Origin: Candidatus Puniceispirillum sp.
GTDB taxonomy: Bacteria; Pseudomonadota; Alphaproteobacteria; Puniceispirillales; Puniceispirillaceae
Length of the DNA: 64,000 bases
Direction: 5' to 3'
Assembly (NCBI GenBank): GCA_028383305.1
Contig: JAOEVD010000003.1
Location: 5,442-69,441 of the forward strand
The notes below the pieces were generated by a model that saw nothing but the letters and a program-made list of their open reading frames with translations, had not been told where the DNA came from and searched no databases. The position numbers were made by a program, and so were the translations under genes. This document shows positions 1 through 64,000 of the stretch, in pieces (the first letter of the stretch is position 1; every line of letters begins with the position of its first letter).

Positions 1-663
1 AAGCGCGGATTGCCGCGTCACCGCCCGCCTTATGTCGCACAGGTTGGTATCTTTAACCGGCCAACATTGGTGCATAATATCGAAACGCTGCACTGGATTA
101 CCCGCATTTGCCGTGAAGGGCCAGAGGTGCTGTCGTCGGTTGAAAAGAACGGGCGGACAGGTCTTCGCAGCTATTCAGTATCGGGCCGTGTGGCAAATCC
201 GGGTGTGCATCTTTTGCCGTCCGGTTCAACTATTACCGATATTATTGAGGCGGCTGGCGGCATGGCCGAAGACCATGTTTTCAAGGCCTATCAACCGGGT
301 GGTCCATCATCAGGCCTGTTGCCTGCCAGCGTGAATGACGTTCCGCTTGATTTTGATACATTGCAACCGCTTGGCACCTTTATTGGGTCGGCTGCGGTGG
401 TGGTGTTGTCGGATCAAGATCGGGTGCGTGACGCGGCGCTGAATATGCTTCGCTTTTTTGAAGATGAAAGCTGTGGTCAATGCACGCCATGCCGCGCCGG
501 TTGCAGCAAGGCGGTTCAGCTGATGCAAGCCGACAAATGGGATCAGCCTTTGTTGCAGGATCTGTGTGATGTGATGCAGGACGCGTCCATCTGCGGATTG
601 GGACAAGCTGCCCCGAACCCTATTCGTTTAACGATGAAACATTTCTCTGAAGAAGTTAGTTGA
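1..663 (+). CDS. NAD-dependent formate dehydrogenase beta (diaphorase, NuoF-like) subunit, 5' partial
   Basis: Frame open from base 1; NuoF C-terminal motifs ESCGQCTPCR and SICGLGQAA (4Fe-4S), GGPSSG; directly upstream of FDH alpha. Confidence 0.9.
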   Translation, partial: KRGLPRHRPPYVAQVGIFNRPTLVHNIETLHWITRICREGPEVLSSVEKNGRTGLRSYSVSGRVANPGVHLLPSGSTITDIIEAAGGMAEDHVFKAYQPGGPSSGLLPASVNDVPLDFDTLQPLGTFIGSAAVVVLSDQDRVRDAALNMLRFFEDESCGQCTPCRAGCSKAVQLMQADKWDQPLLQDLCDVMQDASICGLGQAAPNPIRLTMKHFSEEVS

Positions 664-670
664 GGCCCCC

Positions 671-3454
671 ATGCTAGATTCAACGCCGCAAAAAACCGTA
701 ACCTTTAAACTGGATAGCAAGGATATTTCCGTGCCAGAAGGCGCAACCATTTGGGAAGCGGCACAAGCCCAAGGAACCTTGATTCCACATTTGTGTCACA
801 AGCCCGAGCCCGGGTATCGCTCGGATGGCAATTGCCGTGCCTGTATGGTTGAAATCGAGGGTGAGCGCGTTTTGGCTGCCTCTTGTATCCGGCCGGTACA
901 AGATGGCATGGTGGTGAATACGGCAAGCGAACGCGCCGAGAAATCACGCGCGCTTGTGGTCGAATTGCTGGCGGCAGACCAGCCCAACCAGCCGCATGAT
1001 GCGTCATCACATTTTCTGGATATGGCCGCATTGAATGGTGTGTCTGAAAGCCGTTTTCCGGCGCGTGATGCCTGTCATGTTCCGCTGCTTGACGATAGTC
1101 ATGTGGCGATGAGTGTCAATCTGGACGCCTGTATCCATTGTAACCTTTGCGTTCGCGCTTGTCGTGAAGTGCAGGTGAATGATGTGATTGGCATGGCCGG
1201 ACGCGGTCTCGATGCGCAGATCGTTTTTGATATGAATGATCCAATGGGGCAATCAACCTGTGTTGCCTGTGGTGAATGTGTTCAGGCCTGCCCAACGGGT
1301 GCTTTGATGCCGGCAAGCGTTCTTGATGATGCACAGCATGGCGACAGCAAAGATTTCGATCGCGAAGTCCAGTCAGTTTGCCCTTATTGCGGGGTTGGTT
1401 GCCAGCTTTCCTTAAAAATCAAGGATGATGAAATCAAATATGTTGAAGGGGTGAATGGCCCAGCCAACGAAAACCGGCTTTGTGTAAAGGGGCGGTTCGG
1501 TTTTGACTATGTTCATCACGATCACCGCCTGACCAAGCCATTAATCCGGCGTGATGATGCGCCAGCAAAGGGGCTGAATGTTGATCCGGCAAATGCGTTG
1601 ACGCATTTCCGCGAAGCCAGCTGGGAAGAAGCGCTGGATGCGGCGGCAAACGGCTTTATCAAGCATCGCGATATTTCAGGTAAGCGCATTGCCGGTTTCG
1701 GATCGGCAAAATGTTCGAATGAAGAAGCCTATCTTTTCCAAAAGATGATCCGTCAGGGGTTTGGCCATAATAACGTCGATCATTGTACGCGGCTATGTCA
1801 TGCCTCATCGGTTGCGGCTTTGCTGGAAAATGTGGGTTCGGCTGCGGTTACGGCAACCTTTAACGAAATTGAAAATGCCGACGTCGCCATTGTGATTGGT
1901 GCCAACCCAACCGAAAACCATCCGGTTGCGGCAACCTATTTCAAACAATTTGCCAAACGTGGCGGTAAATTGATTGTGATGGATCCGCGCGGGCAGGGAC
2001 TCCAGCGTCATGCTGCTCATATGTTGCAATTCCGCCCGGGTGCCGATGTGTCAATGCTGAACGCCATCATGCATGTGATTGTCGAAGAACAGCTTTATGA
2101 TCAGCAATATATCGAGAGCTTTACCGAAAACTGGGACGCGATGAAAGCGCATCTCAAAGAATTTTCGCCGGAGAAAATGTCTAAATTCTGCGGCATTGAG
2201 GCGAAAACGCTTCGTGCTGTTGCGCGCGATTTTGCCGGTGCCAAATCAGCGATGATTTTCTGGGGAATGGGCGTGTCGCAGCATATCCACGGAACCGATA
2301 ATTCACGTTGCCTGATTTCGCTGGCTTTGATGTGTGGACAGGTTGGGCGTCTGGGAACCGGCTTGCATCCGCTGCGCGGCCAGAACAATGTTCAGGGCGC
2401 ATCTGATGCGGGTTTGATCCCAATGTTCCTTCCCGATTATCAAAGCGTCACCGATGATGGTGTGCGTTCGGCCTTTAATGAAATTTGGCATTCAGATTCG
2501 ATTGCGCCAGAAAAAGGCCTGACCGTGACCGAAATTATGGATGCAATTCATGATGGTGATATCACTTCGATGTATGTTCTTGGTGAAAATCCGGCTATGT
2601 CCGACCCTGATGCCGATCATGCGCGGGCGGCGCTTGCCAAGCTGGATCATCTGGTTGTGCAGGATATTTTCCTGACCGAGACCGCTAATTATGCTGATGT
2701 GATTTTGCCAGCATCGGCGTGGGCAGAAAAAACCGGAACCGTAACCAATACAAACCGTCAGGTTCAAATGGGTCGTCCGGCCATTGCACCGCCAGGTGAC
2801 GCCCGCGAAGATTGGTGGATTACCGTCGAGCTTGCGAAACGCATTGGTCTTGATTGGACCTATACGCATCCGCGCGAAGTGTTTGCCGAAATGAAACTAT
2901 CGATGAAATCACTTGATAATATCTCATGGGATCGTTTGGCAGCTGAAAATGTTGTTACCTATCCATCACTGGATGAAACTGATCCGGGGCAGCCGATCGT
3001 GTTTGGTGATGGGTTCCCGCGAACTGATGGGCGGGCTAGATTCACCCCTGCCAGTATTATTGCGCCTGCCGAAACACCGGATACAGAATATCCGATGATT
3101 TTGACAACGGGCCGCCAGCTCGAGCATTGGCATACTGGATCAATGACCCGCCGTGCCACAGTGCTGGATGCGGTTGAACCGCAGGCAAATGCCTCACTCC
3201 ATCCGCGCACCCTTCGCCGGTTGGGAGTCGAGGCTGGTGATATGATAACGATTGAAACGCGGCGTGGGTCGATTTCGATCATGGCGCGTGCCGATCGTGC
3301 GGTTGCTGAAGACATGGTCTTTGTGCCATTCGCTTATGTCGAAGCTGCCGCGAATATCTTGACCAATCCGGTTGTTGATCCATTTGGTAAGATACCTGAG
3401 TTCAAATTTGCCGCTTGTCGGGTTGCCGCCACGATGGGCATTGCCGCCGAATAG
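671..3454 (+). CDS. fdhA: Soluble formate dehydrogenase alpha subunit (bis-MGD Mo/W; Fdh1A/FdsA-like)
   Basis: N-terminal 2Fe-2S (HLCH..GNCRACMV), two CxxCxxCxxxC, CPYCGVGC, active site DHCTRLCHA (Cys ligand), PLRGQNNVQG; no Tat signal. Confidence 0.95.
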   Translation: MLDSTPQKTVTFKLDSKDISVPEGATIWEAAQAQGTLIPHLCHKPEPGYRSDGNCRACMVEIEGERVLAASCIRPVQDGMVVNTASERAEKSRALVVELLAADQPNQPHDASSHFLDMAALNGVSESRFPARDACHVPLLDDSHVAMSVNLDACIHCNLCVRACREVQVNDVIGMAGRGLDAQIVFDMNDPMGQSTCVACGECVQACPTGALMPASVLDDAQHGDSKDFDREVQSVCPYCGVGCQLSLKIKDDEIKYVEGVNGPANENRLCVKGRFGFDYVHHDHRLTKPLIRRDDAPAKGLNVDPANALTHFREASWEEALDAAANGFIKHRDISGKRIAGFGSAKCSNEEAYLFQKMIRQGFGHNNVDHCTRLCHASSVAALLENVGSAAVTATFNEIENADVAIVIGANPTENHPVAATYFKQFAKRGGKLIVMDPRGQGLQRHAAHMLQFRPGADVSMLNAIMHVIVEEQLYDQQYIESFTENWDAMKAHLKEFSPEKMSKFCGIEAKTLRAVARDFAGAKSAMIFWGMGVSQHIHGTDNSRCLISLALMCGQVGRLGTGLHPLRGQNNVQGASDAGLIPMFLPDYQSVTDDGVRSAFNEIWHSDSIAPEKGLTVTEIMDAIHDGDITSMYVLGENPAMSDPDADHARAALAKLDHLVVQDIFLTETANYADVILPASAWAEKTGTVTNTNRQVQMGRPAIAPPGDAREDWWITVELAKRIGLDWTYTHPREVFAEMKLSMKSLDNISWDRLAAENVVTYPSLDETDPGQPIVFGDGFPRTDGRARFTPASIIAPAETPDTEYPMILTTGRQLEHWHTGSMTRRATVLDAVEPQANASLHPRTLRRLGVEAGDMITIETRRGSISIMARADRAVAEDMVFVPFAYVEAAANILTNPVVDPFGKIPEFKFAACRVAATMGIAAE

Positions 3455-3495
3455 GCATGGTAACCCGTATCATTTGACGCGATCCAAAAACACTG

Positions 3496-3529
3496 CCCCG
3501 ATCACCATTACCGGTGATCGGGGTTTTTT
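3496..3529 (+). terminator. Rho-independent terminator after fdhA
   Basis: CCCCGATCACC-ATTACC-GGTGATCGGGG followed by T6. Confidence 0.85.
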
Positions 3530-3559
3530 GTTGGATTTTGCACCAAAGTAAAAAGAAAA

Positions 3560-3574
3560 TGTAAAATATTTACA
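3560..3574. promoter_or_regulatory. Palindromic operator candidate TGTAAA-ATA-TTTACA
   Basis: Perfect 6-bp inverted arms in an AT-rich intergenic region upstream of the PanE-like gene. Confidence 0.4.
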
Positions 3575-3705
3575 ATTTTCATTTTTTCACTATTTTCCTT
3601 TGAATTCTTTGTTTCTACCAGTAAAGCTAGATTAGGTAAGGCCGAAATTGCCCGCTTGGACGGCTTAAGCATCGCGATCATGAAGGAATGAAGGGGAGTC
3701 GAGCC

Positions 3706-4767
3706 ATGAAACTTTTGATCCTAGGAGCCTCGTATGGCTCACTTCTGTCAACAAAACTATTGATGGCTGGCCATGATGTCACTTTGATCTGCCGCAGCAA
3801 ATCGGCCGCGCTGATTAATGATGAGGGCACTGAAGTCAGAATCAAATTGCGCGATGAAGATAGTCACAGGGCATTTAGGTCTCATGATCTTGCTGGCACG
3901 CTTGATGCGGTCACACCGGCCGATGCGCGGCCTGAAGATTATGACATGATTAGCCTTGCCATGCAGGAACCACAATATTCGGAGCCGCAGGTGCGCGATT
4001 TGATGCAACGCATTGCCGCCAGCCGCAAGCCATGCTTATCGATAATGAATATGCCGCCTTTGCCATTTTTGCGCCGTATCGATGCGCTGGCTGGGGCACC
4101 GCTTGACATGTGCTATGATGATGTGTCGGTTTGGGCAGATTTCGAGCCCGGTCTGATGTCGCTTTGCAGCCCGGACCCTCAGGCTTTTCGTCCACCCGAA
4201 GAAGGCACCAATATTCTTCATGTTGGTCTGCCAACCAATTTTAAGGCAGCGGTATTTGCTGATCTGGCGCATAATGCAATGCTTCGCCAGCTTGAATCCG
4301 ATATTGCCGCGGTTACCGTTGATGGCAAGGATGTGCCGGTAAAGCTGCGCATCTATGACAGCCTGTTTGTGCCAATGGCGAAGTGGAGCATGCTTTTGAC
4401 CGGCAATTATCAATGCGTCCAGCGTGACGGCGTGCGGGCAATTCGCGATGCTGTTCATGGCGATCTTGCTGCCTCGGCGGAAATGTATGCTTGGGTTGAC
4501 ACGCTGGCACGGGCGCTTGGCGCAGATGCGGCTGATCAGGTACCGTTTGACAAATATGCAAATGCAGCTAGCAGCCTGTTAAAGCCGTCCTCAGCCGCGC
4601 GCGCGATTGATGGTGGTGCCAAGACGATCGAGCGTGTTGATTTGCTGGTGCAGCGGGTTGCCGCCAGCATCGGCATGCAGAATGACCTTCTTGACGAGAC
4701 TGTCGCAATTGTGAATGACCGTCTTGATGCCAACCGGTTTGAGGCGCCTTTTTTTAAGGTCGCTTAA
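3706..4767 (+). CDS. Ketopantoate reductase (PanE/ApbA)-like NAD(P)H oxidoreductase
   Basis: Rossmann start MKLLILGASYGSL; GGGGAG RBS before ATG 3706; PanE-like C-terminal pattern (AKW..N, KPSS, ERVD). Confidence 0.65.
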   Translation: MKLLILGASYGSLLSTKLLMAGHDVTLICRSKSAALINDEGTEVRIKLRDEDSHRAFRSHDLAGTLDAVTPADARPEDYDMISLAMQEPQYSEPQVRDLMQRIAASRKPCLSIMNMPPLPFLRRIDALAGAPLDMCYDDVSVWADFEPGLMSLCSPDPQAFRPPEEGTNILHVGLPTNFKAAVFADLAHNAMLRQLESDIAAVTVDGKDVPVKLRIYDSLFVPMAKWSMLLTGNYQCVQRDGVRAIRDAVHGDLAASAEMYAWVDTLARALGADAADQVPFDKYANAASSLLKPSSAARAIDGGAKTIERVDLLVQRVAASIGMQNDLLDETVAIVNDRLDANRFEAPFFKVA

Positions 4768-4808
4768 TAGCGTTTAACAGTCCAACTCACGCATAAATAT
4801 TGCATATT

Positions 4809-4842
4809 AAAAAGGGGCGGTACCATCAGTATCGCCCCTTTT
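4809..4842. terminator. Bidirectional terminator between convergent PanE-like gene and sucD
   Basis: AAAAGGGGCGGTAC-CATCA-GTATCGCCCCTTTT. Confidence 0.85.
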
Positions 4843-4865
4843 GCCTGCGGTGGAGGGATGCTGAT

Positions 4866-5768
4866 CTAGCCGTTCAGAACATCCACAAGCGTGACGCCAA
4901 GTTTGGCAGGAGACGGTGACACGCGCACTCCTGCGTCTTCTAGCGCCGCAATTTTTTCATCAGCACCGCCCTTACCACCTGAAATAACGGCACCAGCATG
5001 ACCCATGGTGCGGCCAGGCGGTGAGGTGCGGCCAGCGATAAAGCCAACCATCGGCTTTGAACGACCTTTTTTGGCTTCGTCGATCAGGAATTGCGCCGCA
5101 TCTTCTTCGGCTGATCCGCCGATTTCGCCAATCATGATGATCGATTCGGTTTGATCATCAGCAAGGAACATTTCCAAAACATCGATAAATTCAGTGCCTT
5201 TTACCGGATCACCGCCAATGCCGACAGCCGACGACTGGCCAAGACCGGCCATTGATGTCTGATACACTGCCTCATAGGTCAGAGTGCCAGAGCGTGACAG
5301 CACGCCAACCGAACCTTTGCGGAAAATGCTTGGCGGCATGATGCCGATTTTGCATTCGTCAGGTGTCATCAGACCCGGACAGTTTGGCCCGATCAGGCGT
5401 GATTTCGACTTATCCAGCTTTTCCTTTACCCGCACCATATCCTGAACCGGTACACCTTCGGTGATACAGGTAATCAGATCAATGCCAGCATCAATCGCTT
5501 CTTCAATCGCAGCCGCAGCGCCTGCTGGTGGAACATAGATAACCGAGGCGTTGGCGCCAGTGGCGTCCTTGGCTTCGGCAACAGTGGTAAATAGCGGCAG
5601 GCTTTGCCCATCGGCGCTAGTCCACTGCTGGCCACCTTTCTTTGGGTGGGTTCCGGCGAGCATTTGCGTGCCATGATAGGCCAATGCCTGTTCAGTGTGA
5701 AATGTGCCCGTTTTACCAGTCAGACCTTGCACAATGATTTTAGTGTCTTTATTGATGAGAATAGACAT
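4866..5768 (-). CDS. sucD: Succinate--CoA ligase alpha subunit
   Basis: [27 protein letters not shown], phospho-His motif MGHAGA. Confidence 0.95.
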
Positions 5769-5772
5769 GTGC

Positions 5773-6966
5773 TTAGCCTTTCACTGCTTTGACAATTTTT
5801 TGAGCTGCATCATCCAAATCATCGGCGGCGATAACATTCAGCCCACTGCTGTTGATAATGGCTTTGCCTTCATCGACCTTGGTGCCTTCGAGGCGAACCA
5901 CCAAAGGCACTTTAAGATTGATATCCTTAGCCGCTTGGACAACGCCCTCGGCAATAACATCACAACGCATGATGCCGCCAAAAATATTGACCAAAATCCC
6001 TTTTACATTTGGATCAGCGGTAATGATTTTAAAGGCTGCGGTAACGCGTTCGGTTGTTGCGCTGCCGCCAACATCAAGAAAGTTTGCTGGCTCGGCGCCA
6101 TATAGCTTGATGATGTCCATTGTGGCCATCGCAAGACCGGCACCATTGACCATACAGCCAATTTCACCATCAAGAGCGATATAGGCAAGGTCATATTTTG
6201 AGGCTTCGACTTCTTTTTCATCTTCTTCAGTAATGTCGCGTAATTCTATAACATCGGGATGCCGGAACAGCGCGTTGTTATCAAAAGACACTTTGGCATC
6301 AAGCACCTGAACATCATTTGATTTGGTGATGATCAACGGGTTGATTTCCAAAAGGCTCATATCCTTGCTGACAAAAGCCTCGAAAAGATTCTTGAAAAGC
6401 GCCATGCCCTGTTCGCGCGCTGACCCCTCAAGCTTTAACGCATTAGCGAGTGTTGCCGCGTCGGCATCAGTGCAGCCAGTGCTAGCGTTAATGCCAACTG
6501 AATGAATCAGTTCAGGCGTGTCATGTGCAACCGTCTCAATATCCATGCCGCCTTCGGTTGAGGCGACGAAAGAGGTTTTGCCGGTTTCGCGGTCAACGAG
6601 GATCGACAGATATAATTCACGGTCAATATCAGCGCCATCTTCGACATAAAGCTGATTGACGGCTTTGCCATTTGGGCCGGTTTGCTGTGTCACGAGGGTT
6701 TTGCCAAACATTTCAACAGCATTGGCAAGGGCTTCCTCAGCCGAGAAAGAGACGCGAACGCCACCTTTGGCATCAACGCCAAGTTCCTTGAATTTTCCTT
6801 TTCCGCGTCCGCCAGCATGGATCTGGCTTTTGACCACCCATACTGGGCCGGGAAGGGATGCAATTGCGCTTTTGGCTTGGTCAAGGCTGGTGATTGCGAC
6901 GCCAGCAGCAATGGGCGCACCAAATGTCTGTAAAATTTTCTTCGCCTGATGTTCATGGATATTCAT
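5773..6966 (-). CDS. sucC: Succinate--CoA ligase beta subunit
   Basis: Start MNIHEHQAK at 6966; [35 protein letters not shown]. Confidence 0.95.
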
Positions 6967-7163
6967 TGTTACTGTCTTTCTCCCGCTATGTGGCCTTGTG
7001 TGATAAAGCCACAAAAATTGCAACGATCGATCTGTTCTCACATATCTACGCAAAAAATGCACACAAGTTTTTTACGCAACAGTTTTGGTGAAACTGCCTT
7101 ACGACATATCAGTCAAATCGGGTCGTTGTTTTGCCTCATATTTTGCAATATTCCTGCTTTATA

Positions 7164-7257
7164 TGGTATGCCACACACCACTAATAGCAAGCGCTATCGT
7201 TAAACTATCGTTCTAAAAACCGCTTGACGAGTGTTATGTCAGGTGTAAGGTATACCA
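7164..7257. promoter_or_regulatory. Divergent sucC/gntR control region with two GntR(FadR)-type boxes and a sigma70-like promoter
   Basis: TGGTATGCCA (7164-7173) and AGGTATACCA (7248-7257); TTGACG at 7224 with TAAGGT at 7246. Confidence 0.5.
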
Positions 7258-7321
7258 GATAAAGCGCGAGATAACGCAAAATTCATATCAATTAGGGTCG
7301 GAAATTGAAGGGGAGGAATTG

Positions 7322-8065
7322 ATGGCAATTGATGTCAAATTAAAGCCTGTTTCGATCAATTTCACGTTAAAAGACCATATCTATGATGTGCTTCGCGAAA
7401 GCATTTTAAAGGTTGATATCTATGATGCCGATGAAGAGCTGCGCCTTGATGAGCGCCGGCTCGCCGACCAGCTTGGTATTTCACGAACACCCATTCGGGA
7501 AGCTTTGGCGCGATTGGCACAAGATGGTCTTGTCGAGATTTTACCGCGCAAAGGCGTTTTCATCCATCGCAAAAGTCTTGAAGAAATTCTGGATATGGTC
7601 GTCACTTGGGCTGCGTTGGAAAGCATGGCAGCGCATATCGCCGCGCGCATTGCCCCCGAGGCCGATATTAAAGCGTTGCGCGAATTTGCCATGCGCCACA
7701 GCGCGACCGCGTCAAAAGCCGAGCTGAGCGAATATTCAGATGCTAATATCAAATTCCACCAGGCCATTTTTGATCTGTCGGGCAGCCCGCTATTAAAGTC
7801 GACAACCGATGGTTTGTTTGCGCATATGTTTGCGGTGCGGCGGCGGGCAATGGGCGAAAATAATCGCGCCACCCATTCAGTTGCCGATCATATGGAAATT
7901 ATCGAAGCGCTTGAGGCGCGCGACAGCGAATTGGCGTCGCGTCTGGTGCGCGAACATACTATGCGTTTGCATGATCATATTCGGGAAAGATGGACGCGGC
8001 TTGCAAATAAAGGAAAAGCCCGCGCTGAAATCGCGAAATCAGAAAAAGCATCAGAAAAAACATAA
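7322..8065 (+). CDS. GntR family (FCD domain) transcriptional regulator
   Basis: wHTH LDERRLADQLGISRTPIREAL; FCD motifs NxxFH and DHMEII; GGAGG RBS. Confidence 0.92.
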   Translation: MAIDVKLKPVSINFTLKDHIYDVLRESILKVDIYDADEELRLDERRLADQLGISRTPIREALARLAQDGLVEILPRKGVFIHRKSLEEILDMVVTWAALESMAAHIAARIAPEADIKALREFAMRHSATASKAELSEYSDANIKFHQAIFDLSGSPLLKSTTDGLFAHMFAVRRRAMGENNRATHSVADHMEIIEALEARDSELASRLVREHTMRLHDHIRERWTRLANKGKARAEIAKSEKASEKT

Positions 8066-8166
8066 ACGGTCATCTGCCATGACAAAATAAACAAGCCGCA
8101 GTTCCGACCAAAAGCCTAAAAATCACTTTTTACATTTACTTTGAAGATACCAAGGAGACACAAAAA

Positions 8167-9879
8167 ATGACTTCATCCGAGACACAGGCGCTAACTGACG
8201 GTTTTCACCTCGTTATTGATGCGCTTAAGCTCAATGATATCAACACAATTTACGGTGTGCCGGGTATTCCGATCACCGATCTTGGCCGGATTGCTCAAGC
8301 TGAGGGCATGCGGGTGATTTCCTTCCGTCATGAACAGCATGCTGGCAACGCAGCATCGATTGCCGGTTATCTGACCAAAAAGCCGGGCATCTGCCTAACC
8401 GTGTCGGCACCAGGATTTTTGAACGGTCTGACCGCGCTTGCCAATGCCACCACAAATTGTTTCCCGATGATCCTGATCAGTGGCTCATCCGAGCGTGAGA
8501 TTGTCGATTTGCAGCAAGGTGACTATGAAGAAATGGACCAGCTGGCCATTGCCAAGCCACTTTGTAAGGCGGCCTTCCGCGTTCTTCACGCTGAAGATAT
8601 CGGCATTGCTGTTGCCCGCGCCATTCGTGCCGCGGTTTCAGGTCGTCCGGGCGGTGTTTATCTTGATCTACCAGCCAAATTATTCGCCCAAGTCATGGAT
8701 GCGGCTGAAGGCCAGAAATCACTTGTCAAAGTCGTTGATCCAGCACCGCAGCAATTGCCATCACCTGATTCGATTGCGCGTGCGCTTGATGTGCTGAAAA
8801 GTGCAAAACGTCCATTGATCATTCTTGGTAAAGGCGCTGCCTATGCGCAACAAGACGAAATCGTGCGCAGCTTTGTTGAAAAAAGTGGCGTTCCGTATCT
8901 GCCGATGAGCATGGCCAAAGGTCTGCTGCCTGATGATCACCCGCAATCAGCTGGTGCCGCACGTTCGCTGGTGCTAAAAGAGGCTGATGTTGTTGTCATG
9001 GTTGGGGCGCGTTTGAACTGGCTGTTGTCGCATGGCAAGGGCAAAAGCTGGGGCGAGCCCGGATCGAAACGCTTTATTCAGGTTGATATCGAGCCGCGCG
9101 AAATGGACAGCAATGTCGAGATTGCAGCACCCGTCGTTGGCGATATCGGATCATGCTTAAGCGCCATGACCAAGGCGATGGGCGATAAATGGCCAGCTGT
9201 TCCTGCCGATTGGATTGCCAATATCCAGACGCGCAAAGATGTGAATCTGGAAAAAATGTCAGCCAAGCTTATGAGCAACACAGTGCCAATGGATTTCCAT
9301 AGTGCTCTTGGTGCGCTTCGCACGATCGTCAAGCAGCGTCCTGATGCGATCCTTGTGAATGAGGGTGCAAACACCCTTGATTTCGCGCGGAGTATCATTG
9401 ATGTGTTTAAGCCGCGCAAGCGTCTTGATGTTGGCACATGGGGTATTATGGGTATCGGCATGGGCGCAGCTGTTGCTGCGGCGGTCGAGACTGGCCTGCC
9501 CGTTTTGGCCGTTGAAGGCGATAGCGCTTTTGGATTTTCGGGCATGGAGATCGAAACGATCTGCCGCTATAATTTGCCCGTCTGTGTTGTTGTGTTCAAC
9601 AATAACGGCATCTATCGCGGTACCGATCAAAACCCGACAGGTGGCGAAGACGTCGCCCCGACCGTGTTTGTCAAAGATGCCCGCTATGACCAAATGATGG
9701 CTGCCTTTGGTGGTGTTGGCGTTTATGCGACGACACCGGATGAGCTGACGCGCGCGGTGAATGAAGCAATGGATAGTGGCAAGCCAACCTTGGTCAATGC
9801 TGTCATTGATGAAAATGCCGGTACGGAAAGTGGTCGCATCGGTAACTTGAACCCACAAAGTGTGGTTTCAAAGAAATAG
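8167..9879 (+). CDS. oxc: Oxalyl-CoA decarboxylase
   Basis: [26 protein letters not shown], ThDP motif [14 protein letters not shown]-terminal [10 protein letters not shown]. Confidence 0.96.
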
Positions 9880-9921
9880 CAACAGAGTCAAAGCATTCCG
9901 GTTTACACATAGGATAAGATT

Positions 9922-11181
9922 ATGAAAGCTCTTCAAGGTATTAAAGTTCTGGATTTCACCCATGTTCAGTCAGGCCCAACCTGTACTCAGCTTCTGGCTT
10001 GGTTTGGCGCGGATGTTATCAAGGTTGAGCGTCCGGGTGTCGGTGATGCAACGCGCCAGCAACTCGTCGATGTTGAAGGGGCCGACAGCCTCTATTTCAC
10101 CATGTTGAACCATAATAAACGGTCAATTGAGCTGAATTCTAAAAACGAAACCGGCAAGCAGATTTTGACCCGTCTTATCGAAACTTGTGATGTTCTTGTG
10201 GAAAATTTTGCCCCGGGCGCGCTTGACCGGATGGGCTTTACATGGGAGCGGATTCAAGAAATCAATCCGCGCCTGATCATGGCGTCAATCAAAGGCTTTG
10301 GCCCGGGCAAATATCAAGATTGCAAGGTTTATGAAAATGTCGCGCAATGTGCGGGTGGTTCGGCCTCAACAACCGGTTTTCGTGATGGCCCGCCATTGGT
10401 GACAGGCGCGCAGATTGGTGATTCGGGAACTGGTCTTCATTTGTGCCTTGGCATTGTAACCGCGCTGTTCCACCGCGAAAAATCTGGTCGTGGCCAAAAA
10501 GTCACTGCGGCGATGCAGGATTCGGTTCTAAACCTTGCCCGCGTAAAGCTTCGTGATCAGCAGCGTCTTGCTGCTGGCCCATTGAAAGAATATTCACAAT
10601 TCGGCGAAGGCATTCCATTTGGTGATGCCACGCCGCGCGCTGGCAATGATTCAGGTGGCGGACAGCCCGGACGCATTCTGCGTTGTAAAGGGTGGGAGCA
10701 AGATCCAAACGCCTATACCTATTTTATCATTCAGGCGGCAGTCTGGGAAAAGGTTTGCGATATCATTGGCGAACCTGATTGGAAAACCAAAGAAGGTTAT
10801 GCCAAGCCACCACAGCGGCTCGATAAATTGAACGAGATTTTTGAGCGTATTGAACAATGGACAATGACCAAGACTAAATTTGAGGTCATGGATGCATGTA
10901 ACCCGCTTGATATTCCGGTTGGTCCGATCTTGTCGATGAAAGAAATTGCCGAAGATGAAGGTCTTTATGCGACCGGAACTTTGGTAAAGGTCGATCATCC
11001 AAAGCGCGGCGAATATATCTCGGTTGGCTGTCCGATAAAATTATCCGACAGTCCGGCTGATGTTCAGCGCTCGCCATTACTTGGTGAGCATACAACCGAA
11101 ATCCTGACGGATGTTCTTGGTTATTCAGCCGAAGAGCTGGCTCAAATCATCGAATCAGGCGCGGTTGGCGCGGCTAAATAA
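9922..11181 (+). CDS. frc: Formyl-CoA:oxalate CoA-transferase
   Basis: [16 protein letters not shown], catalytic [16 protein letters not shown] loop; adjacent to oxc. Confidence 0.95.
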
Positions 11182-11257
11182 GGATAATATCTTGTTAAAT
11201 TGTTGATTTAAATGGTTTATCTGTAAAATTAGGCTTTGCACTTTAGGAGAGCAGGCA

Positions 11258-12172
11258 ATGAGAATTGTATTACACGGACAGCAGGCTTTTGGTCAGGCTG
11301 TTTTAGAAAGACTTTTAGAACGCGGCGAAGATGTTGTTGCGGTTTGTTGTGCGCCGACAAAAGAGGGGAAACCTGAAGACCCATTGGTCGAGCTGGCGCG
11401 TGAAAAGGGTTTGCCCGTGCATCAGCCTGCATCATGGAAAACCCCTGAAGCATTGACGTTGATGCAATCATTTAATGCTGATGTTTGTATGATGGCATAT
11501 GTGTTGTTGTTTGTGCCGCAGGAAGTGCGCGATGCGCCAAAATATGGAACTTTTCAGTATCATCCTTCGCTTTGTCCAGAACATCGCGGACCGTCTTCGA
11601 TCAACTGGCCGATTGCAATGGGAAAAACCCGCACTGGCTTGTCTATTTTCTGGCCTGATGATGGTCTTGACGAAGGCCCTATGATGTTGCAGAAAACCTG
11701 TGAAATCGGCCCTGATGAAACGCTTGGTGATGTTTATTTCAAAAAGCTGTTCCCAATGGGCGTTGATGCGATGATTGAGGGGCTTGAACTGGTCAAGGCT
11801 GGCGTCATCATCAAGCATGACCAGCGTTTGGAAGATGGTTCATATGAAAGCTGGTTTGGTAAAGCGGCTGCTGAGATTGATTGGTCAAAGCCGGTTGCCG
11901 ATGTTTACAATATTATCCGTGCCGCCAACCCTGCGCCCGGGGCGTGGACAACAATTGCTGGCAGTGAATTGAAAATTTATGACAGTGCGCGCGTTGGCGG
12001 TACGGGAACGGCTGGTGAAGTCGTTTCGGTTGACGAAGGTGGCGTGACGGTACAGGCCGAAGGTGGACGGATTTTAATCAAGCGTGTACGGCCTGCCAAT
12101 GGTGGAAAAATAGCGGCAAGCGAATGGGCTGCTGCTGCTGGAATTAACTCTGGAACAAAGTTAGGATCATAG
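11258..12172 (+). CDS. Formyltransferase resembling the N-terminal domain of 10-formyl-THF dehydrogenase (ALDH1L1)
   Basis: [47 protein letters not shown]; FMT fold with ALDH1L1-type signatures. Confidence 0.8.
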
Positions 12173-12174
12173 CC

Positions 12175-13851
12175 GTGAGCTTCAAAACAGATATCGAAAT
12201 TGCACGCGAAGCCAAGAAATTGCCAATTCAGGAAGTTGGCGCAAAGCTCGGTATTCCAAGTGCTGACCTACTGCCATTTGGACATGATAAGGCAAAAATT
12301 TCTGAGAACTTTATCAAAAGCCTCGCTAAAAAAGAAGATGGTCGCCTGATCTTGGTCACTGCGATTAACCCGACACCTGCTGGCGAGGGCAAAACCACAA
12401 CAACCGTTGGTCTTGGTGATGGCTTGAACAAGATTGGCAAAAAAGCTGCCATCTGTATCCGTGAAGCGTCACTTGGCCCATGTTTTGGAATGAAGGGCGG
12501 TGCCGCCGGTGGTGGCTATGCCCAAGTTGTACCAATGGAAGATATGAACCTGCATTTCACAGGTGATTTCCATGCCATCACATCAGCGCATAACCTGCTT
12601 GCCGCAATGCTTGATAACCATATCTATTGGGGCAATGAGCTGGATATTGATATTCGCCGTGTTGCTTTCCGCCGGGTTCTTGACATGAATGATCGCGCGC
12701 TTCGCGAAATCGTTTGTAATCTTGGCGGTGTGGCCAATGGTTTCCCCCGCGAAGCCGGATTTGACATTACCGTTGCCTCTGAAGTGATGGCGATTTTGTG
12801 TCTTGCAACCGATCTTGCCGATCTTGAGCGTCGCCTTGGTGATATCATTGTTGCCTATCGCCGTGATCGGTCACCTGTCTTCTGCCGTGATATTAAGGCC
12901 GATGGCGCTATGACTGTGCTGCTGCAGCAGGCCATGCAGCCAAATCTTGTGCAAACGCTCGAGAACAACCCGGCCTTTGTGCATGGTGGTCCATTTGCGA
13001 ATATTGCGCATGGCTGTAACTCTGTTGTGGCAACAACAACAGCACTAAAGGTGGCCGATTATGTTGTGACCGAAGCTGGATTTGGGGCTGATCTTGGTGC
13101 TGAAAAGTTTCTCAATATCAAATGCCGCAAAGCAGGGCTTCGCCCCGATGCGGTCGTTATTGTTGCAACGGTTCGTGCGATGAAGATGAATGGCGGCGTT
13201 GCCAAGGCCGATCTTAGTCAAGAAAATGTTGACGCTGTGAAAAAAGGTTGTCCAAACCTTGGCCGTCATATTGAGAATATCAAGCAATTTGGTGTTCCGG
13301 CAGTCGTTGCCATCAACCATTTTGTGACTGACACTGATGCTGAAGTTGAAGCGTTGAAAGAATTTGTTGCCTCACAAGGTAGCGAGGCCATTTTGTCAAC
13401 ACATTGGGCAAATGGCAGTGAAGGCACAGCCGAACTTGCCAATAAAGTTGTCGCGTTAATTGATGGCAGCCCGTCGCAATATGCACCGCTTTATCCGTCT
13501 GAAATGCCATTGTTCGAAAAGATCGAAACAATTGCCAAACGTATTTATCGTGCCGATGAAGTGATTGCCGATGCCAAGATTCGCGACCAGCTGAAACAGT
13601 GGGAAGCACAAGGCTATGGTGATTTGCCAGTTTGTATGGCCAAGACCCAATACAGCTTTACTACCGACCCAAACCGTCGTGGTGCACCAACCGGTCATAG
13701 CCTGCCAATTCGTGAAGTTCGATTGTCGGCTGGAGCTGGTTTTGTTGTGGTTATTTGTGGCGATGTTATGACCATGCCGGGACTGCCTCGGGTGCCATCA
13801 GCAGAAACAATCAGAATAAATGAAAATGGTTTGATTGATGGGCTATTTTAG
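12175..13851 (+). CDS. fhs: Formate--tetrahydrofolate ligase
   Basis: [44 protein letters not shown]; GTG start 2 nt after previous stop. Confidence 0.97.
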
Positions 13852-13920
13852 GCTTGATCTTACTGATAAGGCTCATAAGCTTTCGGTTGAGTAATTTAAC
13901 ATTCTTTGGGTAGAAAATTC

Positions 13921-14778
13921 ATGATACGCAAAATTCTGGTGCCAGTTCGCGGCGATGGTAAGGGTGATAATGTCCTTGCCCATGCAGCTGCGCTGGCGCG
14001 CGGATTCAATGCGCATATTGAGATCACTCATTGTCGTGCAAAGCCGGAAAATTTGCTTCCCTTTGGGGTGCCGATTCCAGCTGCGCTTCGCGCCCAGCTT
14101 GTTGAAAGTACCAGTCAGGTTTTTGATATTGAAGAGGCTGGACTTCGTGACGAAGTGTTGGCGTTAAGCAAAACCCTCAATATCCACATGTCTGAAAAGC
14201 CCGATGGCAAGTCAGTTACGGCAAATTTTGTTGAAGAGGCGGGACGTCAGATTGATGTGATTGGACATCATGGCAGGCTTGCCGACATCATCGCCGTGGC
14301 CAAGCCAGATATCGACCGCAATTTGGGGGCAAACACCCTCAAGGCGGCCCTGTTCAATACCGGCAGACCCGTTTTAATGTGTCCTGAACCGATTGGCACA
14401 ATCCCTGATATTTTGGGATCCAATGTTACCATCGCATGGGATGGGTCACGCGAAGCATCGCGCGCCGTCATTACGTGCTTGCCGATACTCACTGCGGCAA
14501 AAACGGTGACAATCCTCACCGTCAAGTCAAAAGAGGTCAATGTAAAGCCAGCCGAGCTGCAGGAATATTTGTCAGCACATAGCATTGCATCTAATATTTT
14601 TGAAATCGAAACCAAGTCACGAACAGCGCAGGCGCTTTTGGATAAATCCAAAGAAATTGGTGCAGATCTAATGGTACTTGGTGCCTATAGTAAACACCAC
14701 GATTTAGAGAGGCTTTGGGGTGGCACTACCCAATTTATCGTAGATCATGCAATGATCCCGGTAATCATGACGAATTAG
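13921..14778 (+). CDS. Universal stress protein (tandem USP)
   Basis: IRKILVP, IAWDGSREASRA, ADLMVLGAY..LWGGTT. Confidence 0.88.
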   Translation: MIRKILVPVRGDGKGDNVLAHAAALARGFNAHIEITHCRAKPENLLPFGVPIPAALRAQLVESTSQVFDIEEAGLRDEVLALSKTLNIHMSEKPDGKSVTANFVEEAGRQIDVIGHHGRLADIIAVAKPDIDRNLGANTLKAALFNTGRPVLMCPEPIGTIPDILGSNVTIAWDGSREASRAVITCLPILTAAKTVTILTVKSKEVNVKPAELQEYLSAHSIASNIFEIETKSRTAQALLDKSKEIGADLMVLGAYSKHHDLERLWGGTTQFIVDHAMIPVIMTN

Positions 14779-14885
14779 GTGTCGGCCTGGCAATATCAGG
14801 CAAATACTTTTAAAAGCCATCGGATTAGAAGAATGGCACGGATATGGAGAATTTTTCCATGCACAATAAACCAGAGGAGAAGACT

Positions 14886-15887
14886 ATGAAGTCCATTAAA
14901 AAATTAGTTTTTGGTGCAGTTAGTATGGTTCTGGCGGCAACGTCAGTGTCAGGTATTGCGGTTGCCGGCGGACATGGCTGGGAACCTACCAAGCCAATTG
15001 ATTTCATTATCATGGCAGGTAAAGGCGGCGGCGCCGACAAAATGGCCCGTTTGATGCAGGCCATTGTCGAAAAAGAAAATCTATCTAATCGGCCGTTGGT
15101 TCCAACAAATAAATCTGGTGGTTCAGGTGCTGAGGCTTTGATTGCAGCGTCTAAGGCAAGTGACCCAGATCACACAATCATGGTGACGTTGAACTCGTTT
15201 TATACGACCCCACTTCGTCAACCTGGTCTGAAAATTGATAGCTTGAGCTTTGCCCCAGTAGCACGGATGGCTGAAGATACATTTTTGCTTTGGGTTCACA
15301 AAGATAGTGGCCTGAAAACATTTGCCGAATTCCTAGCCAAGGCAAAAGCTGATGGCAATAAGTGGGTTATGGGGGGAACTGGCAAAAACTCTGAAGACAA
15401 CATCATCACAGACTTCTTGAACGAAAACTATGGTTTGTCTATGAAATACATCCCATATAAGGGTGGTGGAGCCGTCGCAAAACAGGTTGCTGGTAAGCAG
15501 TTGAATTCATCTGTAAACAACCCATCAGAAGCTCTTGGTTTCTACGAGTCCGGCGATATGGTTCCATTGGTTGCTTTCACTAAGTCGCGTCTACCGATGT
15601 TCCCAAATGTGCCAACACTGAGTGAAGTGTTTGCTGGTGGCAAGCAGATTAGCTGGTCGTATTTCATGCAGCGGTCTGTTGTTGGTGCACCTGGAATGTC
15701 TGAAAAAGCTCAAGCTTACTATACCGATCTTTTTGCTAAAGTTTATGCTTCAAAAGATTGGCAGACATACAAGTCGAAGAAGTCACTCATGGGTGATCTC
15801 ATGTCTGGTGATGAGCTGAAGGCTTATTGGGCAGATCAAATTGCCAACCACACAAAAATCTTGAAGGCATCTGGCGCCATTAAATAG
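14886..15887 (+). CDS. tctC: Tripartite tricarboxylate transporter substrate-binding protein (TctC/Bug)
   Basis: Signal peptide; WEPTKPI..GGGAD, NKSGGSG, IPYKGGG; GAGGAG RBS. Confidence 0.9.
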   Translation: MKSIKKLVFGAVSMVLAATSVSGIAVAGGHGWEPTKPIDFIIMAGKGGGADKMARLMQAIVEKENLSNRPLVPTNKSGGSGAEALIAASKASDPDHTIMVTLNSFYTTPLRQPGLKIDSLSFAPVARMAEDTFLLWVHKDSGLKTFAEFLAKAKADGNKWVMGGTGKNSEDNIITDFLNENYGLSMKYIPYKGGGAVAKQVAGKQLNSSVNNPSEALGFYESGDMVPLVAFTKSRLPMFPNVPTLSEVFAGGKQISWSYFMQRSVVGAPGMSEKAQAYYTDLFAKVYASKDWQTYKSKKSLMGDLMSGDELKAYWADQIANHTKILKASGAIK

Positions 15888-15924
15888 CGCCAAAAAACAA
15901 AGTATTGAGAGGGGTTTTTAGGGT

Positions 15925-16455
15925 ATGCGTAGAGCTGAAATTATAACGGCATTTATCTTGGGAATCCTCTCAATATACCTAATGTGGAAATCAGGCGAGG
16001 CTCCAGATTGGAACCCTGATGTTGCTCGATTTGACAATATAGGCTTGATAGATGGTGAAGGCCCAGGGAGTGGGTTCTGGCCATTCTGGTTGTCCGCTAT
16101 CATGCTGATCTGTTCGATTTGGATTGGTGTTAACTGGTACCGTAGAGCGTCACCACCATCACAATCAGAAGAAGAGTTTCTGGATGGTTATGGTCGACGC
16201 ATGTTGTTCGTTGTAGGCGGTGGCCTTTTTGGGTTTTTGATTTTGATTGAGGTCGTGGGCTTCTATGTTGCGATCTTGGCATTCATGATTTACTACGTCC
16301 GCTTTTTGGGACGTCACAGTTGGTGGGCGACATTATCTATTTCGATTGGCTTGGTCGTTGCGAGCTTTTTCTTTTTTGATATTGCGATGCGCATTGTTCT
16401 TCCAAAGGGATTGTCAGAGCCTCTGTTCATTCCTTTATATGATATCTTTTTATAG
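15925..16455 (+). CDS. tctB: TTT small membrane subunit TctB
   Basis: Several TM helices, GPGSGFWP, C-terminal LPKG. Confidence 0.85.
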   Translation: MRRAEIITAFILGILSIYLMWKSGEAPDWNPDVARFDNIGLIDGEGPGSGFWPFWLSAIMLICSIWIGVNWYRRASPPSQSEEEFLDGYGRRMLFVVGGGLFGFLILIEVVGFYVAILAFMIYYVRFLGRHSWWATLSISIGLVVASFFFFDIAMRIVLPKGLSEPLFIPLYDIFL

Positions 16456-16484
16456 TCACTGCGCGGATAACTGAGGAATAAAGA

Positions 16485-18005
16485 ATGGATATTTTAGCGT
16501 CGCTCTTCAATGGCATTTTGGTCGCTCTTGAGCCAATCAACCTTGGTCTTGCAATTGTTGGCGTGATCGTTGGCCTTTTTGTTGGTGCAATGCCTGGTTT
16601 GGGGTCAGTGAATGGTGTTGCCATTTTGCTGCCGTTCACTTTTGTAATTCAAGGGTTCACCGGTGGTGCAACCTCCCCAATGATTTTCCTTGCCGCGATT
16701 TATTACGGAGCTATGTATGGCGGTGCGATATCATCCATCACGCTTGGAATTCCGGGGGCATCGACCGCGGTTGCGACGACCTTTGATGGTCGCCCACTGG
16801 CATTGGCTGGCAAGGCGCATTTGGCACTTGTTGCTGCTGCTTTGGCATCATTTGCCGGCGGCACGGTTTCAAACGTTATGTTTACAGCTTTTGCACCGTT
16901 ATTGGCGACTGTTGCTCTTTCATTTGGTGATCCTGAAGTCTTTGCATTAATGTTACTTGCCTTTGCGACCTTTGTTGGTCTCGGCGGTGATGATATTCCC
17001 AAGACAATCTTCTCGATTTGTATCGGCCTAGTACTGGCGACAGTTGGTTTTGACGTCGTCTCAGGCGAGCCGCGTCTGATATTTTTTGACATTACTGGTT
17101 TTTCACACGGTATTCGCTTCCTCGTTCTGGCCATCGGTGTTTACGGTATTGGTGAGATGCTTTGGACAATCAATACGTCCCGTTATGGATCATCAATGTC
17201 GAATGTAGATGTGAGCGCACGGGCAATCATTGACGCCATCAAGGATTTTCGTCATGCATGGCGTGGTACGGTTATTGGTTCACTTCTTGGGTTTTTTGTT
17301 GGCATTCTTCCAGCCGCAGGGGCAACGCCGGGCTCATTAATGGCCTATGGTGTTGCGAAACTTACATCGCGTAACCCAGGTGAATATGGCAAAGGTTCGA
17401 TTGACGGTGTTGCAGCGCCTGAAGCTGCAAACAATTCGGCATCAACGGGCGCAATGTTGCCAATGATGACACTTGGAATTCCTGGTTCTCCTACAACGGC
17501 TGTTCTTCTTGCTGGTATGGTAATTTGGGGATTGCAGCCAGGGCCACTTTTGTTTACCAACCAACCTGATTTTGTTTGGCCTTTGATCGGATCATTCTAT
17601 ATCTCAAACGTAATTGCCGTTCTTATCAATCTTGCCTTTATTCCGGTCTTTTTGTGGATGCTGCGGATGCCATTTACCATCTTGGCACCGCTAATCTTTG
17701 TGCTGTCACTTGTTGGCACATTTGCGGCTTATCAGGATATGTTTGACGTATGGTTGATGGTAATTGTTGGAATTGCTGCTTTCTTTCTGCGCTTGCTGGA
17801 TTATCCAGTGGCACCTGCGGTTCTAGCCATCGTGTTGGGCCCCATTGCCGAACCTAAATTGCGTCAGTCACTTCTGTTTTCTGACGGTGATTTTATGATT
17901 TTCCTCAACCGACCGATTGCTGGGCCAATTACGGTCATTGCCCTCATTCTTATTTTCTTGCCATTGATTAAGCTGATCCGCGACAAAATGAGACAATCAG
18001 CATAA
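16485..18005 (+). CDS. tctA: TTT large membrane subunit TctA
   Basis: GAMPGLG, YYGAMYGG, PEAANNS, LGIPGS, GLQPGP. Confidence 0.93.
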   Translation: MDILASLFNGILVALEPINLGLAIVGVIVGLFVGAMPGLGSVNGVAILLPFTFVIQGFTGGATSPMIFLAAIYYGAMYGGAISSITLGIPGASTAVATTFDGRPLALAGKAHLALVAAALASFAGGTVSNVMFTAFAPLLATVALSFGDPEVFALMLLAFATFVGLGGDDIPKTIFSICIGLVLATVGFDVVSGEPRLIFFDITGFSHGIRFLVLAIGVYGIGEMLWTINTSRYGSSMSNVDVSARAIIDAIKDFRHAWRGTVIGSLLGFFVGILPAAGATPGSLMAYGVAKLTSRNPGEYGKGSIDGVAAPEAANNSASTGAMLPMMTLGIPGSPTTAVLLAGMVIWGLQPGPLLFTNQPDFVWPLIGSFYISNVIAVLINLAFIPVFLWMLRMPFTILAPLIFVLSLVGTFAAYQDMFDVWLMVIVGIAAFFLRLLDYPVAPAVLAIVLGPIAEPKLRQSLLFSDGDFMIFLNRPIAGPITVIALILIFLPLIKLIRDKMRQSA

Positions 18006-18008
18006 AAC

Positions 18009-18036
18009 AAAAGGGGGCGCTTCAGTGCCCCTTTTT
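18009..18036 (+). terminator. Rho-independent terminator after tctA
   Basis: AAAAGGGGGCGC-TTCA-GTGCCCCTTTTT. Confidence 0.8.
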
Positions 18037-18064
18037 AATTTTGGCGTTGAATGGATCGCGAAAC

Positions 18065-19840
18065 ATGGCTCCAAAACCATCTTTATCCGATAATGAATAT
18101 CATGCTTGGAACCCGGGCCTTAGTTCCAATTTACCAACGAGGCTGTTGCCACTAATCACCTTGTTTCGGACTGAAAATAGCGATGTTGGCTATCAGCAGG
18201 CCAAAGAAGTGGCCGATTTTTCCGGCCTTGCGGTTGAGCAGCTTTGCGCTTTAAAGGTGGAACGGCTTGTTGCGCATGAGGTGCTCATCCGCGTCACTGC
18301 TGATTTATCGGTTCCTGATGGGCCAAGCTATGAATATCTGGGTTTGCAGCTTCGCGGCATGGTCGATACGATTTATCGCCGTTATATGATTCCCGAAATG
18401 CAGGATATTGCAGCTGGGTTTGATCTTGTGCGGCAACGTGCCAAACATGAACTGACCATACTTGTTGATGAAATCTGTTCTTTTGATGCGCCGCAGAAAA
18501 AACCAAAATCAGGCTTTTTCGGGTTTTTGAAACGGCAGCCGAAACCTATAGACATAAACCCAAAACCGCCGGAACTACAGGCCTTAGATCAATTGCGGCA
18601 GCGGGTTCGCAATGAGGATGATTTTCCTGCCGCCTGCATGATCGCTCTAATTAATGTGGTGAGCGGCATTTTAGGAAAGCAGGGGCGCATTGTCACTGAC
18701 CGGCAATTGATTGTTGAACTGGCGCTTCGGGTGTTTTGCAATGATCACGGCAGTACTGAAATTGGCCATTTGATTGCGCCGATTTTTGAAAAGGCGGCCA
18801 AGGCCGAGGGCTATCGGTTTTTGCCAGCACAAAGCGAACCAATTGTGATGAATACAAAAGGGGCGTCGGCCGCTGGGAAAAGCACGATCCGCCCACAACA
18901 ACGGCGCCTCGCCGAACGCATGGGCGTGCCATGGGAAGATTTTGCCCTTATCAGCCCGGATTATTGGCGTAAATATCTGCTGGATTATGACAGTCTTGGC
19001 GTTGATTATAAATATGCCGCCATGCTGACCGGCCGGGAATTGGAATTTGTTGATAAAAAACTTGATCGCTATATGGCGCAAAAGTCCAAGAAAAAAACCG
19101 TTCCACATCTGCTGATTGACCGGTTTAGGTTCGATAGTTTCAAGATTGACAGTGAGGGCGATTACAAAAGCACGCTATTGAGCCGGTTTGGATCAACGGT
19201 ATTTTTGTTTTTTGCGATCACGCCGCCGCCAGCAACCGTTGAACGTGCATGGCAACGCGGGCTAACAACCGCGCGTTACAAGGCGGTGGATGATCTTCTC
19301 TATCACAATATTGAGGCTTTCACCGGCATTCCCGAATTGTTTTTTTCATGGATGTCGATCACTGATAAAAATATTTATTTCGAATTTTTGGATAATGATG
19401 TTCCGCTTGGCGAATTGCCAAAAACAATTGCCTTTGGCCGCAATGGTTCAATGACGGTCCTTGATCCGGTGGCCTTGTCCAATATTGATCGGTTCAAAGA
19501 GGTCAATGTTGCCGCAACACGACCCGAAGATGTTTTGAATCCCGATTGGATACCAAGCTATCAATTTCTGCGGCAATGTATTGAGGCGTTGCCAAAGCTG
19601 GAATTTGCCGATCAGGACAGTGCAAAAATCTATGGGCGCATCGAAAAGGCCGGATGGGTCTACAAAAATGCTGCGGCCAAGCCTGACGGCGCAAATGAAG
19701 ATGGGTGCTTGGCGGCAATCGGATGGGATGCGCCACCCGCGCCAAATCCCTTGCCAATCGAGGTGATTGATAGCGATGCGGTCAAAACGGTTACGCTCGG
19801 CGCATGGTGCGCGTCGCAGCGATTAGATTCTGGCAAATAA
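18065..19840 (+). CDS. Uncharacterised P-loop NTPase/kinase (zeta-toxin-like core with long N-terminal extension)
   Basis: About 590 aa ORF; Walker A KGASAAGKST followed by ISPDYWR; start at ATG 18065 inferred. Confidence 0.65.
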   Translation: MAPKPSLSDNEYHAWNPGLSSNLPTRLLPLITLFRTENSDVGYQQAKEVADFSGLAVEQLCALKVERLVAHEVLIRVTADLSVPDGPSYEYLGLQLRGMVDTIYRRYMIPEMQDIAAGFDLVRQRAKHELTILVDEICSFDAPQKKPKSGFFGFLKRQPKPIDINPKPPELQALDQLRQRVRNEDDFPAACMIALINVVSGILGKQGRIVTDRQLIVELALRVFCNDHGSTEIGHLIAPIFEKAAKAEGYRFLPAQSEPIVMNTKGASAAGKSTIRPQQRRLAERMGVPWEDFALISPDYWRKYLLDYDSLGVDYKYAAMLTGRELEFVDKKLDRYMAQKSKKKTVPHLLIDRFRFDSFKIDSEGDYKSTLLSRFGSTVFLFFAITPPPATVERAWQRGLTTARYKAVDDLLYHNIEAFTGIPELFFSWMSITDKNIYFEFLDNDVPLGELPKTIAFGRNGSMTVLDPVALSNIDRFKEVNVAATRPEDVLNPDWIPSYQFLRQCIEALPKLEFADQDSAKIYGRIEKAGWVYKNAAAKPDGANEDGCLAAIGWDAPPAPNPLPIEVIDSDAVKTVTLGAWCASQRLDSGK

Positions 19841-20010
19841 ATCTTTTTATTGTGGCTATTTAAGTTTTGATCTGACGTCTATTTTATTGACGAGGTGTCC
19901 TTTATCAGCAATCAATTTTAAAACTCTGAATTCGCTTTTAATTTCCGCAAATAAAATTTTAATAATCCTGCGGAAAAATTAGGCAGTGTCTTGTATTTAG
20001 GGAGGGAATA

Positions 20011-20523
20011 ATGCGTAAAATTTTAAGGAATGCATTGGTCTATTTTGCGTCTGCTTTTATGGCACTTACCATTGCGGCTAGCGCACAGGCGGCCAAGATT
20101 CGTATCGCGCTTGCTGAAACACCATCAGATGAATTGGCAGCCTTTTTCGTTGCACTTGATCATGCCAAGGCAAATGGCCCTGAATATGAATGGACGGCCT
20201 TTTCTGATGAGGAACTGGCCATTCAGGCGATTTTAAGTGGGCAAATGGATATTGGCTTTGGCACACCATATTCGGTGATGCAAAAGTCAAAGGCACCAAT
20301 CCGTATCATCTATCAGCTGTCGAAGTTGAAATTCTTTCCAGTCACATCAAAAAAATATGCAAAACTGGAAGATTTGAACGGCGAGCCAATCATGCTTCAT
20401 TCACGCGGTGGCGGCACTGAATCCATTGCCAATGTGATTGAGGAAAAATTGAATATGAAATTTGGTAAGCGTTCATATGTTCCTGGTTCGGCAAACCGGA
20501 TCGCTGCGCTGATTGCTGGTTAA
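20011..20523 (+). pseudogene. Truncated ABC substrate-binding protein (NMT1/SsuA-like), N-terminal half only
   Basis: Strong RBS and signal peptide, ends abruptly at 170 aa (about half the family size). Confidence 0.7.
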
Positions 20524-21013
20524 ACTGATGCCTTGGGTCAATATGTTCTTGAGCGCGCCATTAACTGCTTTGGTGCCTGTTCTGATGGTGCTCTTTGGGT
20601 TTGGGCTAAAAGCTATTATTATCACGACGGCGTTATTTGCGATCTGGATCATTGTGTTGAATGCCCGTGCTGGCGTTCTGCAAATTAACCGGTCCCTCGT
20701 TGAAATGGCACATTCCTTTGGCGCATCACCCACAGACGCTTTTTTCAAAATCTATTTTTGGGCAGCTTTGCCAGAAATTCTTGGCGGTGTCCGGATTGGC
20801 TTTATTCGTGCGGTCAAGGGTGTCATTATTGGGCAATTGTTGATATCTATTGTCGGATTTGGCGCTCTGTTTGAACTCTATTCTGCAAATTTCTTGATGA
20901 AGCATTTCTGGGCAGTGCTGTTGGTGCTGTTTTCGCTGGCTTTCTTGATTGCAGAATTCTTGGCCTATCTTGAGCGGCGCGTGGCCTATTATGCGGCACG
21001 CCGGTCTGTTTAA
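20513..21013 (+). pseudogene. ABC permease (SsuC/TauC-like), C-terminal fragment lacking N-terminus
   Basis: EAA loop LVEMAHSFGAS, AALPEILGGVRIG; begins mid-protein with no RBS. Confidence 0.7.
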
Positions 21014-21052
21014 TCGATTTGCTTTGTTATTGGTAAAAAGGAAAATTCCAAG

Positions 21053-21739
21053 ATGACGAATTATGTAATTGAGCCGGCACAGCAAGTAAGCTTGCCAGTT
21101 CGTGGCAGTGATGCTGTTTTTCCGGTGCGCCGGATCTATTGTATCGGTCGTAATTATGCCGATCACGCCATTGAAATGGGTCATGATCCGGATAAAGAGC
21201 CACCATTCTTTTTCCAGAAAAATGCGGAAAATGTTGATACCAGCGGTGAGTTTCCGTACCCGCCGCAAACCAGTGATGTGCATTTCGAAATGGAAATGAT
21301 TGTCGCGTTGAAAAGTGGCGGTGTTGATATTCGTGAAGAAGATGCACTTGATCATGTGTTTGGCTATGGTCTTGGGCTGGATATGACGCGCCGCGATCTG
21401 CAGGGCGAGGCTAAAAAGATGGGTCGTCCCTGGGAAATTGGCAAGGCGTTTGAAAGATCAGCACCGATGAGCGAGCTGGTGCCAGCCATTGACACCGGTC
21501 ATCTTGATCAGGGGCGGATTGCGCTTCAGGTCAATGGTGCCGAACGTCAAATTGGTGATTTGAACCAGATGATTTGGAAAGTGCCGGAAATGATTGCGTA
21601 TCTATCGCGCTTTTATGACATTGCTGCTGGTGATCTGATCATGTCTGGAACGCCAGCCGGTGTAGGGCCGATCGAACGCGGTGACGTGATGATCGGCGAG
21701 GTCGAAGGCATCGGATCATTTACCGTTACCGTTGTCTGA
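21053..21739 (+). CDS. Fumarylacetoacetate hydrolase family protein (acylpyruvase/FAHD-like)
   Basis: CIGRNYADH, HFEME, DMTRRD, GKAF, GDLIMSGTPAGVG. Confidence 0.9.
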   Translation: MTNYVIEPAQQVSLPVRGSDAVFPVRRIYCIGRNYADHAIEMGHDPDKEPPFFFQKNAENVDTSGEFPYPPQTSDVHFEMEMIVALKSGGVDIREEDALDHVFGYGLGLDMTRRDLQGEAKKMGRPWEIGKAFERSAPMSELVPAIDTGHLDQGRIALQVNGAERQIGDLNQMIWKVPEMIAYLSRFYDIAAGDLIMSGTPAGVGPIERGDVMIGEVEGIGSFTVTVV

Positions 21740-21792
21740 GAAACCACCATTCGCCAAAACAGCGTAAATTGAAAACAGAACTGGGCGTGGGG

Positions 21793-23184
21793 CTAATCGA
21801 TTGATAGAACCGCGCCCATGCCTGACGCGGCATGTTCAAGCATATGACAATGAAAAAGCCATAGACCCGGGTTATCAGCCTTGAAAACAAGGCTAATACG
21901 TTCTTGCGGTTGCATAAGCCATGTGTCACGCTGGCCTGCGGGAAGCGCCAGCGTCGGGTCATCCGACATAACCCAGAAATGATGGCCGTGAAGATGCATC
22001 GCATGGCGCCATGCTGTATCATTATAGACATCAAGTGACACGAGATTGTTTTGATCAATCTCGGCAAAAAGCGTCGAATAGTCGCCAATCTGGCCGTTAA
22101 AGGCCCATAGTTTTTTGTGTTTTTGCGCCAATTCGCGAAGAGACAATTCCGCCCCTTCAAATGTGGCTTTTTGCAAATTGCCCATCGCGCCGCCCTGCAT
22201 GTGAATTGGAATGCGGCGCAGTTGCCTCAAAGATGGCAACGCCGCCGGTTTTGGCGTGTTAATTGGTGTTTTGCTGAGGCTTGAAGAGCCAAGCGCAGGA
22301 TCAACAAGCAGGGTTGCGGCTGGATGAGGTTCGCCAGTGCTGATTTCGGCAATATCGATGCTACCACGATCGATATCCAAAATAACATCGGCACGTTGCG
22401 CTGGTGCCAAGATGATTTTGGTCACCTGCTCAGGCTGGCAAAAAGCGCCATCAAGCGCAATCAAGGTTGCCGACGCATTGGTCAATTGGAAAGTCATGAT
22501 CCGCGCATTCGCTGCGCTGATCAGGCGTAAACGGATGCGCGCTTTGTCTTTCACCCGAAATTCGGGTGCCGATTTGCCATTGACTGTCAGCCAGTTGCCA
22601 AGCCGTCCACCATGTGACCAATCATGCAACCCGCCCAATGAGGCTTGGTCAATTTGCCCATCATTATCCAGCCGCCAATCATCAACCATCAAACATATAT
22701 CATGGTCAACGTCAGGGTCTTGGTCATCATCAATGATCAATGGGCCATAAAGCCCGCGCGCCACCTGTTCCCAGCCCATATTATGGGCGTGATACCAATA
22801 GGTGCCGCTGTCATTTAGCGGGAATTCATAAGCAAATGTCTCGCCGGGTTCGATCGGTGCTTGTGTTAGATTGGCAACACCGTCCATTTCATTCAAATTA
22901 CGAATACCGTGCCAGTGAATGGTCGTTGCCACATCAAGATTGTTGCGAACCTCAGCGCGAAGCATATCGCCGTTACGATAGCGCAGCATGGGGCCCGGGC
23001 AAGATTGGTTATAAAGCCATAGATCAGTGTCAGGCTGACCAATACCAGCAATGTTCTGCCGTGTCTTGCCAGCCGTGATTTGCTGTATTGTCGTTGCGGC
23101 ATTGAGGCGCGTCCATGGGGAAGGCGCAACCAATGAACTTGTTGCACCAGCGGCGGCGAGGGTGAGGAAATGACGACGTTTCAT
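21793..23184 (-). CDS. Tat-exported multicopper oxidase
   Basis: MKRRHFL Tat motif; HWHG, YWYHAH, HAMHLHGH, HCHMLEH..GM. Confidence 0.92.
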   Translation of the reverse strand: MKRRHFLTLAAAGATSSLVAPSPWTRLNAATTIQQITAGKTRQNIAGIGQPDTDLWLYNQSCPGPMLRYRNGDMLRAEVRNNLDVATTIHWHGIRNLNEMDGVANLTQAPIEPGETFAYEFPLNDSGTYWYHAHNMGWEQVARGLYGPLIIDDDQDPDVDHDICLMVDDWRLDNDGQIDQASLGGLHDWSHGGRLGNWLTVNGKSAPEFRVKDKARIRLRLISAANARIMTFQLTNASATLIALDGAFCQPEQVTKIILAPAQRADVILDIDRGSIDIAEISTGEPHPAATLLVDPALGSSSLSKTPINTPKPAALPSLRQLRRIPIHMQGGAMGNLQKATFEGAELSLRELAQKHKKLWAFNGQIGDYSTLFAEIDQNNLVSLDVYNDTAWRHAMHLHGHHFWVMSDDPTLALPAGQRDTWLMQPQERISLVFKADNPGLWLFHCHMLEHAASGMGAVLSID

Positions 23185-23289
23185 TTTTAGATTCTAGCAC
23201 CTGATTGCGGCATTGACGATTGGGAATCACATGCATCGGCTGATTTGTCACAGGCGACGGCTGCTAAGAGGTAACCATGAGCCAATAGC

Positions 23290-24096
23290 CTAAGGGGTTG
23301 CATTGGGAAAAAACAAAGGCCTGTTTGCAGGTTGGAAAGTGGCAATTGCGGTTTGCCCCTTGGGTGATAACAGCCAATCGGCAAAAACACGGGATTCGGC
23401 CACCTTTATCGTTGGGCAGTGGGTTTGACTGACCAAAACAACGCCATATTGGTTGAACAATGCCGGATCCCCCTGAAATAGCGGTATATGCGCGGTTTTG
23501 TTTTTGAATGTCAGCCATGTTGCCCGATCGGTAAGGGCATAGGCATCAGCCTGAACCGCAAAATTGAGCGTTGCTCCCATACCAAGGCCGGTTTCAAGAT
23601 ACCATTTGCCGCTTGCATCTGTTGGCGTTGTGCTTGCTGCCTGCCAAAATCGGCGTTCGGCCTTATGTGTGCCGCTATCATCACTTCGTGATGCGAATCT
23701 GGCTTTAGCTGCGGCAATTTTCTGAAAAGCCTCAATTGTTGTTTTGGCGGTTCTGATTTGTGCTGGATCATCCTTTGGTCCAACCAGAATGAAATCATTA
23801 TACATTAAATCATGGCGCTGACTGCCAAAGCCATCGATTACAAATTTTTCTTCATCAATTTTTGAATGGACAATGACCAGTTCGGCATCACATTTTTTGG
23901 CATTGCGAAGCGCCTGACCCGTGCCAACCGAAACAATTCGCACATTAATATCATTTTCAGCCTCGAATAACGGCAATAGATGGTCGTAAAGACCCGAATT
24001 TTGGATTGTGGTGGCGGATTGAACAATGATCACTGGCTTGGCAGCATGGCCAGTCATGGCGTAAAAGCTGGTCAAAAGCGCAATATAACCCGCCAT
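23290..24096 (-). CDS. tupA: Tungstate ABC substrate-binding protein TupA-like
   Basis: NSGL..LLP, VGTGQAL, MYNDF..GP..DPA, SRSDDSGTH, GMGATL, DRATW, NQY; start uncertain (24096 or 24162). Confidence 0.8.
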   Translation of the reverse strand: MAGYIALLTSFYAMTGHAAKPVIIVQSATTIQNSGLYDHLLPLFEAENDINVRIVSVGTGQALRNAKKCDAELVIVHSKIDEEKFVIDGFGSQRHDLMYNDFILVGPKDDPAQIRTAKTTIEAFQKIAAAKARFASRSDDSGTHKAERRFWQAASTTPTDASGKWYLETGLGMGATLNFAVQADAYALTDRATWLTFKNKTAHIPLFQGDPALFNQYGVVLVSQTHCPTIKVAESRVFADWLLSPKGQTAIATFQPANRPLFFPNATP

Positions 24097-24161
24097 CACC
24101 AATCGCGTGAAACACGATAGGCGGCGCAAAATTGAAAAAAAGCTGAAACCAAGTTGGATCA

Positions 24162-24188
24162 TTCTTATGTTTTATTGAATATTAAGAA
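24162..24188. promoter_or_regulatory. Candidate ModE/Mo-box between divergent tupA and modE
   Basis: TTCTTATGTTTTATTGAATATTAAGAA, inverted TTCTTA..TAAGAA arms. Confidence 0.35.
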
Positions 24189-24285
24189 GCGTTGCAAACC
24201 CGATGTTTTGTTTTTCATATCGCCTAGCATGTGGATAATAGGTAAGGTTGAGACGGACAGTATTTGTTGGCGAAGGAGGTCATTT

Positions 24286-24669
24286 TTGATCGCAGCAAAA
24301 AAGACACGGCATGCGGCACAAGAACCGGGGGTGCGTACGAAATTATTCATTGCTGATGAGACCATTGGCCTTGGAAAAATCAATTTGCTGGCCTTGCTTG
24401 GCGAGGCTGGGTCAATTAGCGCGGCCGCGCGCCAGATGGGAATGAGTTATCGCCGCGCGTGGTTCCTGCTTGACTCGATGCAAAGCGGGTTTCGTGACCC
24501 TTTGTTTGTGACCGAGCGCGGAGGGTCGAGCAAAGGTGGGGCGACATTAACCCCGCTTGGCAAAGATTTGATTCGCCGCTATCGGGCGCATGTTGCCCTT
24601 GTTGACGATCAATCAGCCGATATTTTGTTATGGATGCGGTCTGTTCAGACTGATCATAATAATGATTAG
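24286..24669 (+). CDS. modE: ModE-family regulator, HTH domain only
   Basis: GKINLL..GSISAAARQMGMSYRRAW..RGG..GGATLT; AGGAGG before TTG 24286; no MOP domains. Confidence 0.85.
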   Translation: MIAAKKTRHAAQEPGVRTKLFIADETIGLGKINLLALLGEAGSISAAARQMGMSYRRAWFLLDSMQSGFRDPLFVTERGGSSKGGATLTPLGKDLIRRYRAHVALVDDQSADILLWMRSVQTDHNND

Positions 24670-24769
24670 GCGATGTTGTTTGGGAAAACAGCGCTCGCAA
24701 CGGGTTCATCTGCGTCGAAAAAGCTGTTAGACTAGTCCTAATAATATTTAATTTAGGGTTTTACTGATA

Positions 24770-25072
24770 ATGAAATTTCCACCATGGCATCAACGGCCTG
24801 ATGACTTTGATCCGGAAACGCATCGTGATGGCATTTTGGATAGCCAGTCTTTTTTGCGCGTTGCCGACCAGTTTATCTCGCTGGCAAATCAGCGAAACAA
24901 AAAGATCGAATCAACCGAATTACAAATGGTAATGCTGTATGCGGCGGCGCGTTATGCCGCGCATGTTGGCAAAAATGTTTTGAATGTTGAAGAACAAGAA
25001 GATTTTGTTCAGCATATGGTGGCACAATATGCCGATATGTTGCGTGAACATATGGCCGATCCAACGGTTTAG
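24770..25072 (+). CDS. Hypothetical protein (DUF3144-like)
   Basis: ADQFISLAN..LYAAARY pattern. Confidence 0.6.
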   Translation: MKFPPWHQRPDDFDPETHRDGILDSQSFLRVADQFISLANQRNKKIESTELQMVMLYAAARYAAHVGKNVLNVEEQEDFVQHMVAQYADMLREHMADPTV

Positions 25073-25081
25073 AAAAAGGGT

Positions 25082-25477
25082 TTGTTTATTTTGCGTTTGT
25101 TTGGTCAGTCTATTATTGCCGCCGCTTTGTTTGGTGGCGCCTTTATTGGTTTAGCAGCCAAAGCCGATACCGCAGTTGAACGAGGTTTGAAAGTGGTGCG
25201 CGAACACTGCACGCGATGCCATGTTGTGCCGGGGATCAACCCTTATGGCGGTATTGGATCCACCCCGTCATTTTCGGCGATGAAATGGCTTGATGATTGG
25301 GCATATCGATTTGAGATTTTTTATATTTTGCCGCCGCATCCATCACTTGTTCGGATCGAAGGCGTAAGCGAGCCAAGAAGTGACGCCCTGCCAGCCTTTA
25401 GCAAAGAAATCATCCTTACCCTTGAGGATGTTGATGACATATTAGCATTTGTTAAAACCCTAAAAACACCCGAATAA
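25082..25477 (+). CDS. Periplasmic monoheme cytochrome c
   Basis: Signal peptide and CTRCH heme motif. Confidence 0.8.
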   Translation: MFILRLFGQSIIAAALFGGAFIGLAAKADTAVERGLKVVREHCTRCHVVPGINPYGGIGSTPSFSAMKWLDDWAYRFEIFYILPPHPSLVRIEGVSEPRSDALPAFSKEIILTLEDVDDILAFVKTLKTPE

Positions 25478-25552
25478 GGGGAAATGGTTTAACGAGCAAA
25501 GCCTCAAAATTACAAGGCCTGATGCAAAAGGCCCATTAAGATAGGAATGACG

Positions 25553-25780
25553 ATGAGCAAAGACCAACGCGAAGATATGACTGCTAGTGAAATGGCAATG
25601 CGAAAATTTTTAAAGCAGCTAGGCGTGACCGCGCATCAGGAATTGGCTGGCGCGATTGCTAAAGCCGTGGCCGATGACAAAATTGTGGCTGGCGCAGACG
25701 TGGTGGTAACAGCGCGTATTGAGATTGCCGATCTGCAATTCACACATGACGTCACGGCAAATTTGGTGGCACCTGAATAA
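25553..25780 (+). CDS. Small conserved protein (DUF6494-like)
   Basis: MRKFLKQLGVT pattern; stop directly abuts mrp start. Confidence 0.6.
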   Translation: MSKDQREDMTASEMAMRKFLKQLGVTAHQELAGAIAKAVADDKIVAGADVVVTARIEIADLQFTHDVTANLVAPE

Positions 25781-26869
25781 ATGGCCGCTTTGACCCAAGA
25801 GTTGATTCTGGCGGCGCTGGCGAATGTTCAAGACCCATCGCAGGGGCGCGATATCGTTGCGCTTGGCATGGTAACCGGCTTGCAGATCAAGGATAGCAAT
25901 ATCAGTTTTGCCCTTCAGGTGCCTGCGCATCGTGGGCCAGCAATGGAACCGGTGCGCTGTGCTGCGGAAAAGGCGGCGTTGGCGATTGACGGCGTGACCA
26001 GCGCAACCGTGATGGTTACCGCGCATGCTGGCGATCAGGGGGGCATGAGCGCCTTGTCTGAAGATGAAGGGCCAGGGACCGAAAAAATCCTTGAGAGCAA
26101 GGTGCGCCGCTTTGTTGCGGTGGCATCGGGCAAAGGCGGTGTTGGCAAATCAACAACAGCGGTAAACCTGGCCATTGCATTGCGCCTTGAGGGGTTGCGG
26201 GTTGGTTTGCTTGACGCCGATGTTTATGGGCCGTCACAGCCGCGTATGCTTGGTGTGAGTGGTCGTCCGGCGTCGGCGGGTGGTGACATGGTAAAGCCGC
26301 TGGAAAGCTATGGCGTGCATCTAATGTCGATGGGATTGCTGGTGCCTGACGATACGGCGATGATCTGGCGTGGACCGATGGTGCAATCGGCGTTGACGCA
26401 AATGCTGGACTCGGTTGCATGGGGCGTGCTTGATGTGATCATTATTGATTTGCCGCCCGGAACCGGTGATATTCAGATATCATTGGCGCAACAGGTGAAT
26501 TTGGCGGGGGCCGTGATTGTGTCAACGCCGCAGGATATTGCCCTGCTAGATGTTGTTAAAGCATTGACAATGTTCGAAAAAGCGAATGTGCCGGTACTGG
26601 GGATGGTGCAGAATATGTCGTATTGGAGTTGTCCGGATTGTGGCCGTAAAGACCATATTTTTGGCGATGGCGGCGCAGCGCGCGAGGCGAAAAAACGTGG
26701 TATTGAACTGCTTGGGGAAATTCCTTTGTCAATGGCAGTTCGGGTTGGTTCGGATTCAGGGACTCCCATTGTTGTTGCCGAGCCGCAATCTGAACAGGCA
26801 AAGACTTTTCGCAGTATTGCTAGACGTTTGATGGTGGTCGCCGATCTCCATAATGAGGAAAGCGCATGA
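25781..26869 (+). CDS. apbC: Mrp/ApbC Fe-S cluster carrier ATPase
   Basis: N-terminal DUF59-like domain, GKGGVGKST, DADVYGPS, WRGP, DLPPGTGD, CPDC. Confidence 0.92.
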   Translation: MAALTQELILAALANVQDPSQGRDIVALGMVTGLQIKDSNISFALQVPAHRGPAMEPVRCAAEKAALAIDGVTSATVMVTAHAGDQGGMSALSEDEGPGTEKILESKVRRFVAVASGKGGVGKSTTAVNLAIALRLEGLRVGLLDADVYGPSQPRMLGVSGRPASAGGDMVKPLESYGVHLMSMGLLVPDDTAMIWRGPMVQSALTQMLDSVAWGVLDVIIIDLPPGTGDIQISLAQQVNLAGAVIVSTPQDIALLDVVKALTMFEKANVPVLGMVQNMSYWSCPDCGRKDHIFGDGGAAREAKKRGIELLGEIPLSMAVRVGSDSGTPIVVAEPQSEQAKTFRSIARRLMVVADLHNEESA

Positions 26870-27639
26870 CATTGTATTATGAAGATGATCCGGCCGATCA
26901 AACAACCGTGCCGCAATTGCCGCCTTTGCTAAGGGCTGTTGAAGTGCCTGCAGGTCAGGATGTGTTGGCCAAGGCCGTTGCGGTCGCCGCAAATACCGAA
27001 GTTGGCACTGTTTTTTACGCTGAAAGAATTGACCGGATGCAGATTGCCGTTCGACTAGAGCCGGATGTTGCGGTTCGTCAAGCTGGGCAGATGCTGTTTG
27101 CAATGATGATTGGGCTTGGTGACTCAATCGGGGCGCTAGCGCCGCCTGAGATTGCTGTCACATATCAATTGCCGGGCTATGTAATGCTAAATCGTGGGCG
27201 TGCCGGCATGGTGCGTTTGGTAATTGATCCGACAGCAGGCAGCGATGATGTGCCAAAATGGATGATTGTCAGCGCCGATGTGCGTTTGACCGCTGACGAA
27301 CAGGATCAGGCTGAATGGTCACAAACCCCTGGCGCAGAACAAACCTCGATGGCCGAAGAAGGGGGCGGGTTTATTTCGCGCACCCGCTTGGTTGAATCAA
27401 GCTGCCGACATTTTCTTGCTTGGGTAAACCGCTGGCAAGATGACGGTTTCCGCCCGCTTTATGACAGTTGGATGCAGCGGCTAGAAGCATCCGCGCCAAT
27501 CGATTTCGCTGGCGGTGAACAGGCTGAATGGCTTGGTCTTGATGAACATGGCGGCGCGTTGGTTAAGCTTGATGGAAAAGCATCATCGGTTATGCCACAT
27601 GAACTCGAAGCTGTTTGTGGTACGCCAGTTCTGCCCTAA
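26866..27639 (+). CDS. Biotin/lipoate ligase-fold protein (divergent)
   Basis: AVRLEP..LAPPE..NRGRAG..TSMAEEG..RHFLAW..W..DGF..GLDEHGG pattern; overlaps mrp stop (ATGA). Confidence 0.65.
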   Translation: MTLYYEDDPADQTTVPQLPPLLRAVEVPAGQDVLAKAVAVAANTEVGTVFYAERIDRMQIAVRLEPDVAVRQAGQMLFAMMIGLGDSIGALAPPEIAVTYQLPGYVMLNRGRAGMVRLVIDPTAGSDDVPKWMIVSADVRLTADEQDQAEWSQTPGAEQTSMAEEGGGFISRTRLVESSCRHFLAWVNRWQDDGFRPLYDSWMQRLEASAPIDFAGGEQAEWLGLDEHGGALVKLDGKASSVMPHELEAVCGTPVLP

Positions 27640-27679
27640 GGGGCTGGTCTGTTGTGGATAGGGAATTGGTAAACCAGCT

Positions 27680-28201
27680 ATGAAACTCGCAAAAACCATC
27701 CGGTTTGACCGGTCTGATCTGAATGTGTTTCCGCTGGCAGCTGATGAAGGCGAATGGGCGCTTGTTGGCACTTTCTGCTTTGCTGGTATTGGCGAGACAG
27801 ATATTAAAGGCAAGGTAAAACAAGCGTTTAGCAATGGGTTTTTTGGGCTTGATTCAATGGGCTTCTCAACCTTGGTTAGCATTGTCACAGTAAAGCCGGA
27901 TGATCTTGGCAAGATTGAAAAACGGCTTTGTTCGATTTTTATGAATGAGTTTGGTGCCCCTGACGAAGCAGCGGCGATGGCCGCGGTGGCTGAAGAAATC
28001 AAATTTATGGCAGATTTATGCGCCGAACATAAAACTGGCACTTTGCTGGCGATTCAGCGCAGTCTTGGCGATGACGGAATTCGCGAGTTGTTTCGCAGCC
28101 TTGCCAAGCCTGAATCTTGCGCCGAGCAGAAAATCTGGACAATGGTCGATGATGATGACGCCGCAGATAGTGCTGAAGGTCATGCGCATGGCAAGGGATA
28201 A
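27680..28201 (+). CDS. FDH-associated hypothetical protein (DUF6505-like)
   Basis: MKLAKTIRFDRSDLNVF..GEWA..QAFSNGF. Confidence 0.65.
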   Translation: MKLAKTIRFDRSDLNVFPLAADEGEWALVGTFCFAGIGETDIKGKVKQAFSNGFFGLDSMGFSTLVSIVTVKPDDLGKIEKRLCSIFMNEFGAPDEAAAMAAVAEEIKFMADLCAEHKTGTLLAIQRSLGDDGIRELFRSLAKPESCAEQKIWTMVDDDDAADSAEGHAHGKG

Positions 28202-28242
28202 TAGGCACCGGTGATTGGGCCTTCATGGAGTTTGAGAACGCA

Positions 28243-29232
28243 ATGAGCAATGATTTTTGGCTTACCTCTGGATGGCATTTAACACTTCGTGACGATTATG
28301 GGCATATGGTGCCAATCGCCGATTTTATGCGCGCCTATTTCATGCGTGAAGAAGTGGCCCCTGAAGAGGGGTCATGTGATGCTGAAATTGCGCTTCATAA
28401 GAAATTGGTTGATGATCCTTTTGCTGCGGTGGTGCCAACGGATCTGTTTGAAATTGCTGATAAAGATGTTGTGCATAATTATCAGGCGGTTTTGCGGTTC
28501 CGTAATTTTCTGGCAGATTACCCGACTTTGGAATCGGCCTACCTGGCAATGGCACGCAATGCCCAGCCAAATATCCCACCGCTGTTTTTTGAACAGATAG
28601 CGCAGATTATTCTTCGTAATATTCTTGATGGCGAAACCGACCCCTTGCAATTACGGGCAGCCGAGATTCTATTCCGCAATCAGGTGGTGACGATTGATGA
28701 TGGGCGGATCATGGTTGCGGATCACGCAACAGTGCAGCTGCAATCAGGCATGCAAAAGGCGCTTAAGCCAACAAGTGCGAATGATGAGGTGCAAATTGAT
28801 ATTCTTGCAACGGAAACGGCCGATGAATATTGGGAACGATCCGACCTGTTTAACACATCAATTGACATCGCCTATACCCAGCCAGCACTTGATGGTTTGG
28901 CACGGGTTTTGGAAAAATGGATTGCGCATTTTCTGCCGCTTACGGTTCGCGTTTCGCCAATGGTCAAAATCGAAGATGAAGCCTGGTCATGGCATATTGG
29001 CCTTGATGCCGAAGCCACCAAAATTCTGAATGACCTGTATCGTGGTGACGAGGTTGATGCGCCGAGATTGCGGCGCATTTTATGTCTTTTCAAATTGGAA
29101 ACCGATAACGGGTTTGTCGCTGAAATGGCAGGTAAGCCGGTTTACCTTGGGCTGGCAATGGATGAGGCAGGGGTCGCAAGAATGAAACCGCAGAACTTGC
29201 TTGTAAATCTGCCGGTTAGCGATTCATCTTAA
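28243..29232 (+). CDS. FDH-associated hypothetical protein (DUF6352-like)
   Basis: DFWLTSGWHL start, W.WHIGLD, C-terminal KPQNLLVNLP. Confidence 0.65.
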   Translation: MSNDFWLTSGWHLTLRDDYGHMVPIADFMRAYFMREEVAPEEGSCDAEIALHKKLVDDPFAAVVPTDLFEIADKDVVHNYQAVLRFRNFLADYPTLESAYLAMARNAQPNIPPLFFEQIAQIILRNILDGETDPLQLRAAEILFRNQVVTIDDGRIMVADHATVQLQSGMQKALKPTSANDEVQIDILATETADEYWERSDLFNTSIDIAYTQPALDGLARVLEKWIAHFLPLTVRVSPMVKIEDEAWSWHIGLDAEATKILNDLYRGDEVDAPRLRRILCLFKLETDNGFVAEMAGKPVYLGLAMDEAGVARMKPQNLLVNLPVSDSS

Positions 29233-29307
29233 TTTAATATTTGAATATCTATAAGGCTGACATGCGGCAGATTTCAAATCCAAACTGCCCCAGATTTAAC
29301 GGCTTGA

Positions 29308-31338
29308 TTAATTCAGGTAATCGTCAGTCGTGCGGGGTTTTGGCCGATCGCGCATTTCCATCATTTTATCTTTCTGCTCGAACATGGCCTCAACACGGCA
29401 ATCTTCACACATTTTCAGGATGTCGGTCTTTGCGCTGTCTTGAAACATGCTGTGATCGGCGAGCTTGCTGATCACCCGCTCGATTGATTTTGAACTGCCA
29501 AATGGTTTGCCGCAGGATGTGCATTCAAATGGTGTATCTTCGATAATCAGCTCGGTTGCCATCGCGCTGTCGGCAAGATTGAATTGCGGCACAAGCGCGA
29601 TCACTTTTTCAGGGCAGGTTGCAACGCAAATACCGCATTGCAGACAGGCATCTTCACGGAATAGCAATTGCGGTGCATCAGGATTATCCTGCAACGCGCC
29701 AGCGGGGCAGGCGCTGACACAAGACAGGCAGATCGTACAATTATCTGTATCAATCTCAACACGGCCATAAGGCGCGCCAGCAGGCAAATCAATCATGGTT
29801 CCCGCCGTGCCATTTGCGTTGGCAAGGCCGCGCATGGCAAGCCGTGTCATTGAACGCGGCGCACCAATCGGGCTGAATGGCGCTGGCTTAGCATTGTTTT
29901 TACACGGGCTGTTGTAAAAGATTTCGGCAACCGCGTCAGGATCGACAGCATCTACAAGAATAATACGGTTATCAGCATCAGCCTTTACACCGGAAAGCAT
30001 CGATCTTGCCAATGTCACCTGATCGACAAGCGGGGCATTTTCGACGTCTTTAGCTGGATTCAGCAGTACAAAGACCTGCTGATAACCAAGCGCAATTGCT
30101 GCCACCATAATATCATGTCCAGCACGGCCCATTGCATGCATCGAAACAGGCAGTAGACTGGCTGGTAAACCGCGGCCAAAACGGGCAATGGTTTCAATCA
30201 TTTCGGCGCCATAGGAATCATCATGAAGTAATAGGCTTGGGGCTTTGCCGCCAGCTGTCTGATAATAATCATGAAGGTTCGCGATGCTGGTTAACAGCCC
30301 GTCTGCAGGCGGGTAGGCGGTTTGTGCCGCACCCGATGGACAGACTGCGCCACAAAGGCCGCAGCCACCGCAAATGGCCGGATCAATTGCAACATGATCG
30401 CCAAGGCTTTGAATGGCACCGGCTGGGCAGACATCAAGGCAACGTGAACAGCCGTCAATTTTATTGCGCGAATGAGCGCAAAGATTTTCATCAAAATTCA
30501 CATAGATTGGCTTTTCAAAGCCGCCAATCATTTGCGCAGCTTCGCTTTCGATAGCGGCAAGCGCGTTGATGTCATCACCCGCGGCGCGGAAATATCCGTC
30601 GCGTTTTTCCCAGCCGGTGAAAAGTGGTGTATCGCCGGTTAGATCGATCAGAATATCGCAGCTTGTTTCGACATCATTTGCTCGATTTTCAAATTGAAGC
30701 GAGTCACGGCTTGATGGCAAGGCCGCGCCAAATTGGTCAACCACTATATCGAAATGCGTGAAATGGCCTTTGGCGCTTTTGATTTTACCCGTTGCAAGGA
30801 TGCCGCAGTCCTTTGTTGGAAATAGATCATCGTTTGGATTGGCAATCATAACGGTAACGCCCAATTGACCATTTAATTTCTGGCCAAGCGCAATGGCAGC
30901 ATCGGCACCGCCGTTCGGACGACCCATATCGGCATAAATTAAACAGCGGCCGTCAGAATTTAGCGCAAGGCTTCGTGATGGTGTTTGGCGATCACCTGAC
31001 TGTTTGATCAAAGCGGCAATTTTGGCCGTGCTGCTTGCTGACTCATCTGACCAGCCAGCGCGCTCACGGATATTGACGGTTGCAGGCAAGGGGCATTCAA
31101 TTTCTTCGGCAATGGCGTTAAAAACTGATGTTTCCTGTGTGCAGGCAATCAATAAAGATTGATTCGCGTCACGGGCGTCGCGCATGGCAGCGGCCAGATC
31201 GCCTGTTTCTGTCCGGCAAAGCGAGGTTGCGATCTTGCAGCCACCCTCGGCACCGCAGGCTTTTGCCAGTTTGGTGCCGTCGAGCGTCATTGTGCCGTCG
31301 CAATTACACAGGATTACCTTGGCGTCTGATAAATTCAT
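29308..31338 (-). CDS. Multi-4Fe-4S protein associated with formate dehydrogenase
   Basis: CNC..LCR..ACTQE..NIRE N-terminus; CAH..CSRCLDVCP, CGGCGLCGAVCP, CTICLSCVSACP, CLQCGICVATCP, CTSCG, CEDC. Confidence 0.85.
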   Translation of the reverse strand: MNLSDAKVILCNCDGTMTLDGTKLAKACGAEGGCKIATSLCRTETGDLAAAMRDARDANQSLLIACTQETSVFNAIAEEIECPLPATVNIRERAGWSDESASSTAKIAALIKQSGDRQTPSRSLALNSDGRCLIYADMGRPNGGADAAIALGQKLNGQLGVTVMIANPNDDLFPTKDCGILATGKIKSAKGHFTHFDIVVDQFGAALPSSRDSLQFENRANDVETSCDILIDLTGDTPLFTGWEKRDGYFRAAGDDINALAAIESEAAQMIGGFEKPIYVNFDENLCAHSRNKIDGCSRCLDVCPAGAIQSLGDHVAIDPAICGGCGLCGAVCPSGAAQTAYPPADGLLTSIANLHDYYQTAGGKAPSLLLHDDSYGAEMIETIARFGRGLPASLLPVSMHAMGRAGHDIMVAAIALGYQQVFVLLNPAKDVENAPLVDQVTLARSMLSGVKADADNRIILVDAVDPDAVAEIFYNSPCKNNAKPAPFSPIGAPRSMTRLAMRGLANANGTAGTMIDLPAGAPYGRVEIDTDNCTICLSCVSACPAGALQDNPDAPQLLFREDACLQCGICVATCPEKVIALVPQFNLADSAMATELIIEDTPFECTSCGKPFGSSKSIERVISKLADHSMFQDSAKTDILKMCEDCRVEAMFEQKDKMMEMRDRPKPRTTDDYLN

Positions 31339-31474
31339 CGAAAAAACCTTTTGATTGCGTTGTGGCCAGGGTTGTTTGAATACAAGTTGTCCCGCTAAAC
31401 TAGCTTACATCGCGCTAAAGACAAGTACGTTTCGCGATATACCTTGCAAAGCGCAGACATTTTGATGGATAGTC

Positions 31475-32140
31475 GTGGACATTGATGGGAGTTTCTTTAC
31501 CGTGACCAATGTAATTACGCCAGCCAGTCGGCATGTTCTTTATGCCGTTCGGTTGATTATTGAACGCCAGTCGATTGAAAATAAATGGCAATCGCACCGC
31601 TGGGTAATCCATGATCTGGTGCCCCTTGAGCTTAGCGCCGGTGGTGGATTGCCACCAAGTAATGATGTTCAGTTTCAGCGTTTGCGTCAGCCATCCGGGG
31701 ATGATTCCAGTGACTTGCTGTTCACTGCCGAAGCATCGCTTGATCTGCATCGCGCCGAAGCCGAGGCCTATGCGGAAAATTTGGCATCGTCTGAACCGGC
31801 GATCTATGCGGTTTTGCGGCATAATGAAGATGAAGATGACTCAGGTGATGAAGACATTGACATTCATCTCGCTGAAATCAGCCTGTCACCCTACAATATC
31901 CAAGACTACGAGGATTGCGGAGAAGATCAGGTTGAAAAATTACCGTTGCAAGGTCCGATTGCCGAGTTTGTCAAAGAGTTTGTTGAAATCCATTTCAAGC
32001 CAGAACCATTTATAAAGCGCAAACGTGACAAGGCGCGCCTTGACCGTGACCAGCTTGGTGGGGCCGACCCACGCTTGCGCCGCGATGGTGATATGTTTCA
32101 GGTGCCGTCTGACCGTAAGAAGCGTGGTGAGTATCATTAG
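31475..32140 (+). CDS. DUF3305-like protein
   Basis: LHRAEAEAY.ENL, F.KRKR motifs; start could be GTG 31502. Confidence 0.7.
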   Translation: MDIDGSFFTVTNVITPASRHVLYAVRLIIERQSIENKWQSHRWVIHDLVPLELSAGGGLPPSNDVQFQRLRQPSGDDSSDLLFTAEASLDLHRAEAEAYAENLASSEPAIYAVLRHNEDEDDSGDEDIDIHLAEISLSPYNIQDYEDCGEDQVEKLPLQGPIAEFVKEFVEIHFKPEPFIKRKRDKARLDRDQLGGADPRLRRDGDMFQVPSDRKKRGEYH

Positions 32141-32208
32141 ATCTGTGTTAAGGTGCGATTGCAAAAGCGATTATATTTTTCATTAAATCAGAATATGGGG
32201 TCAAATGT

Positions 32209-33144
32209 ATGGCGCGTCGTATGAAATATGATGTTGAGGCCAAGGAAGAAGCCAACGACGGTGAGGGTGGGTTTTTGTCGCGCTGGTCAGCGCGCAAAAG
32301 CCAAATTGCCAAAGGCGAAGGTGTGCCAGATGAGGTGCCCGCACCCGAAATTGCCGAAGATACTGGCGTCGAAGATGAGGAAGACGCTGCATTAACCGAT
32401 GCTGAGCTTCTTGAAAAATATGATCTTCCCGATCCTGAGGCAATCACCGAAGAAAGCGGGCTTGAACAATTTTTGAACGGTAAGGGCCTTCCTGGGCGTG
32501 TGCGGCAAATGGCACTGCGGCGTTTGTGGCGGTTGAATCCGCTATTTGGCATTATTGATGATATGGTTGAATATGGCGAGGATTACACCGATGCCGCCAC
32601 TGTCATTGAAGGCATGAAAACTGCTTATACCGTTGGCAAGGGCTATGCAAAAGAGGTTGTTGAACCGGAAGAAACCGAAGTCCTAGAGGGCGACGCTGAG
32701 GCCAAAGAGGGTAATGTCGAAGCCAAAGAAGGCGATGCCGAAGCCAAAGATGCCGAAAAAGACGGCCAGCAGGATGAAAAAGAGCATGCCGATGACCTGG
32801 CCGACCAGCCTGATCAGGCAAAGGCGCGCGAAACCGACGAAGCTAGTGACGCTGATGCTCGTTTGGCGCAACAAAATGATGCTGAAACGGCCGTAATGCA
32901 GGATGAACTGTTCAAAATTCTGGATAAAAATCAGATGGTTTTGGACGATTTTGGCGAGAAACAAGCCGAATTTGCCAGTTCCGCGCCTGCGTCAGTGGAA
33001 AATAGCACTGCTGATATTAAAGCGCCGCAAGCGCCCGTTGGCGGCCATGCCCAAATGAAAGAAACCACCATTTATGGAGAAAAAACTCTGCAAAATCATA
33101 TTCCTGCTTGGCGTCCAGCAAGGATGGATTTTCGGAAAAAATAG
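32209..33144 (+). CDS. DUF3306-like acidic protein
   Basis: FLSRWSARK, ALRRLWRLNP, DDMVEYGEDYT. Confidence 0.7.
   Translation: MARRMKYDVEAKEEANDGEGGFLSRWSARKSQIAKGEGVPDEVPAPEIAEDTGVEDEEDAALTDAELLEKYDLPDPEAITEESGLEQFLNGKGLPGRVRQMALRRLWRLNPLFGIIDDMVEYGEDYTDAATVIEGMKTAYTVGKGYAKEVVEPEETEVLEGDAEAKEGNVEAKEGDAEAKDAEKDGQQDEKEHADDLADQPDQAKARETDEASDADARLAQQNDAETAVMQDELFKILDKNQMVLDDFGEKQAEFASSAPASVENSTADIKAPQAPVGGHAQMKETTIYGEKTLQNHIPAWRPARMDFRKK
32686..32760 (+). repeat. Three imperfect 21-bp tandem repeats (EGDAEAK) inside the DUF3306-like gene
   Basis: GAGGGCGACGCTGAGGCCAAA / GAGGGTAATGTCGAAGCCAAA / GAAGGCGATGCCGAAGCCAAA plus a partial unit. Confidence 0.75.
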
Positions 33145-33291
33145 ATCCGTTCAAACCGTCACCTTTTTTTGGTTTACATCTGTTTAAAGATTGTTTCCAA
33201 AATTTGTAAAAATCTTTCCAAATGAGAACTGTTGCATTGCGGGGGTGGTTTTGATGTGTTAGCGTTTTGTATACAGAATTAGGATCGTTGA

Positions 33292-33906
33292 ATGAAAAAC
33301 GCAGATGTAGTGCCGATTGAAATTGCTGAAGAAGACGTTCTTCGTGCCGATATGTACGATTTTGTCGCCTCACTGCTGCGCACAGAGCCTAGCGATGAGT
33401 TGATTGCGCAAATCGCGCTTTTGCAAGGCGATAAAACGCCAATTGGCAGCGCTTGTCTGACTCTGGCTCATCTTGCGAAAACAATCGATAATGAGCTGAT
33501 TCGCAACGAATATGTTTCGTTATTTATTGGCGTTGGCCGCGGTGAAATTCTGCCATTTGCATCTTATTATTTGACTGGTTTCTTGAATGATAAGCCGTTA
33601 GCAAATCTGCGTTCGGACATGAATGCCATTGGCATTCGGCGCGTCGAAGGGGTGAAAGAGCCTGAAGATCACATAGCTAGCCTATTTGATATGATGTCAG
33701 GGCTGATTCGTGGCCGGTTTGGGCGGCGCTTCTCAGTTGGTGAACAGGCCACGTTTTTCCGTAAACACATTGAACCATGGGCTGACTTGCTGATGCGTGA
33801 CATTGAGGCTGCAAAAACTGCTGTGTTTTTTGCGCCGGTGGGTGTGATTGGTCGAGCCTTTTTAGAGATTGAAAGCCAAGCTTTCAGTATGGATGGAACA
33901 GGATAG
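33292..33906 (+). CDS. TorD/DmsD-family redox enzyme maturation chaperone
   Basis: LPFASYY, EPEDHI, FFRKHIEPW. Confidence 0.9.
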   Translation: MKNADVVPIEIAEEDVLRADMYDFVASLLRTEPSDELIAQIALLQGDKTPIGSACLTLAHLAKTIDNELIRNEYVSLFIGVGRGEILPFASYYLTGFLNDKPLANLRSDMNAIGIRRVEGVKEPEDHIASLFDMMSGLIRGRFGRRFSVGEQATFFRKHIEPWADLLMRDIEAAKTAVFFAPVGVIGRAFLEIESQAFSMDGTG

Positions 33907-33965
33907 CGTAAGGCTCCTGTTTTATAGAGTCACACATGAGGTGTGGCACATTTTTGGAGGGAAAA

Positions 33966-34163
33966 ATGGAAGATACAAACAAAAAAGATGCAGTTGCAGG
34001 TCGTCGTGACTTCCTCAAGGGTTCTGCAGTATCTGTTGCGGCTGTCGGTGTGGTAGCGGTTGCAGGTAAATCAGCATCAGCAGGCGAAGTTGAAGTGGTG
34101 TCAGGTTCTGGCTACCGCGAGACGGAACATGTTAAAGCGTTTTACGCTTCAGCAAGGTTTTAA
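33966..34163 (+). CDS. Small twin-arginine signal protein preceding FDH alpha
   Basis: RRDFLKG, GYRETEHVKAFY; GGAGG RBS. Confidence 0.8.
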   Translation: MEDTNKKDAVAGRRDFLKGSAVSVAAVGVVAVAGKSASAGEVEVVSGSGYRETEHVKAFYASARF

Positions 34164-34194
34164 TTAGCTTTTCTTGTTTTTTTAGGAGGATAAC

Positions 34195-37086
34195 ATGCTT
34201 AGAAAGAAGACGTCCGGGGTTGCGAATGGCCCCCTGTCATCATCTTTCATTGGCAAGGCAGCCGAAACGGTTGTTGACCGCCGCGCATTTTTGCGTGGTT
34301 CCGGTCTTGCTATTGGAGGTTTAGCGACTGCCGCAGCATTGGTTGGGTCAAATGTGACGCCAGCTCAAGCTGTAGGCTCAGCAGCATCAGTTGAAATTAG
34401 AAAGTCAGTTTGTACGCATTGTTCGGTTGGTTGTACCGTTGTTGCTGAAGTGCAAAATGGCGTTTGGACTGGTCAAGAACCTGGTTGGGATAGCCCAATC
34501 AATCTTGGTGCGCATTGTGCCAAAGGTGCTTCCGTGCGGGAAACCGCAAGCGGTGAGCGGCGCCTTAAATACCCAATGAAGCTTACTGGCGGAAAATGGG
34601 TGCGGATGAGCTGGGACGATGCCATAAATGAGATTGGCGATCAGATGCTGGATATTCGCGAGAAGTCTGGCCCCGATTCAGTTTACTGGCTGGGATCTGC
34701 AAAGCATAGCAACGAGCAGGCCTATTTGTTCCGCAAGTTTTATGCTTATTGGGGTACAAACAACGGTGACCATCAGGCCCGTATTTGTCACTCAACCACA
34801 GTTGCCGGTGTTGCGAACACCTGGGGCTATGGTGCGATGACCAACTCATATAATGATATGCATAATTCAAAGGCAATTTTCATTATTGGTGGTAACCCTG
34901 CCGAGGCACATCCAGTCTCACTTATGCATGTTCTCAAAGCAAAAGAGCAAAACAACGCACCTGTGATCGTTTGTGATCCGCGCTTTACCCGTACAGCAGC
35001 CCATGCCGATGAGTATGTTCGCTTCCGTCCGGGTTCAGATGTTGCGCTCATTTGGGGCATCATGTGGCACATTTTTGACAACAAGTGGGAGGATAAAGAA
35101 TTTATCCGCCAGCGGGTTTACGGCATGGAAGACGTCATGGCCGAAGTCAAAAAATGGGATCCAGCTGAAACCGAGCGTGTAACTGGTGTTCCAGGTGCGC
35201 AGCTAAAGCGTGTTGCCAAGATCATGGCAAACAACCGTCCGGGTACCTTTGTATGGTGTATGGGTGGAACACAGCACACAAACGGTAACAATAACACCCG
35301 TGCATATTGTGCATTCCAGCTCGCACTTGGAAACATGGGTACTGCCGGTGGTGGTGCTAACATTTTCCGTGGTCACTGTAACGTGCAGGGTGCAACGGAC
35401 TTCTGTGTTCTTTCACACTCACTGCCGGGCTATTATGGTCTGTCAGCTGGCGCGTGGAAACATTGGGCACGTGTCTGGGACGAAGATATCGATTGGCTGA
35501 AAGGTCGTTTTGACTCAATTAAAGGCAAAGACGGCAAGTCAAAGAGCCTGATGAACCAGAAAGGCATTCCGGTTTCACGCTGGATTGACGGTGTTCTTGA
35601 GGACAAAGAGAATATTGACCAGCCAGACAATCTTCGTGCAATGGTGTTCTGGGGACACGCTCCAAACTCACAGACTCGCATGAAAGAAATGAAGACGGCA
35701 ATGGAAAAGCTCGACCTAATGGTTGTGATCGATCCATATCCGACTGTTTCTGCTGTCTTGTCGGATCGTACCGACGGTGTTTACCTGCTGCCAGCAACGA
35801 CTCAGTTCGAAACCTATGGTTCTGTAACTGCTTCAAATCGTTCGCTTCAGTGGCGTGAAAAGATCATCGAGCCATCATTTGACTCGTTGCCTGATCACAC
35901 CATCATCTACAAGTTTGCCAAGAAGTTTGGTTTTGCTGATCGTATGTTCCGCAAGATCAAAGTCACCAATGACGAGCCATATGTTGAAGATGTGACTCGT
36001 GAATTTAATGGTGGCATGTGGACAATTGGTTACACTGGCCAGTCGCCAGAGCGGATCAAAGCCCATATGGCAAATCAGCATGTGTTTGACAGAACAACAT
36101 TGCAGGCTGTCGGTGGTGAACTTGACGGCGAATATTACGGTCTGCCTTGGCCTTGCTGGGGTACTGCAGAGATGGGCCATCCAGGCACACCTTTGTTGTA
36201 CGATACATCAAAGCCTGTAGCTGAAGGTGGTCTCTGTTTCCGCGCCCGTTTCGGTGTAGAGCATGAGGGCAACAATCTGTTGGCTGAAGGTTCTTACCCT
36301 GTCGGGTCTGAAATCAAAGACGGGTACCCAGAATTTACTATGGGTATGCTGAAAAAGCTTGGCTGGGACGGTGATCTTACCGCAGACGAGCGTGCGGCTA
36401 TCGAAAAGGTCGCTGGTGACAAGACCAACTGGAAGGTTGACCTTTCAGGCGGTATCCAGCGGGTAGCGATCAAGCATGGTTGTGCACCATTTGGTAACGC
36501 GAAAGCACGGGTGAAGGTCTGGACATTCCCAGATCCAATTCCGCTACATCGTGAGCCATTGTACACATCACGTCGTGATCTCGTTGCCGATTATCCAACC
36601 TATTCAGACCGTAAACTATATCGTCTGCCGACTTTGTATAAGTCGATCCAGGATGTAGACCATACGGCTGCTTATCCGATGATTTTGACCTCTGGTCGTC
36701 TTGTCGAATATGAAGGTGGTGGTGATGAAACCCGTTCAAACCCATGGCTTGCAGAATTGCAGCAGGACATGTTTGTCGAGATGAACCCATTCGATGCCAA
36801 CGGAAAGAATATCCGTAACGGTGATATGGTTTGGGTTAAGACACCAGAAGGTGCACAGATCAAGGTGATGGCTCAGGTTACTGAGCGTGTTGCTAAGGGT
36901 GTTGCCTTCTTGCCATTCCACTTTGGTGGACATCTTGAGGGTAAAGATCTTCGTTCCAAGTATCCTGAGGGTGCAGATCCTTATGTGCTTGGTGAATCAG
37001 CCAACACAGCGTTCACTTATGGTTATGACTCAGTGACATTGATGCAGGAATCGAAATGTTCGCTCTGCACAATTGAACGCGTATAA
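34195..37086 (+). CDS. fdhA: Periplasmic formate dehydrogenase alpha subunit (Fdh3A/FdnG-like)
   Basis: Tat motif DRRAFLR, CTHCSVGC..HCAKG, HQARICHSTT (Cys ligand), RGHCNVQG. Confidence 0.95.
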   Translation: MLRKKTSGVANGPLSSSFIGKAAETVVDRRAFLRGSGLAIGGLATAAALVGSNVTPAQAVGSAASVEIRKSVCTHCSVGCTVVAEVQNGVWTGQEPGWDSPINLGAHCAKGASVRETASGERRLKYPMKLTGGKWVRMSWDDAINEIGDQMLDIREKSGPDSVYWLGSAKHSNEQAYLFRKFYAYWGTNNGDHQARICHSTTVAGVANTWGYGAMTNSYNDMHNSKAIFIIGGNPAEAHPVSLMHVLKAKEQNNAPVIVCDPRFTRTAAHADEYVRFRPGSDVALIWGIMWHIFDNKWEDKEFIRQRVYGMEDVMAEVKKWDPAETERVTGVPGAQLKRVAKIMANNRPGTFVWCMGGTQHTNGNNNTRAYCAFQLALGNMGTAGGGANIFRGHCNVQGATDFCVLSHSLPGYYGLSAGAWKHWARVWDEDIDWLKGRFDSIKGKDGKSKSLMNQKGIPVSRWIDGVLEDKENIDQPDNLRAMVFWGHAPNSQTRMKEMKTAMEKLDLMVVIDPYPTVSAVLSDRTDGVYLLPATTQFETYGSVTASNRSLQWREKIIEPSFDSLPDHTIIYKFAKKFGFADRMFRKIKVTNDEPYVEDVTREFNGGMWTIGYTGQSPERIKAHMANQHVFDRTTLQAVGGELDGEYYGLPWPCWGTAEMGHPGTPLLYDTSKPVAEGGLCFRARFGVEHEGNNLLAEGSYPVGSEIKDGYPEFTMGMLKKLGWDGDLTADERAAIEKVAGDKTNWKVDLSGGIQRVAIKHGCAPFGNAKARVKVWTFPDPIPLHREPLYTSRRDLVADYPTYSDRKLYRLPTLYKSIQDVDHTAAYPMILTSGRLVEYEGGGDETRSNPWLAELQQDMFVEMNPFDANGKNIRNGDMVWVKTPEGAQIKVMAQVTERVAKGVAFLPFHFGGHLEGKDLRSKYPEGADPYVLGESANTAFTYGYDSVTLMQESKCSLCTIERV

Positions 37087-37097
37087 GGGAGGTACAC

Positions 37098-37688
37098 ATG
37101 GCAAGAATGAAATTCCTATGTGATGCAGAACGCTGTATCGAATGTAACGCCTGTGTTACTGCATGTAAGAACGAGCATGAGGTGCCGTGGGGTGTAAATC
37201 GTCGTCGGGTGGTTACCATCCAAGACGGTAAGCCTGGCGAACGCTCAATCTCTGTTGCATGTATGCATTGCTCAGACGCGCCTTGCACGGCCGTTTGTCC
37301 TGTCGATTGTTTCTATCAGACCGAACAAGGTGTGGTTTTACATTCAAAGGATCTTTGCATTGGCTGTGGTTATTGCTTCTACGCATGTCCTTTCGGGGCA
37401 CCGCAATATCCACAGGCTGGTAACTATGGTTCACGTGGCAAAATGGACAAATGTACATTCTGCGCAGGTGGTCCAGAAGAAGATATGAGCAGTCTGGAGT
37501 TCCAGAAATACGGACGTAACCGTCTGGCTGAAGGCAAGCTGCCAATTTGTGCAGAAATGTGTTCAACTAAGGCGTTGCTCGCAGGTGATGGAGACCAAGT
37601 CTCTAACATCTTCCGTGAGCGTATTGTTGCCCGTGGATTTGGCTCTGGCGCTTGGGGATGGGGCACTGCCTATTCCATCAAGGGCTAA
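37098..37688 (+). CDS. fdhB: Formate dehydrogenase Fe-S beta subunit (Fdh3B-like)
   Basis: Four 4Fe-4S motifs (CIECNAC, CMHC, CIGCGYC, CTFC). Confidence 0.93.
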   Translation: MARMKFLCDAERCIECNACVTACKNEHEVPWGVNRRRVVTIQDGKPGERSISVACMHCSDAPCTAVCPVDCFYQTEQGVVLHSKDLCIGCGYCFYACPFGAPQYPQAGNYGSRGKMDKCTFCAGGPEEDMSSLEFQKYGRNRLAEGKLPICAEMCSTKALLAGDGDQVSNIFRERIVARGFGSGAWGWGTAYSIKG

Positions 37689-37706
37689 TCAGCGATCATA
37701 AAATAA

Positions 37707-37742
37707 GGTGGATCCCCTGTAGTGGGGGTTCACCCCTTTTTC
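37707..37742 (+). terminator. Hairpin/terminator between fdhB and downstream genes
   Basis: GGTGGATCCCC-TGTAGT-GGGGGTTCACC then CCTTTTTT. Confidence 0.6.
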
Positions 37743-37808
37743 TTATTAATTCCGCCCAAGATACAGAGCAGCTATATGCGCTCTGCTTCTAGGGTTTGTG
37801 AGGGGCAA

Positions 37809-38009
37809 ATGATTGCAATCACTCGTAAATTTTTAGTTCTTTTAGCGCTGACTGCGGTTGTGACCGGCTTGTCGGCTTGTGCTGAAGAAGAACAGAACCG
37901 GGTTCTCAGCTATAAAAAGGGAACCTATCTAGGTGAAACGGATCAGCAATTGTCTGAAGACCAGCTGCGTACGCTGATCAATCGTTCAAATGCTCAGCGC
38001 GTTTATTAA
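37809..38009 (+). CDS. Small lipoprotein in FDH operon
   Basis: Lipobox LSAC; EEQNR..YKKGTYLG. Confidence 0.7.
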   Translation: MIAITRKFLVLLALTAVVTGLSACAEEEQNRVLSYKKGTYLGETDQQLSEDQLRTLINRSNAQRVY

Positions 38010-38042
38010 ATGCGCGATTTAAAGCTAGGGAGACCGGGGAAT

Positions 38043-39098
38043 ATGTTACGCAAATATTTAGGTGTTTTGGCCATTCTTGCGGCGTTGTTTATCAGCACAA
38101 CAGGAACTGTTTCGCCAGCAATGGCTCAGACAAATGGTGAGGTGCCTGGCACCGCGCTCGGTATCAAGTCTGATACAGATTTATGGCGCTTTGTGCGGAC
38201 TGGTAATGCCGGTTCGACACAAATGAAAGACGAATTATCGGCCGTGATGATCCAATCCGAAGGCGATAATTGGCGTGCCTTTCGCAACGGTCCATTATCG
38301 GTTTATGGCGCTTACGGCCTGGCTGGTATCATTGGCTTGCTTGTTGTTTTCTATATGGTCCGCGGCCGGATCACAATCGATGCGGGCCCATCCGAAGACA
38401 GGATTATGCGGTTTGGAACGATTGACCGGTTTGCCCATTGGCTGATGGCTGGTTCTTTTGTTGTTTTGGGAATAACCGGCTTGAATTTGCTTTATGGTCG
38501 TTATGTTCTTTTGCCAATTATCGGCAAAGACGCCTTTGCGACCATCACCACATTTGGGAAATATGCGCACAATTATCTGGCTTTTGCCTTTATGCTTGGT
38601 TTGGGTCTGGCGTTTATTTTGTGGGTTCGCCACAATATCCCAAACAAGCTTGACCTAAAATGGTTGGCCATGGGCGGCGGTATCTTTGCCAAAGGCGTTC
38701 ATCCACCAGCGCGTAAATTCAATGCAGGTCAGAAAATCATTTTCTGGGCAGTGATGATTGGTGGCCTTTCGGTCAGTATGTCAGGCATTGCGCTGATGTT
38801 CCCATTCCAGACAAGTATGTTTGCGGAAACATTCGCCTTGTTGAACAGCATTGGCTTTAGCCTGCCAACCGATTTCACACCGCTTCAAGAACAGCAGATG
38901 AATCAGCTTTGGCATGGTGTGGTGTCACTCGGCCTTATGACCATGATTGTTGCGCATATCTATATCGGTTCTGTTGGTATGGAAGGCGCTCTTGATGCGA
39001 TGAATTCAGGTATGGTTGATCGTAACTGGGCGAAAGAGCATCATAATCTTTGGGTTGAAGAAGAAGACCAAAAAGTCAACCCAAAGCCTGCTGAATAA
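38043..39098 (+). CDS. fdhC: Formate dehydrogenase gamma subunit (cytochrome b556) with N-terminal extension
   Basis: RFAHW, AHNY, KFNAGQK, WHG, AHIY, WAKEHH. Confidence 0.92.
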   Translation: MLRKYLGVLAILAALFISTTGTVSPAMAQTNGEVPGTALGIKSDTDLWRFVRTGNAGSTQMKDELSAVMIQSEGDNWRAFRNGPLSVYGAYGLAGIIGLLVVFYMVRGRITIDAGPSEDRIMRFGTIDRFAHWLMAGSFVVLGITGLNLLYGRYVLLPIIGKDAFATITTFGKYAHNYLAFAFMLGLGLAFILWVRHNIPNKLDLKWLAMGGGIFAKGVHPPARKFNAGQKIIFWAVMIGGLSVSMSGIALMFPFQTSMFAETFALLNSIGFSLPTDFTPLQEQQMNQLWHGVVSLGLMTMIVAHIYIGSVGMEGALDAMNSGMVDRNWAKEHHNLWVEEEDQKVNPKPAE

Positions 39099-39108
39099 TT
39101 GATGTCTA

Positions 39109-40500
39109 TTGACGCTTAGGTGTTCAATGCCATCTTGTTATTACATCTTCAAAACAGCCAGCTCATCTTTGGGCTGGCTGTTCCTATGTCTGAGTTTGAT
39201 TGGTTTGGTGCCAATCGCAGCATCTGCCTTTGACCGTTACACTGCACATGGTGGGCCGGTCCGTGATTTGGCACTTTCGCCTGATGGAAAGCATTTTGTC
39301 ACCGCCAGTTTTGACTATTCAGCAGTGTTATGGTCAGCCGATGAGATTGCTGAGAAATCGACTTTAATCGGGCATGAAGCGGCGCTGAATACAGCGCAGT
39401 TTTCGCCTGACGGGAAATGGCTTGCCACCGGCGGTGATGATGGTCTTGTTCTTGTCTGGAACACCGATAAATTGACCGATGAATCGGCTGAGCCAATTAT
39501 TCTTCGTGGTCATAGAGGCAAAATCGTTCATCTTGCCTTTTCTGCCGATAATCGAATGCTTGCCTCGGCCAGTTGGGATGGATCAATCGGTATCTGGCCA
39601 TTGGATGGGGGGGCGGAAAAGGCCGAATCCAGCGTCCGTTTTATTAAGGGACACGAGGGGCCAGTTAATGCAGTTCAGTTCTCCGATGACAGCCAGTTTC
39701 TTTACAGCGCTGGATATGATGGCCAGATCCGCTATTGGCGCTTGGCAAATGATGAATATCTTCGAAGCGTTGTGAAAAACGGCTGGAGCGTTTCGGTATT
39801 TGTCGTTGATGAAGCGCGTGACCTTGTTGCATTTGGATCATCCGATGGTGTGATGAGCGTTTCGCGCATGTCAGATCAGACTGAATTGCTGCGCGTTGGC
39901 GATGAACGCGTGCCTGTTCTATCAATTTTTTATCATGCTGATGAAGGGTTTTTGGGGTTTGGCAATGCCAAGGGGCGAGTGCTTCTTGCCGATACCAAGG
40001 ACTGGTCGGTCATTCGTGATTTCCATGCGGCCAATGGCCCGATTTGGAGCTTGCTTGTTATGCCAGATGCGCAATCGCTGATGGTTGCGGGTCTTGATGA
40101 TTTTATCACACGCTGGCCGATTTTTGAGTTTCCCCCCGAATTTTTGGAAAAGCCCGGCCCAGCACGCCGGTTTCACCCAAAACAGGAAGTTAGCAACGGT
40201 GAGCGTCAATTTGCGCGGAAATGCAGCGTTTGCCATACTTTAAAGGCTGATGGCAAACGCCGCGCCGGACCAAGCCTGTTTGGTGTGTTTGGTCGGCAGG
40301 CTGGTGGGCTTGAAGGCTATCCCTATTCGAAAGCATTGCAGACATCTGATATTGTTTGGAGTGCAGCAACTATTAACCAGCTATTTGAAGAAGGGCCTGA
40401 CAAGGTTACGCCCGGAACAAAAATGCCAATCCAGCGGATGAAAAACGCCAAAGATCGTGAAGATCTTGTGACGTTCTTGCAATCTGCAACACAAAAATAG
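39109..40500 (+). CDS. WD40 beta-propeller fused to C-terminal cytochrome c2-like domain
   Basis: Repeated GH..V..FS.D..SAS.DG repeats; CSVCH, GPSL.G, PGTKM. Confidence 0.88.
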   Translation: MTLRCSMPSCYYIFKTASSSLGWLFLCLSLIGLVPIAASAFDRYTAHGGPVRDLALSPDGKHFVTASFDYSAVLWSADEIAEKSTLIGHEAALNTAQFSPDGKWLATGGDDGLVLVWNTDKLTDESAEPIILRGHRGKIVHLAFSADNRMLASASWDGSIGIWPLDGGAEKAESSVRFIKGHEGPVNAVQFSDDSQFLYSAGYDGQIRYWRLANDEYLRSVVKNGWSVSVFVVDEARDLVAFGSSDGVMSVSRMSDQTELLRVGDERVPVLSIFYHADEGFLGFGNAKGRVLLADTKDWSVIRDFHAANGPIWSLLVMPDAQSLMVAGLDDFITRWPIFEFPPEFLEKPGPARRFHPKQEVSNGERQFARKCSVCHTLKADGKRRAGPSLFGVFGRQAGGLEGYPYSKALQTSDIVWSAATINQLFEEGPDKVTPGTKMPIQRMKNAKDREDLVTFLQSATQK

Positions 40501-40556
40501 ATAATCACCTTGGCGTTATGTCGCAGTGACAATGGCCATGTAATGGAGAAGTTAAC

Positions 40557-40694
40557 ATGAAAATGTTTTTAATCAGCAGTGCTGTTGCAATCATTATCGC
40601 CTTTGTTGCCTATAATGTGCTGATAAGCACTGGTATGGATACAGCATCAGTTTATTCAAGCGATAATGTAAGGCTAACAAGCAACGGCTCTTAG
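40557..40694 (+). CDS. 45-aa single-TM small protein missing from ORF track
   Basis: GGAGAA RBS; MKMFLISSAVAIIIAFVAYNVLISTGMDTASVYSSDNVRLTSNGS*; stop overlaps convergent gene stop. Confidence 0.6.
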   Translation: MKMFLISSAVAIIIAFVAYNVLISTGMDTASVYSSDNVRLTSNGS

Positions 40695-42043
40695 TCTTTG
40701 ATCTTGGGATTCTTATCCTGCCGATACAGATTGCAGGTTGTATCAAGCTTGCTATCCGATAGAAACCGCCCATAGCCTGTTGCTGATTTAGCGTGGCGCA
40801 GGCTGGCCTTGACTGCTTGGGCTAGCTCTTTTCCCGTGAGGCGGTTTGGCATTGCTGAATTCGCAAAACAAATCACATATGCGGTTAGTTTTGGTACAGC
40901 GAAGCTGCTTCCGGACATCATGCTCTGGTGTTCACCTGCACCTGTTGCCAATAAATTTTCAGCTGGCAAGCCAATATCGACAGCTATTCCGAAATTTGAT
41001 CCATCAGCAAGCCTGCCATCGGGCATAGTCGAGGTAACGGTGATCGCATTTTCAAGCGCATTTACAGCCGGATAAATGGGTAATTTACCGAGATCAACGC
41101 CATTATTGCCGGCTGAAATGATAAACAGAATTTCGGGGTGACGTTTCGCTGCTGCGAAAAAATATGTCCAATCATCGGGCGATTGACTGCCAAGGGGCAT
41201 CATCACAATGCGGGCATTTTGCGCCGCTAACCAATCCACCGCATCACCCATTAACGCCATATCAGGACGTGGGTAGCGCACTGGCAAAATCTGAAAGCCA
41301 ACCCCGGATTTATGTAGAATATCAACAACATAGCTTCCGTGACTTTGGGGGTAAAATGGGCTTTGGCCAAGGCTGGCGTCAAAAGGCAGATGATCCCCAT
41401 CCCACATGTCGCGGGCGACAAGGACGCCGGACCGGTCATAGATTAGATATTGTTGAAATGCAGGACGCCGATAATCGATTCCTGAATCAATATGCCCAAT
41501 CCGAAGATGCTGGTTCGGTTTTGTTTTAGAGGGGGCTGTTGGCTGCATTGACGGCGGGTTGATCCATATCTTATCAGCTGGCTGGCCATGTCTTTTAACA
41601 GTCACATATTGCATGCGGCCATCATCAAGATAGGTGATTTGCCGCGTTTCAATCATCATACAATCGCGGGTAAAGACAGATAGTGAAAGGGGTGTTTCGC
41701 CTTGTAAAATCTCGCCGCGCATTGTGCGCAAACTGCCCGACATGAAAACCGTCCAAAGCTTTGCCGACATTTTTTGATCGGTTTGAAAGATGAATTGCAA
41801 GCGGGTTGCGGGGCCGCGCTGACGAAGCTGGTGATGTTCAAAGCGCCATTGGTTGTTTATGGCAAATTTGGTGGCAAATTCGGCAATTTCTTCCGGATTC
41901 GTGTTGAAATCGTCTTTTGCCTGCAAATCGCTGCAAAATTGTGCAAAGCTATGGTTGTTGGATGGTTGGTTCGCTGCGACATTTTGAAAAGGGGCAATCA
42001 TCAACAGGCTGGCGATGATAGAACCGAAAACAATTCGGATCAT
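40691..42043 (-). CDS. Secreted S8 (subtilisin-like) peptidase
   Basis: Signal peptide; triad motifs HIDSG, HGSYV, SAGN, SGSSFAVP. Confidence 0.75.
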   Translation of the reverse strand: MIRIVFGSIIASLLMIAPFQNVAANQPSNNHSFAQFCSDLQAKDDFNTNPEEIAEFATKFAINNQWRFEHHQLRQRGPATRLQFIFQTDQKMSAKLWTVFMSGSLRTMRGEILQGETPLSLSVFTRDCMMIETRQITYLDDGRMQYVTVKRHGQPADKIWINPPSMQPTAPSKTKPNQHLRIGHIDSGIDYRRPAFQQYLIYDRSGVLVARDMWDGDHLPFDASLGQSPFYPQSHGSYVVDILHKSGVGFQILPVRYPRPDMALMGDAVDWLAAQNARIVMMPLGSQSPDDWTYFFAAAKRHPEILFIISAGNNGVDLGKLPIYPAVNALENAITVTSTMPDGRLADGSNFGIAVDIGLPAENLLATGAGEHQSMMSGSSFAVPKLTAYVICFANSAMPNRLTGKELAQAVKASLRHAKSATGYGRFLSDSKLDTTCNLYRQDKNPKIKD

Positions 42044-42112
42044 GCGAAACTGCCGATCTTGAAACGCGGTGATAAATGATTTTTTGGCTTTGATCGTTTG
42101 ATGGGAACCTCG

Positions 42113-42853
42113 ATGGTAAATCACCTGATAGATGCAAAATTTCAACGGCAAATTATCTTTACCCTGACAGCCATCATTCTAGGCCTGTTTGGCAATTCTG
42201 CCAAGGCAGAGCATGGTGAACAGACGTGGGCACAAGCCCAAAAATCTGTCGTGGAGGTTAACCCCGTTTGGCCAGGATATGACCGCCCGGGATTTGGCGC
42301 GCCAAAAGGAACGGCACCGGCTGGAAGCGGCATCTATTTCAGCATTGATGGCGCGGCGGAGTCGGTCTTTATCATGACTGCTGCCCATGTTGTGAATGCT
42401 GCTGAGTCAATTGAAATTATTGATTTTTCTGGAAACATTGCCACCGCAATGATTCATGCAATTGACGTAAGACGTGATATAGCCATTCTGCGAACCGAAC
42501 TGATCGGCACCGGCATTGCAATTCGGCAAGATGAGCCATTGATCGGAAGCCATGTTTGCGCACTTGGCAACAGCTTTGGTCTTGGCACAGGAATGACCTG
42601 CGGTATTGTATCTGCTGTGCGACGTTCCAATATAGGGTTTAATGAAATCGAAGACTTTATCCAGACTGATGCGGCGGTAAATCCAGGGATGTCTGGTGGG
42701 GCCTTGGTTGATCCACAAGGCCGGTTGGTCGGTTTGGTAAGTGGTATTTTTACCAAAGAAGCAGATATTGATGCCGGTGTGAATTTTGCCATTTCAGTGT
42801 CGGTTATTCAGCAAAGCTTAGCGTCGCAATTAAAGGTAGGGGTTCAATTTTAG
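42113..42853 (+). CDS. Trypsin-like S1C serine protease without PDZ
   Basis: TAAHVV, DIAIL, IQTDAAVNPGMSGG; start uncertain. Confidence 0.85.
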   Translation: MVNHLIDAKFQRQIIFTLTAIILGLFGNSAKAEHGEQTWAQAQKSVVEVNPVWPGYDRPGFGAPKGTAPAGSGIYFSIDGAAESVFIMTAAHVVNAAESIEIIDFSGNIATAMIHAIDVRRDIAILRTELIGTGIAIRQDEPLIGSHVCALGNSFGLGTGMTCGIVSAVRRSNIGFNEIEDFIQTDAAVNPGMSGGALVDPQGRLVGLVSGIFTKEADIDAGVNFAISVSVIQQSLASQLKVGVQF

Positions 42854-42982
42854 CCTAAAAATTCTTTTCCGGTCTGACTGGCTTCATTGGACAGGACTCT
42901 CTATGGTAAAAGTCATGTGACTGATGCTACAATTAAAAGCTGATATTTCATCAGCCTTGGGAACAGAGGTTATATTTAAATT

Positions 42983-43999
42983 ATGGATAATGTAGTACTG
43001 CCAAAAACCCTTATCGATCCATTTGGCCGGACGGTTGATTATATCCGTGTGTCGGTTACCGACCGCTGCGATTTTCGCTGTGTCTATTGCATGGCCGAAC
43101 ATATGACCTTTTTGCCGAAGGCTGAATTATTGTCGTTGGAAGAGTTGGAACAGGTTTGCCGCAATTTTATGGCTCTTGGTACACGCAAAATTCGGTTAAC
43201 CGGTGGTGAACCTTTGGTGCGCCGCAATATCATGCATCTGGTCCGCAATCTTGGTAACGAGGTCAAAGCAGGCAATCTTGACGAGTTGACCATCACCACA
43301 AATGGCAGCCAATTGCATAAAATGGCGGATGAACTTGTTGATGCTGGCGTTAAGCGGCTGAATATCTCAATTGATACGCTTGATCCTGATAGGTTTCGCG
43401 AAATTACCCGTTGGGGCGATCTTGATAATGTTCTTGAAGGGCTGGAAGTTGCAAAACGTGCCGGACTTGCGATCAAGCTAAACGCGGTTGCCTTAAAAGG
43501 TGTCAATGAATTTGATCTCGGCAATATGGTGGCATGGGCCGGCGATCAAGGTTTTGACATGACCATCATTGAGGTTATGCCAATGGGTGATATCGGCAAT
43601 GAAAACCGTGTTGATCAATATCTACCGCTTTCACAAGTGCGTGCCGAATTGTCAAAACGTTTCACCCTGACCGATAATAATTTCCAAACCCCCGGGCCGG
43701 CGCGCTATGTGACGGTTGAAGAAACCGGTCGCCGCCTTGGCTTTATCACACCGCTGACACATAATTTTTGTGAATCATGCAACCGTGTTCGGGTGACTTG
43801 CACTGGCCAGCTTTATATGTGTCTTGGTCAGGATGATAATGCTGATCTTGCCAGGGCACTTCGTAATGATGGCGAAGACGGGTTGCGCGATGCCATTATT
43901 GAAGCCATTAGCCGGAAACCAAAAGGGCATGATTTTGTCATTAGCCGGCGTGCACCAAATGCGGCAGTTGCGCGGCATATGAATGTAACCGGAGGTTAG
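42983..43999 (+). CDS. moaA: GTP 3',8-cyclase
   Basis: [17 protein letters not shown]-terminal GG. Confidence 0.97.
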
Positions 44000-44002
44000 C
44001 CG

Positions 44003-44545
44003 ATGACTGAGGCGCGTCTTATCCGTCCCGGTAGGCATGGCGCCATATTCGGGTTGGCGGGCTGGTCTGGTTCAGGCAAAACCACGCTTGTTGAAAAAGT
44101 CATTTCCCATATCAGCGCTAGCGGGGTCGACGTTGCCACGATCAAACATGCGCATCATCATTTTGATGCTGATCACCCGGGAAAAGATAGCTATCGCCAT
44201 CGCGAGGCAGGATCGCGGCAGGTTCTAGTGTCATCGGCCTATCGGTCGGCGCATTTTATTGAACATGGCGAAAGAGGCGAGCCTGATCTATCCGTTCTGC
44301 TTGACCAATTGGCACCGGCTGATCTGGTTCTTGTTGAAGGCTTTAAAAGCTATCCTATTGAAAAAATAGAAGTTCACCGGCCATCTATTGGTAAATTACA
44401 CCTTTATCCAAATGACGATCTGGTGATTGCCTTAGCAAGTGATGAGCCGATTCTGGAATGTCCATTACCGTTTTTCAACCTTGAAGATGTTGCCGGAATT
44501 GCGGCTTTTATTCTGGTGCAAACAAAGTTGAAACAGGCGAGCTAG
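44003..44545 (+). CDS. mobB: Molybdopterin-guanine dinucleotide biosynthesis protein B
   Basis: GWSGSGKTT, IKHAHH, GKDS, LVEGFK. Confidence 0.93.
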   Translation: MTEARLIRPGRHGAIFGLAGWSGSGKTTLVEKVISHISASGVDVATIKHAHHHFDADHPGKDSYRHREAGSRQVLVSSAYRSAHFIEHGERGEPDLSVLLDQLAPADLVLVEGFKSYPIEKIEVHRPSIGKLHLYPNDDLVIALASDEPILECPLPFFNLEDVAGIAAFILVQTKLKQAS

Positions 44546-44549
44546 GGCC

Positions 44550-45785
44550 ATGTCCAACCAACGGACGGCTCCCATTCCCATTGATTTGGCACGAAGCCAA
44601 TTGCTTGCCAGCATTGATGCGATTACGGCGACCAAAATTCTGTCACTTGATGATGCATGTGGCAGGATCGCCGCTGAAACCATTACCAGCTTGATTGATT
44701 TGCCCCGAACGCATAACGCTGCAGTTGATGGTTATGGTGTTGATTCGACGGAACTGGCCGCAGCGCCCGATAAACCGTTTAAAATAATTGGTGTGGCGCG
44801 GGCTGGACATCCTTTTGATGGGGTGATCGGCGTTGGGGAAGCCATTGAAATCTACACTGGTTCGGTTATGCCGTCTGGCCCTGATTGCGTTGCCATGCAT
44901 GAAGATTGCACTCGTACCGGCGATGCGGTGGTGATTGCGGCGAATTTATCAAAGGCAAGCAATATGCGCCCGCCTGGTGAAAATCTGGCCAAAGGCGAGA
45001 TTGTTATCAATAAGGGGCAAGTGATTACGCCAGCTTTGATAGGCCAGCTTGCCGCATCGGGAACAGCACAAATAGAGGTTGCTCGCCGCCTTCGCGTTGC
45101 CGTTATGTCAACCGGCGATGAGGTTGTGGCCGCTGGTGCTGACGCCGCGCATGGACAAATTTTCGATGCAAACCGTCCGATGCTGAAAGCCATGTTGCAA
45201 AGCAATCAGATTGAGTTGATTGATTGCGGTATCGTTCCTGATCGGCTGGATGCGCTTGCCGATGCTTATGAACAGGCTTTGCAAATGGCTGATGTTGTCA
45301 TTTCGTCAGGCGGTGCGTCAGACGGCATTGAAGATCATAGCCAGCAGGCCATGCGGCAAGTTGGGGCGAGCTGTACATTTTGGCGTTTGGCAATGAAGCC
45401 GGGGCGTCCAATGGCAGTGGGGCGGCGTGGAAAACAGCTTATTTTCTGCCTTCCCGGAAACCCGGTTGCGGCTTTTGTTTGCACGCGCTTATTGATCAAT
45501 CCGGTTTTTACGTGTCTTTTGGGTGGCATTGTTCAGCCGATTTTAAAAATTGGCGTTCCTGCCGGATTTACGCATCGCAAAAAACCGGGTCGTGCTGAAT
45601 TTTTACGGGTTGTTCTTGTTGATGAAGGTGACGGGCAGGTTCTGCACCTTCATGGCCGTAAAGGGGCAGGGGTGATTTCATCATTGACCGGTGCGGATGG
45701 TCTTGTTGAAATCCCTCTTGAGAATGCTGGTGTCGACAAGGGCTTGATGTTGAATTTTCTGCCATTTCATGAACGTGGCCTTTAG
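44550..45785 (+). CDS. moeA: Molybdopterin molybdo/tungstotransferase
   Basis: AAVDGY, STGDE, SGGAS, MKPGRP, LPGNP. Confidence 0.93.
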   Translation: MSNQRTAPIPIDLARSQLLASIDAITATKILSLDDACGRIAAETITSLIDLPRTHNAAVDGYGVDSTELAAAPDKPFKIIGVARAGHPFDGVIGVGEAIEIYTGSVMPSGPDCVAMHEDCTRTGDAVVIAANLSKASNMRPPGENLAKGEIVINKGQVITPALIGQLAASGTAQIEVARRLRVAVMSTGDEVVAAGADAAHGQIFDANRPMLKAMLQSNQIELIDCGIVPDRLDALADAYEQALQMADVVISSGGASDGIEDHSQQAMRQVGASCTFWRLAMKPGRPMAVGRRGKQLIFCLPGNPVAAFVCTRLLINPVFTCLLGGIVQPILKIGVPAGFTHRKKPGRAEFLRVVLVDEGDGQVLHLHGRKGAGVISSLTGADGLVEIPLENAGVDKGLMLNFLPFHERGL

Positions 45786-45809
45786 GCCGGTCATAAGGTG
45801 AGGGATAAA

Positions 45810-46262
45810 ATGAGCGTAAGAATAACCGAAGATGATTTTGATATTGCGCTTGAGCATGAAAAGCTGAAATCGCGTGACGCTGGGGCAATTGTCACCTTTA
45901 CCGGAACTGTCCGCGATCTGCCAAATGGTGGCGGGTTGAGCGCGATGACGCTTGAACATTATCCAGGCATGACCGAATCTGAAATTGAAATGATCATTGA
46001 TCAGGCAAAATTACGCTGGCCCTTGGAAAAGGTCACGGTAATTCATCGTGTTGGCCGGATGTTGACAACCGAAAATATCGTTTTTGTTGGCTGTTCTTCG
46101 GCGCATCGCGGGGCGGCGTTTGACGGTGCCAATTTCATTATGGATTTTCTAAAAACCAAAGCACCATTCTGGAAATTGGAAGACGGGCCTGATGGCGCAA
46201 AATGGGTTGATGCGCGTGATTCTGACAACAAAGCGCTTGATCGCTGGAACCTGCCGGAATAG
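45810..46262 (+). CDS. moaE: Molybdopterin synthase catalytic subunit
   Basis: EHYPGM, HRVG, HRG.AF, KTKAPFWK.E. Confidence 0.95.
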   Translation: MSVRITEDDFDIALEHEKLKSRDAGAIVTFTGTVRDLPNGGGLSAMTLEHYPGMTESEIEMIIDQAKLRWPLEKVTVIHRVGRMLTTENIVFVGCSSAHRGAAFDGANFIMDFLKTKAPFWKLEDGPDGAKWVDARDSDNKALDRWNLPE

Positions 46263-46286
46263 GGCTTTCATGCCCCCTAAGCCAAG

Positions 46287-46934
46287 TTATCTCGGAATAT
46301 AGTCGTTTTTCCATTTCAAAACGACATTGAAAGATATCGAAATGCGTGGCATTTCCGCCATGTTCGGATGTACCAGATGATGCAAAAAGGCTGGCCATAA
46401 AAATAAATCACCATTATTCGGCAAAAGCCGATGTTCGGCATCAACCTGTCCATCATTACGGATTGAATTCATATTGGCCTGCGGGCGCGGGTCAAAAAAG
46501 CTAATGGCGCTTGGATTCAAATCTGACCGGAATGTGTCGGCATCGCTTTGATCGGGCACTGAAACATAATAGGTGCCGGACAGCCATGAATGGGGGTGGT
46601 TATGCAGATTGTGATAATCGCCGCGCATATTCACATTGGCCCAGCCTTGCAAAATCCATTCAAGGTCGTAATCAATACCGGCATGCCGCGCGTAATCTAG
46701 AACCGCGCGATCACAACATTGTCGAAGCCAGATCACGGCCGGATGGTCGGTCATGAATAGATTGTCGGAAATATAATCAACGGTCATATCGTCACGGGCG
46801 ATGTTCTTTTCCAACAAATGATCAGCCAGAACCGGATTTGCCGTGTCATGACCGGGTAGGCTTAGCGACATGAATTGTGTCGGCCATAGCTGTTTGAATT
46901 CTGGTTTCCCGGGTGTGTTTTCTGATTGTGACAT
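46287..46934 (-). CDS. Putative 2OG-Fe(II) oxygenase (TIGR02466-like)
   Basis: WAN..HNH..SGTYY, F.DPR, WPAFL.H.V, RISISFN. Confidence 0.8.
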   Translation of the reverse strand: MSQSENTPGKPEFKQLWPTQFMSLSLPGHDTANPVLADHLLEKNIARDDMTVDYISDNLFMTDHPAVIWLRQCCDRAVLDYARHAGIDYDLEWILQGWANVNMRGDYHNLHNHPHSWLSGTYYVSVPDQSDADTFRSDLNPSAISFFDPRPQANMNSIRNDGQVDAEHRLLPNNGDLFLWPAFLHHLVHPNMAEMPRISISFNVVLKWKNDYIPR

Positions 46935-46976
46935 TCTCTAGATGCTCCGGATGATGATTGACTGACAGGATGATGT

Positions 46977-47714
46977 TTAGCAGATGCCCACCTTTGTAAG
47001 GCATTGAACGGCAATTGTGCCACCAGTCCACAGGCAGAGACAAGCTGTTATCGCTGAAAATAGATTTCCAAAAATAGCGCCTCGCGTACCGGCAAGCGAC
47101 AATGGCATGGCAACAACAATTGTAAGTAACCCCATACCCACCAAGGCGCCAATACAGAAAAAAATCATATGAAGGAATGAAAGCGTAATGGAATGGGTTG
47201 TCGTGACGACAAGAACCCTCAAACTGCCCGGGGAGCCCTGCTACCCCATGCGTCAGACCGACCAGCACTGCGAGAAGCGGGCTTTTGTTGGCATGTTTGT
47301 GATCGTGCGACATTTCATCATGCGGCAGGTTGCGTTGGGTTTAGGGTGACCATTCAGATGGCTGTGCATATCCAAATGGCGTTTGCCATCATGTTCATGG
47401 ATATGAATATGGATACGGCGACGATACATCCGCCAGATCAATTGCACGCCAAGATATAGAATCAGCAAACTGGTACCTAGTTCCAGCAAGGCCTAATTCT
47501 GTTCGCTTAAAGCCTGCCCAGTTGACGACAGAACCGCACAAAGCGCCAAAAGCGCAATACCATGGCCAGCACCCTAGTAAAGCCCCCGCCGCATTAATCC
47601 AAGCTTGCCGCATTGGCGGTTCCACATGGCCAAAACGGCGGCAATATGATCTGCATCCATAGCATGTGTAATGCCCAAAAACAGACCAAGAGACATAAGG
47701 CCGAAAATTTCCAT
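46977..47714 (-). pseudogene. NiCoT/UreH-like nickel/cobalt transporter pseudogene
   Basis: ATG 47714 MEIFG..HAMDADHIAAV; in-frame TAG at 47574-47576 and 47493-47495; His-rich loop; GLTHGVAG in a shifted frame; at least two frameshifts. Confidence 0.8.
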
Positions 47715-47946
47715 TGATTGCAACGCCTAGGCTGGAACAGATATCAAAGATGATCCCACATCACGAATTTTAAGCCGCGTTGAACACTTATTCAAAAATT
47801 TTCTGGTTTTGCGTTTCAAACTGATTTATTCATGTCTTTTCGCAATGATTGCTAGTTGCCAAATTTATGATTTAGCTGTCACTATAAGGTCTAAGAACAA
47901 ACAGGTTTTTCCGTTCTCACCCCGTTTTGTTATGTGCGAGTTTTTT

Positions 47947-50247
47947 ATGAATGATCAGACCAGCCCCGCCTTTAAAGGGCGTGTTGAAGATATCCGTTTT
48001 GTATCTGGCCATGGCCAGTTTACCGCAGATATTGTTCCCGAAAATGCACTTCACGCCGTATTTTTCAGAAGCCCTGTTGCCGCTGGCATGATTACCAGCC
48101 TTGATTGCAGTGCGGCCAAGGCTGCGGCAGGTGTTGTAGCGGTTTTAACCGCAGCGGACGCGGTGGCTGATGGTGTTGCAAATATGGTATGGACCGGCGG
48201 GCCGGTTCGTGAAGATGGCGGCGTAACGGTGGATAGCCCGCGCCCGTTGCTAAGCGGGGCAGAAATCCGGCATCTTGGTGAACCGGTGACAATGATCATT
48301 GCGACGTCACGCCAGGCGGCGGCTGATGCGGCTGAATTGATTGATTTGCAGATTGAGGCGGCTGATGATGTTGCGCTGTCGGTTGAGAACATGCTTGATG
48401 GGCCGCTGGTTTGGCCGGGTACTACCGACAATATCGCGTCATTGCACCGCCAGGGTAACCGTGATGAGGTTGATGCCATCCTCGCAACATCAGCCCATGT
48501 CAGCTATTTTGAATTTGATATTTCGAAAATAACCGCCTGCACAATTGAAATGCGAAACGCGATCGGTTTTATCGACGAAAATGGGAAATCTTGCGTAACG
48601 ACAAGCGCGCAAAGCCCCTATCAGCTTCATGGCGAGCTTGCCCAGCTATTTGGTATCAGCACGGATGAAGTGCGGGTCATTTCGCCCGATGTTGGTGGAT
48701 CGTTTGGCATGAAAGGTGCGCTTTATCGCGAAGATGCGCTTGTTGTTTGGGCTTCACGTCGCTTGCAAAAACCGGTTTTCTGGGCGGCAGATCGGGGCGA
48801 GTCCTTTCTCAGTGACGAACATGCCCGCGCGGTCAGCGGCACGGCCTCGCTTGGCCTTGATAAAGATGGCAATTTCACCGCGCTTTGGGTCGATGCCCAT
48901 ATTGATGCCGGTGCTTATCTGTCACGCCGTACCAAGGGGTTGCTGAATAATATGGGCGGGGTTGCTGGACAATATAAAACCCCCGCCATCGCAACCCAAA
49001 TGTCGTTTTTCTTCACCAATACAATGCAAACATCGCCTTATCGTGGTTTTGGGCGGCCTGAAGCAACCTATGTTATTGAGCGGCTGATTGATCAGGCAGC
49101 ACGCGAAACTGGCCGTGATGCGCTGGCGCTTCGTCAGCAAAATCTGGTGTCATCTGATGCGATGCCATATCAGACCGCGCTGACATTTCTGTATGATTGT
49201 GGTGATTTTCCAAGAATCGTTGCGGCGGCGGCGAAAAATGCCGATTACGCAGGCTTTCCAGAACGGCAAAAAGATTCTGAATCGCGCGGTTTGCTTCGCG
49301 GCATTGGCATTGCCAATCCGATCGAGGTGGCTGGTGGGCCGTTAAAACAGGTGCGAAAAGACATTGCGCGGATTACCGTTCGTCCAGATGGTCAAATCGT
49401 GATTACACCCGGATTAATGTCGGTTGGGCAGGGGCATGAAACCGCCTTGGCACGAATGGCGTCAAGCCGTCTTGGTGTCGATATGGACGATATCATTTAT
49501 CAGCAGGGTGATACTGACCTTCTTCCATCTGGACGGGGCAGCGGTGGATCGGCTGCAACCGTAATTGGCGGGGCGGCGGTTCATGTTGCGTTGAATGAAT
49601 TTGTGGCGGCTGGCAAATCCATTGCCGCCGGTGTTTTGGGATGCGAAATTGATCATGTTGCCTTTGATGCCGGCCTGTTTAGCAACCCGTCAAATATGAC
49701 GCAAAAACCGATGAGTTGGACTGATATTGCCGCGCATAGCAACGCCACTGGGGGCCTGTCGGTTCTTGGCGAGTTTCTGCCCCCTGATGTAACCTATCCG
49801 AATGGCTGCCATATTTGTGAGGTCGAAATTGATCCCACAACCGGCAAGGTCAGTTTTGCCGATTATGTCGTTGTTGAAGATGTGGGAACCGTGCTGAACG
49901 CCGATCTTGTCGAAGGCCAGATGCATGGCGGAATCGCACAAGGCATTGGCCAAGCTCTTGGCGAGATTCTAAAATTTGATGAAACCGGTCAATTGATCAG
50001 TGGCTCGTTCATGGATTATCAGATACCAATCGCGGCTGATTTCCCGAATTTCAGAGTTTCGACCATTGCCGTGCCAACAAAGATTAATCCGCTTGGTGCC
50101 AAAGGTGTTGGCGAGGCGGGAACGGTTGGCGCGCTTGCAGCGACAATGAATGCTGTTGTTGATGCGATGGCATCAGCTGGCGTTCAGGCATTTGAAATGC
50201 CAGCAACGCCGCACCGCGTTTGGCAGGCATTGCAAGAGGCCAGGTAA
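47947..50247 (+). CDS. Xanthine dehydrogenase family molybdopterin-binding large subunit (CoxL-like, not form I)
   Basis: DVGGSFGMK, PYRGFGRPE, GQGHET, GQMHGG, AKGVGE. Confidence 0.88.
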   Translation: MNDQTSPAFKGRVEDIRFVSGHGQFTADIVPENALHAVFFRSPVAAGMITSLDCSAAKAAAGVVAVLTAADAVADGVANMVWTGGPVREDGGVTVDSPRPLLSGAEIRHLGEPVTMIIATSRQAAADAAELIDLQIEAADDVALSVENMLDGPLVWPGTTDNIASLHRQGNRDEVDAILATSAHVSYFEFDISKITACTIEMRNAIGFIDENGKSCVTTSAQSPYQLHGELAQLFGISTDEVRVISPDVGGSFGMKGALYREDALVVWASRRLQKPVFWAADRGESFLSDEHARAVSGTASLGLDKDGNFTALWVDAHIDAGAYLSRRTKGLLNNMGGVAGQYKTPAIATQMSFFFTNTMQTSPYRGFGRPEATYVIERLIDQAARETGRDALALRQQNLVSSDAMPYQTALTFLYDCGDFPRIVAAAAKNADYAGFPERQKDSESRGLLRGIGIANPIEVAGGPLKQVRKDIARITVRPDGQIVITPGLMSVGQGHETALARMASSRLGVDMDDIIYQQGDTDLLPSGRGSGGSAATVIGGAAVHVALNEFVAAGKSIAAGVLGCEIDHVAFDAGLFSNPSNMTQKPMSWTDIAAHSNATGGLSVLGEFLPPDVTYPNGCHICEVEIDPTTGKVSFADYVVVEDVGTVLNADLVEGQMHGGIAQGIGQALGEILKFDETGQLISGSFMDYQIPIAADFPNFRVSTIAVPTKINPLGAKGVGEAGTVGALAATMNAVVDAMASAGVQAFEMPATPHRVWQALQEAR

Positions 50248-50257
50248 TAACAGTGTG

Positions 50258-50770
50258 TTACGCCGAGTCCCGCGCCAATCTGGACCGGCTGAGCATACCG
50301 TCGATTTCGCGTTGTAATTTGGCTTTTTCGATCGGATGCAGAAAGGCGCCAATCTCGGTTTCGACGCCATGGCTGGATAGGATAACGCGCTGATGATAGC
50401 GCGCTGCCAGTGCGGGGGCGACTGGTGGGCTTAATTGAACACGAAGCCAGCCAACCGGATATTTCGATATTGCGGCATTACCATCTTGATCTTTATGTTC
50501 GACTGTTAGGGTTTCGGTAGTTGTTTCAATGGTTTCACGAACCTTGGCGGCGCGGTAATTCAGCTTGAGCGCGCCCCAGACAACAAGAAACTCCAGCCCT
50601 AGAAACCCAATAACCGGCCAAGCACCTGCCAGAAAAAATCCCAAACCAATGGTAAACAGCAATCCGGCTAGAACCCCAATCACAATCGCGAATCCCTTTG
50701 GCGAAAGCGACCGGTGCGGCCAGATGGTTAGCCGTTCAAGCGGCTGTGATTCGGTTTGGTTCTCACTCAT
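50258..50770 (-). CDS. DUF2244-like membrane protein
   Basis: PHRSLS..GF, GAWPVIGFLGLE, EIGAFL. Confidence 0.8.
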   Translation of the reverse strand: MSENQTESQPLERLTIWPHRSLSPKGFAIVIGVLAGLLFTIGLGFFLAGAWPVIGFLGLEFLVVWGALKLNYRAAKVRETIETTTETLTVEHKDQDGNAAISKYPVGWLRVQLSPPVAPALAARYHQRVILSSHGVETEIGAFLHPIEKAKLQREIDGMLSRSRLARDSA

Positions 50771-50912
50771 TGAATAAGAAGATGGTGACATTGGGTCGCG
50801 CCGTCAAGATGGAGCAGGACATTCGCCAGAGGATTGCTTTTTGCCAAAATGATGTTTAGGGCTTGATAAGCAGTCCAATAACCAGATTTTTATTGAAATT
50901 TTGAGGAATAAA

Positions 50913-51248
50913 ATGGGCGATATTTATAAAATTTGTGATGCTGATTTGTGGGATTCGGCGGAAAAACTAGGCCGGTTTACCGGCGCGGAAATCGATATGA
51001 AAGATGGCTTTATCCATTTTTCGACCGCTGATCAAGTGGCCGAGACCTTGCGGCTGCATTTTGCCGGACGTGACGGATTGTGCCTGATAACCGTTGATGC
51101 CAGCCTTTTGGATATTCAATGGGAACCCGCCAGAAGCGGCGATTTATTTCCGCATCTTTATGCTGATTTGCCCTTATCGGCGGTTCGCTCGGTTGACCCA
51201 CTACCCCTTGGCAGTGACGGGCTATATCAATTGCCAAGCCAGCTTTGA
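50913..51248 (+). CDS. DUF952-like protein
   Basis: IYKI, DGFIHFST..Q, FPHLY. Confidence 0.85.
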   Translation: MGDIYKICDADLWDSAEKLGRFTGAEIDMKDGFIHFSTADQVAETLRLHFAGRDGLCLITVDASLLDIQWEPARSGDLFPHLYADLPLSAVRSVDPLPLGSDGLYQLPSQL

Positions 51249-51631
51249 ATTGATTCGATACGGGCGGCCTTGGTTGCGCCTAACAGCGGTTCGGCCTTGC
51301 CATTTCCCCAAACTGGGTGCGGCCATGCAGTATCACCGACATGCCGCGCAACGATATGAAAATGCAATTGTGGCACCATATTGCCAATGGCGGCACTGTT
51401 GATCTTGTCAGCATCGCAATGCGCCTGCAGCGCCTTGCCAAGGCGCCGTGTCAATTTCCATAAGGAATCTGCGGTTGCTCTATCGAGATCATGGAGTTCG
51501 GTTGCGGTGGTTTCCGGCACGATCAGCAGCCAGAAAAACCGCGCATCATCAACCAGCCTGACTTGCAACGACCCCGCCTTTGCCGCCAAAATACTGTCTT
51601 TGGCAAGGGTAGGGTGCAAGGTAAAAGCCAT
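51227..51631 (-). CDS. HIT family protein
   Basis: FTLHPTL..D, GNMVPQLHFHIVAR, AWP.PVWG. Confidence 0.88.
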   Translation of the reverse strand: MAFTLHPTLAKDSILAAKAGSLQVRLVDDARFFWLLIVPETTATELHDLDRATADSLWKLTRRLGKALQAHCDADKINSAAIGNMVPQLHFHIVARHVGDTAWPHPVWGNGKAEPLLGATKAARIESIQSWLGN

Positions 51632-51640
51632 ATGGCTTGC

Positions 51641-52717
51641 CTATCCAGCTACAATTTTGGCAATACCAGTGCCGCATGTGACGGTATCGGCTTTGCCGTC
51701 AAGATCGCCAGTGCGTAATTCTGGTGTTGAAAGGGCAGTGTCGATTGCATCGGTGATGCATTTGGCGGCCTCGGCAAACCCAAGATGTTCAAGCATCATG
51801 GCACCAGCCCAGATTTGGCCAACCGGATTGGCAATGCCCTTGCCAGCGATATCAGGTGCCGAGCCATGAACCGGCTCAAACAATGATGGGAATAACCGTT
51901 CGGGGTTGATATTTCCTGATGGGGCAACGCCAATGGTTCCGGTACAGGCAGGGCCAAGATCCGACAAGATATCGCCAAACAGATTAGAGGCCACGACGAC
52001 GTCAAACCAATCGGGGTGAAGTACGAAATTGGCGGTCAAAATGTCGATATGATATTTATCCCAGCTAACATCATCATAAGATTTTGCAACCTCTTCAACA
52101 CGTTCATCCCAATAGGGCATTGTAATTGAAATGCCATTTGATTTGGTTGCCGATGTCAGATGCTTGCGGGGGCGGCTTTGTGCCAGATCAAAGGCGAATT
52201 TCAATACGCGATCAACCCCAATACGGGTCATAACGCTTTGCTGGGTTACAAATTCGCGGTCGGTGTCGGGGAACATACGTCCGCCAACCGATGAATATTC
52301 ACCCTCGGTGTTTTCGCGGACAATTATCATATCGACATCACCAGGGCCGCGATTGGCTAAAGGTGACGGCACGCCAGGCAAAAGCTTGACCGGCCGCAAA
52401 TTGACATATTGATCAAATTCGCGCCGGAACAGGATTAGTGATCCCCATAAAGATACATGGTCGGGGATGCCGTCGGGCCAGCCAACAGCGCCAAAATAGA
52501 TGGCATCATGATTGCCGATTTGTGCTTTCCAATCATCGGGCATCATCTGCCCATGCTTGGCATAGTAATCATAGCTGGCGAAATCAAAATGATCGAAATT
52601 AAGATTGATATCGAATCGTTCCATCGCGGCCTGCAACACGCGAAGCCCCTCGGGAATGACTTCCTTACCAATGCCGTCACCTGGGATAACTGCAATATTT
52701 AATCTATTCTTCGCCAT
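51641..52717 (-). CDS. Tartrate dehydrogenase / D-malate dehydrogenase (decarboxylating)
   Basis: IPGDGIG.EV, PDHVSLWG, RREFDQYVNLRP, EPVHGSAPDIAG. Confidence 0.9.
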   Translation of the reverse strand: MAKNRLNIAVIPGDGIGKEVIPEGLRVLQAAMERFDINLNFDHFDFASYDYYAKHGQMMPDDWKAQIGNHDAIYFGAVGWPDGIPDHVSLWGSLILFRREFDQYVNLRPVKLLPGVPSPLANRGPGDVDMIIVRENTEGEYSSVGGRMFPDTDREFVTQQSVMTRIGVDRVLKFAFDLAQSRPRKHLTSATKSNGISITMPYWDERVEEVAKSYDDVSWDKYHIDILTANFVLHPDWFDVVVASNLFGDILSDLGPACTGTIGVAPSGNINPERLFPSLFEPVHGSAPDIAGKGIANPVGQIWAGAMMLEHLGFAEAAKCITDAIDTALSTPELRTGDLDGKADTVTCGTGIAKIVAG

Positions 52718-52831
52718 GATTGCTTCCATTTGAGTGAGTTATGCCAATGAATGGCTGGAAATAAAAACTCAGGATGGTAGCATACCGGCCAGCTTACAAG
52801 ATGTTTTTGCAAAAATTGACTGGTTTTGACG

Positions 52832-53875
52832 TCAAAATGGCATCGGAAATTGACGATAGGCAATCGCAATATCTTCCATCACCGTCGTGTCAAGCGTTAA
52901 ATCAGCCGCACCCAATGCAACATCAAGCTGGTCAAGATCTGTTGCGCCAAAAATCGCCGAGGTCATAAATGGACGATTCATTGCCCATGCCAGCGCCATC
53001 TGCGCGGGGTTTAAATCATGTTTGGCCGCAATATTCATATAGGCATCAAGCGCGGGCCACATCGTGTCGCAAATACGCCCGCCAAGATTGGCAACATGGC
53101 TTCGCCGTGACCCGTCAGGCGTGATATCGCCGTGATATTTTCCAGTTAATAATCCAGTGGCAAGCGGTGAAAATGCCAGTAACCCCACTTTTTCATGATG
53201 CGCCACCTCAGCCATATCAAGGTCAAAATGACGGCAAAGCAGGCTGTATTCATTCTGGACGCTAACCATACGGGGCAGGCCCTGGGCGGCCGCAATCGAC
53301 AGCCATCGCATCGTTCCCCATGCGCTTTCATTCGACAGACCAATATGACGGATTTTGCCGTCAGCACGGCATTTTTCAAGATGCTGAAGAACCTCGATCA
53401 TGTGATCAAGCACCTCGTCACTATCTTGACCGCTGGCATCATAAGTCCAGTTCTGTCGGAACATATAAGACCCACGGTTGGGCCAATGTAATTGATAAAG
53501 ATCGATGTAATCGGTTTTTAGTGAACGAAGCGAGGCATCAAGTGCAAGATCAATGCTTGCAGGCGTTATTGGCGCACCATCACGGACATTCATATAGCCT
53601 TTGCCCGATACTTTGGTGGCCAGAATGACATCCTGTCGACGCCCCGATGCGCCAATCCAGTCACCAAGAATACGTTCGGTATCGCCCTGTGTTTCCTTGG
53701 CAAGCGGGTTGACCGGATACATTTCAGCCGTATCAATGAAATTAACACCGCGATCAAGCGCCATATCAATTTGGGCATGTGCTTCAGGGGCGGTGTTTTG
53801 GCTCCCCCATGTCATGGATCCAAGGCAAAGTGCGCTGACTTTTACGTCGGTTCGGCCAAGCTGTTTATAGCGCAT
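52832..53875 (-). CDS. tas: Aldo/keto reductase (Tas-like)
   Basis: LGSMTWG, DTAEMY, YQLHWP, GLSNE, SPLA.GLLTGKY. Confidence 0.85.
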   Translation of the reverse strand: MRYKQLGRTDVKVSALCLGSMTWGSQNTAPEAHAQIDMALDRGVNFIDTAEMYPVNPLAKETQGDTERILGDWIGASGRRQDVILATKVSGKGYMNVRDGAPITPASIDLALDASLRSLKTDYIDLYQLHWPNRGSYMFRQNWTYDASGQDSDEVLDHMIEVLQHLEKCRADGKIRHIGLSNESAWGTMRWLSIAAAQGLPRMVSVQNEYSLLCRHFDLDMAEVAHHEKVGLLAFSPLATGLLTGKYHGDITPDGSRRSHVANLGGRICDTMWPALDAYMNIAAKHDLNPAQMALAWAMNRPFMTSAIFGATDLDQLDVALGAADLTLDTTVMEDIAIAYRQFPMPF

Positions 53876-54018
53876 AGATTTCCCCTAAATTTGATTGCTG
53901 GGTGACAAATCGTTCAAATACGTGATTATGACCCTGTTTTCCTCATGAATAGCCAAAAAGGCAATGGAATGCCAAGCAAATCTAACTATAGTGGTATTGA
54001 ATTGTCAGGGTGGATTTT

Positions 54019-55371
54019 ATGCGTATTGCGGTTATTGGTTCAGGTATTTCCGGCTTGGCGTCAGCTTTTCTTCTTCAAGGGCATGGTGATGTTCATCTTT
54101 TTGAGAAGGCCGCGCGTCTTGGCGGGCATAGCTATACGGTCGATGCCATTTTTGGCGATGTTGCCGTGCCGGTTGATACAGGATTTATCGTTTATAATCC
54201 GCTGAATTACCCCAATCTAATTGCGCTTTTCGATCATTTATCGGTGCCCAATATTGAAACTGATATGTCGTTTTCCGTATCGCTTGGCGGTGGGCAGATG
54301 GAATATGAAGGTTCGGTCAGGGGGCTGTTGGCGCAGCCGAAAAATTTGCTGAAAGGCCGCTATTGGTCGATGCTTTCCGATCTTGTGCGTTTTTACAAAA
54401 CCGCCGCGCGTCAAGTGGATGCCGGGCCAGTTGGCGAAACCCTGGGTCAATTTGTTGCCCGCCAAGGCTATGGAACCGCCTTTGTTGATGATCATTTGGT
54501 GCCGATGGGGGCAGCGATTTGGTCGGCTACATCCAACGCAATGATGGATTTTCCGGTGCGGGCATTTATGCAATTTATGGAAAATCATAAATTATTGAAT
54601 TTTATTGATCGGCCGCAATGGCGAACAGTTGTTGGTGGGTCACGTGAATATGTCAACCGGATTGCGGCACAGCTTGGGAATCGAATTCATCTTGAAACTG
54701 ATATTATTGGCCTTAGACGGGCGAATGGCGGGGTGATGGTTAATCTCAAGGGTCAGGGTGATGTGTGGTTTGACAAGGTTGTGATGGCAGCGCATGCCGA
54801 TCAATCTTTGGCGCTTATTGATGATGCCAGCCCACTTGAACGCCAACTGCTTGGCGCCTTTGGGTTTCAGCACAATCATGCGGTGCTGCATTCGGACGCG
54901 TCGCTTATGCCGAAACGACGCGGGGCATGGGCCGCGTGGAATTATGTGTCCGAAGCGGCAGCGCCCGCATCGCATGGCGTGGCTGGCAGTGCTGGGCAAG
55001 GCGAATTGTCCCCCACAAGCGATCTATGCCTGACCTATTGGATGAACCGGTTGCAGTCAATTGATCCTGCCTATCCGCTATATGAAACCCTAAATCCGGT
55101 TCGAATGCCCGCTGCTGCATTGATTCATGGCGAATTTGACTATCGCCATCCGGTTTTTGACGCTAAGGCGATTGCCATGCAGCCGCGCCTTGCTGAAATT
55201 CAAGGGCAGAATGGTTTGTTTTTTGCCGGTGCATGGACCGGTTTTGGATTTCACGAAGATGGCCTAAAATCAGCGGTGGCTATTGCAAAAACACTTGGGG
55301 TTGAAATCCCTTGGGACACAAAAGTAGCAGCTTTTCCAATATCATCCAAACCGATGCAAGGCATTGCCTAA
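54019..55371 (+). CDS. FAD-dependent oxidoreductase (UfaD/RSP_1091-like)
   Basis: GSGISG, VDTGFIVYN..YPN, W.AWNY, TYWMN.LQ, GFHEDG. Confidence 0.85.
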   Translation: MRIAVIGSGISGLASAFLLQGHGDVHLFEKAARLGGHSYTVDAIFGDVAVPVDTGFIVYNPLNYPNLIALFDHLSVPNIETDMSFSVSLGGGQMEYEGSVRGLLAQPKNLLKGRYWSMLSDLVRFYKTAARQVDAGPVGETLGQFVARQGYGTAFVDDHLVPMGAAIWSATSNAMMDFPVRAFMQFMENHKLLNFIDRPQWRTVVGGSREYVNRIAAQLGNRIHLETDIIGLRRANGGVMVNLKGQGDVWFDKVVMAAHADQSLALIDDASPLERQLLGAFGFQHNHAVLHSDASLMPKRRGAWAAWNYVSEAAAPASHGVAGSAGQGELSPTSDLCLTYWMNRLQSIDPAYPLYETLNPVRMPAAALIHGEFDYRHPVFDAKAIAMQPRLAEIQGQNGLFFAGAWTGFGFHEDGLKSAVAIAKTLGVEIPWDTKVAAFPISSKPMQGIA

Positions 55372-56171
55372 TGTCGGCATGCGACCTTGTTGTCTCGCAT
55401 ATTGTACATACACGGCATAGCGGTGAGCATCATCCGGCATCGCATGTTTTGCGCCGGTCTGGCTTGTCGATCTGGATTGATCTTGATCGCTTGCAAGAGG
55501 CAAATCGGCAGAGCCTGTTTTTTTCCGTTGATCAGTTCAATTTACTTGGGTTTCATCAAGCCGATCATGGGCCAAATTTCAAATCCAAAGCCGCGCTGGT
55601 TCAGCTTGGCGATTATGTTCGCCAGATCGCTGGCGAAGTGATTCCTGAAAAAAAGGTTGAAACGGTGCATCTTTTGACCTTCCCGCGTATTTTGGGGGCG
55701 GTGTTTAACCCGCTGTCAGTTTATGTGGCGGGTGACGCGTCAGGGCGCGATATTCTCTATATCTATGAAGTGCGAAACACTTTTGGTGATATGCATGCCT
55801 ATATTGGCGCGCCAAACCCCAATCATGCAACGCTTGAGGCCGAAAAGATCCTACATGTGTCACCATTTTTTCCGCTGAAAGGCCGCTATCGGCTGCGTTT
55901 GCGGATGGATGATGGGGCGATCAACCTTGCCATGCGCTATTTGATTGATGACCGGCCAGCACTTACCGCGACATTGCGCGGAACCCGCCATAGGCTTGCG
56001 AATGGCTATCTTTTTCAAAGTCTGGTGAAAGCTGGGCAATTTCCCTTCCGACCAATCATTTCAATCCATTTTGAGGCTTTGAAATTATGGCTGAAAAAGG
56101 TACCGTTCTACCCCAGGCCGGTTCCACCTGCCAAATGGTCGCGCACTAAAGATTTTGATAAGGCTAATTAA
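55371..56171 (+). CDS. DUF1365 protein (UfaO/RSP_1090-like)
   Basis: PR.LG.VFNPLS, EVRNTFG, HVSPF, IHFEALKLW.K; TAATG coupling. Confidence 0.85.
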   Translation: MSACDLVVSHIVHTRHSGEHHPASHVLRRSGLSIWIDLDRLQEANRQSLFFSVDQFNLLGFHQADHGPNFKSKAALVQLGDYVRQIAGEVIPEKKVETVHLLTFPRILGAVFNPLSVYVAGDASGRDILYIYEVRNTFGDMHAYIGAPNPNHATLEAEKILHVSPFFPLKGRYRLRLRMDDGAINLAMRYLIDDRPALTATLRGTRHRLANGYLFQSLVKAGQFPFRPIISIHFEALKLWLKKVPFYPRPVPPAKWSRTKDFDKAN

Positions 56172-56174
56172 GTA

Positions 56175-57365
56175 ATGTTTTCTAGTTTTTTGCAGCGACA
56201 TCAAGATAAATTGCTGTTCGTGATCCTTGGCAATCTTCAGTGCGGTGAGATTTCTCTAACCATGCCAGATGGCCAGCAGCATCAGTTTTCCGGTCCATTA
56301 AAAGGCCCCAAAGCCGATTTGAAAATTCACAGTAAAGATGCGGTTCGCCGCATTCTAAGTGATGGTAAAATGGGGTTTTGCGAGGCGTTTATGGATGGGC
56401 AGCTAAGCTCTGATGCGCTTCCTGAATTAATCGAGCTTGCGGCGCGCCACGACACCTATCTTGAAGAACAGCTAAAGACGAATTTTCTTCGCAAATGGGG
56501 GCTACGGCTATTTCACCATTTGCGGCGCAACAGTAAAGACGGGTCGGCGAAAAATATTGCGCATCATTATGATCTTGGTAACAATTTCTATCAGGCATGG
56601 CTCGATCCAACCATGACCTATTCATCGGCGGTGTTTGATTCGGATGACGATGACCTGACCTCGGCTCAAATCAATAAATACAAGCGGCTTGCCGAGCTTG
56701 CAGATATCCGGCCCGGTGATCAGGTTCTGGAAATTGGCTGCGGCTGGGGCGGCTTTGCCAAATATGTCACCAGCGAAATTGGCGCAAAGGTAACGGGTAT
56801 CACCATCTCAAAAGAACAATTTGCCTTTGCCAATCGTATGATTGACGAGGCTGGGCTTGGCGATAAGGTCGACTTACGGCTGATGGATTATCGTGATTTG
56901 GAAGGGCGTTTTGACAAAATTGTCTCGATCGAAATGTTTGAAGCTGTTGGCAAGGATTATTGGCCAACCTATTTTGCGATCATGTCGAAAGTGCTGAAAA
57001 AAGGTGGGCGTGCGGTGATTCAATCAATCACAATCGACCATGCTGCCTATCACTCCTACGCTAATCAGCCAGATTTTATTCAGCGTTATATTTTCCCGGG
57101 CGGCATGTTGCCATCATTGCCAATGCTGGAACGCCCCTTGGCGGATGCCGGATTGCATCTGGTTAGCGAAAGCGGCTATGCCAGCCACTACGCACGCACG
57201 CTAGACCAATGGCGCCAGCAATTTAACGCCGCATGGCCACAATTTGGCGAACAGCAGTTTGACAAGCGATTCAAACGCATGTGGGACTTGTATCTTGCCT
57301 ATTGTGAGGGCGGGTTCCGCGCCGGCATGATTGACGTCAAACAGATGCTTTTGATGCATAAATAA
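56175..57365 (+). CDS. cfa: Cfa-family SAM-dependent fatty-acyl methyltransferase (UfaM-like)
   Basis: NIAHHYDLGN, MTYSSA, LEIGCGWG, SIEMFEAVG, YIFPGG, YLAYCEGGF. Confidence 0.9.
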   Translation: MFSSFLQRHQDKLLFVILGNLQCGEISLTMPDGQQHQFSGPLKGPKADLKIHSKDAVRRILSDGKMGFCEAFMDGQLSSDALPELIELAARHDTYLEEQLKTNFLRKWGLRLFHHLRRNSKDGSAKNIAHHYDLGNNFYQAWLDPTMTYSSAVFDSDDDDLTSAQINKYKRLAELADIRPGDQVLEIGCGWGGFAKYVTSEIGAKVTGITISKEQFAFANRMIDEAGLGDKVDLRLMDYRDLEGRFDKIVSIEMFEAVGKDYWPTYFAIMSKVLKKGGRAVIQSITIDHAAYHSYANQPDFIQRYIFPGGMLPSLPMLERPLADAGLHLVSESGYASHYARTLDQWRQQFNAAWPQFGEQQFDKRFKRMWDLYLAYCEGGFRAGMIDVKQMLLMHK

Positions 57366-57381
57366 GGGTGTTTTACCTGTT

Positions 57382-57825
57382 TTATGCTGTTTTTAGCCTA
57401 AATAGCTTAAGAATGGGTCGGATGATCGCGCCAATCACCGGTAGATAACGAAGCAATTGACTGGCGCTATCCCAATGATCGATATGTTTACTAATTTTCC
57501 CGTCAGCATCGATATGAATTTCGGTCATGCCATGAAACAGCAAATTGGTATGTGGCCAGTTTTTTAACCGACCAGTCATGTCCCAGCGAAGATAGCTTGC
57601 GCTTTTAGAATGGGCGACATCACTGACAGTAAATTTCGGGTCGGTGCAGGTCTCATACATATGATTGAAAACCTGCCGAAAGCCAGCTTTGCCATGAATG
57701 ACATTAAAAGGATCGCTGAACAGAACATCCTCGGCCACAAGATCGTAAAGTTCTTCGACATTTTCTGGGGTGAGGGCGGTGAAAGCCAAAACATAAGCAT
57801 CAACTGGGTGGGGTTTTCGCGGCAT
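57382..57825 (-). CDS. NTF2/SnoaL-like protein
   Basis: F.DPFN, H.DHWD. Confidence 0.8.
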   Translation of the reverse strand: MPRKPHPVDAYVLAFTALTPENVEELYDLVAEDVLFSDPFNVIHGKAGFRQVFNHMYETCTDPKFTVSDVAHSKSASYLRWDMTGRLKNWPHTNLLFHGMTEIHIDADGKISKHIDHWDSASQLLRYLPVIGAIIRPILKLFRLKTA

Positions 57826-57854
57826 TTTTACAGTCCTTTGAAATGATGCCAACG

Positions 57855-58598
57855 CTAGAAAGTGCCGGTCTGTTTACCAACAAGGCGGAAAAACAGGCGG
57901 TCGGGCAAAAGTCGAAGCAACCCCATCTTGCGGGCAAAGGATTTTGGAAAGTTAATCGAAAAATCATGCCCTTGCATACCGTTGATAATGGCGCTGGCAG
58001 CGCTGTCAGCGCTAATCAGATCGGGCATTTCAAAATCATTGACGGCGGTCGCTTCGCTATCAACAAATCCGGGGCAGATAACCTGAATTTTAAGGCCGTG
58101 CGGCACAAGATCAAAATACAGCGATTCAGCAAGTGATATCAATGCCGCCTTGGTTGGGCCATAGGCAGCTGATTTCGGCAATCCGCGCCACCCCGCAACC
58201 GATGACACAATGGCAATATGGCCTTTGCCATCGCGAACCATATCGGGAACGAGGCCAGCCAAGGCATTGACCACACCAAGATAATTGATGGTCATGTGAT
58301 TGGCATAGATTTGTGGATCAATTTTTGTGCCATCCTGCGGCTGATAAATGCCGGCATTCAAAATAGCGACATCAATTGCGCCTGATTTAGCCTTGGCTTT
58401 GCGAATGGCGTAGGCGAGGCTTTCTGTGTCGCCAACATCAGTAGCATAGCCATTAAATGAGTTAAGTTGGTTTGCTAAAGCTGTAAGGCGCTGCTTTCGG
58501 CGTGCAACACCGCTTACCGCATGGCCGTTTGCCGTCAATTGTGTAGCAAGCGCAGCCCCTATGCCGGAAGAAGAGCCTGTAATTAAGTAATGTGACAT
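57855..58598 (-). CDS. Short-chain dehydrogenase/reductase
   Basis: TGSSSGIG, NAG, SSVAG, YGPTK, PGFV. Confidence 0.9.
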   Translation of the reverse strand: MSHYLITGSSSGIGAALATQLTANGHAVSGVARRKQRLTALANQLNSFNGYATDVGDTESLAYAIRKAKAKSGAIDVAILNAGIYQPQDGTKIDPQIYANHMTINYLGVVNALAGLVPDMVRDGKGHIAIVSSVAGWRGLPKSAAYGPTKAALISLAESLYFDLVPHGLKIQVICPGFVDSEATAVNDFEMPDLISADSAASAIINGMQGHDFSINFPKSFARKMGLLRLLPDRLFFRLVGKQTGTF

Positions 58599-58605
58599 TA
58601 GTAAT

Positions 58606-59811
58606 TTATCCACGACTTCGGAAGTTTACGGGAAAAGTAACATAATCGAGCTTCAAACCTTGCGGTGCCATGGGAAATTTTCCGGACGTTCTAATTGCAT
58701 CAATAAAGTTTTTAATAGACTCATTAGTAACTGATTTCCCAATTGTTTCGATGTTCAAAATTTCTCCTGTTCTACTTATTTTAAAGCTAATTCTAACATC
58801 GCTGCTCAGCTTTGATTCAAAAGTTCGTTCTACTATATCACTCCGAATTGCCGCCGCCCAATTTTTGAGCAGTTGTTTCTTTATAGTTAATTTTTTGGTA
58901 GAAGTGGAAAATTGATTTTGAGTTATAAAGCTCTGATTTTTATTATATAAATCTGCATTTATTGAGGCTTTTTTTGTGTCTGGTGTGTTTTCTAAAAGAC
59001 CTAAAATCAAAGTTTTTTTGCTATTAATTTTTCCAAAATCATCAGATTTTTTACCTTCAAAGATTTTGGTTTGAATTTGTTCTGCGTCAGGTGCGGCTGC
59101 TAATGTTTTATTCAGGCTTATACCCATCTGTTTTGTCGGTGATTTGCTATCTCTTGCAGTTACCAGGCGACGGTTTTGCTGAGCCGGCTTTTTAAGTTGA
59201 CTTGATAGCCTTGCATCAAGATCAGTTTTGTCGTTATCGGTAGCTTTATCATTAAAGGCATTTTTGTCCATATATTCAGGTTTTCTGGCTGCCAGATCGC
59301 TAAAGCTGGCGTCTGTTGGAGCTGTCTTGTGGTTTGGGTTTCTTGTCTGCAGTGTCTCTTTTGCAATGATTGTGGAATTTGGCGTTGGTTTTGGCTTTGG
59401 CTTTGGCTTTGGCTTTGGGATTGTCTTTAGTTTGTTTTTTGAAATTTCTGATGAAAGAACCTCGGGTTCTGAAACAGATTTTGACTGAGAAACAATCTTT
59501 GCCTCTGAAATGATATCGGGCTTTGACACAGCACTTTGCTTTGAAACAGTTATGGACTTCACTTTAGAAACCGCCTTAGAAACCGCCTTAGCAATATCCT
59601 TGGGGATTTCCTTTTGTGGCAATTTATCTGGCTTTGGCTGGTAAATAACAAATTCAAACGTTTTAAACTCATCGTTTGTATGATTTGTTTTTGCAGGATA
59701 TGCCTCTCTAAGTGCTATAATCACGGCAACGTGAACCAGCACAGATATTAGCCAACTGGTTGATTTAAGTTGGCTTGGTATTCGCATGATAGAGGAAACC
59801 TTTCTTAACAT
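58606..59811 (-). CDS. TonB/TolA-like energy transducer
   Basis: N-terminal TM with S..VH motif (ISVLVHVAV), Lys/Pro linker KPKPKPKPKP, C-terminal ISFKISRTGEI..FP domain. Confidence 0.65.
   Translation of the reverse strand: MLRKVSSIMRIPSQLKSTSWLISVLVHVAVIIALREAYPAKTNHTNDEFKTFEFVIYQPKPDKLPQKEIPKDIAKAVSKAVSKVKSITVSKQSAVSKPDIISEAKIVSQSKSVSEPEVLSSEISKNKLKTIPKPKPKPKPKPTPNSTIIAKETLQTRNPNHKTAPTDASFSDLAARKPEYMDKNAFNDKATDNDKTDLDARLSSQLKKPAQQNRRLVTARDSKSPTKQMGISLNKTLAAAPDAEQIQTKIFEGKKSDDFGKINSKKTLILGLLENTPDTKKASINADLYNKNQSFITQNQFSTSTKKLTIKKQLLKNWAAAIRSDIVERTFESKLSSDVRISFKISRTGEILNIETIGKSVTNESIKNFIDAIRTSGKFPMAPQGLKLDYVTFPVNFRSRG
59390..59418. repeat. (TTTGGC)n hexamer tract encoding KP repeats
   Basis: Four perfect copies plus a partial copy. 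Confidence 0.75.
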
Positions 59812-60515
59812 AAGAAGATTTCCTTAAAATGATTTTTGCTTAACAGTCTGTTTGGTGAGCCATCCGCGACAACTTTGCCAGCTTTTATCCCTAAAAAGCG
59901 GGTAAAGTAACTTTGCGCAATTTCAACGTCATGTAGTGAAGCAATTACAGTTATGCCAGTCTTGGAAAGCTCTTGAATAAGCGACAGGACTGATATTTTT
60001 TGAACGGGGTCAAGACTGGCGAGTGGTTCATCTAAAAATATTGTTGATGTTTGTTGAACCAGCGCCCGAGCGATAAGCACGGACGTTAATTCACCGCCTG
60101 ACAGGGATCCGATGTTTCGGTTGCTCAGTTTAGATGTGTTTGTTGCTAGCAATGCATCCTTGATCGAAAAGTTGATTTTATCGGATAAGTTCACATTTGA
60201 TTCATTCTGATACCTAAAATTTCGCAGAGTAAAACCGAGCAGCGTTTCGACGCTAACATCCCAAACAATTTCCCTTGTTTGCGGGACCCAGGCTGACAAG
60301 CGCGCTCTGTCTTCAGAGTTTTGTGAAGAAATATTGGAAAATCCTTGATGCGGTATAAGGCCTATAATCGCCTTCATCAAGGTTGATTTCCCCGCCCCAT
60401 TCAAGCCAATAATTCCTACGGCTTCACCCGAATTTACTGATAGGGTTGTGGGCTGAACAAGCTGTGCTCCATTCAACGTTACACTGAGATTTGAGGTTTT
60501 GATGCTATGAGGCAT
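59805..60515 (-). CDS. ABC ATPase, BtuD/FecE-like
   Basis: GLNGAGKST, LSGGE, LDEP, LHD. Confidence 0.9.
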   Translation of the reverse strand: MPHSIKTSNLSVTLNGAQLVQPTTLSVNSGEAVGIIGLNGAGKSTLMKAIIGLIPHQGFSNISSQNSEDRARLSAWVPQTREIVWDVSVETLLGFTLRNFRYQNESNVNLSDKINFSIKDALLATNTSKLSNRNIGSLSGGELTSVLIARALVQQTSTIFLDEPLASLDPVQKISVLSLIQELSKTGITVIASLHDVEIAQSYFTRFLGIKAGKVVADGSPNRLLSKNHFKEIFLC

Positions 60516-60516
60516 A

Positions 60517-61503
60517 TCAATTCCTCTGCTTGCTTACGAGGTAAAGGAAAAATGGTGTCCCCAAAAGTGCAGTTAGGACGCCCAGCTTTATTTCACTGGC
60601 GGTTGGTAACAACCTGATGGCAATATCTGATATTAGCACTAGCAGTGCGGCAATTGGTGGCGTCCATATGAGGGTCTTTCTGGGCTCATGTTTGACAAAT
60701 GGCCGGACAATATGCGGTGTCACCAGACCTACAAAGCCAACAATCCCAACCACGGATGTGATAGAGCCTACGGTGAGCGCTGTGCCAACCAGTATGTCGC
60801 GTCGTAATTTTGGGATGTTGGCGCCGATAGACGTAGCAGTCTCTTCACCCAATGTTAACAGATCTAAGCCATTAGCAGCGCGCAGCAGAAAGAATGAGCC
60901 AAGCATCACCAGCGGTGCAGACATGAGAACATGATGATAGGACACATCGGTAACCGATCCCAACATCCAGAAAACAATCTCATTAATGGCAAAGGGGTTC
61001 TCAGAAAGGCTGAGGATAAGAGTGGTAAAAGCGCCGGAAAGGGAAGAAATACCAACGCCGATAAGAATAACGCTATGTTTGCTAGCAGCTTTGCTAGTGA
61101 GTTTTATGAGGGCCCAAGAGGCAATAGCGGCAAACCCAAGGGAAAAGGCCGGTGTGTAGTAGAGGCCCAAAGCACTGAAGCCAAGCCCAATGGACAAAAC
61201 AGCGCCAAGGGCGGCGGCGGAGCTTATGCCGACAACACTTGGTTCGGCCAGCGGGTTGCGAAGAAAGCCTTGCAGGCCGGCGCCAGCCATGCCAAGTCCA
61301 AAGCCAACAATCAAGCACATCAAAGTTCGGGGCATGCGAAGGTCCCAAAGAATGATTGCATCGGGGGTAGTTTCACCGTAGAGCGGGGATATGATTGCTG
61401 CAAACAAATCGATTTCTACATGCCCAATTTGGAGCGAAGCATATGATCCGATGACCAATAAGATCAGGATAAAGCTACTTAATTTTCTCGGATCAAGAGG
61501 CAT
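60517..61503 (-). CDS. ABC permease, BtuC/FecCD family
   Basis: LRMPR, LQG.LRNPLAEP, FWMLGS, GFVGLV.PH, LG.PFF. Confidence 0.92.
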   Translation of the reverse strand: MPLDPRKLSSFILILLVIGSYASLQIGHVEIDLFAAIISPLYGETTPDAIILWDLRMPRTLMCLIVGFGLGMAGAGLQGFLRNPLAEPSVVGISSAAALGAVLSIGLGFSALGLYYTPAFSLGFAAIASWALIKLTSKAASKHSVILIGVGISSLSGAFTTLILSLSENPFAINEIVFWMLGSVTDVSYHHVLMSAPLVMLGSFFLLRAANGLDLLTLGEETATSIGANIPKLRRDILVGTALTVGSITSVVGIVGFVGLVTPHIVRPFVKHEPRKTLIWTPPIAALLVLISDIAIRLLPTASEIKLGVLTALLGTPFFLYLVSKQRN

Positions 61504-62359
61504 TGTTTTGACCAACAAGTTTTATATATTCAGAACTTAAGTGAGTTATTAGATCGACCACTTTAGGCGTGCCGCATGACCAGTGCTTAGTTTCAATGAA
61601 AAGCGCCTTGGCTTTACTCTTCCCGTTTAATAAGGCCGGATGATATAGGGTAGATCCACTCTTGTTGCTGAAGCTTTTATCGCCATCCAAAATCAACACA
61701 TCTGGAGCTGATTTAACCAGTGCCTCCGCTGATATGTAGCGTCCCCCGTTATAGCCAAGGAACTCAGAATAGCTTTTAAAACCAGATCGCCTAATTATAC
61801 TTGAAATCAGTGAATTGTGGCCATGAACAAATCTATTAGTTGAATATTGAAGGGCAATTAATTGTTTTACATTTTTAGCATTTACCCTCGGAGATTTTAA
61901 AAGACTAGTCAATTCCTGCGCCTGACTCTCTGCATTCAGTAATTCTCCTAGAATAAAAATATTTTTTTCAATATCTTCAACCGACCTTGCAAAGCTTATA
62001 AGGCGTACATTTACGCCAAGTTTTTTGAGAGCAGATTTTGTCTTTGCTGATGAAAAATTTGATGCCAAAACCAACGAGGGATCGAGGGCGTAGATCATTT
62101 CTGCATTAAAAGTAACTTTTTGCAAATTTTTGACCTTGTCGCTGATGTGTGAATAACGGTCATCATCGGCAAGAGCGGACACAGCGACTAAGTTTTTTGT
62201 ACCGATGAGCGCCACAACTAACGAGTCTATGCAGATATTTGTTGTTATAACGCGCGATTGAGGATTTGTGTTTTTATCTGATGCGAGCGCAGTCATTGGA
62301 ATGCTTGCCAAACTAATGGCAAGCATGACGGCGGTGGTGATAGTTGAAGACCTTATCAT
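61493..62359 (-). CDS. Periplasmic binding protein, BtuF-like
   Basis: Signal peptide; T.NICID, HPAL, WSCGTP typical of alphaproteobacterial cobalamin-binding proteins. Confidence 0.75.
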   Translation of the reverse strand: MIRSSTITTAVMLAISLASIPMTALASDKNTNPQSRVITTNICIDSLVVALIGTKNLVAVSALADDDRYSHISDKVKNLQKVTFNAEMIYALDPSLVLASNFSSAKTKSALKKLGVNVRLISFARSVEDIEKNIFILGELLNAESQAQELTSLLKSPRVNAKNVKQLIALQYSTNRFVHGHNSLISSIIRRSGFKSYSEFLGYNGGRYISAEALVKSAPDVLILDGDKSFSNKSGSTLYHPALLNGKSKAKALFIETKHWSCGTPKVVDLITHLSSEYIKLVGQNNAS

Positions 62360-62366
62360 TTTTTCC

Positions 62367-64000
62367 CTACCATTTTGTGGCCGCGGTCAGGTAATAAGAT
62401 CGCCCAGCACTCCGGTACCCCCAGTTATCGGAATATTCCTTATCAAATAAATTTGAAATTTGTCCGGTGATGCTAACGTTTGATGTGATGTTGAACGAAC
62501 TTGTCAGATCAAATTTTGTGAAGTCGGGCAGTTTCCTTGAGGTCCAGACGCCGGGATAGCTGTCATAATTTTTTACTATTTTTGTTGCGGACACGGCAAC
62601 ATGTCCCTTGCTTTCTGCGAACTGATATTCAATTTGGCTATTAAAACTATGTTTGGGCCGCCGTGCCTCTACTGTACCGTCTGGGTTTTTAGCGATCAGA
62701 TACGAGTAGTTCCCGGAGATGATTGTTTGAGTGAAGGGCTGAAACTGCATAACCAGTTCAAGGCCTTTCCGTTTGCTGTCGCCCACCTCGTTGTAGGGGG
62801 TATACGGCGCAGCATCAGCTCTAATTTCATTAGTTAATCTGTCACGAAAGAGAACAGCTTTTATGTAGTTTTCTTGGTTGGTAAAAATCTGTTTTAGCCC
62901 CAACGAAACACTTACATTCTTTTCTGGCTTTAAGTTAAGATTACCGCTTGTCCATGCTGTTCCATAGATTTCCCCATAGGTGGGGTTTATAACCGCTGTC
63001 CCGGCATCAAAAAGAAGGGTGGTGGAATTTGTCATTAGTGGCAGAACATATCCAACTTTCCAAGTTTGAGCCGTTTTGTACCTGTTTCCATTTTCAACTC
63101 TGCTGCCTAATTGGAGAGCGCTGTTATTTTGGAATTTTTGCCGGTATTCGAAAGCAAGTGCATTTCCCAATCTCTTTTGCGCTTTATTCAATTGGTTTTT
63201 ATCATTGTGATGTTCCATTATAACGGAAACGGATTTTGCGGAGTCACTTATCACCTTATTGTCTAGAGATTGCTCAAAGTGATATCTGATAAGCTCTTGG
63301 TTATTATCACTGGATTTAATGCTATTTAAGCTATTTGAGTATTTGGTGTGGGCTATCAAGAACTTGTGTTTTGTCTTTCCGGAACTGGAATTTTTTTGAA
63401 AATCTAGTGATGTTTGAATTTCGTCTCGTTTGCCTTTGTCGTTTGTATCAACTACATAATCGAGATGAGACGATGGGGATCTATATCCATGAATTGCCGT
63501 ATCTGTTGTGGATCCCTTATAATCATCAGTGTCGTATTTTTCTGAAGCGTCTCGAAGTTTTAAAGTCATCGCGATGCCACTGTCAGTGAATGCTTTTGTC
63601 TTTATTTGAAATGTCTCTCGGTTGAAGCCATCCTTGTCACCGTTACTGTAAGACTGATCATAACCTTCATAATCCTCGTTAATGATGGTTACGCTGGAGC
63701 TAACCTGCCCAAATGTGATATCTTGGGAGATGCCGGCGGTTCTGGTGCTCCCAACACTACCAAAAAATGTACCACTATTTTTGTCAGGCTCTTTAGTGAT
63801 GATGTTAATCACACCAGATGACGCGCTAGGACCAAAAAATATGGTTTGTGGTCCACGCATTACCTCAATACGTTCAATTTCGGTTGCCGATAATCCAGAA
63901 AAAATATAGCTACCATCGCCACCTGTCGCCGGTACCCCATCAACCAGTACAAGCGTATGGTTGGCTTCACCACCACGAATTCTAACCTCAGTGAATGATG
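62367..64000 (-). CDS. TonB-dependent receptor, BtuB-like, 5' partial
   Basis: Frame continues to window end: IRGGEANHTLVLVDG, IERIEVMRGPQ, GVINIIT, NL.PE, NLFDKEY, C-terminal W. Confidence 0.88.
   Translation of the reverse strand, partial: SFTEVRIRGGEANHTLVLVDGVPATGGDGSYIFSGLSATEIERIEVMRGPQTIFFGPSASSGVINIITKEPDKNSGTFFGSVGSTRTAGISQDITFGQVSSSVTIINEDYEGYDQSYSNGDKDGFNRETFQIKTKAFTDSGIAMTLKLRDASEKYDTDDYKGSTTDTAIHGYRSPSSHLDYVVDTNDKGKRDEIQTSLDFQKNSSSGKTKHKFLIAHTKYSNSLNSIKSSDNNQELIRYHFEQSLDNKVISDSAKSVSVIMEHHNDKNQLNKAQKRLGNALAFEYRQKFQNNSALQLGSRVENGNRYKTAQTWKVGYVLPLMTNSTTLLFDAGTAVINPTYGEIYGTAWTSGNLNLKPEKNVSVSLGLKQIFTNQENYIKAVLFRDRLTNEIRADAAPYTPYNEVGDSKRKGLELVMQFQPFTQTIISGNYSYLIAKNPDGTVEARRPKHSFNSQIEYQFAESKGHVAVSATKIVKNYDSYPGVWTSRKLPDFTKFDLTSSFNITSNVSITGQISNLFDKEYSDNWGYRSAGRSYYLTAATKW

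Follow-up and report, generated by a model that had tools for sequence, protein, structure and literature searches.

The question raised by this locus was whether the oxalate, formate and molybdopterin genes gathered within about 46 kb of a Candidatus Puniceispirillum contig formed one functional module. A profile and ORF scan of the window, that is, of the whole 64,000-nucleotide stretch that was analysed, found the gene content named by an earlier sequence-only reading to be present throughout. The assembly was not chimeric here since a complete genome of the same genus (G008) had an identical gene order across the whole 46-kb span; this order was largely kept in G011 and G013 as well. The conserved unit covered ~21 kb and consisted of fdhBA, a reductase-fold gene, sucDC, gntR, oxc, frc, a formyltransferase gene, fhs, usp, tctCBA and a kinase gene. 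The order fdhBA-orf3688-sucDC-gntR-oxc-frc-formyltransferase-fhs-tctCBA-kinase was preserved in another family (G049, G043, G037). Judged from sequence, this core (C23:4337 to window position 19840) was probably a conserved Frc/Oxc gene set forming one GntR regulon, through which oxalate would be oxidised via formate. Its features were the following:

C23:4337-4352, predicted operator upstream of fdhB
1..663, plus strand, 3' end of fdhB1, beta subunit of an NAD-linked formate dehydrogenase (FDH), a NuoE/NuoF-type fusion of 563 aa; gene start at C23:4413, ~1 kb ahead of the window
671..3454, plus strand, fdhA1, alpha subunit of the cytoplasmic NAD-linked FDH with Cys376, His377 and Arg569 (TIGR01591, 731.9 vs 666.25)
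3706..4767, plus strand, orf3688, unannotated ketopantoate-reductase-fold oxidoreductase, weak candidate for an oxalyl-CoA reductase
4866..6966, minus strand, sucD and sucC, the only copy found, of a lineage common to the oxalate operons of other families
7161..7176, predicted GntR operator 1, core TGGTATGCCA
7245..7260, predicted GntR operator 2, core AGGTATACCA
7319..8065, plus strand, gntR, GntR/FCD regulator
8167..9879, plus strand, oxc, oxalyl-CoA decarboxylase (TIGR03254, 1005.9 bits vs cut-off 739.4)
9922..11181, plus strand, frc, formyl-CoA:oxalate CoA-transferase with Asp167 (TIGR03253, 697.8 bits vs 504.2)
11258..12172, plus strand, stand-alone homologue of the ALDH1L1 N-terminal formyl-transfer domain with His102 and Asp138, candidate 10-formyl-THF:CoA formyltransferase
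12175..13851, plus strand, fhs, formate-THF ligase, the only copy found
13906..14778, plus strand, usp, universal stress protein
14844..18005, plus strand, tctC-tctB-tctA, tripartite tricarboxylate-family transporter, candidate oxalate importer
18041..19840, plus strand, 599-aa zeta-family-like P-loop kinase, end of the conserved unit

The Oxc protein had all six key residues (E56, Y120, E121, Y483, S555 and R557) listed in PMC10192776, where a marine alphaproteobacterial oxc was previously published. The closest solved structures to Frc were YfdW and the O. formigenes-type FRC, which are formyl-CoA:oxalate CoA-transferases. Thus, Oxc and Frc very likely act on oxalate. This agreed with the proposal that a marine alphaproteobacterium degrades oxalate by the Frc/Oxc route; the nearest titled loci belonged to Ca. 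Puniceispirillum/SAR116.

The formate released would be used by the cytoplasmic FDH. Its alpha subunit was closest to the structure of a tungsten-containing FDH (7vw6/8j83, 1342 bits), with the next FDHs at ~605. It combined this closeness with a NuoE/F-fused beta subunit and a Cys ligand, the features looked for in a tungsten-type FDH1, and the enzyme is likely to use tungsten. We consider it quite likely that FDH1 is a formate sink co-regulated with the oxalate genes.

The co-regulation was predicted from a palindrome, TGGTATACCA, which stood upstream of gntR with at most one mismatch in 50/61 loci; the mean over 200 base shuffles was 0.43. A matrix learnt from 45 loci of other genera, with the SAR116-type loci left out, placed its top three sites genome-wide in G000 before fdhB (21.3) and between sucC and gntR (20.3 and 18.3), followed by a next-best site of 15.0. 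Sites at both positions were seen again in G008, G011, G002, G049 and G043. In G012, where gntR was split, there was no site of at least 11 bits within 36 kb, and outside SAR116 the operator stood upstream of fdhB in only 3/12 loci. A conserved palindrome before the regulator and its targets, as in GntR/FadR regulons, was thus present, and a single GntR regulon is predicted for the oxalate core set.

One mislabelled member of this set was the formyltransferase, a 304-aa ORF with only the Formyl_trans_N and _C domains. It was not a Met-tRNA formyltransferase (Fmt): it scored 133.3 bits on TIGR00460 (cut-off 201.5), had QYHPSL in place of NxHxSL, and a separate fmt-type gene was located on C12. 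Neither was it a full ALDH1L1 (10-formyl-THF dehydrogenase) since it had no carrier and aldehyde dehydrogenase domains. Its closest sequence match was the ALDH1L1 N domain (E 2e-56), which was also the best fold match; by TM-score, FMT fitted the model equally well (0.89-0.93 vs 0.84-0.89 for ALDH1L1). In the tree, the formyltransferase grouped with the ALDH1L1 N domain to the exclusion of FMT (support 1.0).

The distribution of the gene followed that of frc. Among 301 genomes sampled from the class, 25 genomes from 19 families had both the formyltransferase and frc, 2 had the formyltransferase alone, 4 had frc alone and 270 had neither (here, as in our other co-occurrence counts, kin were treated as if independent, and 4-7 candidates were scored per genome). 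Namely, frc was present in 25/27 formyltransferase genomes, and 4/29 frc genomes had no formyltransferase. Of the 25 genomes with both genes, 9 had them in places that were not adjacent. Across 80 formyltransferase loci, the neighbours were frc (76), gntR (66), oxc (59), fhs (58), tctA (40), usp (30) and the kinase gene (22). Moreover, 49/59 longer homologues of the formyltransferase contained an Fhs domain (37 were of 878-898 aa), and in one eukaryotic protein the formyltransferase was joined to an Oxc/HACL-type thiamine enzyme. Synteny, co-occurrence and fusions together make it fairly likely that the enzyme moves formyl groups between THF and CoA. The direction was almost balanced, with a slight lean towards priming (formate + ATP + CoA to formyl-CoA) over harvesting (formyl-CoA to 10-formyl-THF). 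The fhs gene itself was also common among oxc-negative relatives (48/61). Of the suggested third formate exit through Fhs and the formyltransferase, the genes were confirmed, but the formyltransferase was more likely a formyl-CoA/folate link than a part of a simple exit.

Several other members of the core had less certain roles. The model of orf3688 (pLDDT 88.5) had its top fold matches among D-mandelate dehydrogenase and ketopantoate reductases (TM 0.60-0.69). As a PanE member it was rejected (TIGR00745, 20.8 vs 141.35 bits). The gene occurred only in frc-positive genomes, and a paralogue (53%) was located in an unrelated cluster on C11. In a profile search no glyoxylate carboligase was found over the cut-off; malate synthase G was present. 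It is doubtful that orf3688 supplies malate synthase with glyoxylate by reducing oxalyl-CoA. The divergent sucCD may be co-regulated and provide a second source of thioester, for which we see slightly less than an even chance; its lineage was not that of the oxc-negative genomes of the same family. As for uptake, the OxlT oxalate:formate antiporter was over the cut-off in none of five genomes searched, which included the complete G008 and G049 (best score in G000, 61 of 335 bits). It is reasonably likely that TctCBA carries oxalate. Oxalate is a candidate ligand here, since at least eight further TctA-like matches occurred in the genome and the solved relatives of TctC were all distant.

The label of an island did not hold. 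The GC content was 0.491 both in the region and genome-wide, and the tetranucleotide deviation of six 10-kb blocks fell between the 2nd and 57th percentile among 203 genome windows. ARAGORN found no tRNA in the window, and there was no integrase or transposase among the 59 ORFs scanned. On the other hand, oxc was present in 15/19 other genomes of the genus, 0/17 genomes from other genera of the family and 8/8 genomes of another family, and SucC was 84% identical to that of the other family vs 61-63% inside its own. This distribution and the ancestry of SucC would fit an ancient transfer that involved the core block rather than the full 46 kb, and differential loss may also account for them.

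Downstream of the core were the remaining genes of the proposed module:

23290..24669, orphan tupA (minus strand) and modE (plus strand), grouped with the periplasmic FDH module
24770..33906, FDH3 accessory block, a separate module
33936..40500, plus strand, periplasmic FDH3: twin-arginine small ORF, alpha (RRAFL signal, Cys198), beta, small ORF, cytochrome b gamma and WD40-cytochrome c; the FDH with its cytochrome b covers 34195..39098
42983..46262, plus strand, moaA-mobB-moeA-moaE, general molybdopterin genes, an incomplete set

The FDH3 assignment was clear (beta 341 vs cut-off 240 bits, gamma 138 vs 116, VDRRAFL twin-arginine motif). The accessory block encoded DUF3144, a small c-type-cytochrome-like ORF, DUF6494, Mrp/ApbC, BPL-like, DUF6505, DUF6352, polyferredoxin, DUF3305, DUF3306 and TorD-like proteins. 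It might be argued that the whole 46 kb was one co-regulated module with the periplasmic FDH as a true exit and dedicated W/Mo genes. The gene order, kept in full by G008 and for the most part by G011 and G013, would agree with this, adjacency would be helpful since both FDHs depend on the pterin cofactor, and formic acid could cross out of the cell without a dedicated channel. However, in G000, G008 and G013 the operator was found nowhere around FDH3, tup/modE or moa, nor was it in the FDH3 region of G049, a complete genome in which the periplasmic FDH and the W/Mo genes lay far from oxc (0.32 Mb vs 2.33 Mb). FDH3 and oxc occurred independently: both, oxc only, FDH only and neither were counted in 9, 15, 19 and 18 of 61 genomes (Fisher p 0.31) and in 8, 10, 12 and 12 of 42 high-quality genomes. 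The oxc-negative G042 kept FDH3, the accessory block, tupA, modE, mobB and moeA intact together. Neither OxlT nor a FocA-type channel to carry cytoplasmic formate to the periplasmic enzyme was found. The cofactor supply was not the locus's own either: no second copy of moaA, mobB or moaE was found, although the genome had about ten matches to the xanthine dehydrogenase family, and moaC (C23:122170), mobA (C26), moaD (C1, just under the cut-off) and the full tupABC (C11) were elsewhere. We therefore regard a single 46-kb module as very unlikely. Synteny and the shared predicted operator upheld the integration of oxc/frc, the NAD-linked FDH and fhs, but not of the periplasmic FDH and W/Mo genes. 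FDH3, together with its accessory block and moa, likely makes up a separate module for formate respiration and cofactor supply. The accessory order here was the same as in G049 and G042, and no difference was found from FDH3-type systems with a DUF3305/DUF3306/TorD/Mrp block; FDH3 is an ordinary family member that adjoins the oxalate genes in this genus.

Within the core, two further readings had to be weighed. The formyltransferase might be a PurU substitute that hydrolyses 10-formyl-THF to formate and THF, so that C1 units derived from methyl groups would reach the FDH, without CoA. The closest structures were deposited as "hydrolase domain", and the gene stayed in the operon where fhs had moved away (G012, G013 and L046, with fhs elsewhere in the genome for G012 and G013). 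The absence of PurU from G000, G008 and G049, where profile scores were under the cut-off, would also fit a plain hydrolase. Yet G023 had neither PurU over the cut-off nor oxc, so PurU loss was independent of the operon. Moreover, a hydrolase would hardly track frc or be fused to a thiamine enzyme producing formyl-CoA, and fused to Fhs it would create an ATP-wasting cycle. The hydrolase role is thus unlikely. The other reading concerned the substrate, which could be internal oxalate or a 2-hydroxyacyl-CoA giving formyl-CoA rather than dissolved oxalate, with TctCBA carrying another carboxylate. Another thiamine enzyme took the oxc slot of the same operon frame in 9 genomes of the class sample and in at least 6/80 formyltransferase loci. 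It shared ~25% identity with Oxc, had its nearest matches in PRK05858 and the actinobacterial 2-hydroxyacyl-CoA lyase family, and reached neither cut-off. Therefore, the substrate of this operon family may not always be oxalate. For the present locus such a substrate is quite improbable: its own Oxc was canonical, Frc was structurally nearest to formyl-CoA:oxalate CoA-transferases, and the transporter linkage was kept across many genera.

Under the preferred reading of oxalate oxidation via formate, oxalate would enter through TctCBA and be converted to oxalyl-CoA, then formyl-CoA, and then formate and CO2. The cytoplasmic, likely tungsten-using FDH would turn formate into NADH. The ALDH1L1-like formyltransferase and Fhs would interconvert formate and formyl-CoA through 10-formyl-THF, and in the priming direction they would top up formyl-CoA, a labile catalytic thioester. 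More tentatively, in abundant SAR116-type bacterioplankton a binding-protein (TTT) transporter might replace OxlT for dissolved oxalate, Fhs and the free-standing formyltransferase might act as a two-enzyme, ATP-linked formate:CoA ligase, and the single GntR regulon might have brought its own SucCD that ousted the ancestral one.

A common type of surface-ocean bacterium carried a probable oxalate gene set. If the proposed pathway is true, oxalate would be a source of energy and C1 units for a widespread streamlined marine lineage. Surveys based on oxlT or canonical oxc would then miss a part of it, since no OxlT was found here and many sister operons had another thiamine enzyme. In central metabolism, the formyltransferase would then connect folate with CoA through formyl transfer, much as the first step of ALDH1L1 but in bacteria. 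It would also offer a simple way of making formyl-CoA from formate, which is relevant to synthetic C1 pathways. The predicted operator marks the genes expected to respond to oxalate and those that are not.

Among known systems, Methylorubrum extorquens shared with this locus the best PDB matches of Oxc (7ayg) and FDH alpha (7vw6), which we take to be M. extorquens proteins, and the NuoE/F-fused beta subunit. Its oxalate use relies on Oxc and a tungsten FDH1 and reportedly involves PanE2 as an oxalyl-CoA reductase. In contrast, the genes here were clustered with one predicted operator, and the reductase candidate, at 9-16% identity to solved structures, came from a remote family with the ketopantoate-reductase fold. 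The reduction route of M. extorquens is cited in PMC3720670.

In the ALDH1L1 N domain (PDB 1s3i, 4qpd), the active-site motif His and Asp, presumably the catalytic residues, aligned with those of the formyltransferase. ALDH1L1 uses a protein-bound phosphopantetheine, whereas free CoA would take over in the formyltransferase. The FMT-fold formyltransferase domain of HypX also transfers the formyl group of 10-formyl-THF onto CoA, for hydrogenase maturation, and was distant from the present enzyme (E about 1e-8). According to an excerpt of PMC8748788, the formyl group is carried on phosphopantetheine in ALDH1L1. LctF of lactacystin biosynthesis, likewise FMT-fold, makes formyl-CoA from 10-formyl-THF in vitro, as far as an excerpt of PMC11730586 describes it, and serves secondary metabolism. 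Both LctF and HypX differ in role from the central oxalate catabolism proposed here.

Finally, the locus shared with the Frc/Oxc systems of Oxalobacter formigenes, E. coli (yfdXWUVE) and Cupriavidus oxalaticus its adjacent, canonical Oxc and Frc with key residues, and formate as the product. In comparison to these systems, no OxlT antiporter or YfdE primer was found here; the locus had TctCBA instead, together with the ALDH1L1-like formyltransferase and Fhs, the divergent sucCD and a GntR palindrome common to FDH. The combination of formyltransferase, Fhs and TctCBA is thus a variation on the known Frc/Oxc oxalate pathway.

The sequence-only reading had treated the first 46 kb of the window as an integrated oxalate-to-formate island with three formate exits and its own cofactor supply. 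All the gene classes it named were present in the window according to profile searches. The window spans C23:5442-69441 of assembly G000, which was 2.41 Mb in size, with 49% GC and 84% completeness, and its host was treated as a SAR116-type marine alphaproteobacterium; among the matches listed, the closest titled loci to the formyltransferase (94-98% identity) belonged to Ca. Puniceispirillum or uncultured Alphaproteobacteria, and SAR116 records came next. Both Oxc and Frc scored above curated cut-offs, and Oxc retained the key residues E56, Y120, E121 and Y483 together with the pair S555/R557, as listed in the available part of PMC10192776. The alpha subunit of the cytoplasmic NAD-linked formate dehydrogenase (FDH1), whose beta-subunit gene fdhB started ~1 kb upstream of the window, had a tungsten-containing enzyme as its nearest solved structure (1342 bits vs ~605 for the next). 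The second formate dehydrogenase was of the FDH3 type and had both a cytochrome b and a twin-arginine motif. The complete same-genus genome G008 had an identical gene order from fdhB through moaE, and thus the cluster was not an assembly chimera. The features of the window considered here were:

3706-4767, oxidoreductase gene orf3688
7161 and 7245, predicted GntR operators between the divergent sucC and gntR
11258-12172, stand-alone formyltransferase
18041-19840, kinase with a zeta-family-like P-loop
20011-21013, ABC transporter remnant
39109-40500, fusion of a WD40 beta-propeller with a cytochrome c at the C-terminal end
54010-63998, unconnected with the oxalate genes: an amine-oxidase/DUF1365/cyclopropane-fatty-acid-synthase cluster and, where GC is lower, a TonB receptor plus a periplasmic-binding ABC set that resembles B12 or iron uptake systems

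The term island did not fit this locus. Its GC and tetranucleotide use were typical of the genome, Rfam and tRNA scans of the window found nothing, and profile scans of its ORFs found no integrase or transposase. The cofactor supply was not the cluster's own either. Since moaC, mobA, moaD and a complete tupABC were located elsewhere in G000, away from the cluster, its cofactor genes were, by gene content, a partial and general-purpose set. The moaA, mobB and moaE genes of the cluster were the only copies found in G000, and sucC, sucD and fhs were also single there; sucC was single in the complete genomes G008 and G049 as well.

The oxalate genes and FDH3 were distributed separately. Of 61 genomes from the order, counting G000, 24 carried oxc and 28 the FDH3 alpha gene; 9 genomes had both, 15 only oxc, 19 only FDH3 and 18 neither (p 0.31), and the corresponding numbers for the 42 high-quality genomes were 8, 10, 12 and 12. 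In G049, a complete genome from another family, the FDH3 block occupied 0.31-0.33 Mb, far from oxc at 2.33 Mb, and in the oxc-negative genome G042 the FDH3 block was accompanied by tupA, modE, mobB and moeA. Three genomes of that other family (G049, G043 and G037) conserved a block of fdhBA, orf3688, sucDC, gntR, oxc, frc, formyltransferase, fhs, (usp), tctCBA and the kinase gene. Its inner part was also found in Kiloniellaceae, Pelagibius, Denitrobaculum, Thalassobaculum, Aurantimonas, Palleronia, Brevirhabdus and Hyphomicrobiaceae among the best 80 of 256 formyltransferase relatives, many of which sat on short contigs. These 80 loci were taken with 10-kb flanks, too short to reach FDH3, so its absence from them carried no weight as evidence. 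OxlT and FocA were each above cut-off in none of 5 genomes, and hence there was no identified carrier of cytoplasmic formate to the periplasmic FDH3. In G008, G013, G049 and G042, the gene for FDH3 gamma was directly followed by that for the WD40-cytochrome c protein.

A predicted operator drew the same boundary. The palindrome TGGTATACCA upstream of gntR was exact in 39 of 61 usable loci and within one mismatch in 50, with two sites in 21, while shuffled sequence gave a mean of 0.43. We trained a matrix on 45 loci with the SAR116-type loci left out and the fdhB site never in any training set. Its top three matches in the whole of G000 were at contig position C23:4337 (21.3 bits), ~60 bases upstream of fdhB, and at 7161 (20.3 bits) and 7245 (18.3 bits); the fourth reached 15.0 bits. 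Matches in front of fdhB and in the sucC-gntR gap were also present in G008, G011, G002, G049 and G043, and G037 had one match in each position, on two separate stretches; G013, with its FDH1 genes in pieces, had only the gntR pair. The matrix scan of G000 gave no match of at least 9 bits at FDH3, tupA/modE or moa, and a weak match of 13 bits fell within the broken ABC gene, at 20256. Counting against generality, only 3 of 12 fdhB upstream regions outside SAR116 had the operator. In one further genome (G012:C8:16857-17334) gntR was split and diverged and no operator was left in 36 kb, with oxc, frc and FDH intact, possibly a shift to unregulated expression. Scans of 6900-8250 for sigma-70 promoters and terminators gave no more matches than shuffles.

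FDH3 assorted independently of oxc, had no predicted operator nearby in G000 and was apart from oxc in G049, and an integrated 46-kb module was unlikely. On gene order and distribution, the 46 kb were better read as a conserved predicted oxalate regulon of ~21 kb next to a separate, ordinary module of FDH3 and cofactor genes, and the predicted operator placed the oxalate genes inside and FDH3 and moa outside.

Metatranscriptome contigs from 23 runs (16 recorded as RNA) gave matches, none with half of the words; in four of these runs, 29-30 of 30 bins were covered in each of the stretches 3500-21100 and 21100-41000. In some runs summed depth peaked over tctC and over the genes for FDH3 alpha and beta, and in run X2 it was flat. 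Genes cannot be ranked by contig depth, and carry-over of DNA was possible, so we make no claim of expression or co-induction. In the ABC remnant, which G008 lacked, a truncated binding protein (170 aa) abutted the 3' part of a permease. Contigs from three runs parted from the window there, at 20531, with a long loose end, which suggested a deletion in G000.

The core block may have an old history of transfer. SucC shared 84% identity with the copy linked to the operon in another family and 59-63% with genomes of the order that lacked oxc, and in its tree it grouped with the oxalate-linked SucC of Palleronia and Brevirhabdus. Operon-linked Fhs proteins were 84-88% identical between families, closer than to most stand-alone copies of the same family. 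These single-gene comparisons were used because the operon-versus-background identity between families took in shadow ORFs and non-orthologues. They fit a core block that was transferred long ago and replaced the ancestral sucCD; as the SucC and formyltransferase trees were plain FastTree trees with no topology tests, we name neither a donor nor a direction.

The formyltransferase accompanied frc widely: among 301 evenly drawn alphaproteobacterial genomes it was found in 27 (at least 42% identity, with a clear gap down to 35% or less), frc in 29, and both in 25 from 19 families. Canonical oxc was present in 13 genomes, 11 of them with the formyltransferase. Nine further genomes had a different thiamine enzyme in the oxc slot of the tct-gntR-X-frc-formyltransferase frame. 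Such a conserved thiamine-diphosphate enzyme replaced oxc at L119:11309-13111, L137:11213-12886 and at least 13 similar loci; these enzymes were 64-81% identical to each other and ~25% to Oxc, and below all NCBIfam cut-offs. Two 1.4-Mb genomes (G085 and G346) had it in the operon with sucCD again adjoining.

The formyltransferase was rejected as a Met-tRNA formyltransferase (Fmt), as it was below the Fmt cut-off, G000 had a separate fmt-type gene, and it lay outside the Asn-x-His FMT group. Its best sequence and fold matches were to the ALDH1L1 N domain, with equally high TM-scores to FMT, and in a 94-sequence tree rooted on the G000 fmt-type protein it fell in a clade with ALDH1L-type fusion proteins (support 1.0), apart from the Asn-x-His FMTs. 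The 59 longer homologues carried an Fhs domain (49), a CoA-transferase piece (5), an Oxc/HACL-type enzyme (1) or other sequence (4). The five with a CoA-transferase piece, apparent formyltransferase-Frc fusions, were discarded as likely artefacts; the three inspected looked like frameshift read-throughs. The Oxc/HACL-type fusion looked natural (P0041, a 920-aa eukaryotic transcriptome protein, single record).

The main rival was a PurU-like hydrolase, and PurU was indeed missing in the operon-bearing genomes that were searched. All eight f4-family genomes searched lacked fhs, G042 had PurU, and the fhs-positive genomes tested had no PurU. We considered formyl transfer between THF and CoA the probable chemistry. 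The Frc/Oxc cycle is catalytic in formyl-CoA, which has a half-life of 1.9 h, and needs priming; E. coli primes it with YfdE (both from the available part of PMC3720670), and no YfdE-type gene was above cut-off in 5 genomes. Fhs and the formyltransferase could supply formyl-CoA from formate, ATP and CoA. This link would be reversible and also let C1 units into folate metabolism; priming was slightly ahead of harvesting. The source of energy would be the NADH made by FDH1 and not OxlT antiport.

The structure model of orf3688 had a ketopantoate-reductase fold, the 9 genomes that carried the gene among the 301 all had frc as well, and malate synthase G was present while glyoxylate carboligase was not found in our searches; orf3688 was therefore a candidate oxalyl-CoA reductase. 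This reading was weakened by a paralogue in another G000 cluster (G000:C11:33684-34730; L151:17652-18740), next to FAA hydrolase, aspartate-dehydrogenase-like, PrpF, cupin and PEP-mutase-family genes and two tripartite tricarboxylate transporter (TTT) gene sets. The kinase, in only 3 of the 301 genomes, all frc-positive, was present in 22 of the best 80 of 256 formyltransferase loci, and in most of these it directly followed tctA. Its Atlas similarity (0.87) to clusters resembling the plant calmodulin-dependent NAD kinase was only a lead. Just 5' of fdhB, G000:C23:1149-3043 (L153) held four-carbon-sugar-acid-kinase-like (SBD_N/NBD_C) and class II aldolase genes.

Oxalotrophy through Frc and Oxc is textbook knowledge. 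A marine alphaproteobacterial oxc clade has already been published (available parts of PMC10192776 and PMC13409138); the main text of PMC10192776 did not mention SAR116 or Puniceispirillum, and its supplementary oxc tree may list SAR116 sequences. The available parts of PMC9476978 and PMC8305402 had nothing on this operon, and titles and abstract openings gave nothing on SAR116 and oxalate. In literature largely outside subscription journals, we found no account of the operon or of its operator, nor of a TTT oxalate importer or a formyltransferase in oxalate metabolism. The window yielded one enzyme prediction, the formyltransferase, and one regulon prediction, both cheap to test. CoA bears the same phosphopantetheine arm as ALDH1L1. 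In ALDH1L1 the formyl group is carried on this arm (available part of PMC8748788), and LctF makes formyl-CoA from 10-formyl-THF (available part of PMC11730586).

What the first reader, a model, noticed from the sequence alone, without database searches (positions are those of the whole stretch)
24770..33906. Eleven-gene, largely uncharacterised FDH maturation/electron-transfer block
Seen: DUF3144-like, cytochrome c, DUF6494-like, Mrp/ApbC, ligase-fold protein, DUF6505-like, DUF6352-like, polyferredoxin, DUF3305-like, DUF3306-like and TorD lie between modE and the periplasmic FDH, several translationally coupled. Known: only Mrp (Fe-S delivery) and TorD (Tat chaperone) have defined functions. 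No fdhD or fdhE is in the window. Inference: an alternative, undescribed assembly line for W/Mo-FDH.
Basis: partly seen in the sequence, partly recalled or inferred. Interest (0 to 1): 0.7.

Follow-up and report, generated by a model that had tools for sequence, protein, structure and literature searches.

The report
Tungsten formate dehydrogenase helper genes
These eleven genes sit beside an exported, likely tungsten-containing formate dehydrogenase; a core of them travels strictly with that enzyme type and likely helps load its metal centres alongside, not instead of, the standard helper FdhD, and one is predicted to be a stripped-down relative of a methanogen electron-transfer complex, none of which has been tested by experiment.

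Summary
All eleven genes are real and the family calls hold. It is not one operon: the polyferredoxin is on the minus strand, and only two junctions are coupled here. The "alternative assembly line" is not supported: fdhD is elsewhere in this genome, next to mobA, and in 20 of 20 genomes with this FDH type. What is missing is FdhE (0 of 20); a TorD homologue is already known to serve a periplasmic FDH alongside FdhD. The block has three layers. A core (polyferredoxin, DUF3305, DUF3306, TorD): DUF3305 occurs in 20 of 20 FDH3 genomes and 0 of 180 others. An optional add-on (Mrp paralog, biotin-ligase-fold pseudo-enzyme, DUF6505, DUF6352). Loose members (cytochrome c, DUF6494, DUF3144). TupA (20 of 20), a W-type MoeA and close similarity to Shewanella W-FdhA point to tungsten. 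The core's linkage to fdh operons was noted in 2015. New here: the "polyferredoxin" models as a condensed HdrA-MvhD-HycF fusion without HdrA's flavin motif or MvhD's [2Fe-2S] cysteines, and DUF3305 has no match among solved folds and is fused to MobA in some genomes. Most likely these are enzyme-specific maturation factors working like NapD/NapF; untested.

The parts
23290..24162 (-). tupA-like tungstate-binding protein (second copy; the tupABC operon is on contig C11)
   Evidence: NCBIfam TupA E 1e-55, below its cut-off; C11 copy 49% identical with adjacent ABC permease/ATPase-like ORFs
24154..24669 (+). ModE-like HTH regulator (true start probably later than the longest ORF)
   Evidence: TIGR00637 E 4e-18, below cut-off
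24770..25072 (+). DUF3144 protein; loose member, seen at FDH3 loci only together with DUF6352
   Evidence: 1/20 FDH3 genomes vs 7/180 others; 4 of 58 full-flank loci, all four with DUF6352
25082..25477 (+). Monohaem cytochrome c with hydrophobic N-terminus; likely periplasmic electron carrier, not a maturase
   Evidence: PF00034 21.7 bits; CxxCH in sequence; co-occurs with WD40-cytochrome c, 29 both, 6 and 7 single, 16 neither of 58 loci
25547..25780 (+). DUF6494 small protein, abutting mrp; loose member
   Evidence: 6/20 vs 3/180
25781..26869 (+). Mrp/ApbC Fe-S cluster carrier; second copy beside another Mrp on C34 (47.5% identical)
   Evidence: PF10609 and PF01883; 51 of 58 alphaproteobacterial loci, 6 of 21 loci in the phylum sample
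26866..27639 (+). Biotin-ligase-fold protein lacking BirA's catalytic residues (likely pseudo-enzyme)
   Evidence: PF16917; PDB 3BFM E 2e-93, BirA only E 4e-4; KWPND motif and catalytic Lys position not conserved in 66 homologues
27680..28201 (+). DUF6505 protein; add-on module
   Evidence: 12/20 vs 0/180; coupled to BPL in 58 of 62 loci
28225..29232 (+). DUF6352 protein; add-on module
   Evidence: 7/20 vs 0/180, 2 of the 7 unlinked; one DUF6505-DUF6352 fusion, P0111
29308..31338 (-). 676-aa cytoplasmic Fe-S protein: HdrA N-terminal Cys4 domain, flavin-motif-less Rossmann domain, 2[4Fe-4S], Cys-less MvhD-like domain, 2[4Fe-4S], HycF-like C-terminal Cys4 site; core
   Evidence: model pLDDT 88.9; HdrA sequence match E 2e-6 over the N-terminus; MvhD Z 14.4, HdrA Z 12.0; HycF Foldseek E 5e-7; 24 Cys invariant in 78/78
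31475..32140 (+). DUF3305 protein (start may be GTG 31502); core; fused to MobA or DUF3306 in some genomes
   Evidence: 20/20 vs 0/180; fusions P0142, P0248, P0236; model pLDDT 89.4, best Z 3.3
32209..33144 (+). DUF3306 protein; small conserved core plus long acidic unconserved stretches; core
   Evidence: 56 of 58 loci; coupled to DUF3305 in 71 of 75 loci
33292..33906 (+). TorD-family chaperone (FdhT/FdhM type); core
   Evidence: PF02613; 21 of 21 FDH3 loci
33936..34163 (+). Small Tat-signal protein (FdhX type)
   Evidence: TIGR02811 above cut-off
34195..37086 (+). FdhA, Tat-exported, Cys-type, closest solved relative Shewanella FdhA (9VAP)
   Evidence: RRAFL motif; 1382.8 bits vs 297 for the next structure
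37098..37688 (+). FdhB, FDH3 beta subunit
   Evidence: NF038355 341 bits, cut-off 240
38010..39098 (+). FdhC cytochrome b subunit
   Evidence: TIGR01583 above cut-off
39109..40500 (+). WD40 beta-propeller plus cytochrome c; frequent companion of the locus
   Evidence: 35 of 58 loci
44003..45785 (+). mobB-moeA; MoeA carries the W-type Arg286/Ala307 signature
   Evidence: signature from PMC13197769

Best explanation
The block is a mosaic set of mostly cytoplasmic accessory genes tied to the Tat-exported FDH3-type formate dehydrogenase, and it likely helps load that enzyme's tungsten and iron-sulfur centres before export, in addition to the standard FdhD route. Shown: genes, domain content, co-occurrence, fusions, and a complete moeA/mobB/mobA/fdhD set in the genome. 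Inferred steps: (1) W-type MoeA, MobB, MobA and FdhD make sulfurated W-bis-MGD. (2) The TorD homologue holds pre-FdhA by its Tat signal, doing FdhE's job. (3) DUF3305 with DUF3306 acts as an adaptor between MobA/FdhD and apo-FdhA. (4) The HdrA-MvhD-derived Fe-S protein works like NapF, giving clusters or reducing equivalents to FdhAB. (5) In many alphaproteobacteria a second Mrp, with the ligase-fold pseudo-enzyme, DUF6505 and sometimes DUF6352, feeds clusters into that step. (6) The cytochrome c is an optional periplasmic electron carrier, and DUF6494 and DUF3144 are loose passengers.
For: DUF3305 is in the same 20 of 200 genomes as FDH3 beta, with two copies in the one genome with two enzymes, and in 0 of 180 others. 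The Fe-S protein is in 0 of 180 FDH3-negative genomes. TupA is in 20/20 vs 7/180. Four of 5 TupA-positive, FDH3-negative genomes tested hold a 60-75% match to the window's cytoplasmic MeFDH1-like FDH yet have none of DUF3305, the Fe-S protein, DUF6505 or DUF6352, so the genes follow the exported enzyme, not tungsten as such. MobA-DUF3305 fusions (NCBIfam PRK14489). None of the ten non-cytochrome proteins has a Tat motif or strong hydrophobic segment, so they cannot take electrons from periplasmic FdhAB directly. Purified SoFdhAB shows two bands only (PMC13066108, section 6). Precedents: NapF/NapD, and FdhM plus FdhD in Campylobacter (PMC10609526).
Against: No mutant, binding or activity data were found for any of the DUFs. 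The Fe-S protein's invariant clusters and HdrA/MvhD ancestry fit a permanent electron wire as well as a donor of labile clusters. The add-on module is missing from 8 of 20 FDH3 genomes, so it is not generally required. The 20 positive genomes come from only 10 families, so counts overstate independence. The Fe-S profile was built from 19 of those 20 genomes. In two genomes DUF6352 lies far from any FDH gene, in unrelated surroundings.
Confidence: 0.6

Rival explanations
1. The HdrA-MvhD-derived Fe-S protein is a standing cytoplasmic electron wire. It draws low-potential electrons from the FDH3 system, for example at the cytoplasmic face of FdhC, or reductively reactivates the enzyme, and the DUFs anchor it. 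The block would then be an electron-transfer module rather than an assembly line.
For: Four [4Fe-4S] motifs plus two further Cys4 sites are invariant in 78/78 homologues. The fold derives from HdrA and MvhD, which wire FDH to Hdr in methanogens. One gene order places it directly behind fdhC (L020).
Against: It has no membrane segment or export signal. The flavin motif and MvhD [2Fe-2S] ligands, which carry out bifurcation and hand-over in Hdr, are lost. Neighbours and fusions are with cofactor genes: fdhD, mobA, mobB, moeA, tup.
Confidence: 0.2
2. Only TorD matters for assembly. The other genes sense tungsten, iron or redox state, protect or repair the enzyme, or are co-inherited passengers with small effects.
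For: Membership is mosaic: DUF6352 4/58, DUF3144 4/58, DUF6494 22/58. NapF and napL deletions have only marginal effects in some species (PMC10609526). DUF6494 and DUF3144 occur in unrelated contexts.
Against: DUF3305 is kept one-to-one across 10 families, with matched copy number. Coupling is conserved in 71/75, 58/60 and 58/62 junctions. MobA fusions.
Confidence: 0.15
3. One reading: the block replaces FdhD/FdhE as a separate route for cofactor sulfuration and delivery.
For: FdhE is absent from 20 of 20 FDH3 genomes and from this one. A ligase fold beside an Fe-S carrier could suggest sulfur chemistry. Whether FDH3 itself uses FdhD was not tested here.
Against: FdhD is in 20/20 genomes and within 10 of 21 loci. 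The ligase fold lacks its catalytic residues. FdhD is needed for W- and Mo-FDH in M. extorquens (PMC13197769).
Confidence: 0.05

Closest known systems
Shewanella oneidensis FdhT-FdhX-FdhA1B1C1 (SoFdhAB, PDB 9VAP; PMC13066108)
   Same: Same enzyme type (1382.8 bits over residues 27-962) and the same order TorD-like chaperone, small Tat protein, fdhABC; that enzyme holds 0.78 W and 0.05 Mo per protein.
   Different: The passages read do not treat the Fe-S protein or the DUFs. The gammaproteobacterial loci of families f44/f49 carry a shorter Fe-S protein without the N-terminal Cys4 domain and no BPL/DUF6505/Mrp.
NapD/NapF maturation pair of periplasmic nitrate reductase (PMC10609526)
   Same: A Tat-signal chaperone plus a cytoplasmic multi-[4Fe-4S] protein encoded with a Tat-exported bis-MGD enzyme.
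   Different: No NapF-like architecture: the protein here is 676 aa and built from HdrA, MvhD and HycF-like domains; DUF3305/DUF3306 and the Mrp module have no Nap counterpart.
HdrA-MvhD of methanogen Hdr-Mvh/Fdh complexes (PDB 5ODH, 8RVU, 7BKB) and fused HdrA2
   Same: N-terminal Cys4 domain, Rossmann domain, C-terminal 2[4Fe-4S] and MvhD fold in the same order.
   Different: GxGxxG flavin motif degenerate; about 320 aligned residues against HdrA's ~650; MvhD cysteines gone; extra HycF-like C-terminal unit; no HdrB/C seen among the neighbours.
Campylobacter jejuni FdhM + FdhD (PMC10609526, section 7)
   Same: [quoted passage not shown]
   Different: Campylobacterota were not sampled here; whether they carry the other core genes was not tested.
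Biotin protein ligase BirA / PDB 3BFM
   Same: Same fold family; 3BFM is a close relative (E 2e-93).
   Different: BirA's KWPND motif and catalytic lysine are not conserved; 3BFM is of unknown function.
W-cofactor pathway MoeA1-MobB-MobA-FdhD of Methylorubrum extorquens (PMC13197769)
   Same: The genome has all four, and the mobB-linked MoeA has the W-type Arg/Ala pair.
   Different: That pathway was defined for the cytoplasmic FDH1; the paper's text has no mention of FDH3 or any DUF.

Membership tests
FDH3-type periplasmic FDH (Shewanella FdhA1B1C1 type) | FDH3 beta subunit above family cut-off, Tat-signal FdhA, cytochrome b FdhC | tested here: met
   NF038355 341/240 bits, TIGR01583 138/116 bits; RRAFL; 9VAP top hit
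FDH3-type periplasmic FDH (Shewanella FdhA1B1C1 type) | Tungsten in the holoenzyme | not testable with these tools
   Indirect only: TupA 20/20, W-type MoeA, W measured in SoFdhAB (PMC13066108)
FdhD-independent maturation route | Absence of fdhD from genomes with the block | tested here: not met
   fdhD in own genome and 20/20
TorD/FdhM-type Tat chaperone | TorD-family domain encoded next to its Tat substrate | tested here: met
   PF02613 above cut-off; 21/21 loci
TorD/FdhM-type Tat chaperone | Binds the FdhA signal peptide | not tested
   No binding prediction could be run
HdrA (electron-bifurcating flavoprotein) | HdrA fold with N-terminal and ferredoxin Fe-S domains | tested here: met
   Z 12.0, rmsd 6.4, 320 aligned to 8RVY_A; N-terminal Cys4 aligned
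HdrA (electron-bifurcating flavoprotein) | GxGxxG FAD-binding motif | tested here: not met
   HdrA GGGVAG aligns to a variable stretch with one conserved Gly; FAD binding itself was not tested
MvhD | MvhD fold | tested here: met
   Z 14.4, rmsd 3.0, 127 of 137 residues, model 364-491
MvhD | Cysteine ligands of the [2Fe-2S] cluster | tested here: not met
   Only one Cys (479) in residues 364-491, and no invariant Cys there in alignment A1
NapF | Cytoplasmic protein with four tetra-cysteine [4Fe-4S] motifs | tested here: met
NapF | NapF family score and size | tested here: not met
   TIGR00402 39.9 bits vs cut-off 102.2, one ferredoxin unit only
NapF | Binds the catalytic precursor and transfers clusters | not testable with these tools
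   Needs experiment; the complex predictor was not available
Biotin/lipoate protein ligase (active) | KWPND motif and catalytic lysine | tested here: not met
   the Lys position is Arg in 19 of 66 and variable otherwise
Mrp/ApbC Fe-S carrier | P-loop GKGGVGKS, NUBPL domain, C-terminal CxxC | tested here: met
   PF10609 329 bits; GKGGVGKST and CPDC in the translation

The most novel reading that the evidence does not exclude
Aerobic and facultative proteobacteria keep a flavin-less, single-chain descendant of the methanogen HdrA-MvhD electron-bifurcation module, repurposed with a new-fold MobA-linked adaptor (DUF3305/DUF3306) and a dead ligase-Mrp pair as a dedicated machine that metalates and reductively matures O2-tolerant tungsten formate dehydrogenases before export. 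These would be the missing factors for making this CO2-reducing enzyme class in other hosts.
Probability: 0.3. Interest if true: 0.78.

Novelty: new variant of a known kind. Interest (0 to 1): 0.48.

Why it matters
The enzyme served is the close relative of SoFdhAB, an oxygen-tolerant tungsten CO2 reductase of current biotechnological interest that was expressed in its native host (PMC13066108), where these genes would stay in place. If the core genes are required, they add to the W-FDH maturation pathway just defined for the cytoplasmic enzyme and explain what a foreign host would lack. The HdrA-MvhD ancestry of the Fe-S protein links methanogen FDH-Hdr wiring to marine heterotrophs. Four Pfam DUFs, one with a predicted fold unmatched among solved structures, get a specific, testable role. 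The gene neighbourhood itself is common and partly in print, which caps the surprise.

Tried and rejected
FdhD replacement: rejected. One operon or one unit: rejected (strand; loose DUF3144 and DUF6494). DUF3305/DUF3306 as membrane proteins, as PMC4464133 calls them: not supported, highest 19-residue hydropathy 0.91 and 0.42. General tungsten-cofactor genes: not supported. Homology between DUF3305, DUF6505 and DUF6352: none, probability 0.4%. Sequence searches of the DUF6352, DUF3305 and DUF6505 profiles against solved structures gave nothing significant. DUF3305 fold search: Foldseek no hit at E 0.001; VIA best Z 3.3, rmsd 5.4, to a Bacillus chain titled xanthine dehydrogenase (3ON5), too weak to use; this does not prove a new fold. 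Atlas: no usable hit for DUF6352, only DUF3305 clusters for DUF3305. The wide VIA search of the full Fe-S model listed only the Rossmann domain; MvhD appeared in the second-look search. DUF6505 fusions: only P0111 among 5157 candidates of 280-893 aa. The search for long DUF3305 fusions covered 469-2000 aa and found none; the fusions found later are shorter. Alignment A6 misplaced the DUF6505 rows and was not used. Promoter and terminator scans were near shuffle level; a simple sigma-54 pattern gave no site in the block. The protein-complex predictor was not available, so no binding was tested. One paper sought by DOI was not held.
Full report
Observation. The layout differs from a single operon. 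Seven plus-strand genes (24770-29232) converge on the minus-strand Fe-S gene (29308-31338), which is divergent from DUF3305-DUF3306-torD-fdhX-fdhA-fdhB-fdhC. Only 2 of 10 junctions are coupled in the window. In relatives coupling is the rule: Mrp-BPL 58 of 60, BPL-DUF6505 58 of 62, DUF3305-DUF3306 71 of 75 adjacent pairs (nearest in-frame start taken, so a generous count). The same gene order occurs in a Puniceispirillales record and, without a detected cytochrome c, in a SAR116 record (L037, L048).

The enzyme. FdhB passes the FDH3-beta cut-off and FdhC the gamma cut-off. FdhA has a Tat motif, and its best solved relative by far is Shewanella FdhA, 9VAP (1382.8 bits vs 297 for the next). That enzyme holds 0.78 W and 0.05 Mo per protein (PMC13066108, section 6 and passages read). 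Tungsten is also indicated by TupA in 20 of 20 FDH3 genomes vs 7 of 180 others (all hits below the family's strict cut-off). The mobB-linked MoeA has Arg286/Ala307, placed by motif spacing on the W-selective Arg291/Ala312 of Methylorubrum MoeA1, while the genome's other MoeA has Lys/Ser (PMC13197769, parts 1-3 of 7 read).

FdhD is not replaced. The genome (84% complete) has fdhD beside mobA on contig C26. FdhD is in 20 of 20 FDH3 genomes and within 10 of the 21 FDH3 loci fetched. In M. extorquens it is required for both W- and Mo-FDH activity (PMC13197769). FdhE is absent from this genome and from 20 of 20. A TorD homologue (FdhM) working alongside FdhD is described for the Campylobacter periplasmic FDH (PMC10609526, section 7 and passages read).

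Profiling. The same 200 genomes of the phylum, at least 90% complete, were searched each time; 20 have FDH3 beta, from 10 families and 15 genera, so they are not independent. DUF3305: the same 20, 0 of 180 others, two copies in the genome with two enzymes. Fe-S protein: the same 20, 0 of 180; the profile was built from 19 of those 20, so only the zero and G024 are independent. DUF6505: 12/20 vs 0/180. DUF6352: 7/20 vs 0/180, two unlinked. BPL-fold: 11/20 vs 0/180 for hits at E below 1e-40, a threshold chosen after seeing the gap; 49 further genomes have only weaker hits, presumably BirA but not checked, one of them lying in an FDH3 locus. DUF6494: 6/20 vs 3/180. DUF3144: 1/20 vs 7/180. Among 58 full-flank loci of the 80 closest Fe-S homologues (mostly roseobacters and other alphaproteobacteria): DUF3305 and DUF3306 56, TorD, FdhA and FdhB 53, BPL 52, Mrp 51, DUF6505 51, cytochrome c 36, DUF6494 22, DUF6352 4, DUF3144 4, fdhD 3. 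As a control, 5 of the 7 TupA-positive, FDH3-negative genomes were searched: 4 have a 60-75% match to the window's cytoplasmic FDH, itself closest to tungsten MeFDH1, yet none has DUF3305, the Fe-S protein, DUF6505 or DUF6352. The module follows the exported enzyme.

The 'polyferredoxin'. A 20-sequence model (pLDDT 88.9) and searches resolve it as a condensed HdrA-MvhD-HycF chain. The first ~195 profile positions match HdrA 15-244 in sequence, including the four N-terminal cysteines (E 2e-6). Residues 5-357 align to HdrA (Z 12.0, rmsd 6.4, 320 residues) and 364-491 to MvhD (Z 14.4, rmsd 3.0, 127 of 137). The C-terminus matches HycF (Foldseek E 5e-7; NCBIfam 525-663). All 24 cysteines checked are invariant in 78 of 78 homologues (some C-terminal ones were part of the search patterns). 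HdrA's GGGVAG flavin motif is degenerate and the MvhD-like domain has no conserved cysteine. It has no export signal or membrane segment. Five gammaproteobacterial homologues lack the N-terminal Cys4 domain, and their genomes also lack the BPL-fold protein and DUF6505; this is confounded with phylogeny.

The other unknowns. DUF3305 models well (pLDDT 89.4, 140 sequences) with no structural match above Z 3.3. It is fused to MobA in two and to DUF3306 in one of the 150 representatives listed (7 scanned), and NCBIfam has a MobA-DUF3305 family. DUF3306 is a short conserved core in acidic, unconserved sequence. The ligase-fold protein is a close relative of PDB 3BFM, of unknown function, and lacks BirA's KWPND motif and catalytic lysine. 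Mrp is a second copy beside another on C34. One DUF6505-DUF6352 fusion exists. The cytochrome c has a hydrophobic N-terminus and tends to occur with the WD40-cytochrome c, so it belongs to periplasmic electron exit, if to anything.

Mechanism. Best reading (0.6): enzyme-specific maturation factors added to the standard W-cofactor route. TorD proofreads the Tat signal; DUF3305/DUF3306 link MobA/FdhD to apo-FdhA; the Fe-S protein acts like NapF; the Mrp-BPL-DUF6505(-DUF6352) add-on supplies clusters in many alphaproteobacteria. Every functional step is inferred. Rivals: a standing electron wire (0.2), sensing, repair or passengers (0.15), FdhD replacement (0.05). No binding prediction could be run.

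What is in print. PMC4464133 (section 12 and passages read) reports DUF3305/DUF3306 and a 4Fe-4S gene upstream of 60% of dmsD-fdh operons, without function. It was the only relevant one of 2 papers naming these DUFs. No paper in the library names DUF6352, DUF6505, DUF6494, DUF3144 or PF16917. Searches for an HdrA/MvhD-like protein or Mrp at such loci gave no relevant title in the listings; searches with recalled locus tags listed only transcriptome and network papers or unrelated ones, seen as listings only. The library lacks most subscription journals, and supplements, including fitness tables, were not read; they could hold phenotypes. Earlier unchecked notes of this scan reach the same general reading for other genomes; none of the summaries shown mentions the HdrA-MvhD architecture.

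Verdict. A real, widespread, partly described neighbourhood; a new variant of enzyme-specific maturation systems, not an FdhD alternative. Interest 0.48, carried by the flavin-less HdrA-MvhD derivative, the unmatched DUF3305 fold and the easy test.

Noticed in passing
window 10-3454 and 8167-13851: A second, cytoplasmic NAD-type FDH closest to tungsten MeFDH1 lies beside oxalyl-CoA decarboxylase, formyl-CoA transferase and formate-THF ligase: an oxalate-to-formate island with two probably W-dependent FDHs within 35 kb.
   Followed up: partly
window 23290-24162: The window's tupA has no tupBC beside it, and reads SATTIQ where the C11 copy reads STTSTK; it may differ in anion preference.
   Followed up: no
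window 20011-21013: An NMT1-like binding-protein ORF runs straight into a partial ABC permease ORF; both look truncated, as if by an internal deletion.
   Followed up: no
window 18041-19840: 599-aa ORF with no Pfam or NCBIfam hit but a P-loop-like GASAAGKST stretch, after a TctA transporter.
   Followed up: no
window 39109-40500: WD40-propeller plus cytochrome c fusion follows fdhC and recurs in 35 of 58 loci; a candidate periplasmic electron acceptor not listed in the finding.
   Followed up: partly
window 37722-38009: Small lipoprotein-like ORF between fdhB and fdhC; a homologue was detected in 1 of 21 loci (L003).
   Followed up: no
L019:2737-8486: A second FDH3 locus in G136 has a CbbQ/NirQ/NorQ-type AAA protein a few kb upstream and a weak BPL-fold hit next to DUF3305.
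   Followed up: no
L006:10301-13803; L004, L005: Sigma-54 response regulators (with a Cache-domain kinase in L006) sit in or beside several FDH3 loci.
   Followed up: no
G000:C23:120903-122063: Second MoeA with the Mo-type Lys/Ser pair, consistent with separate W and Mo branches in a 2.4-Mb genome.
   Followed up: partly
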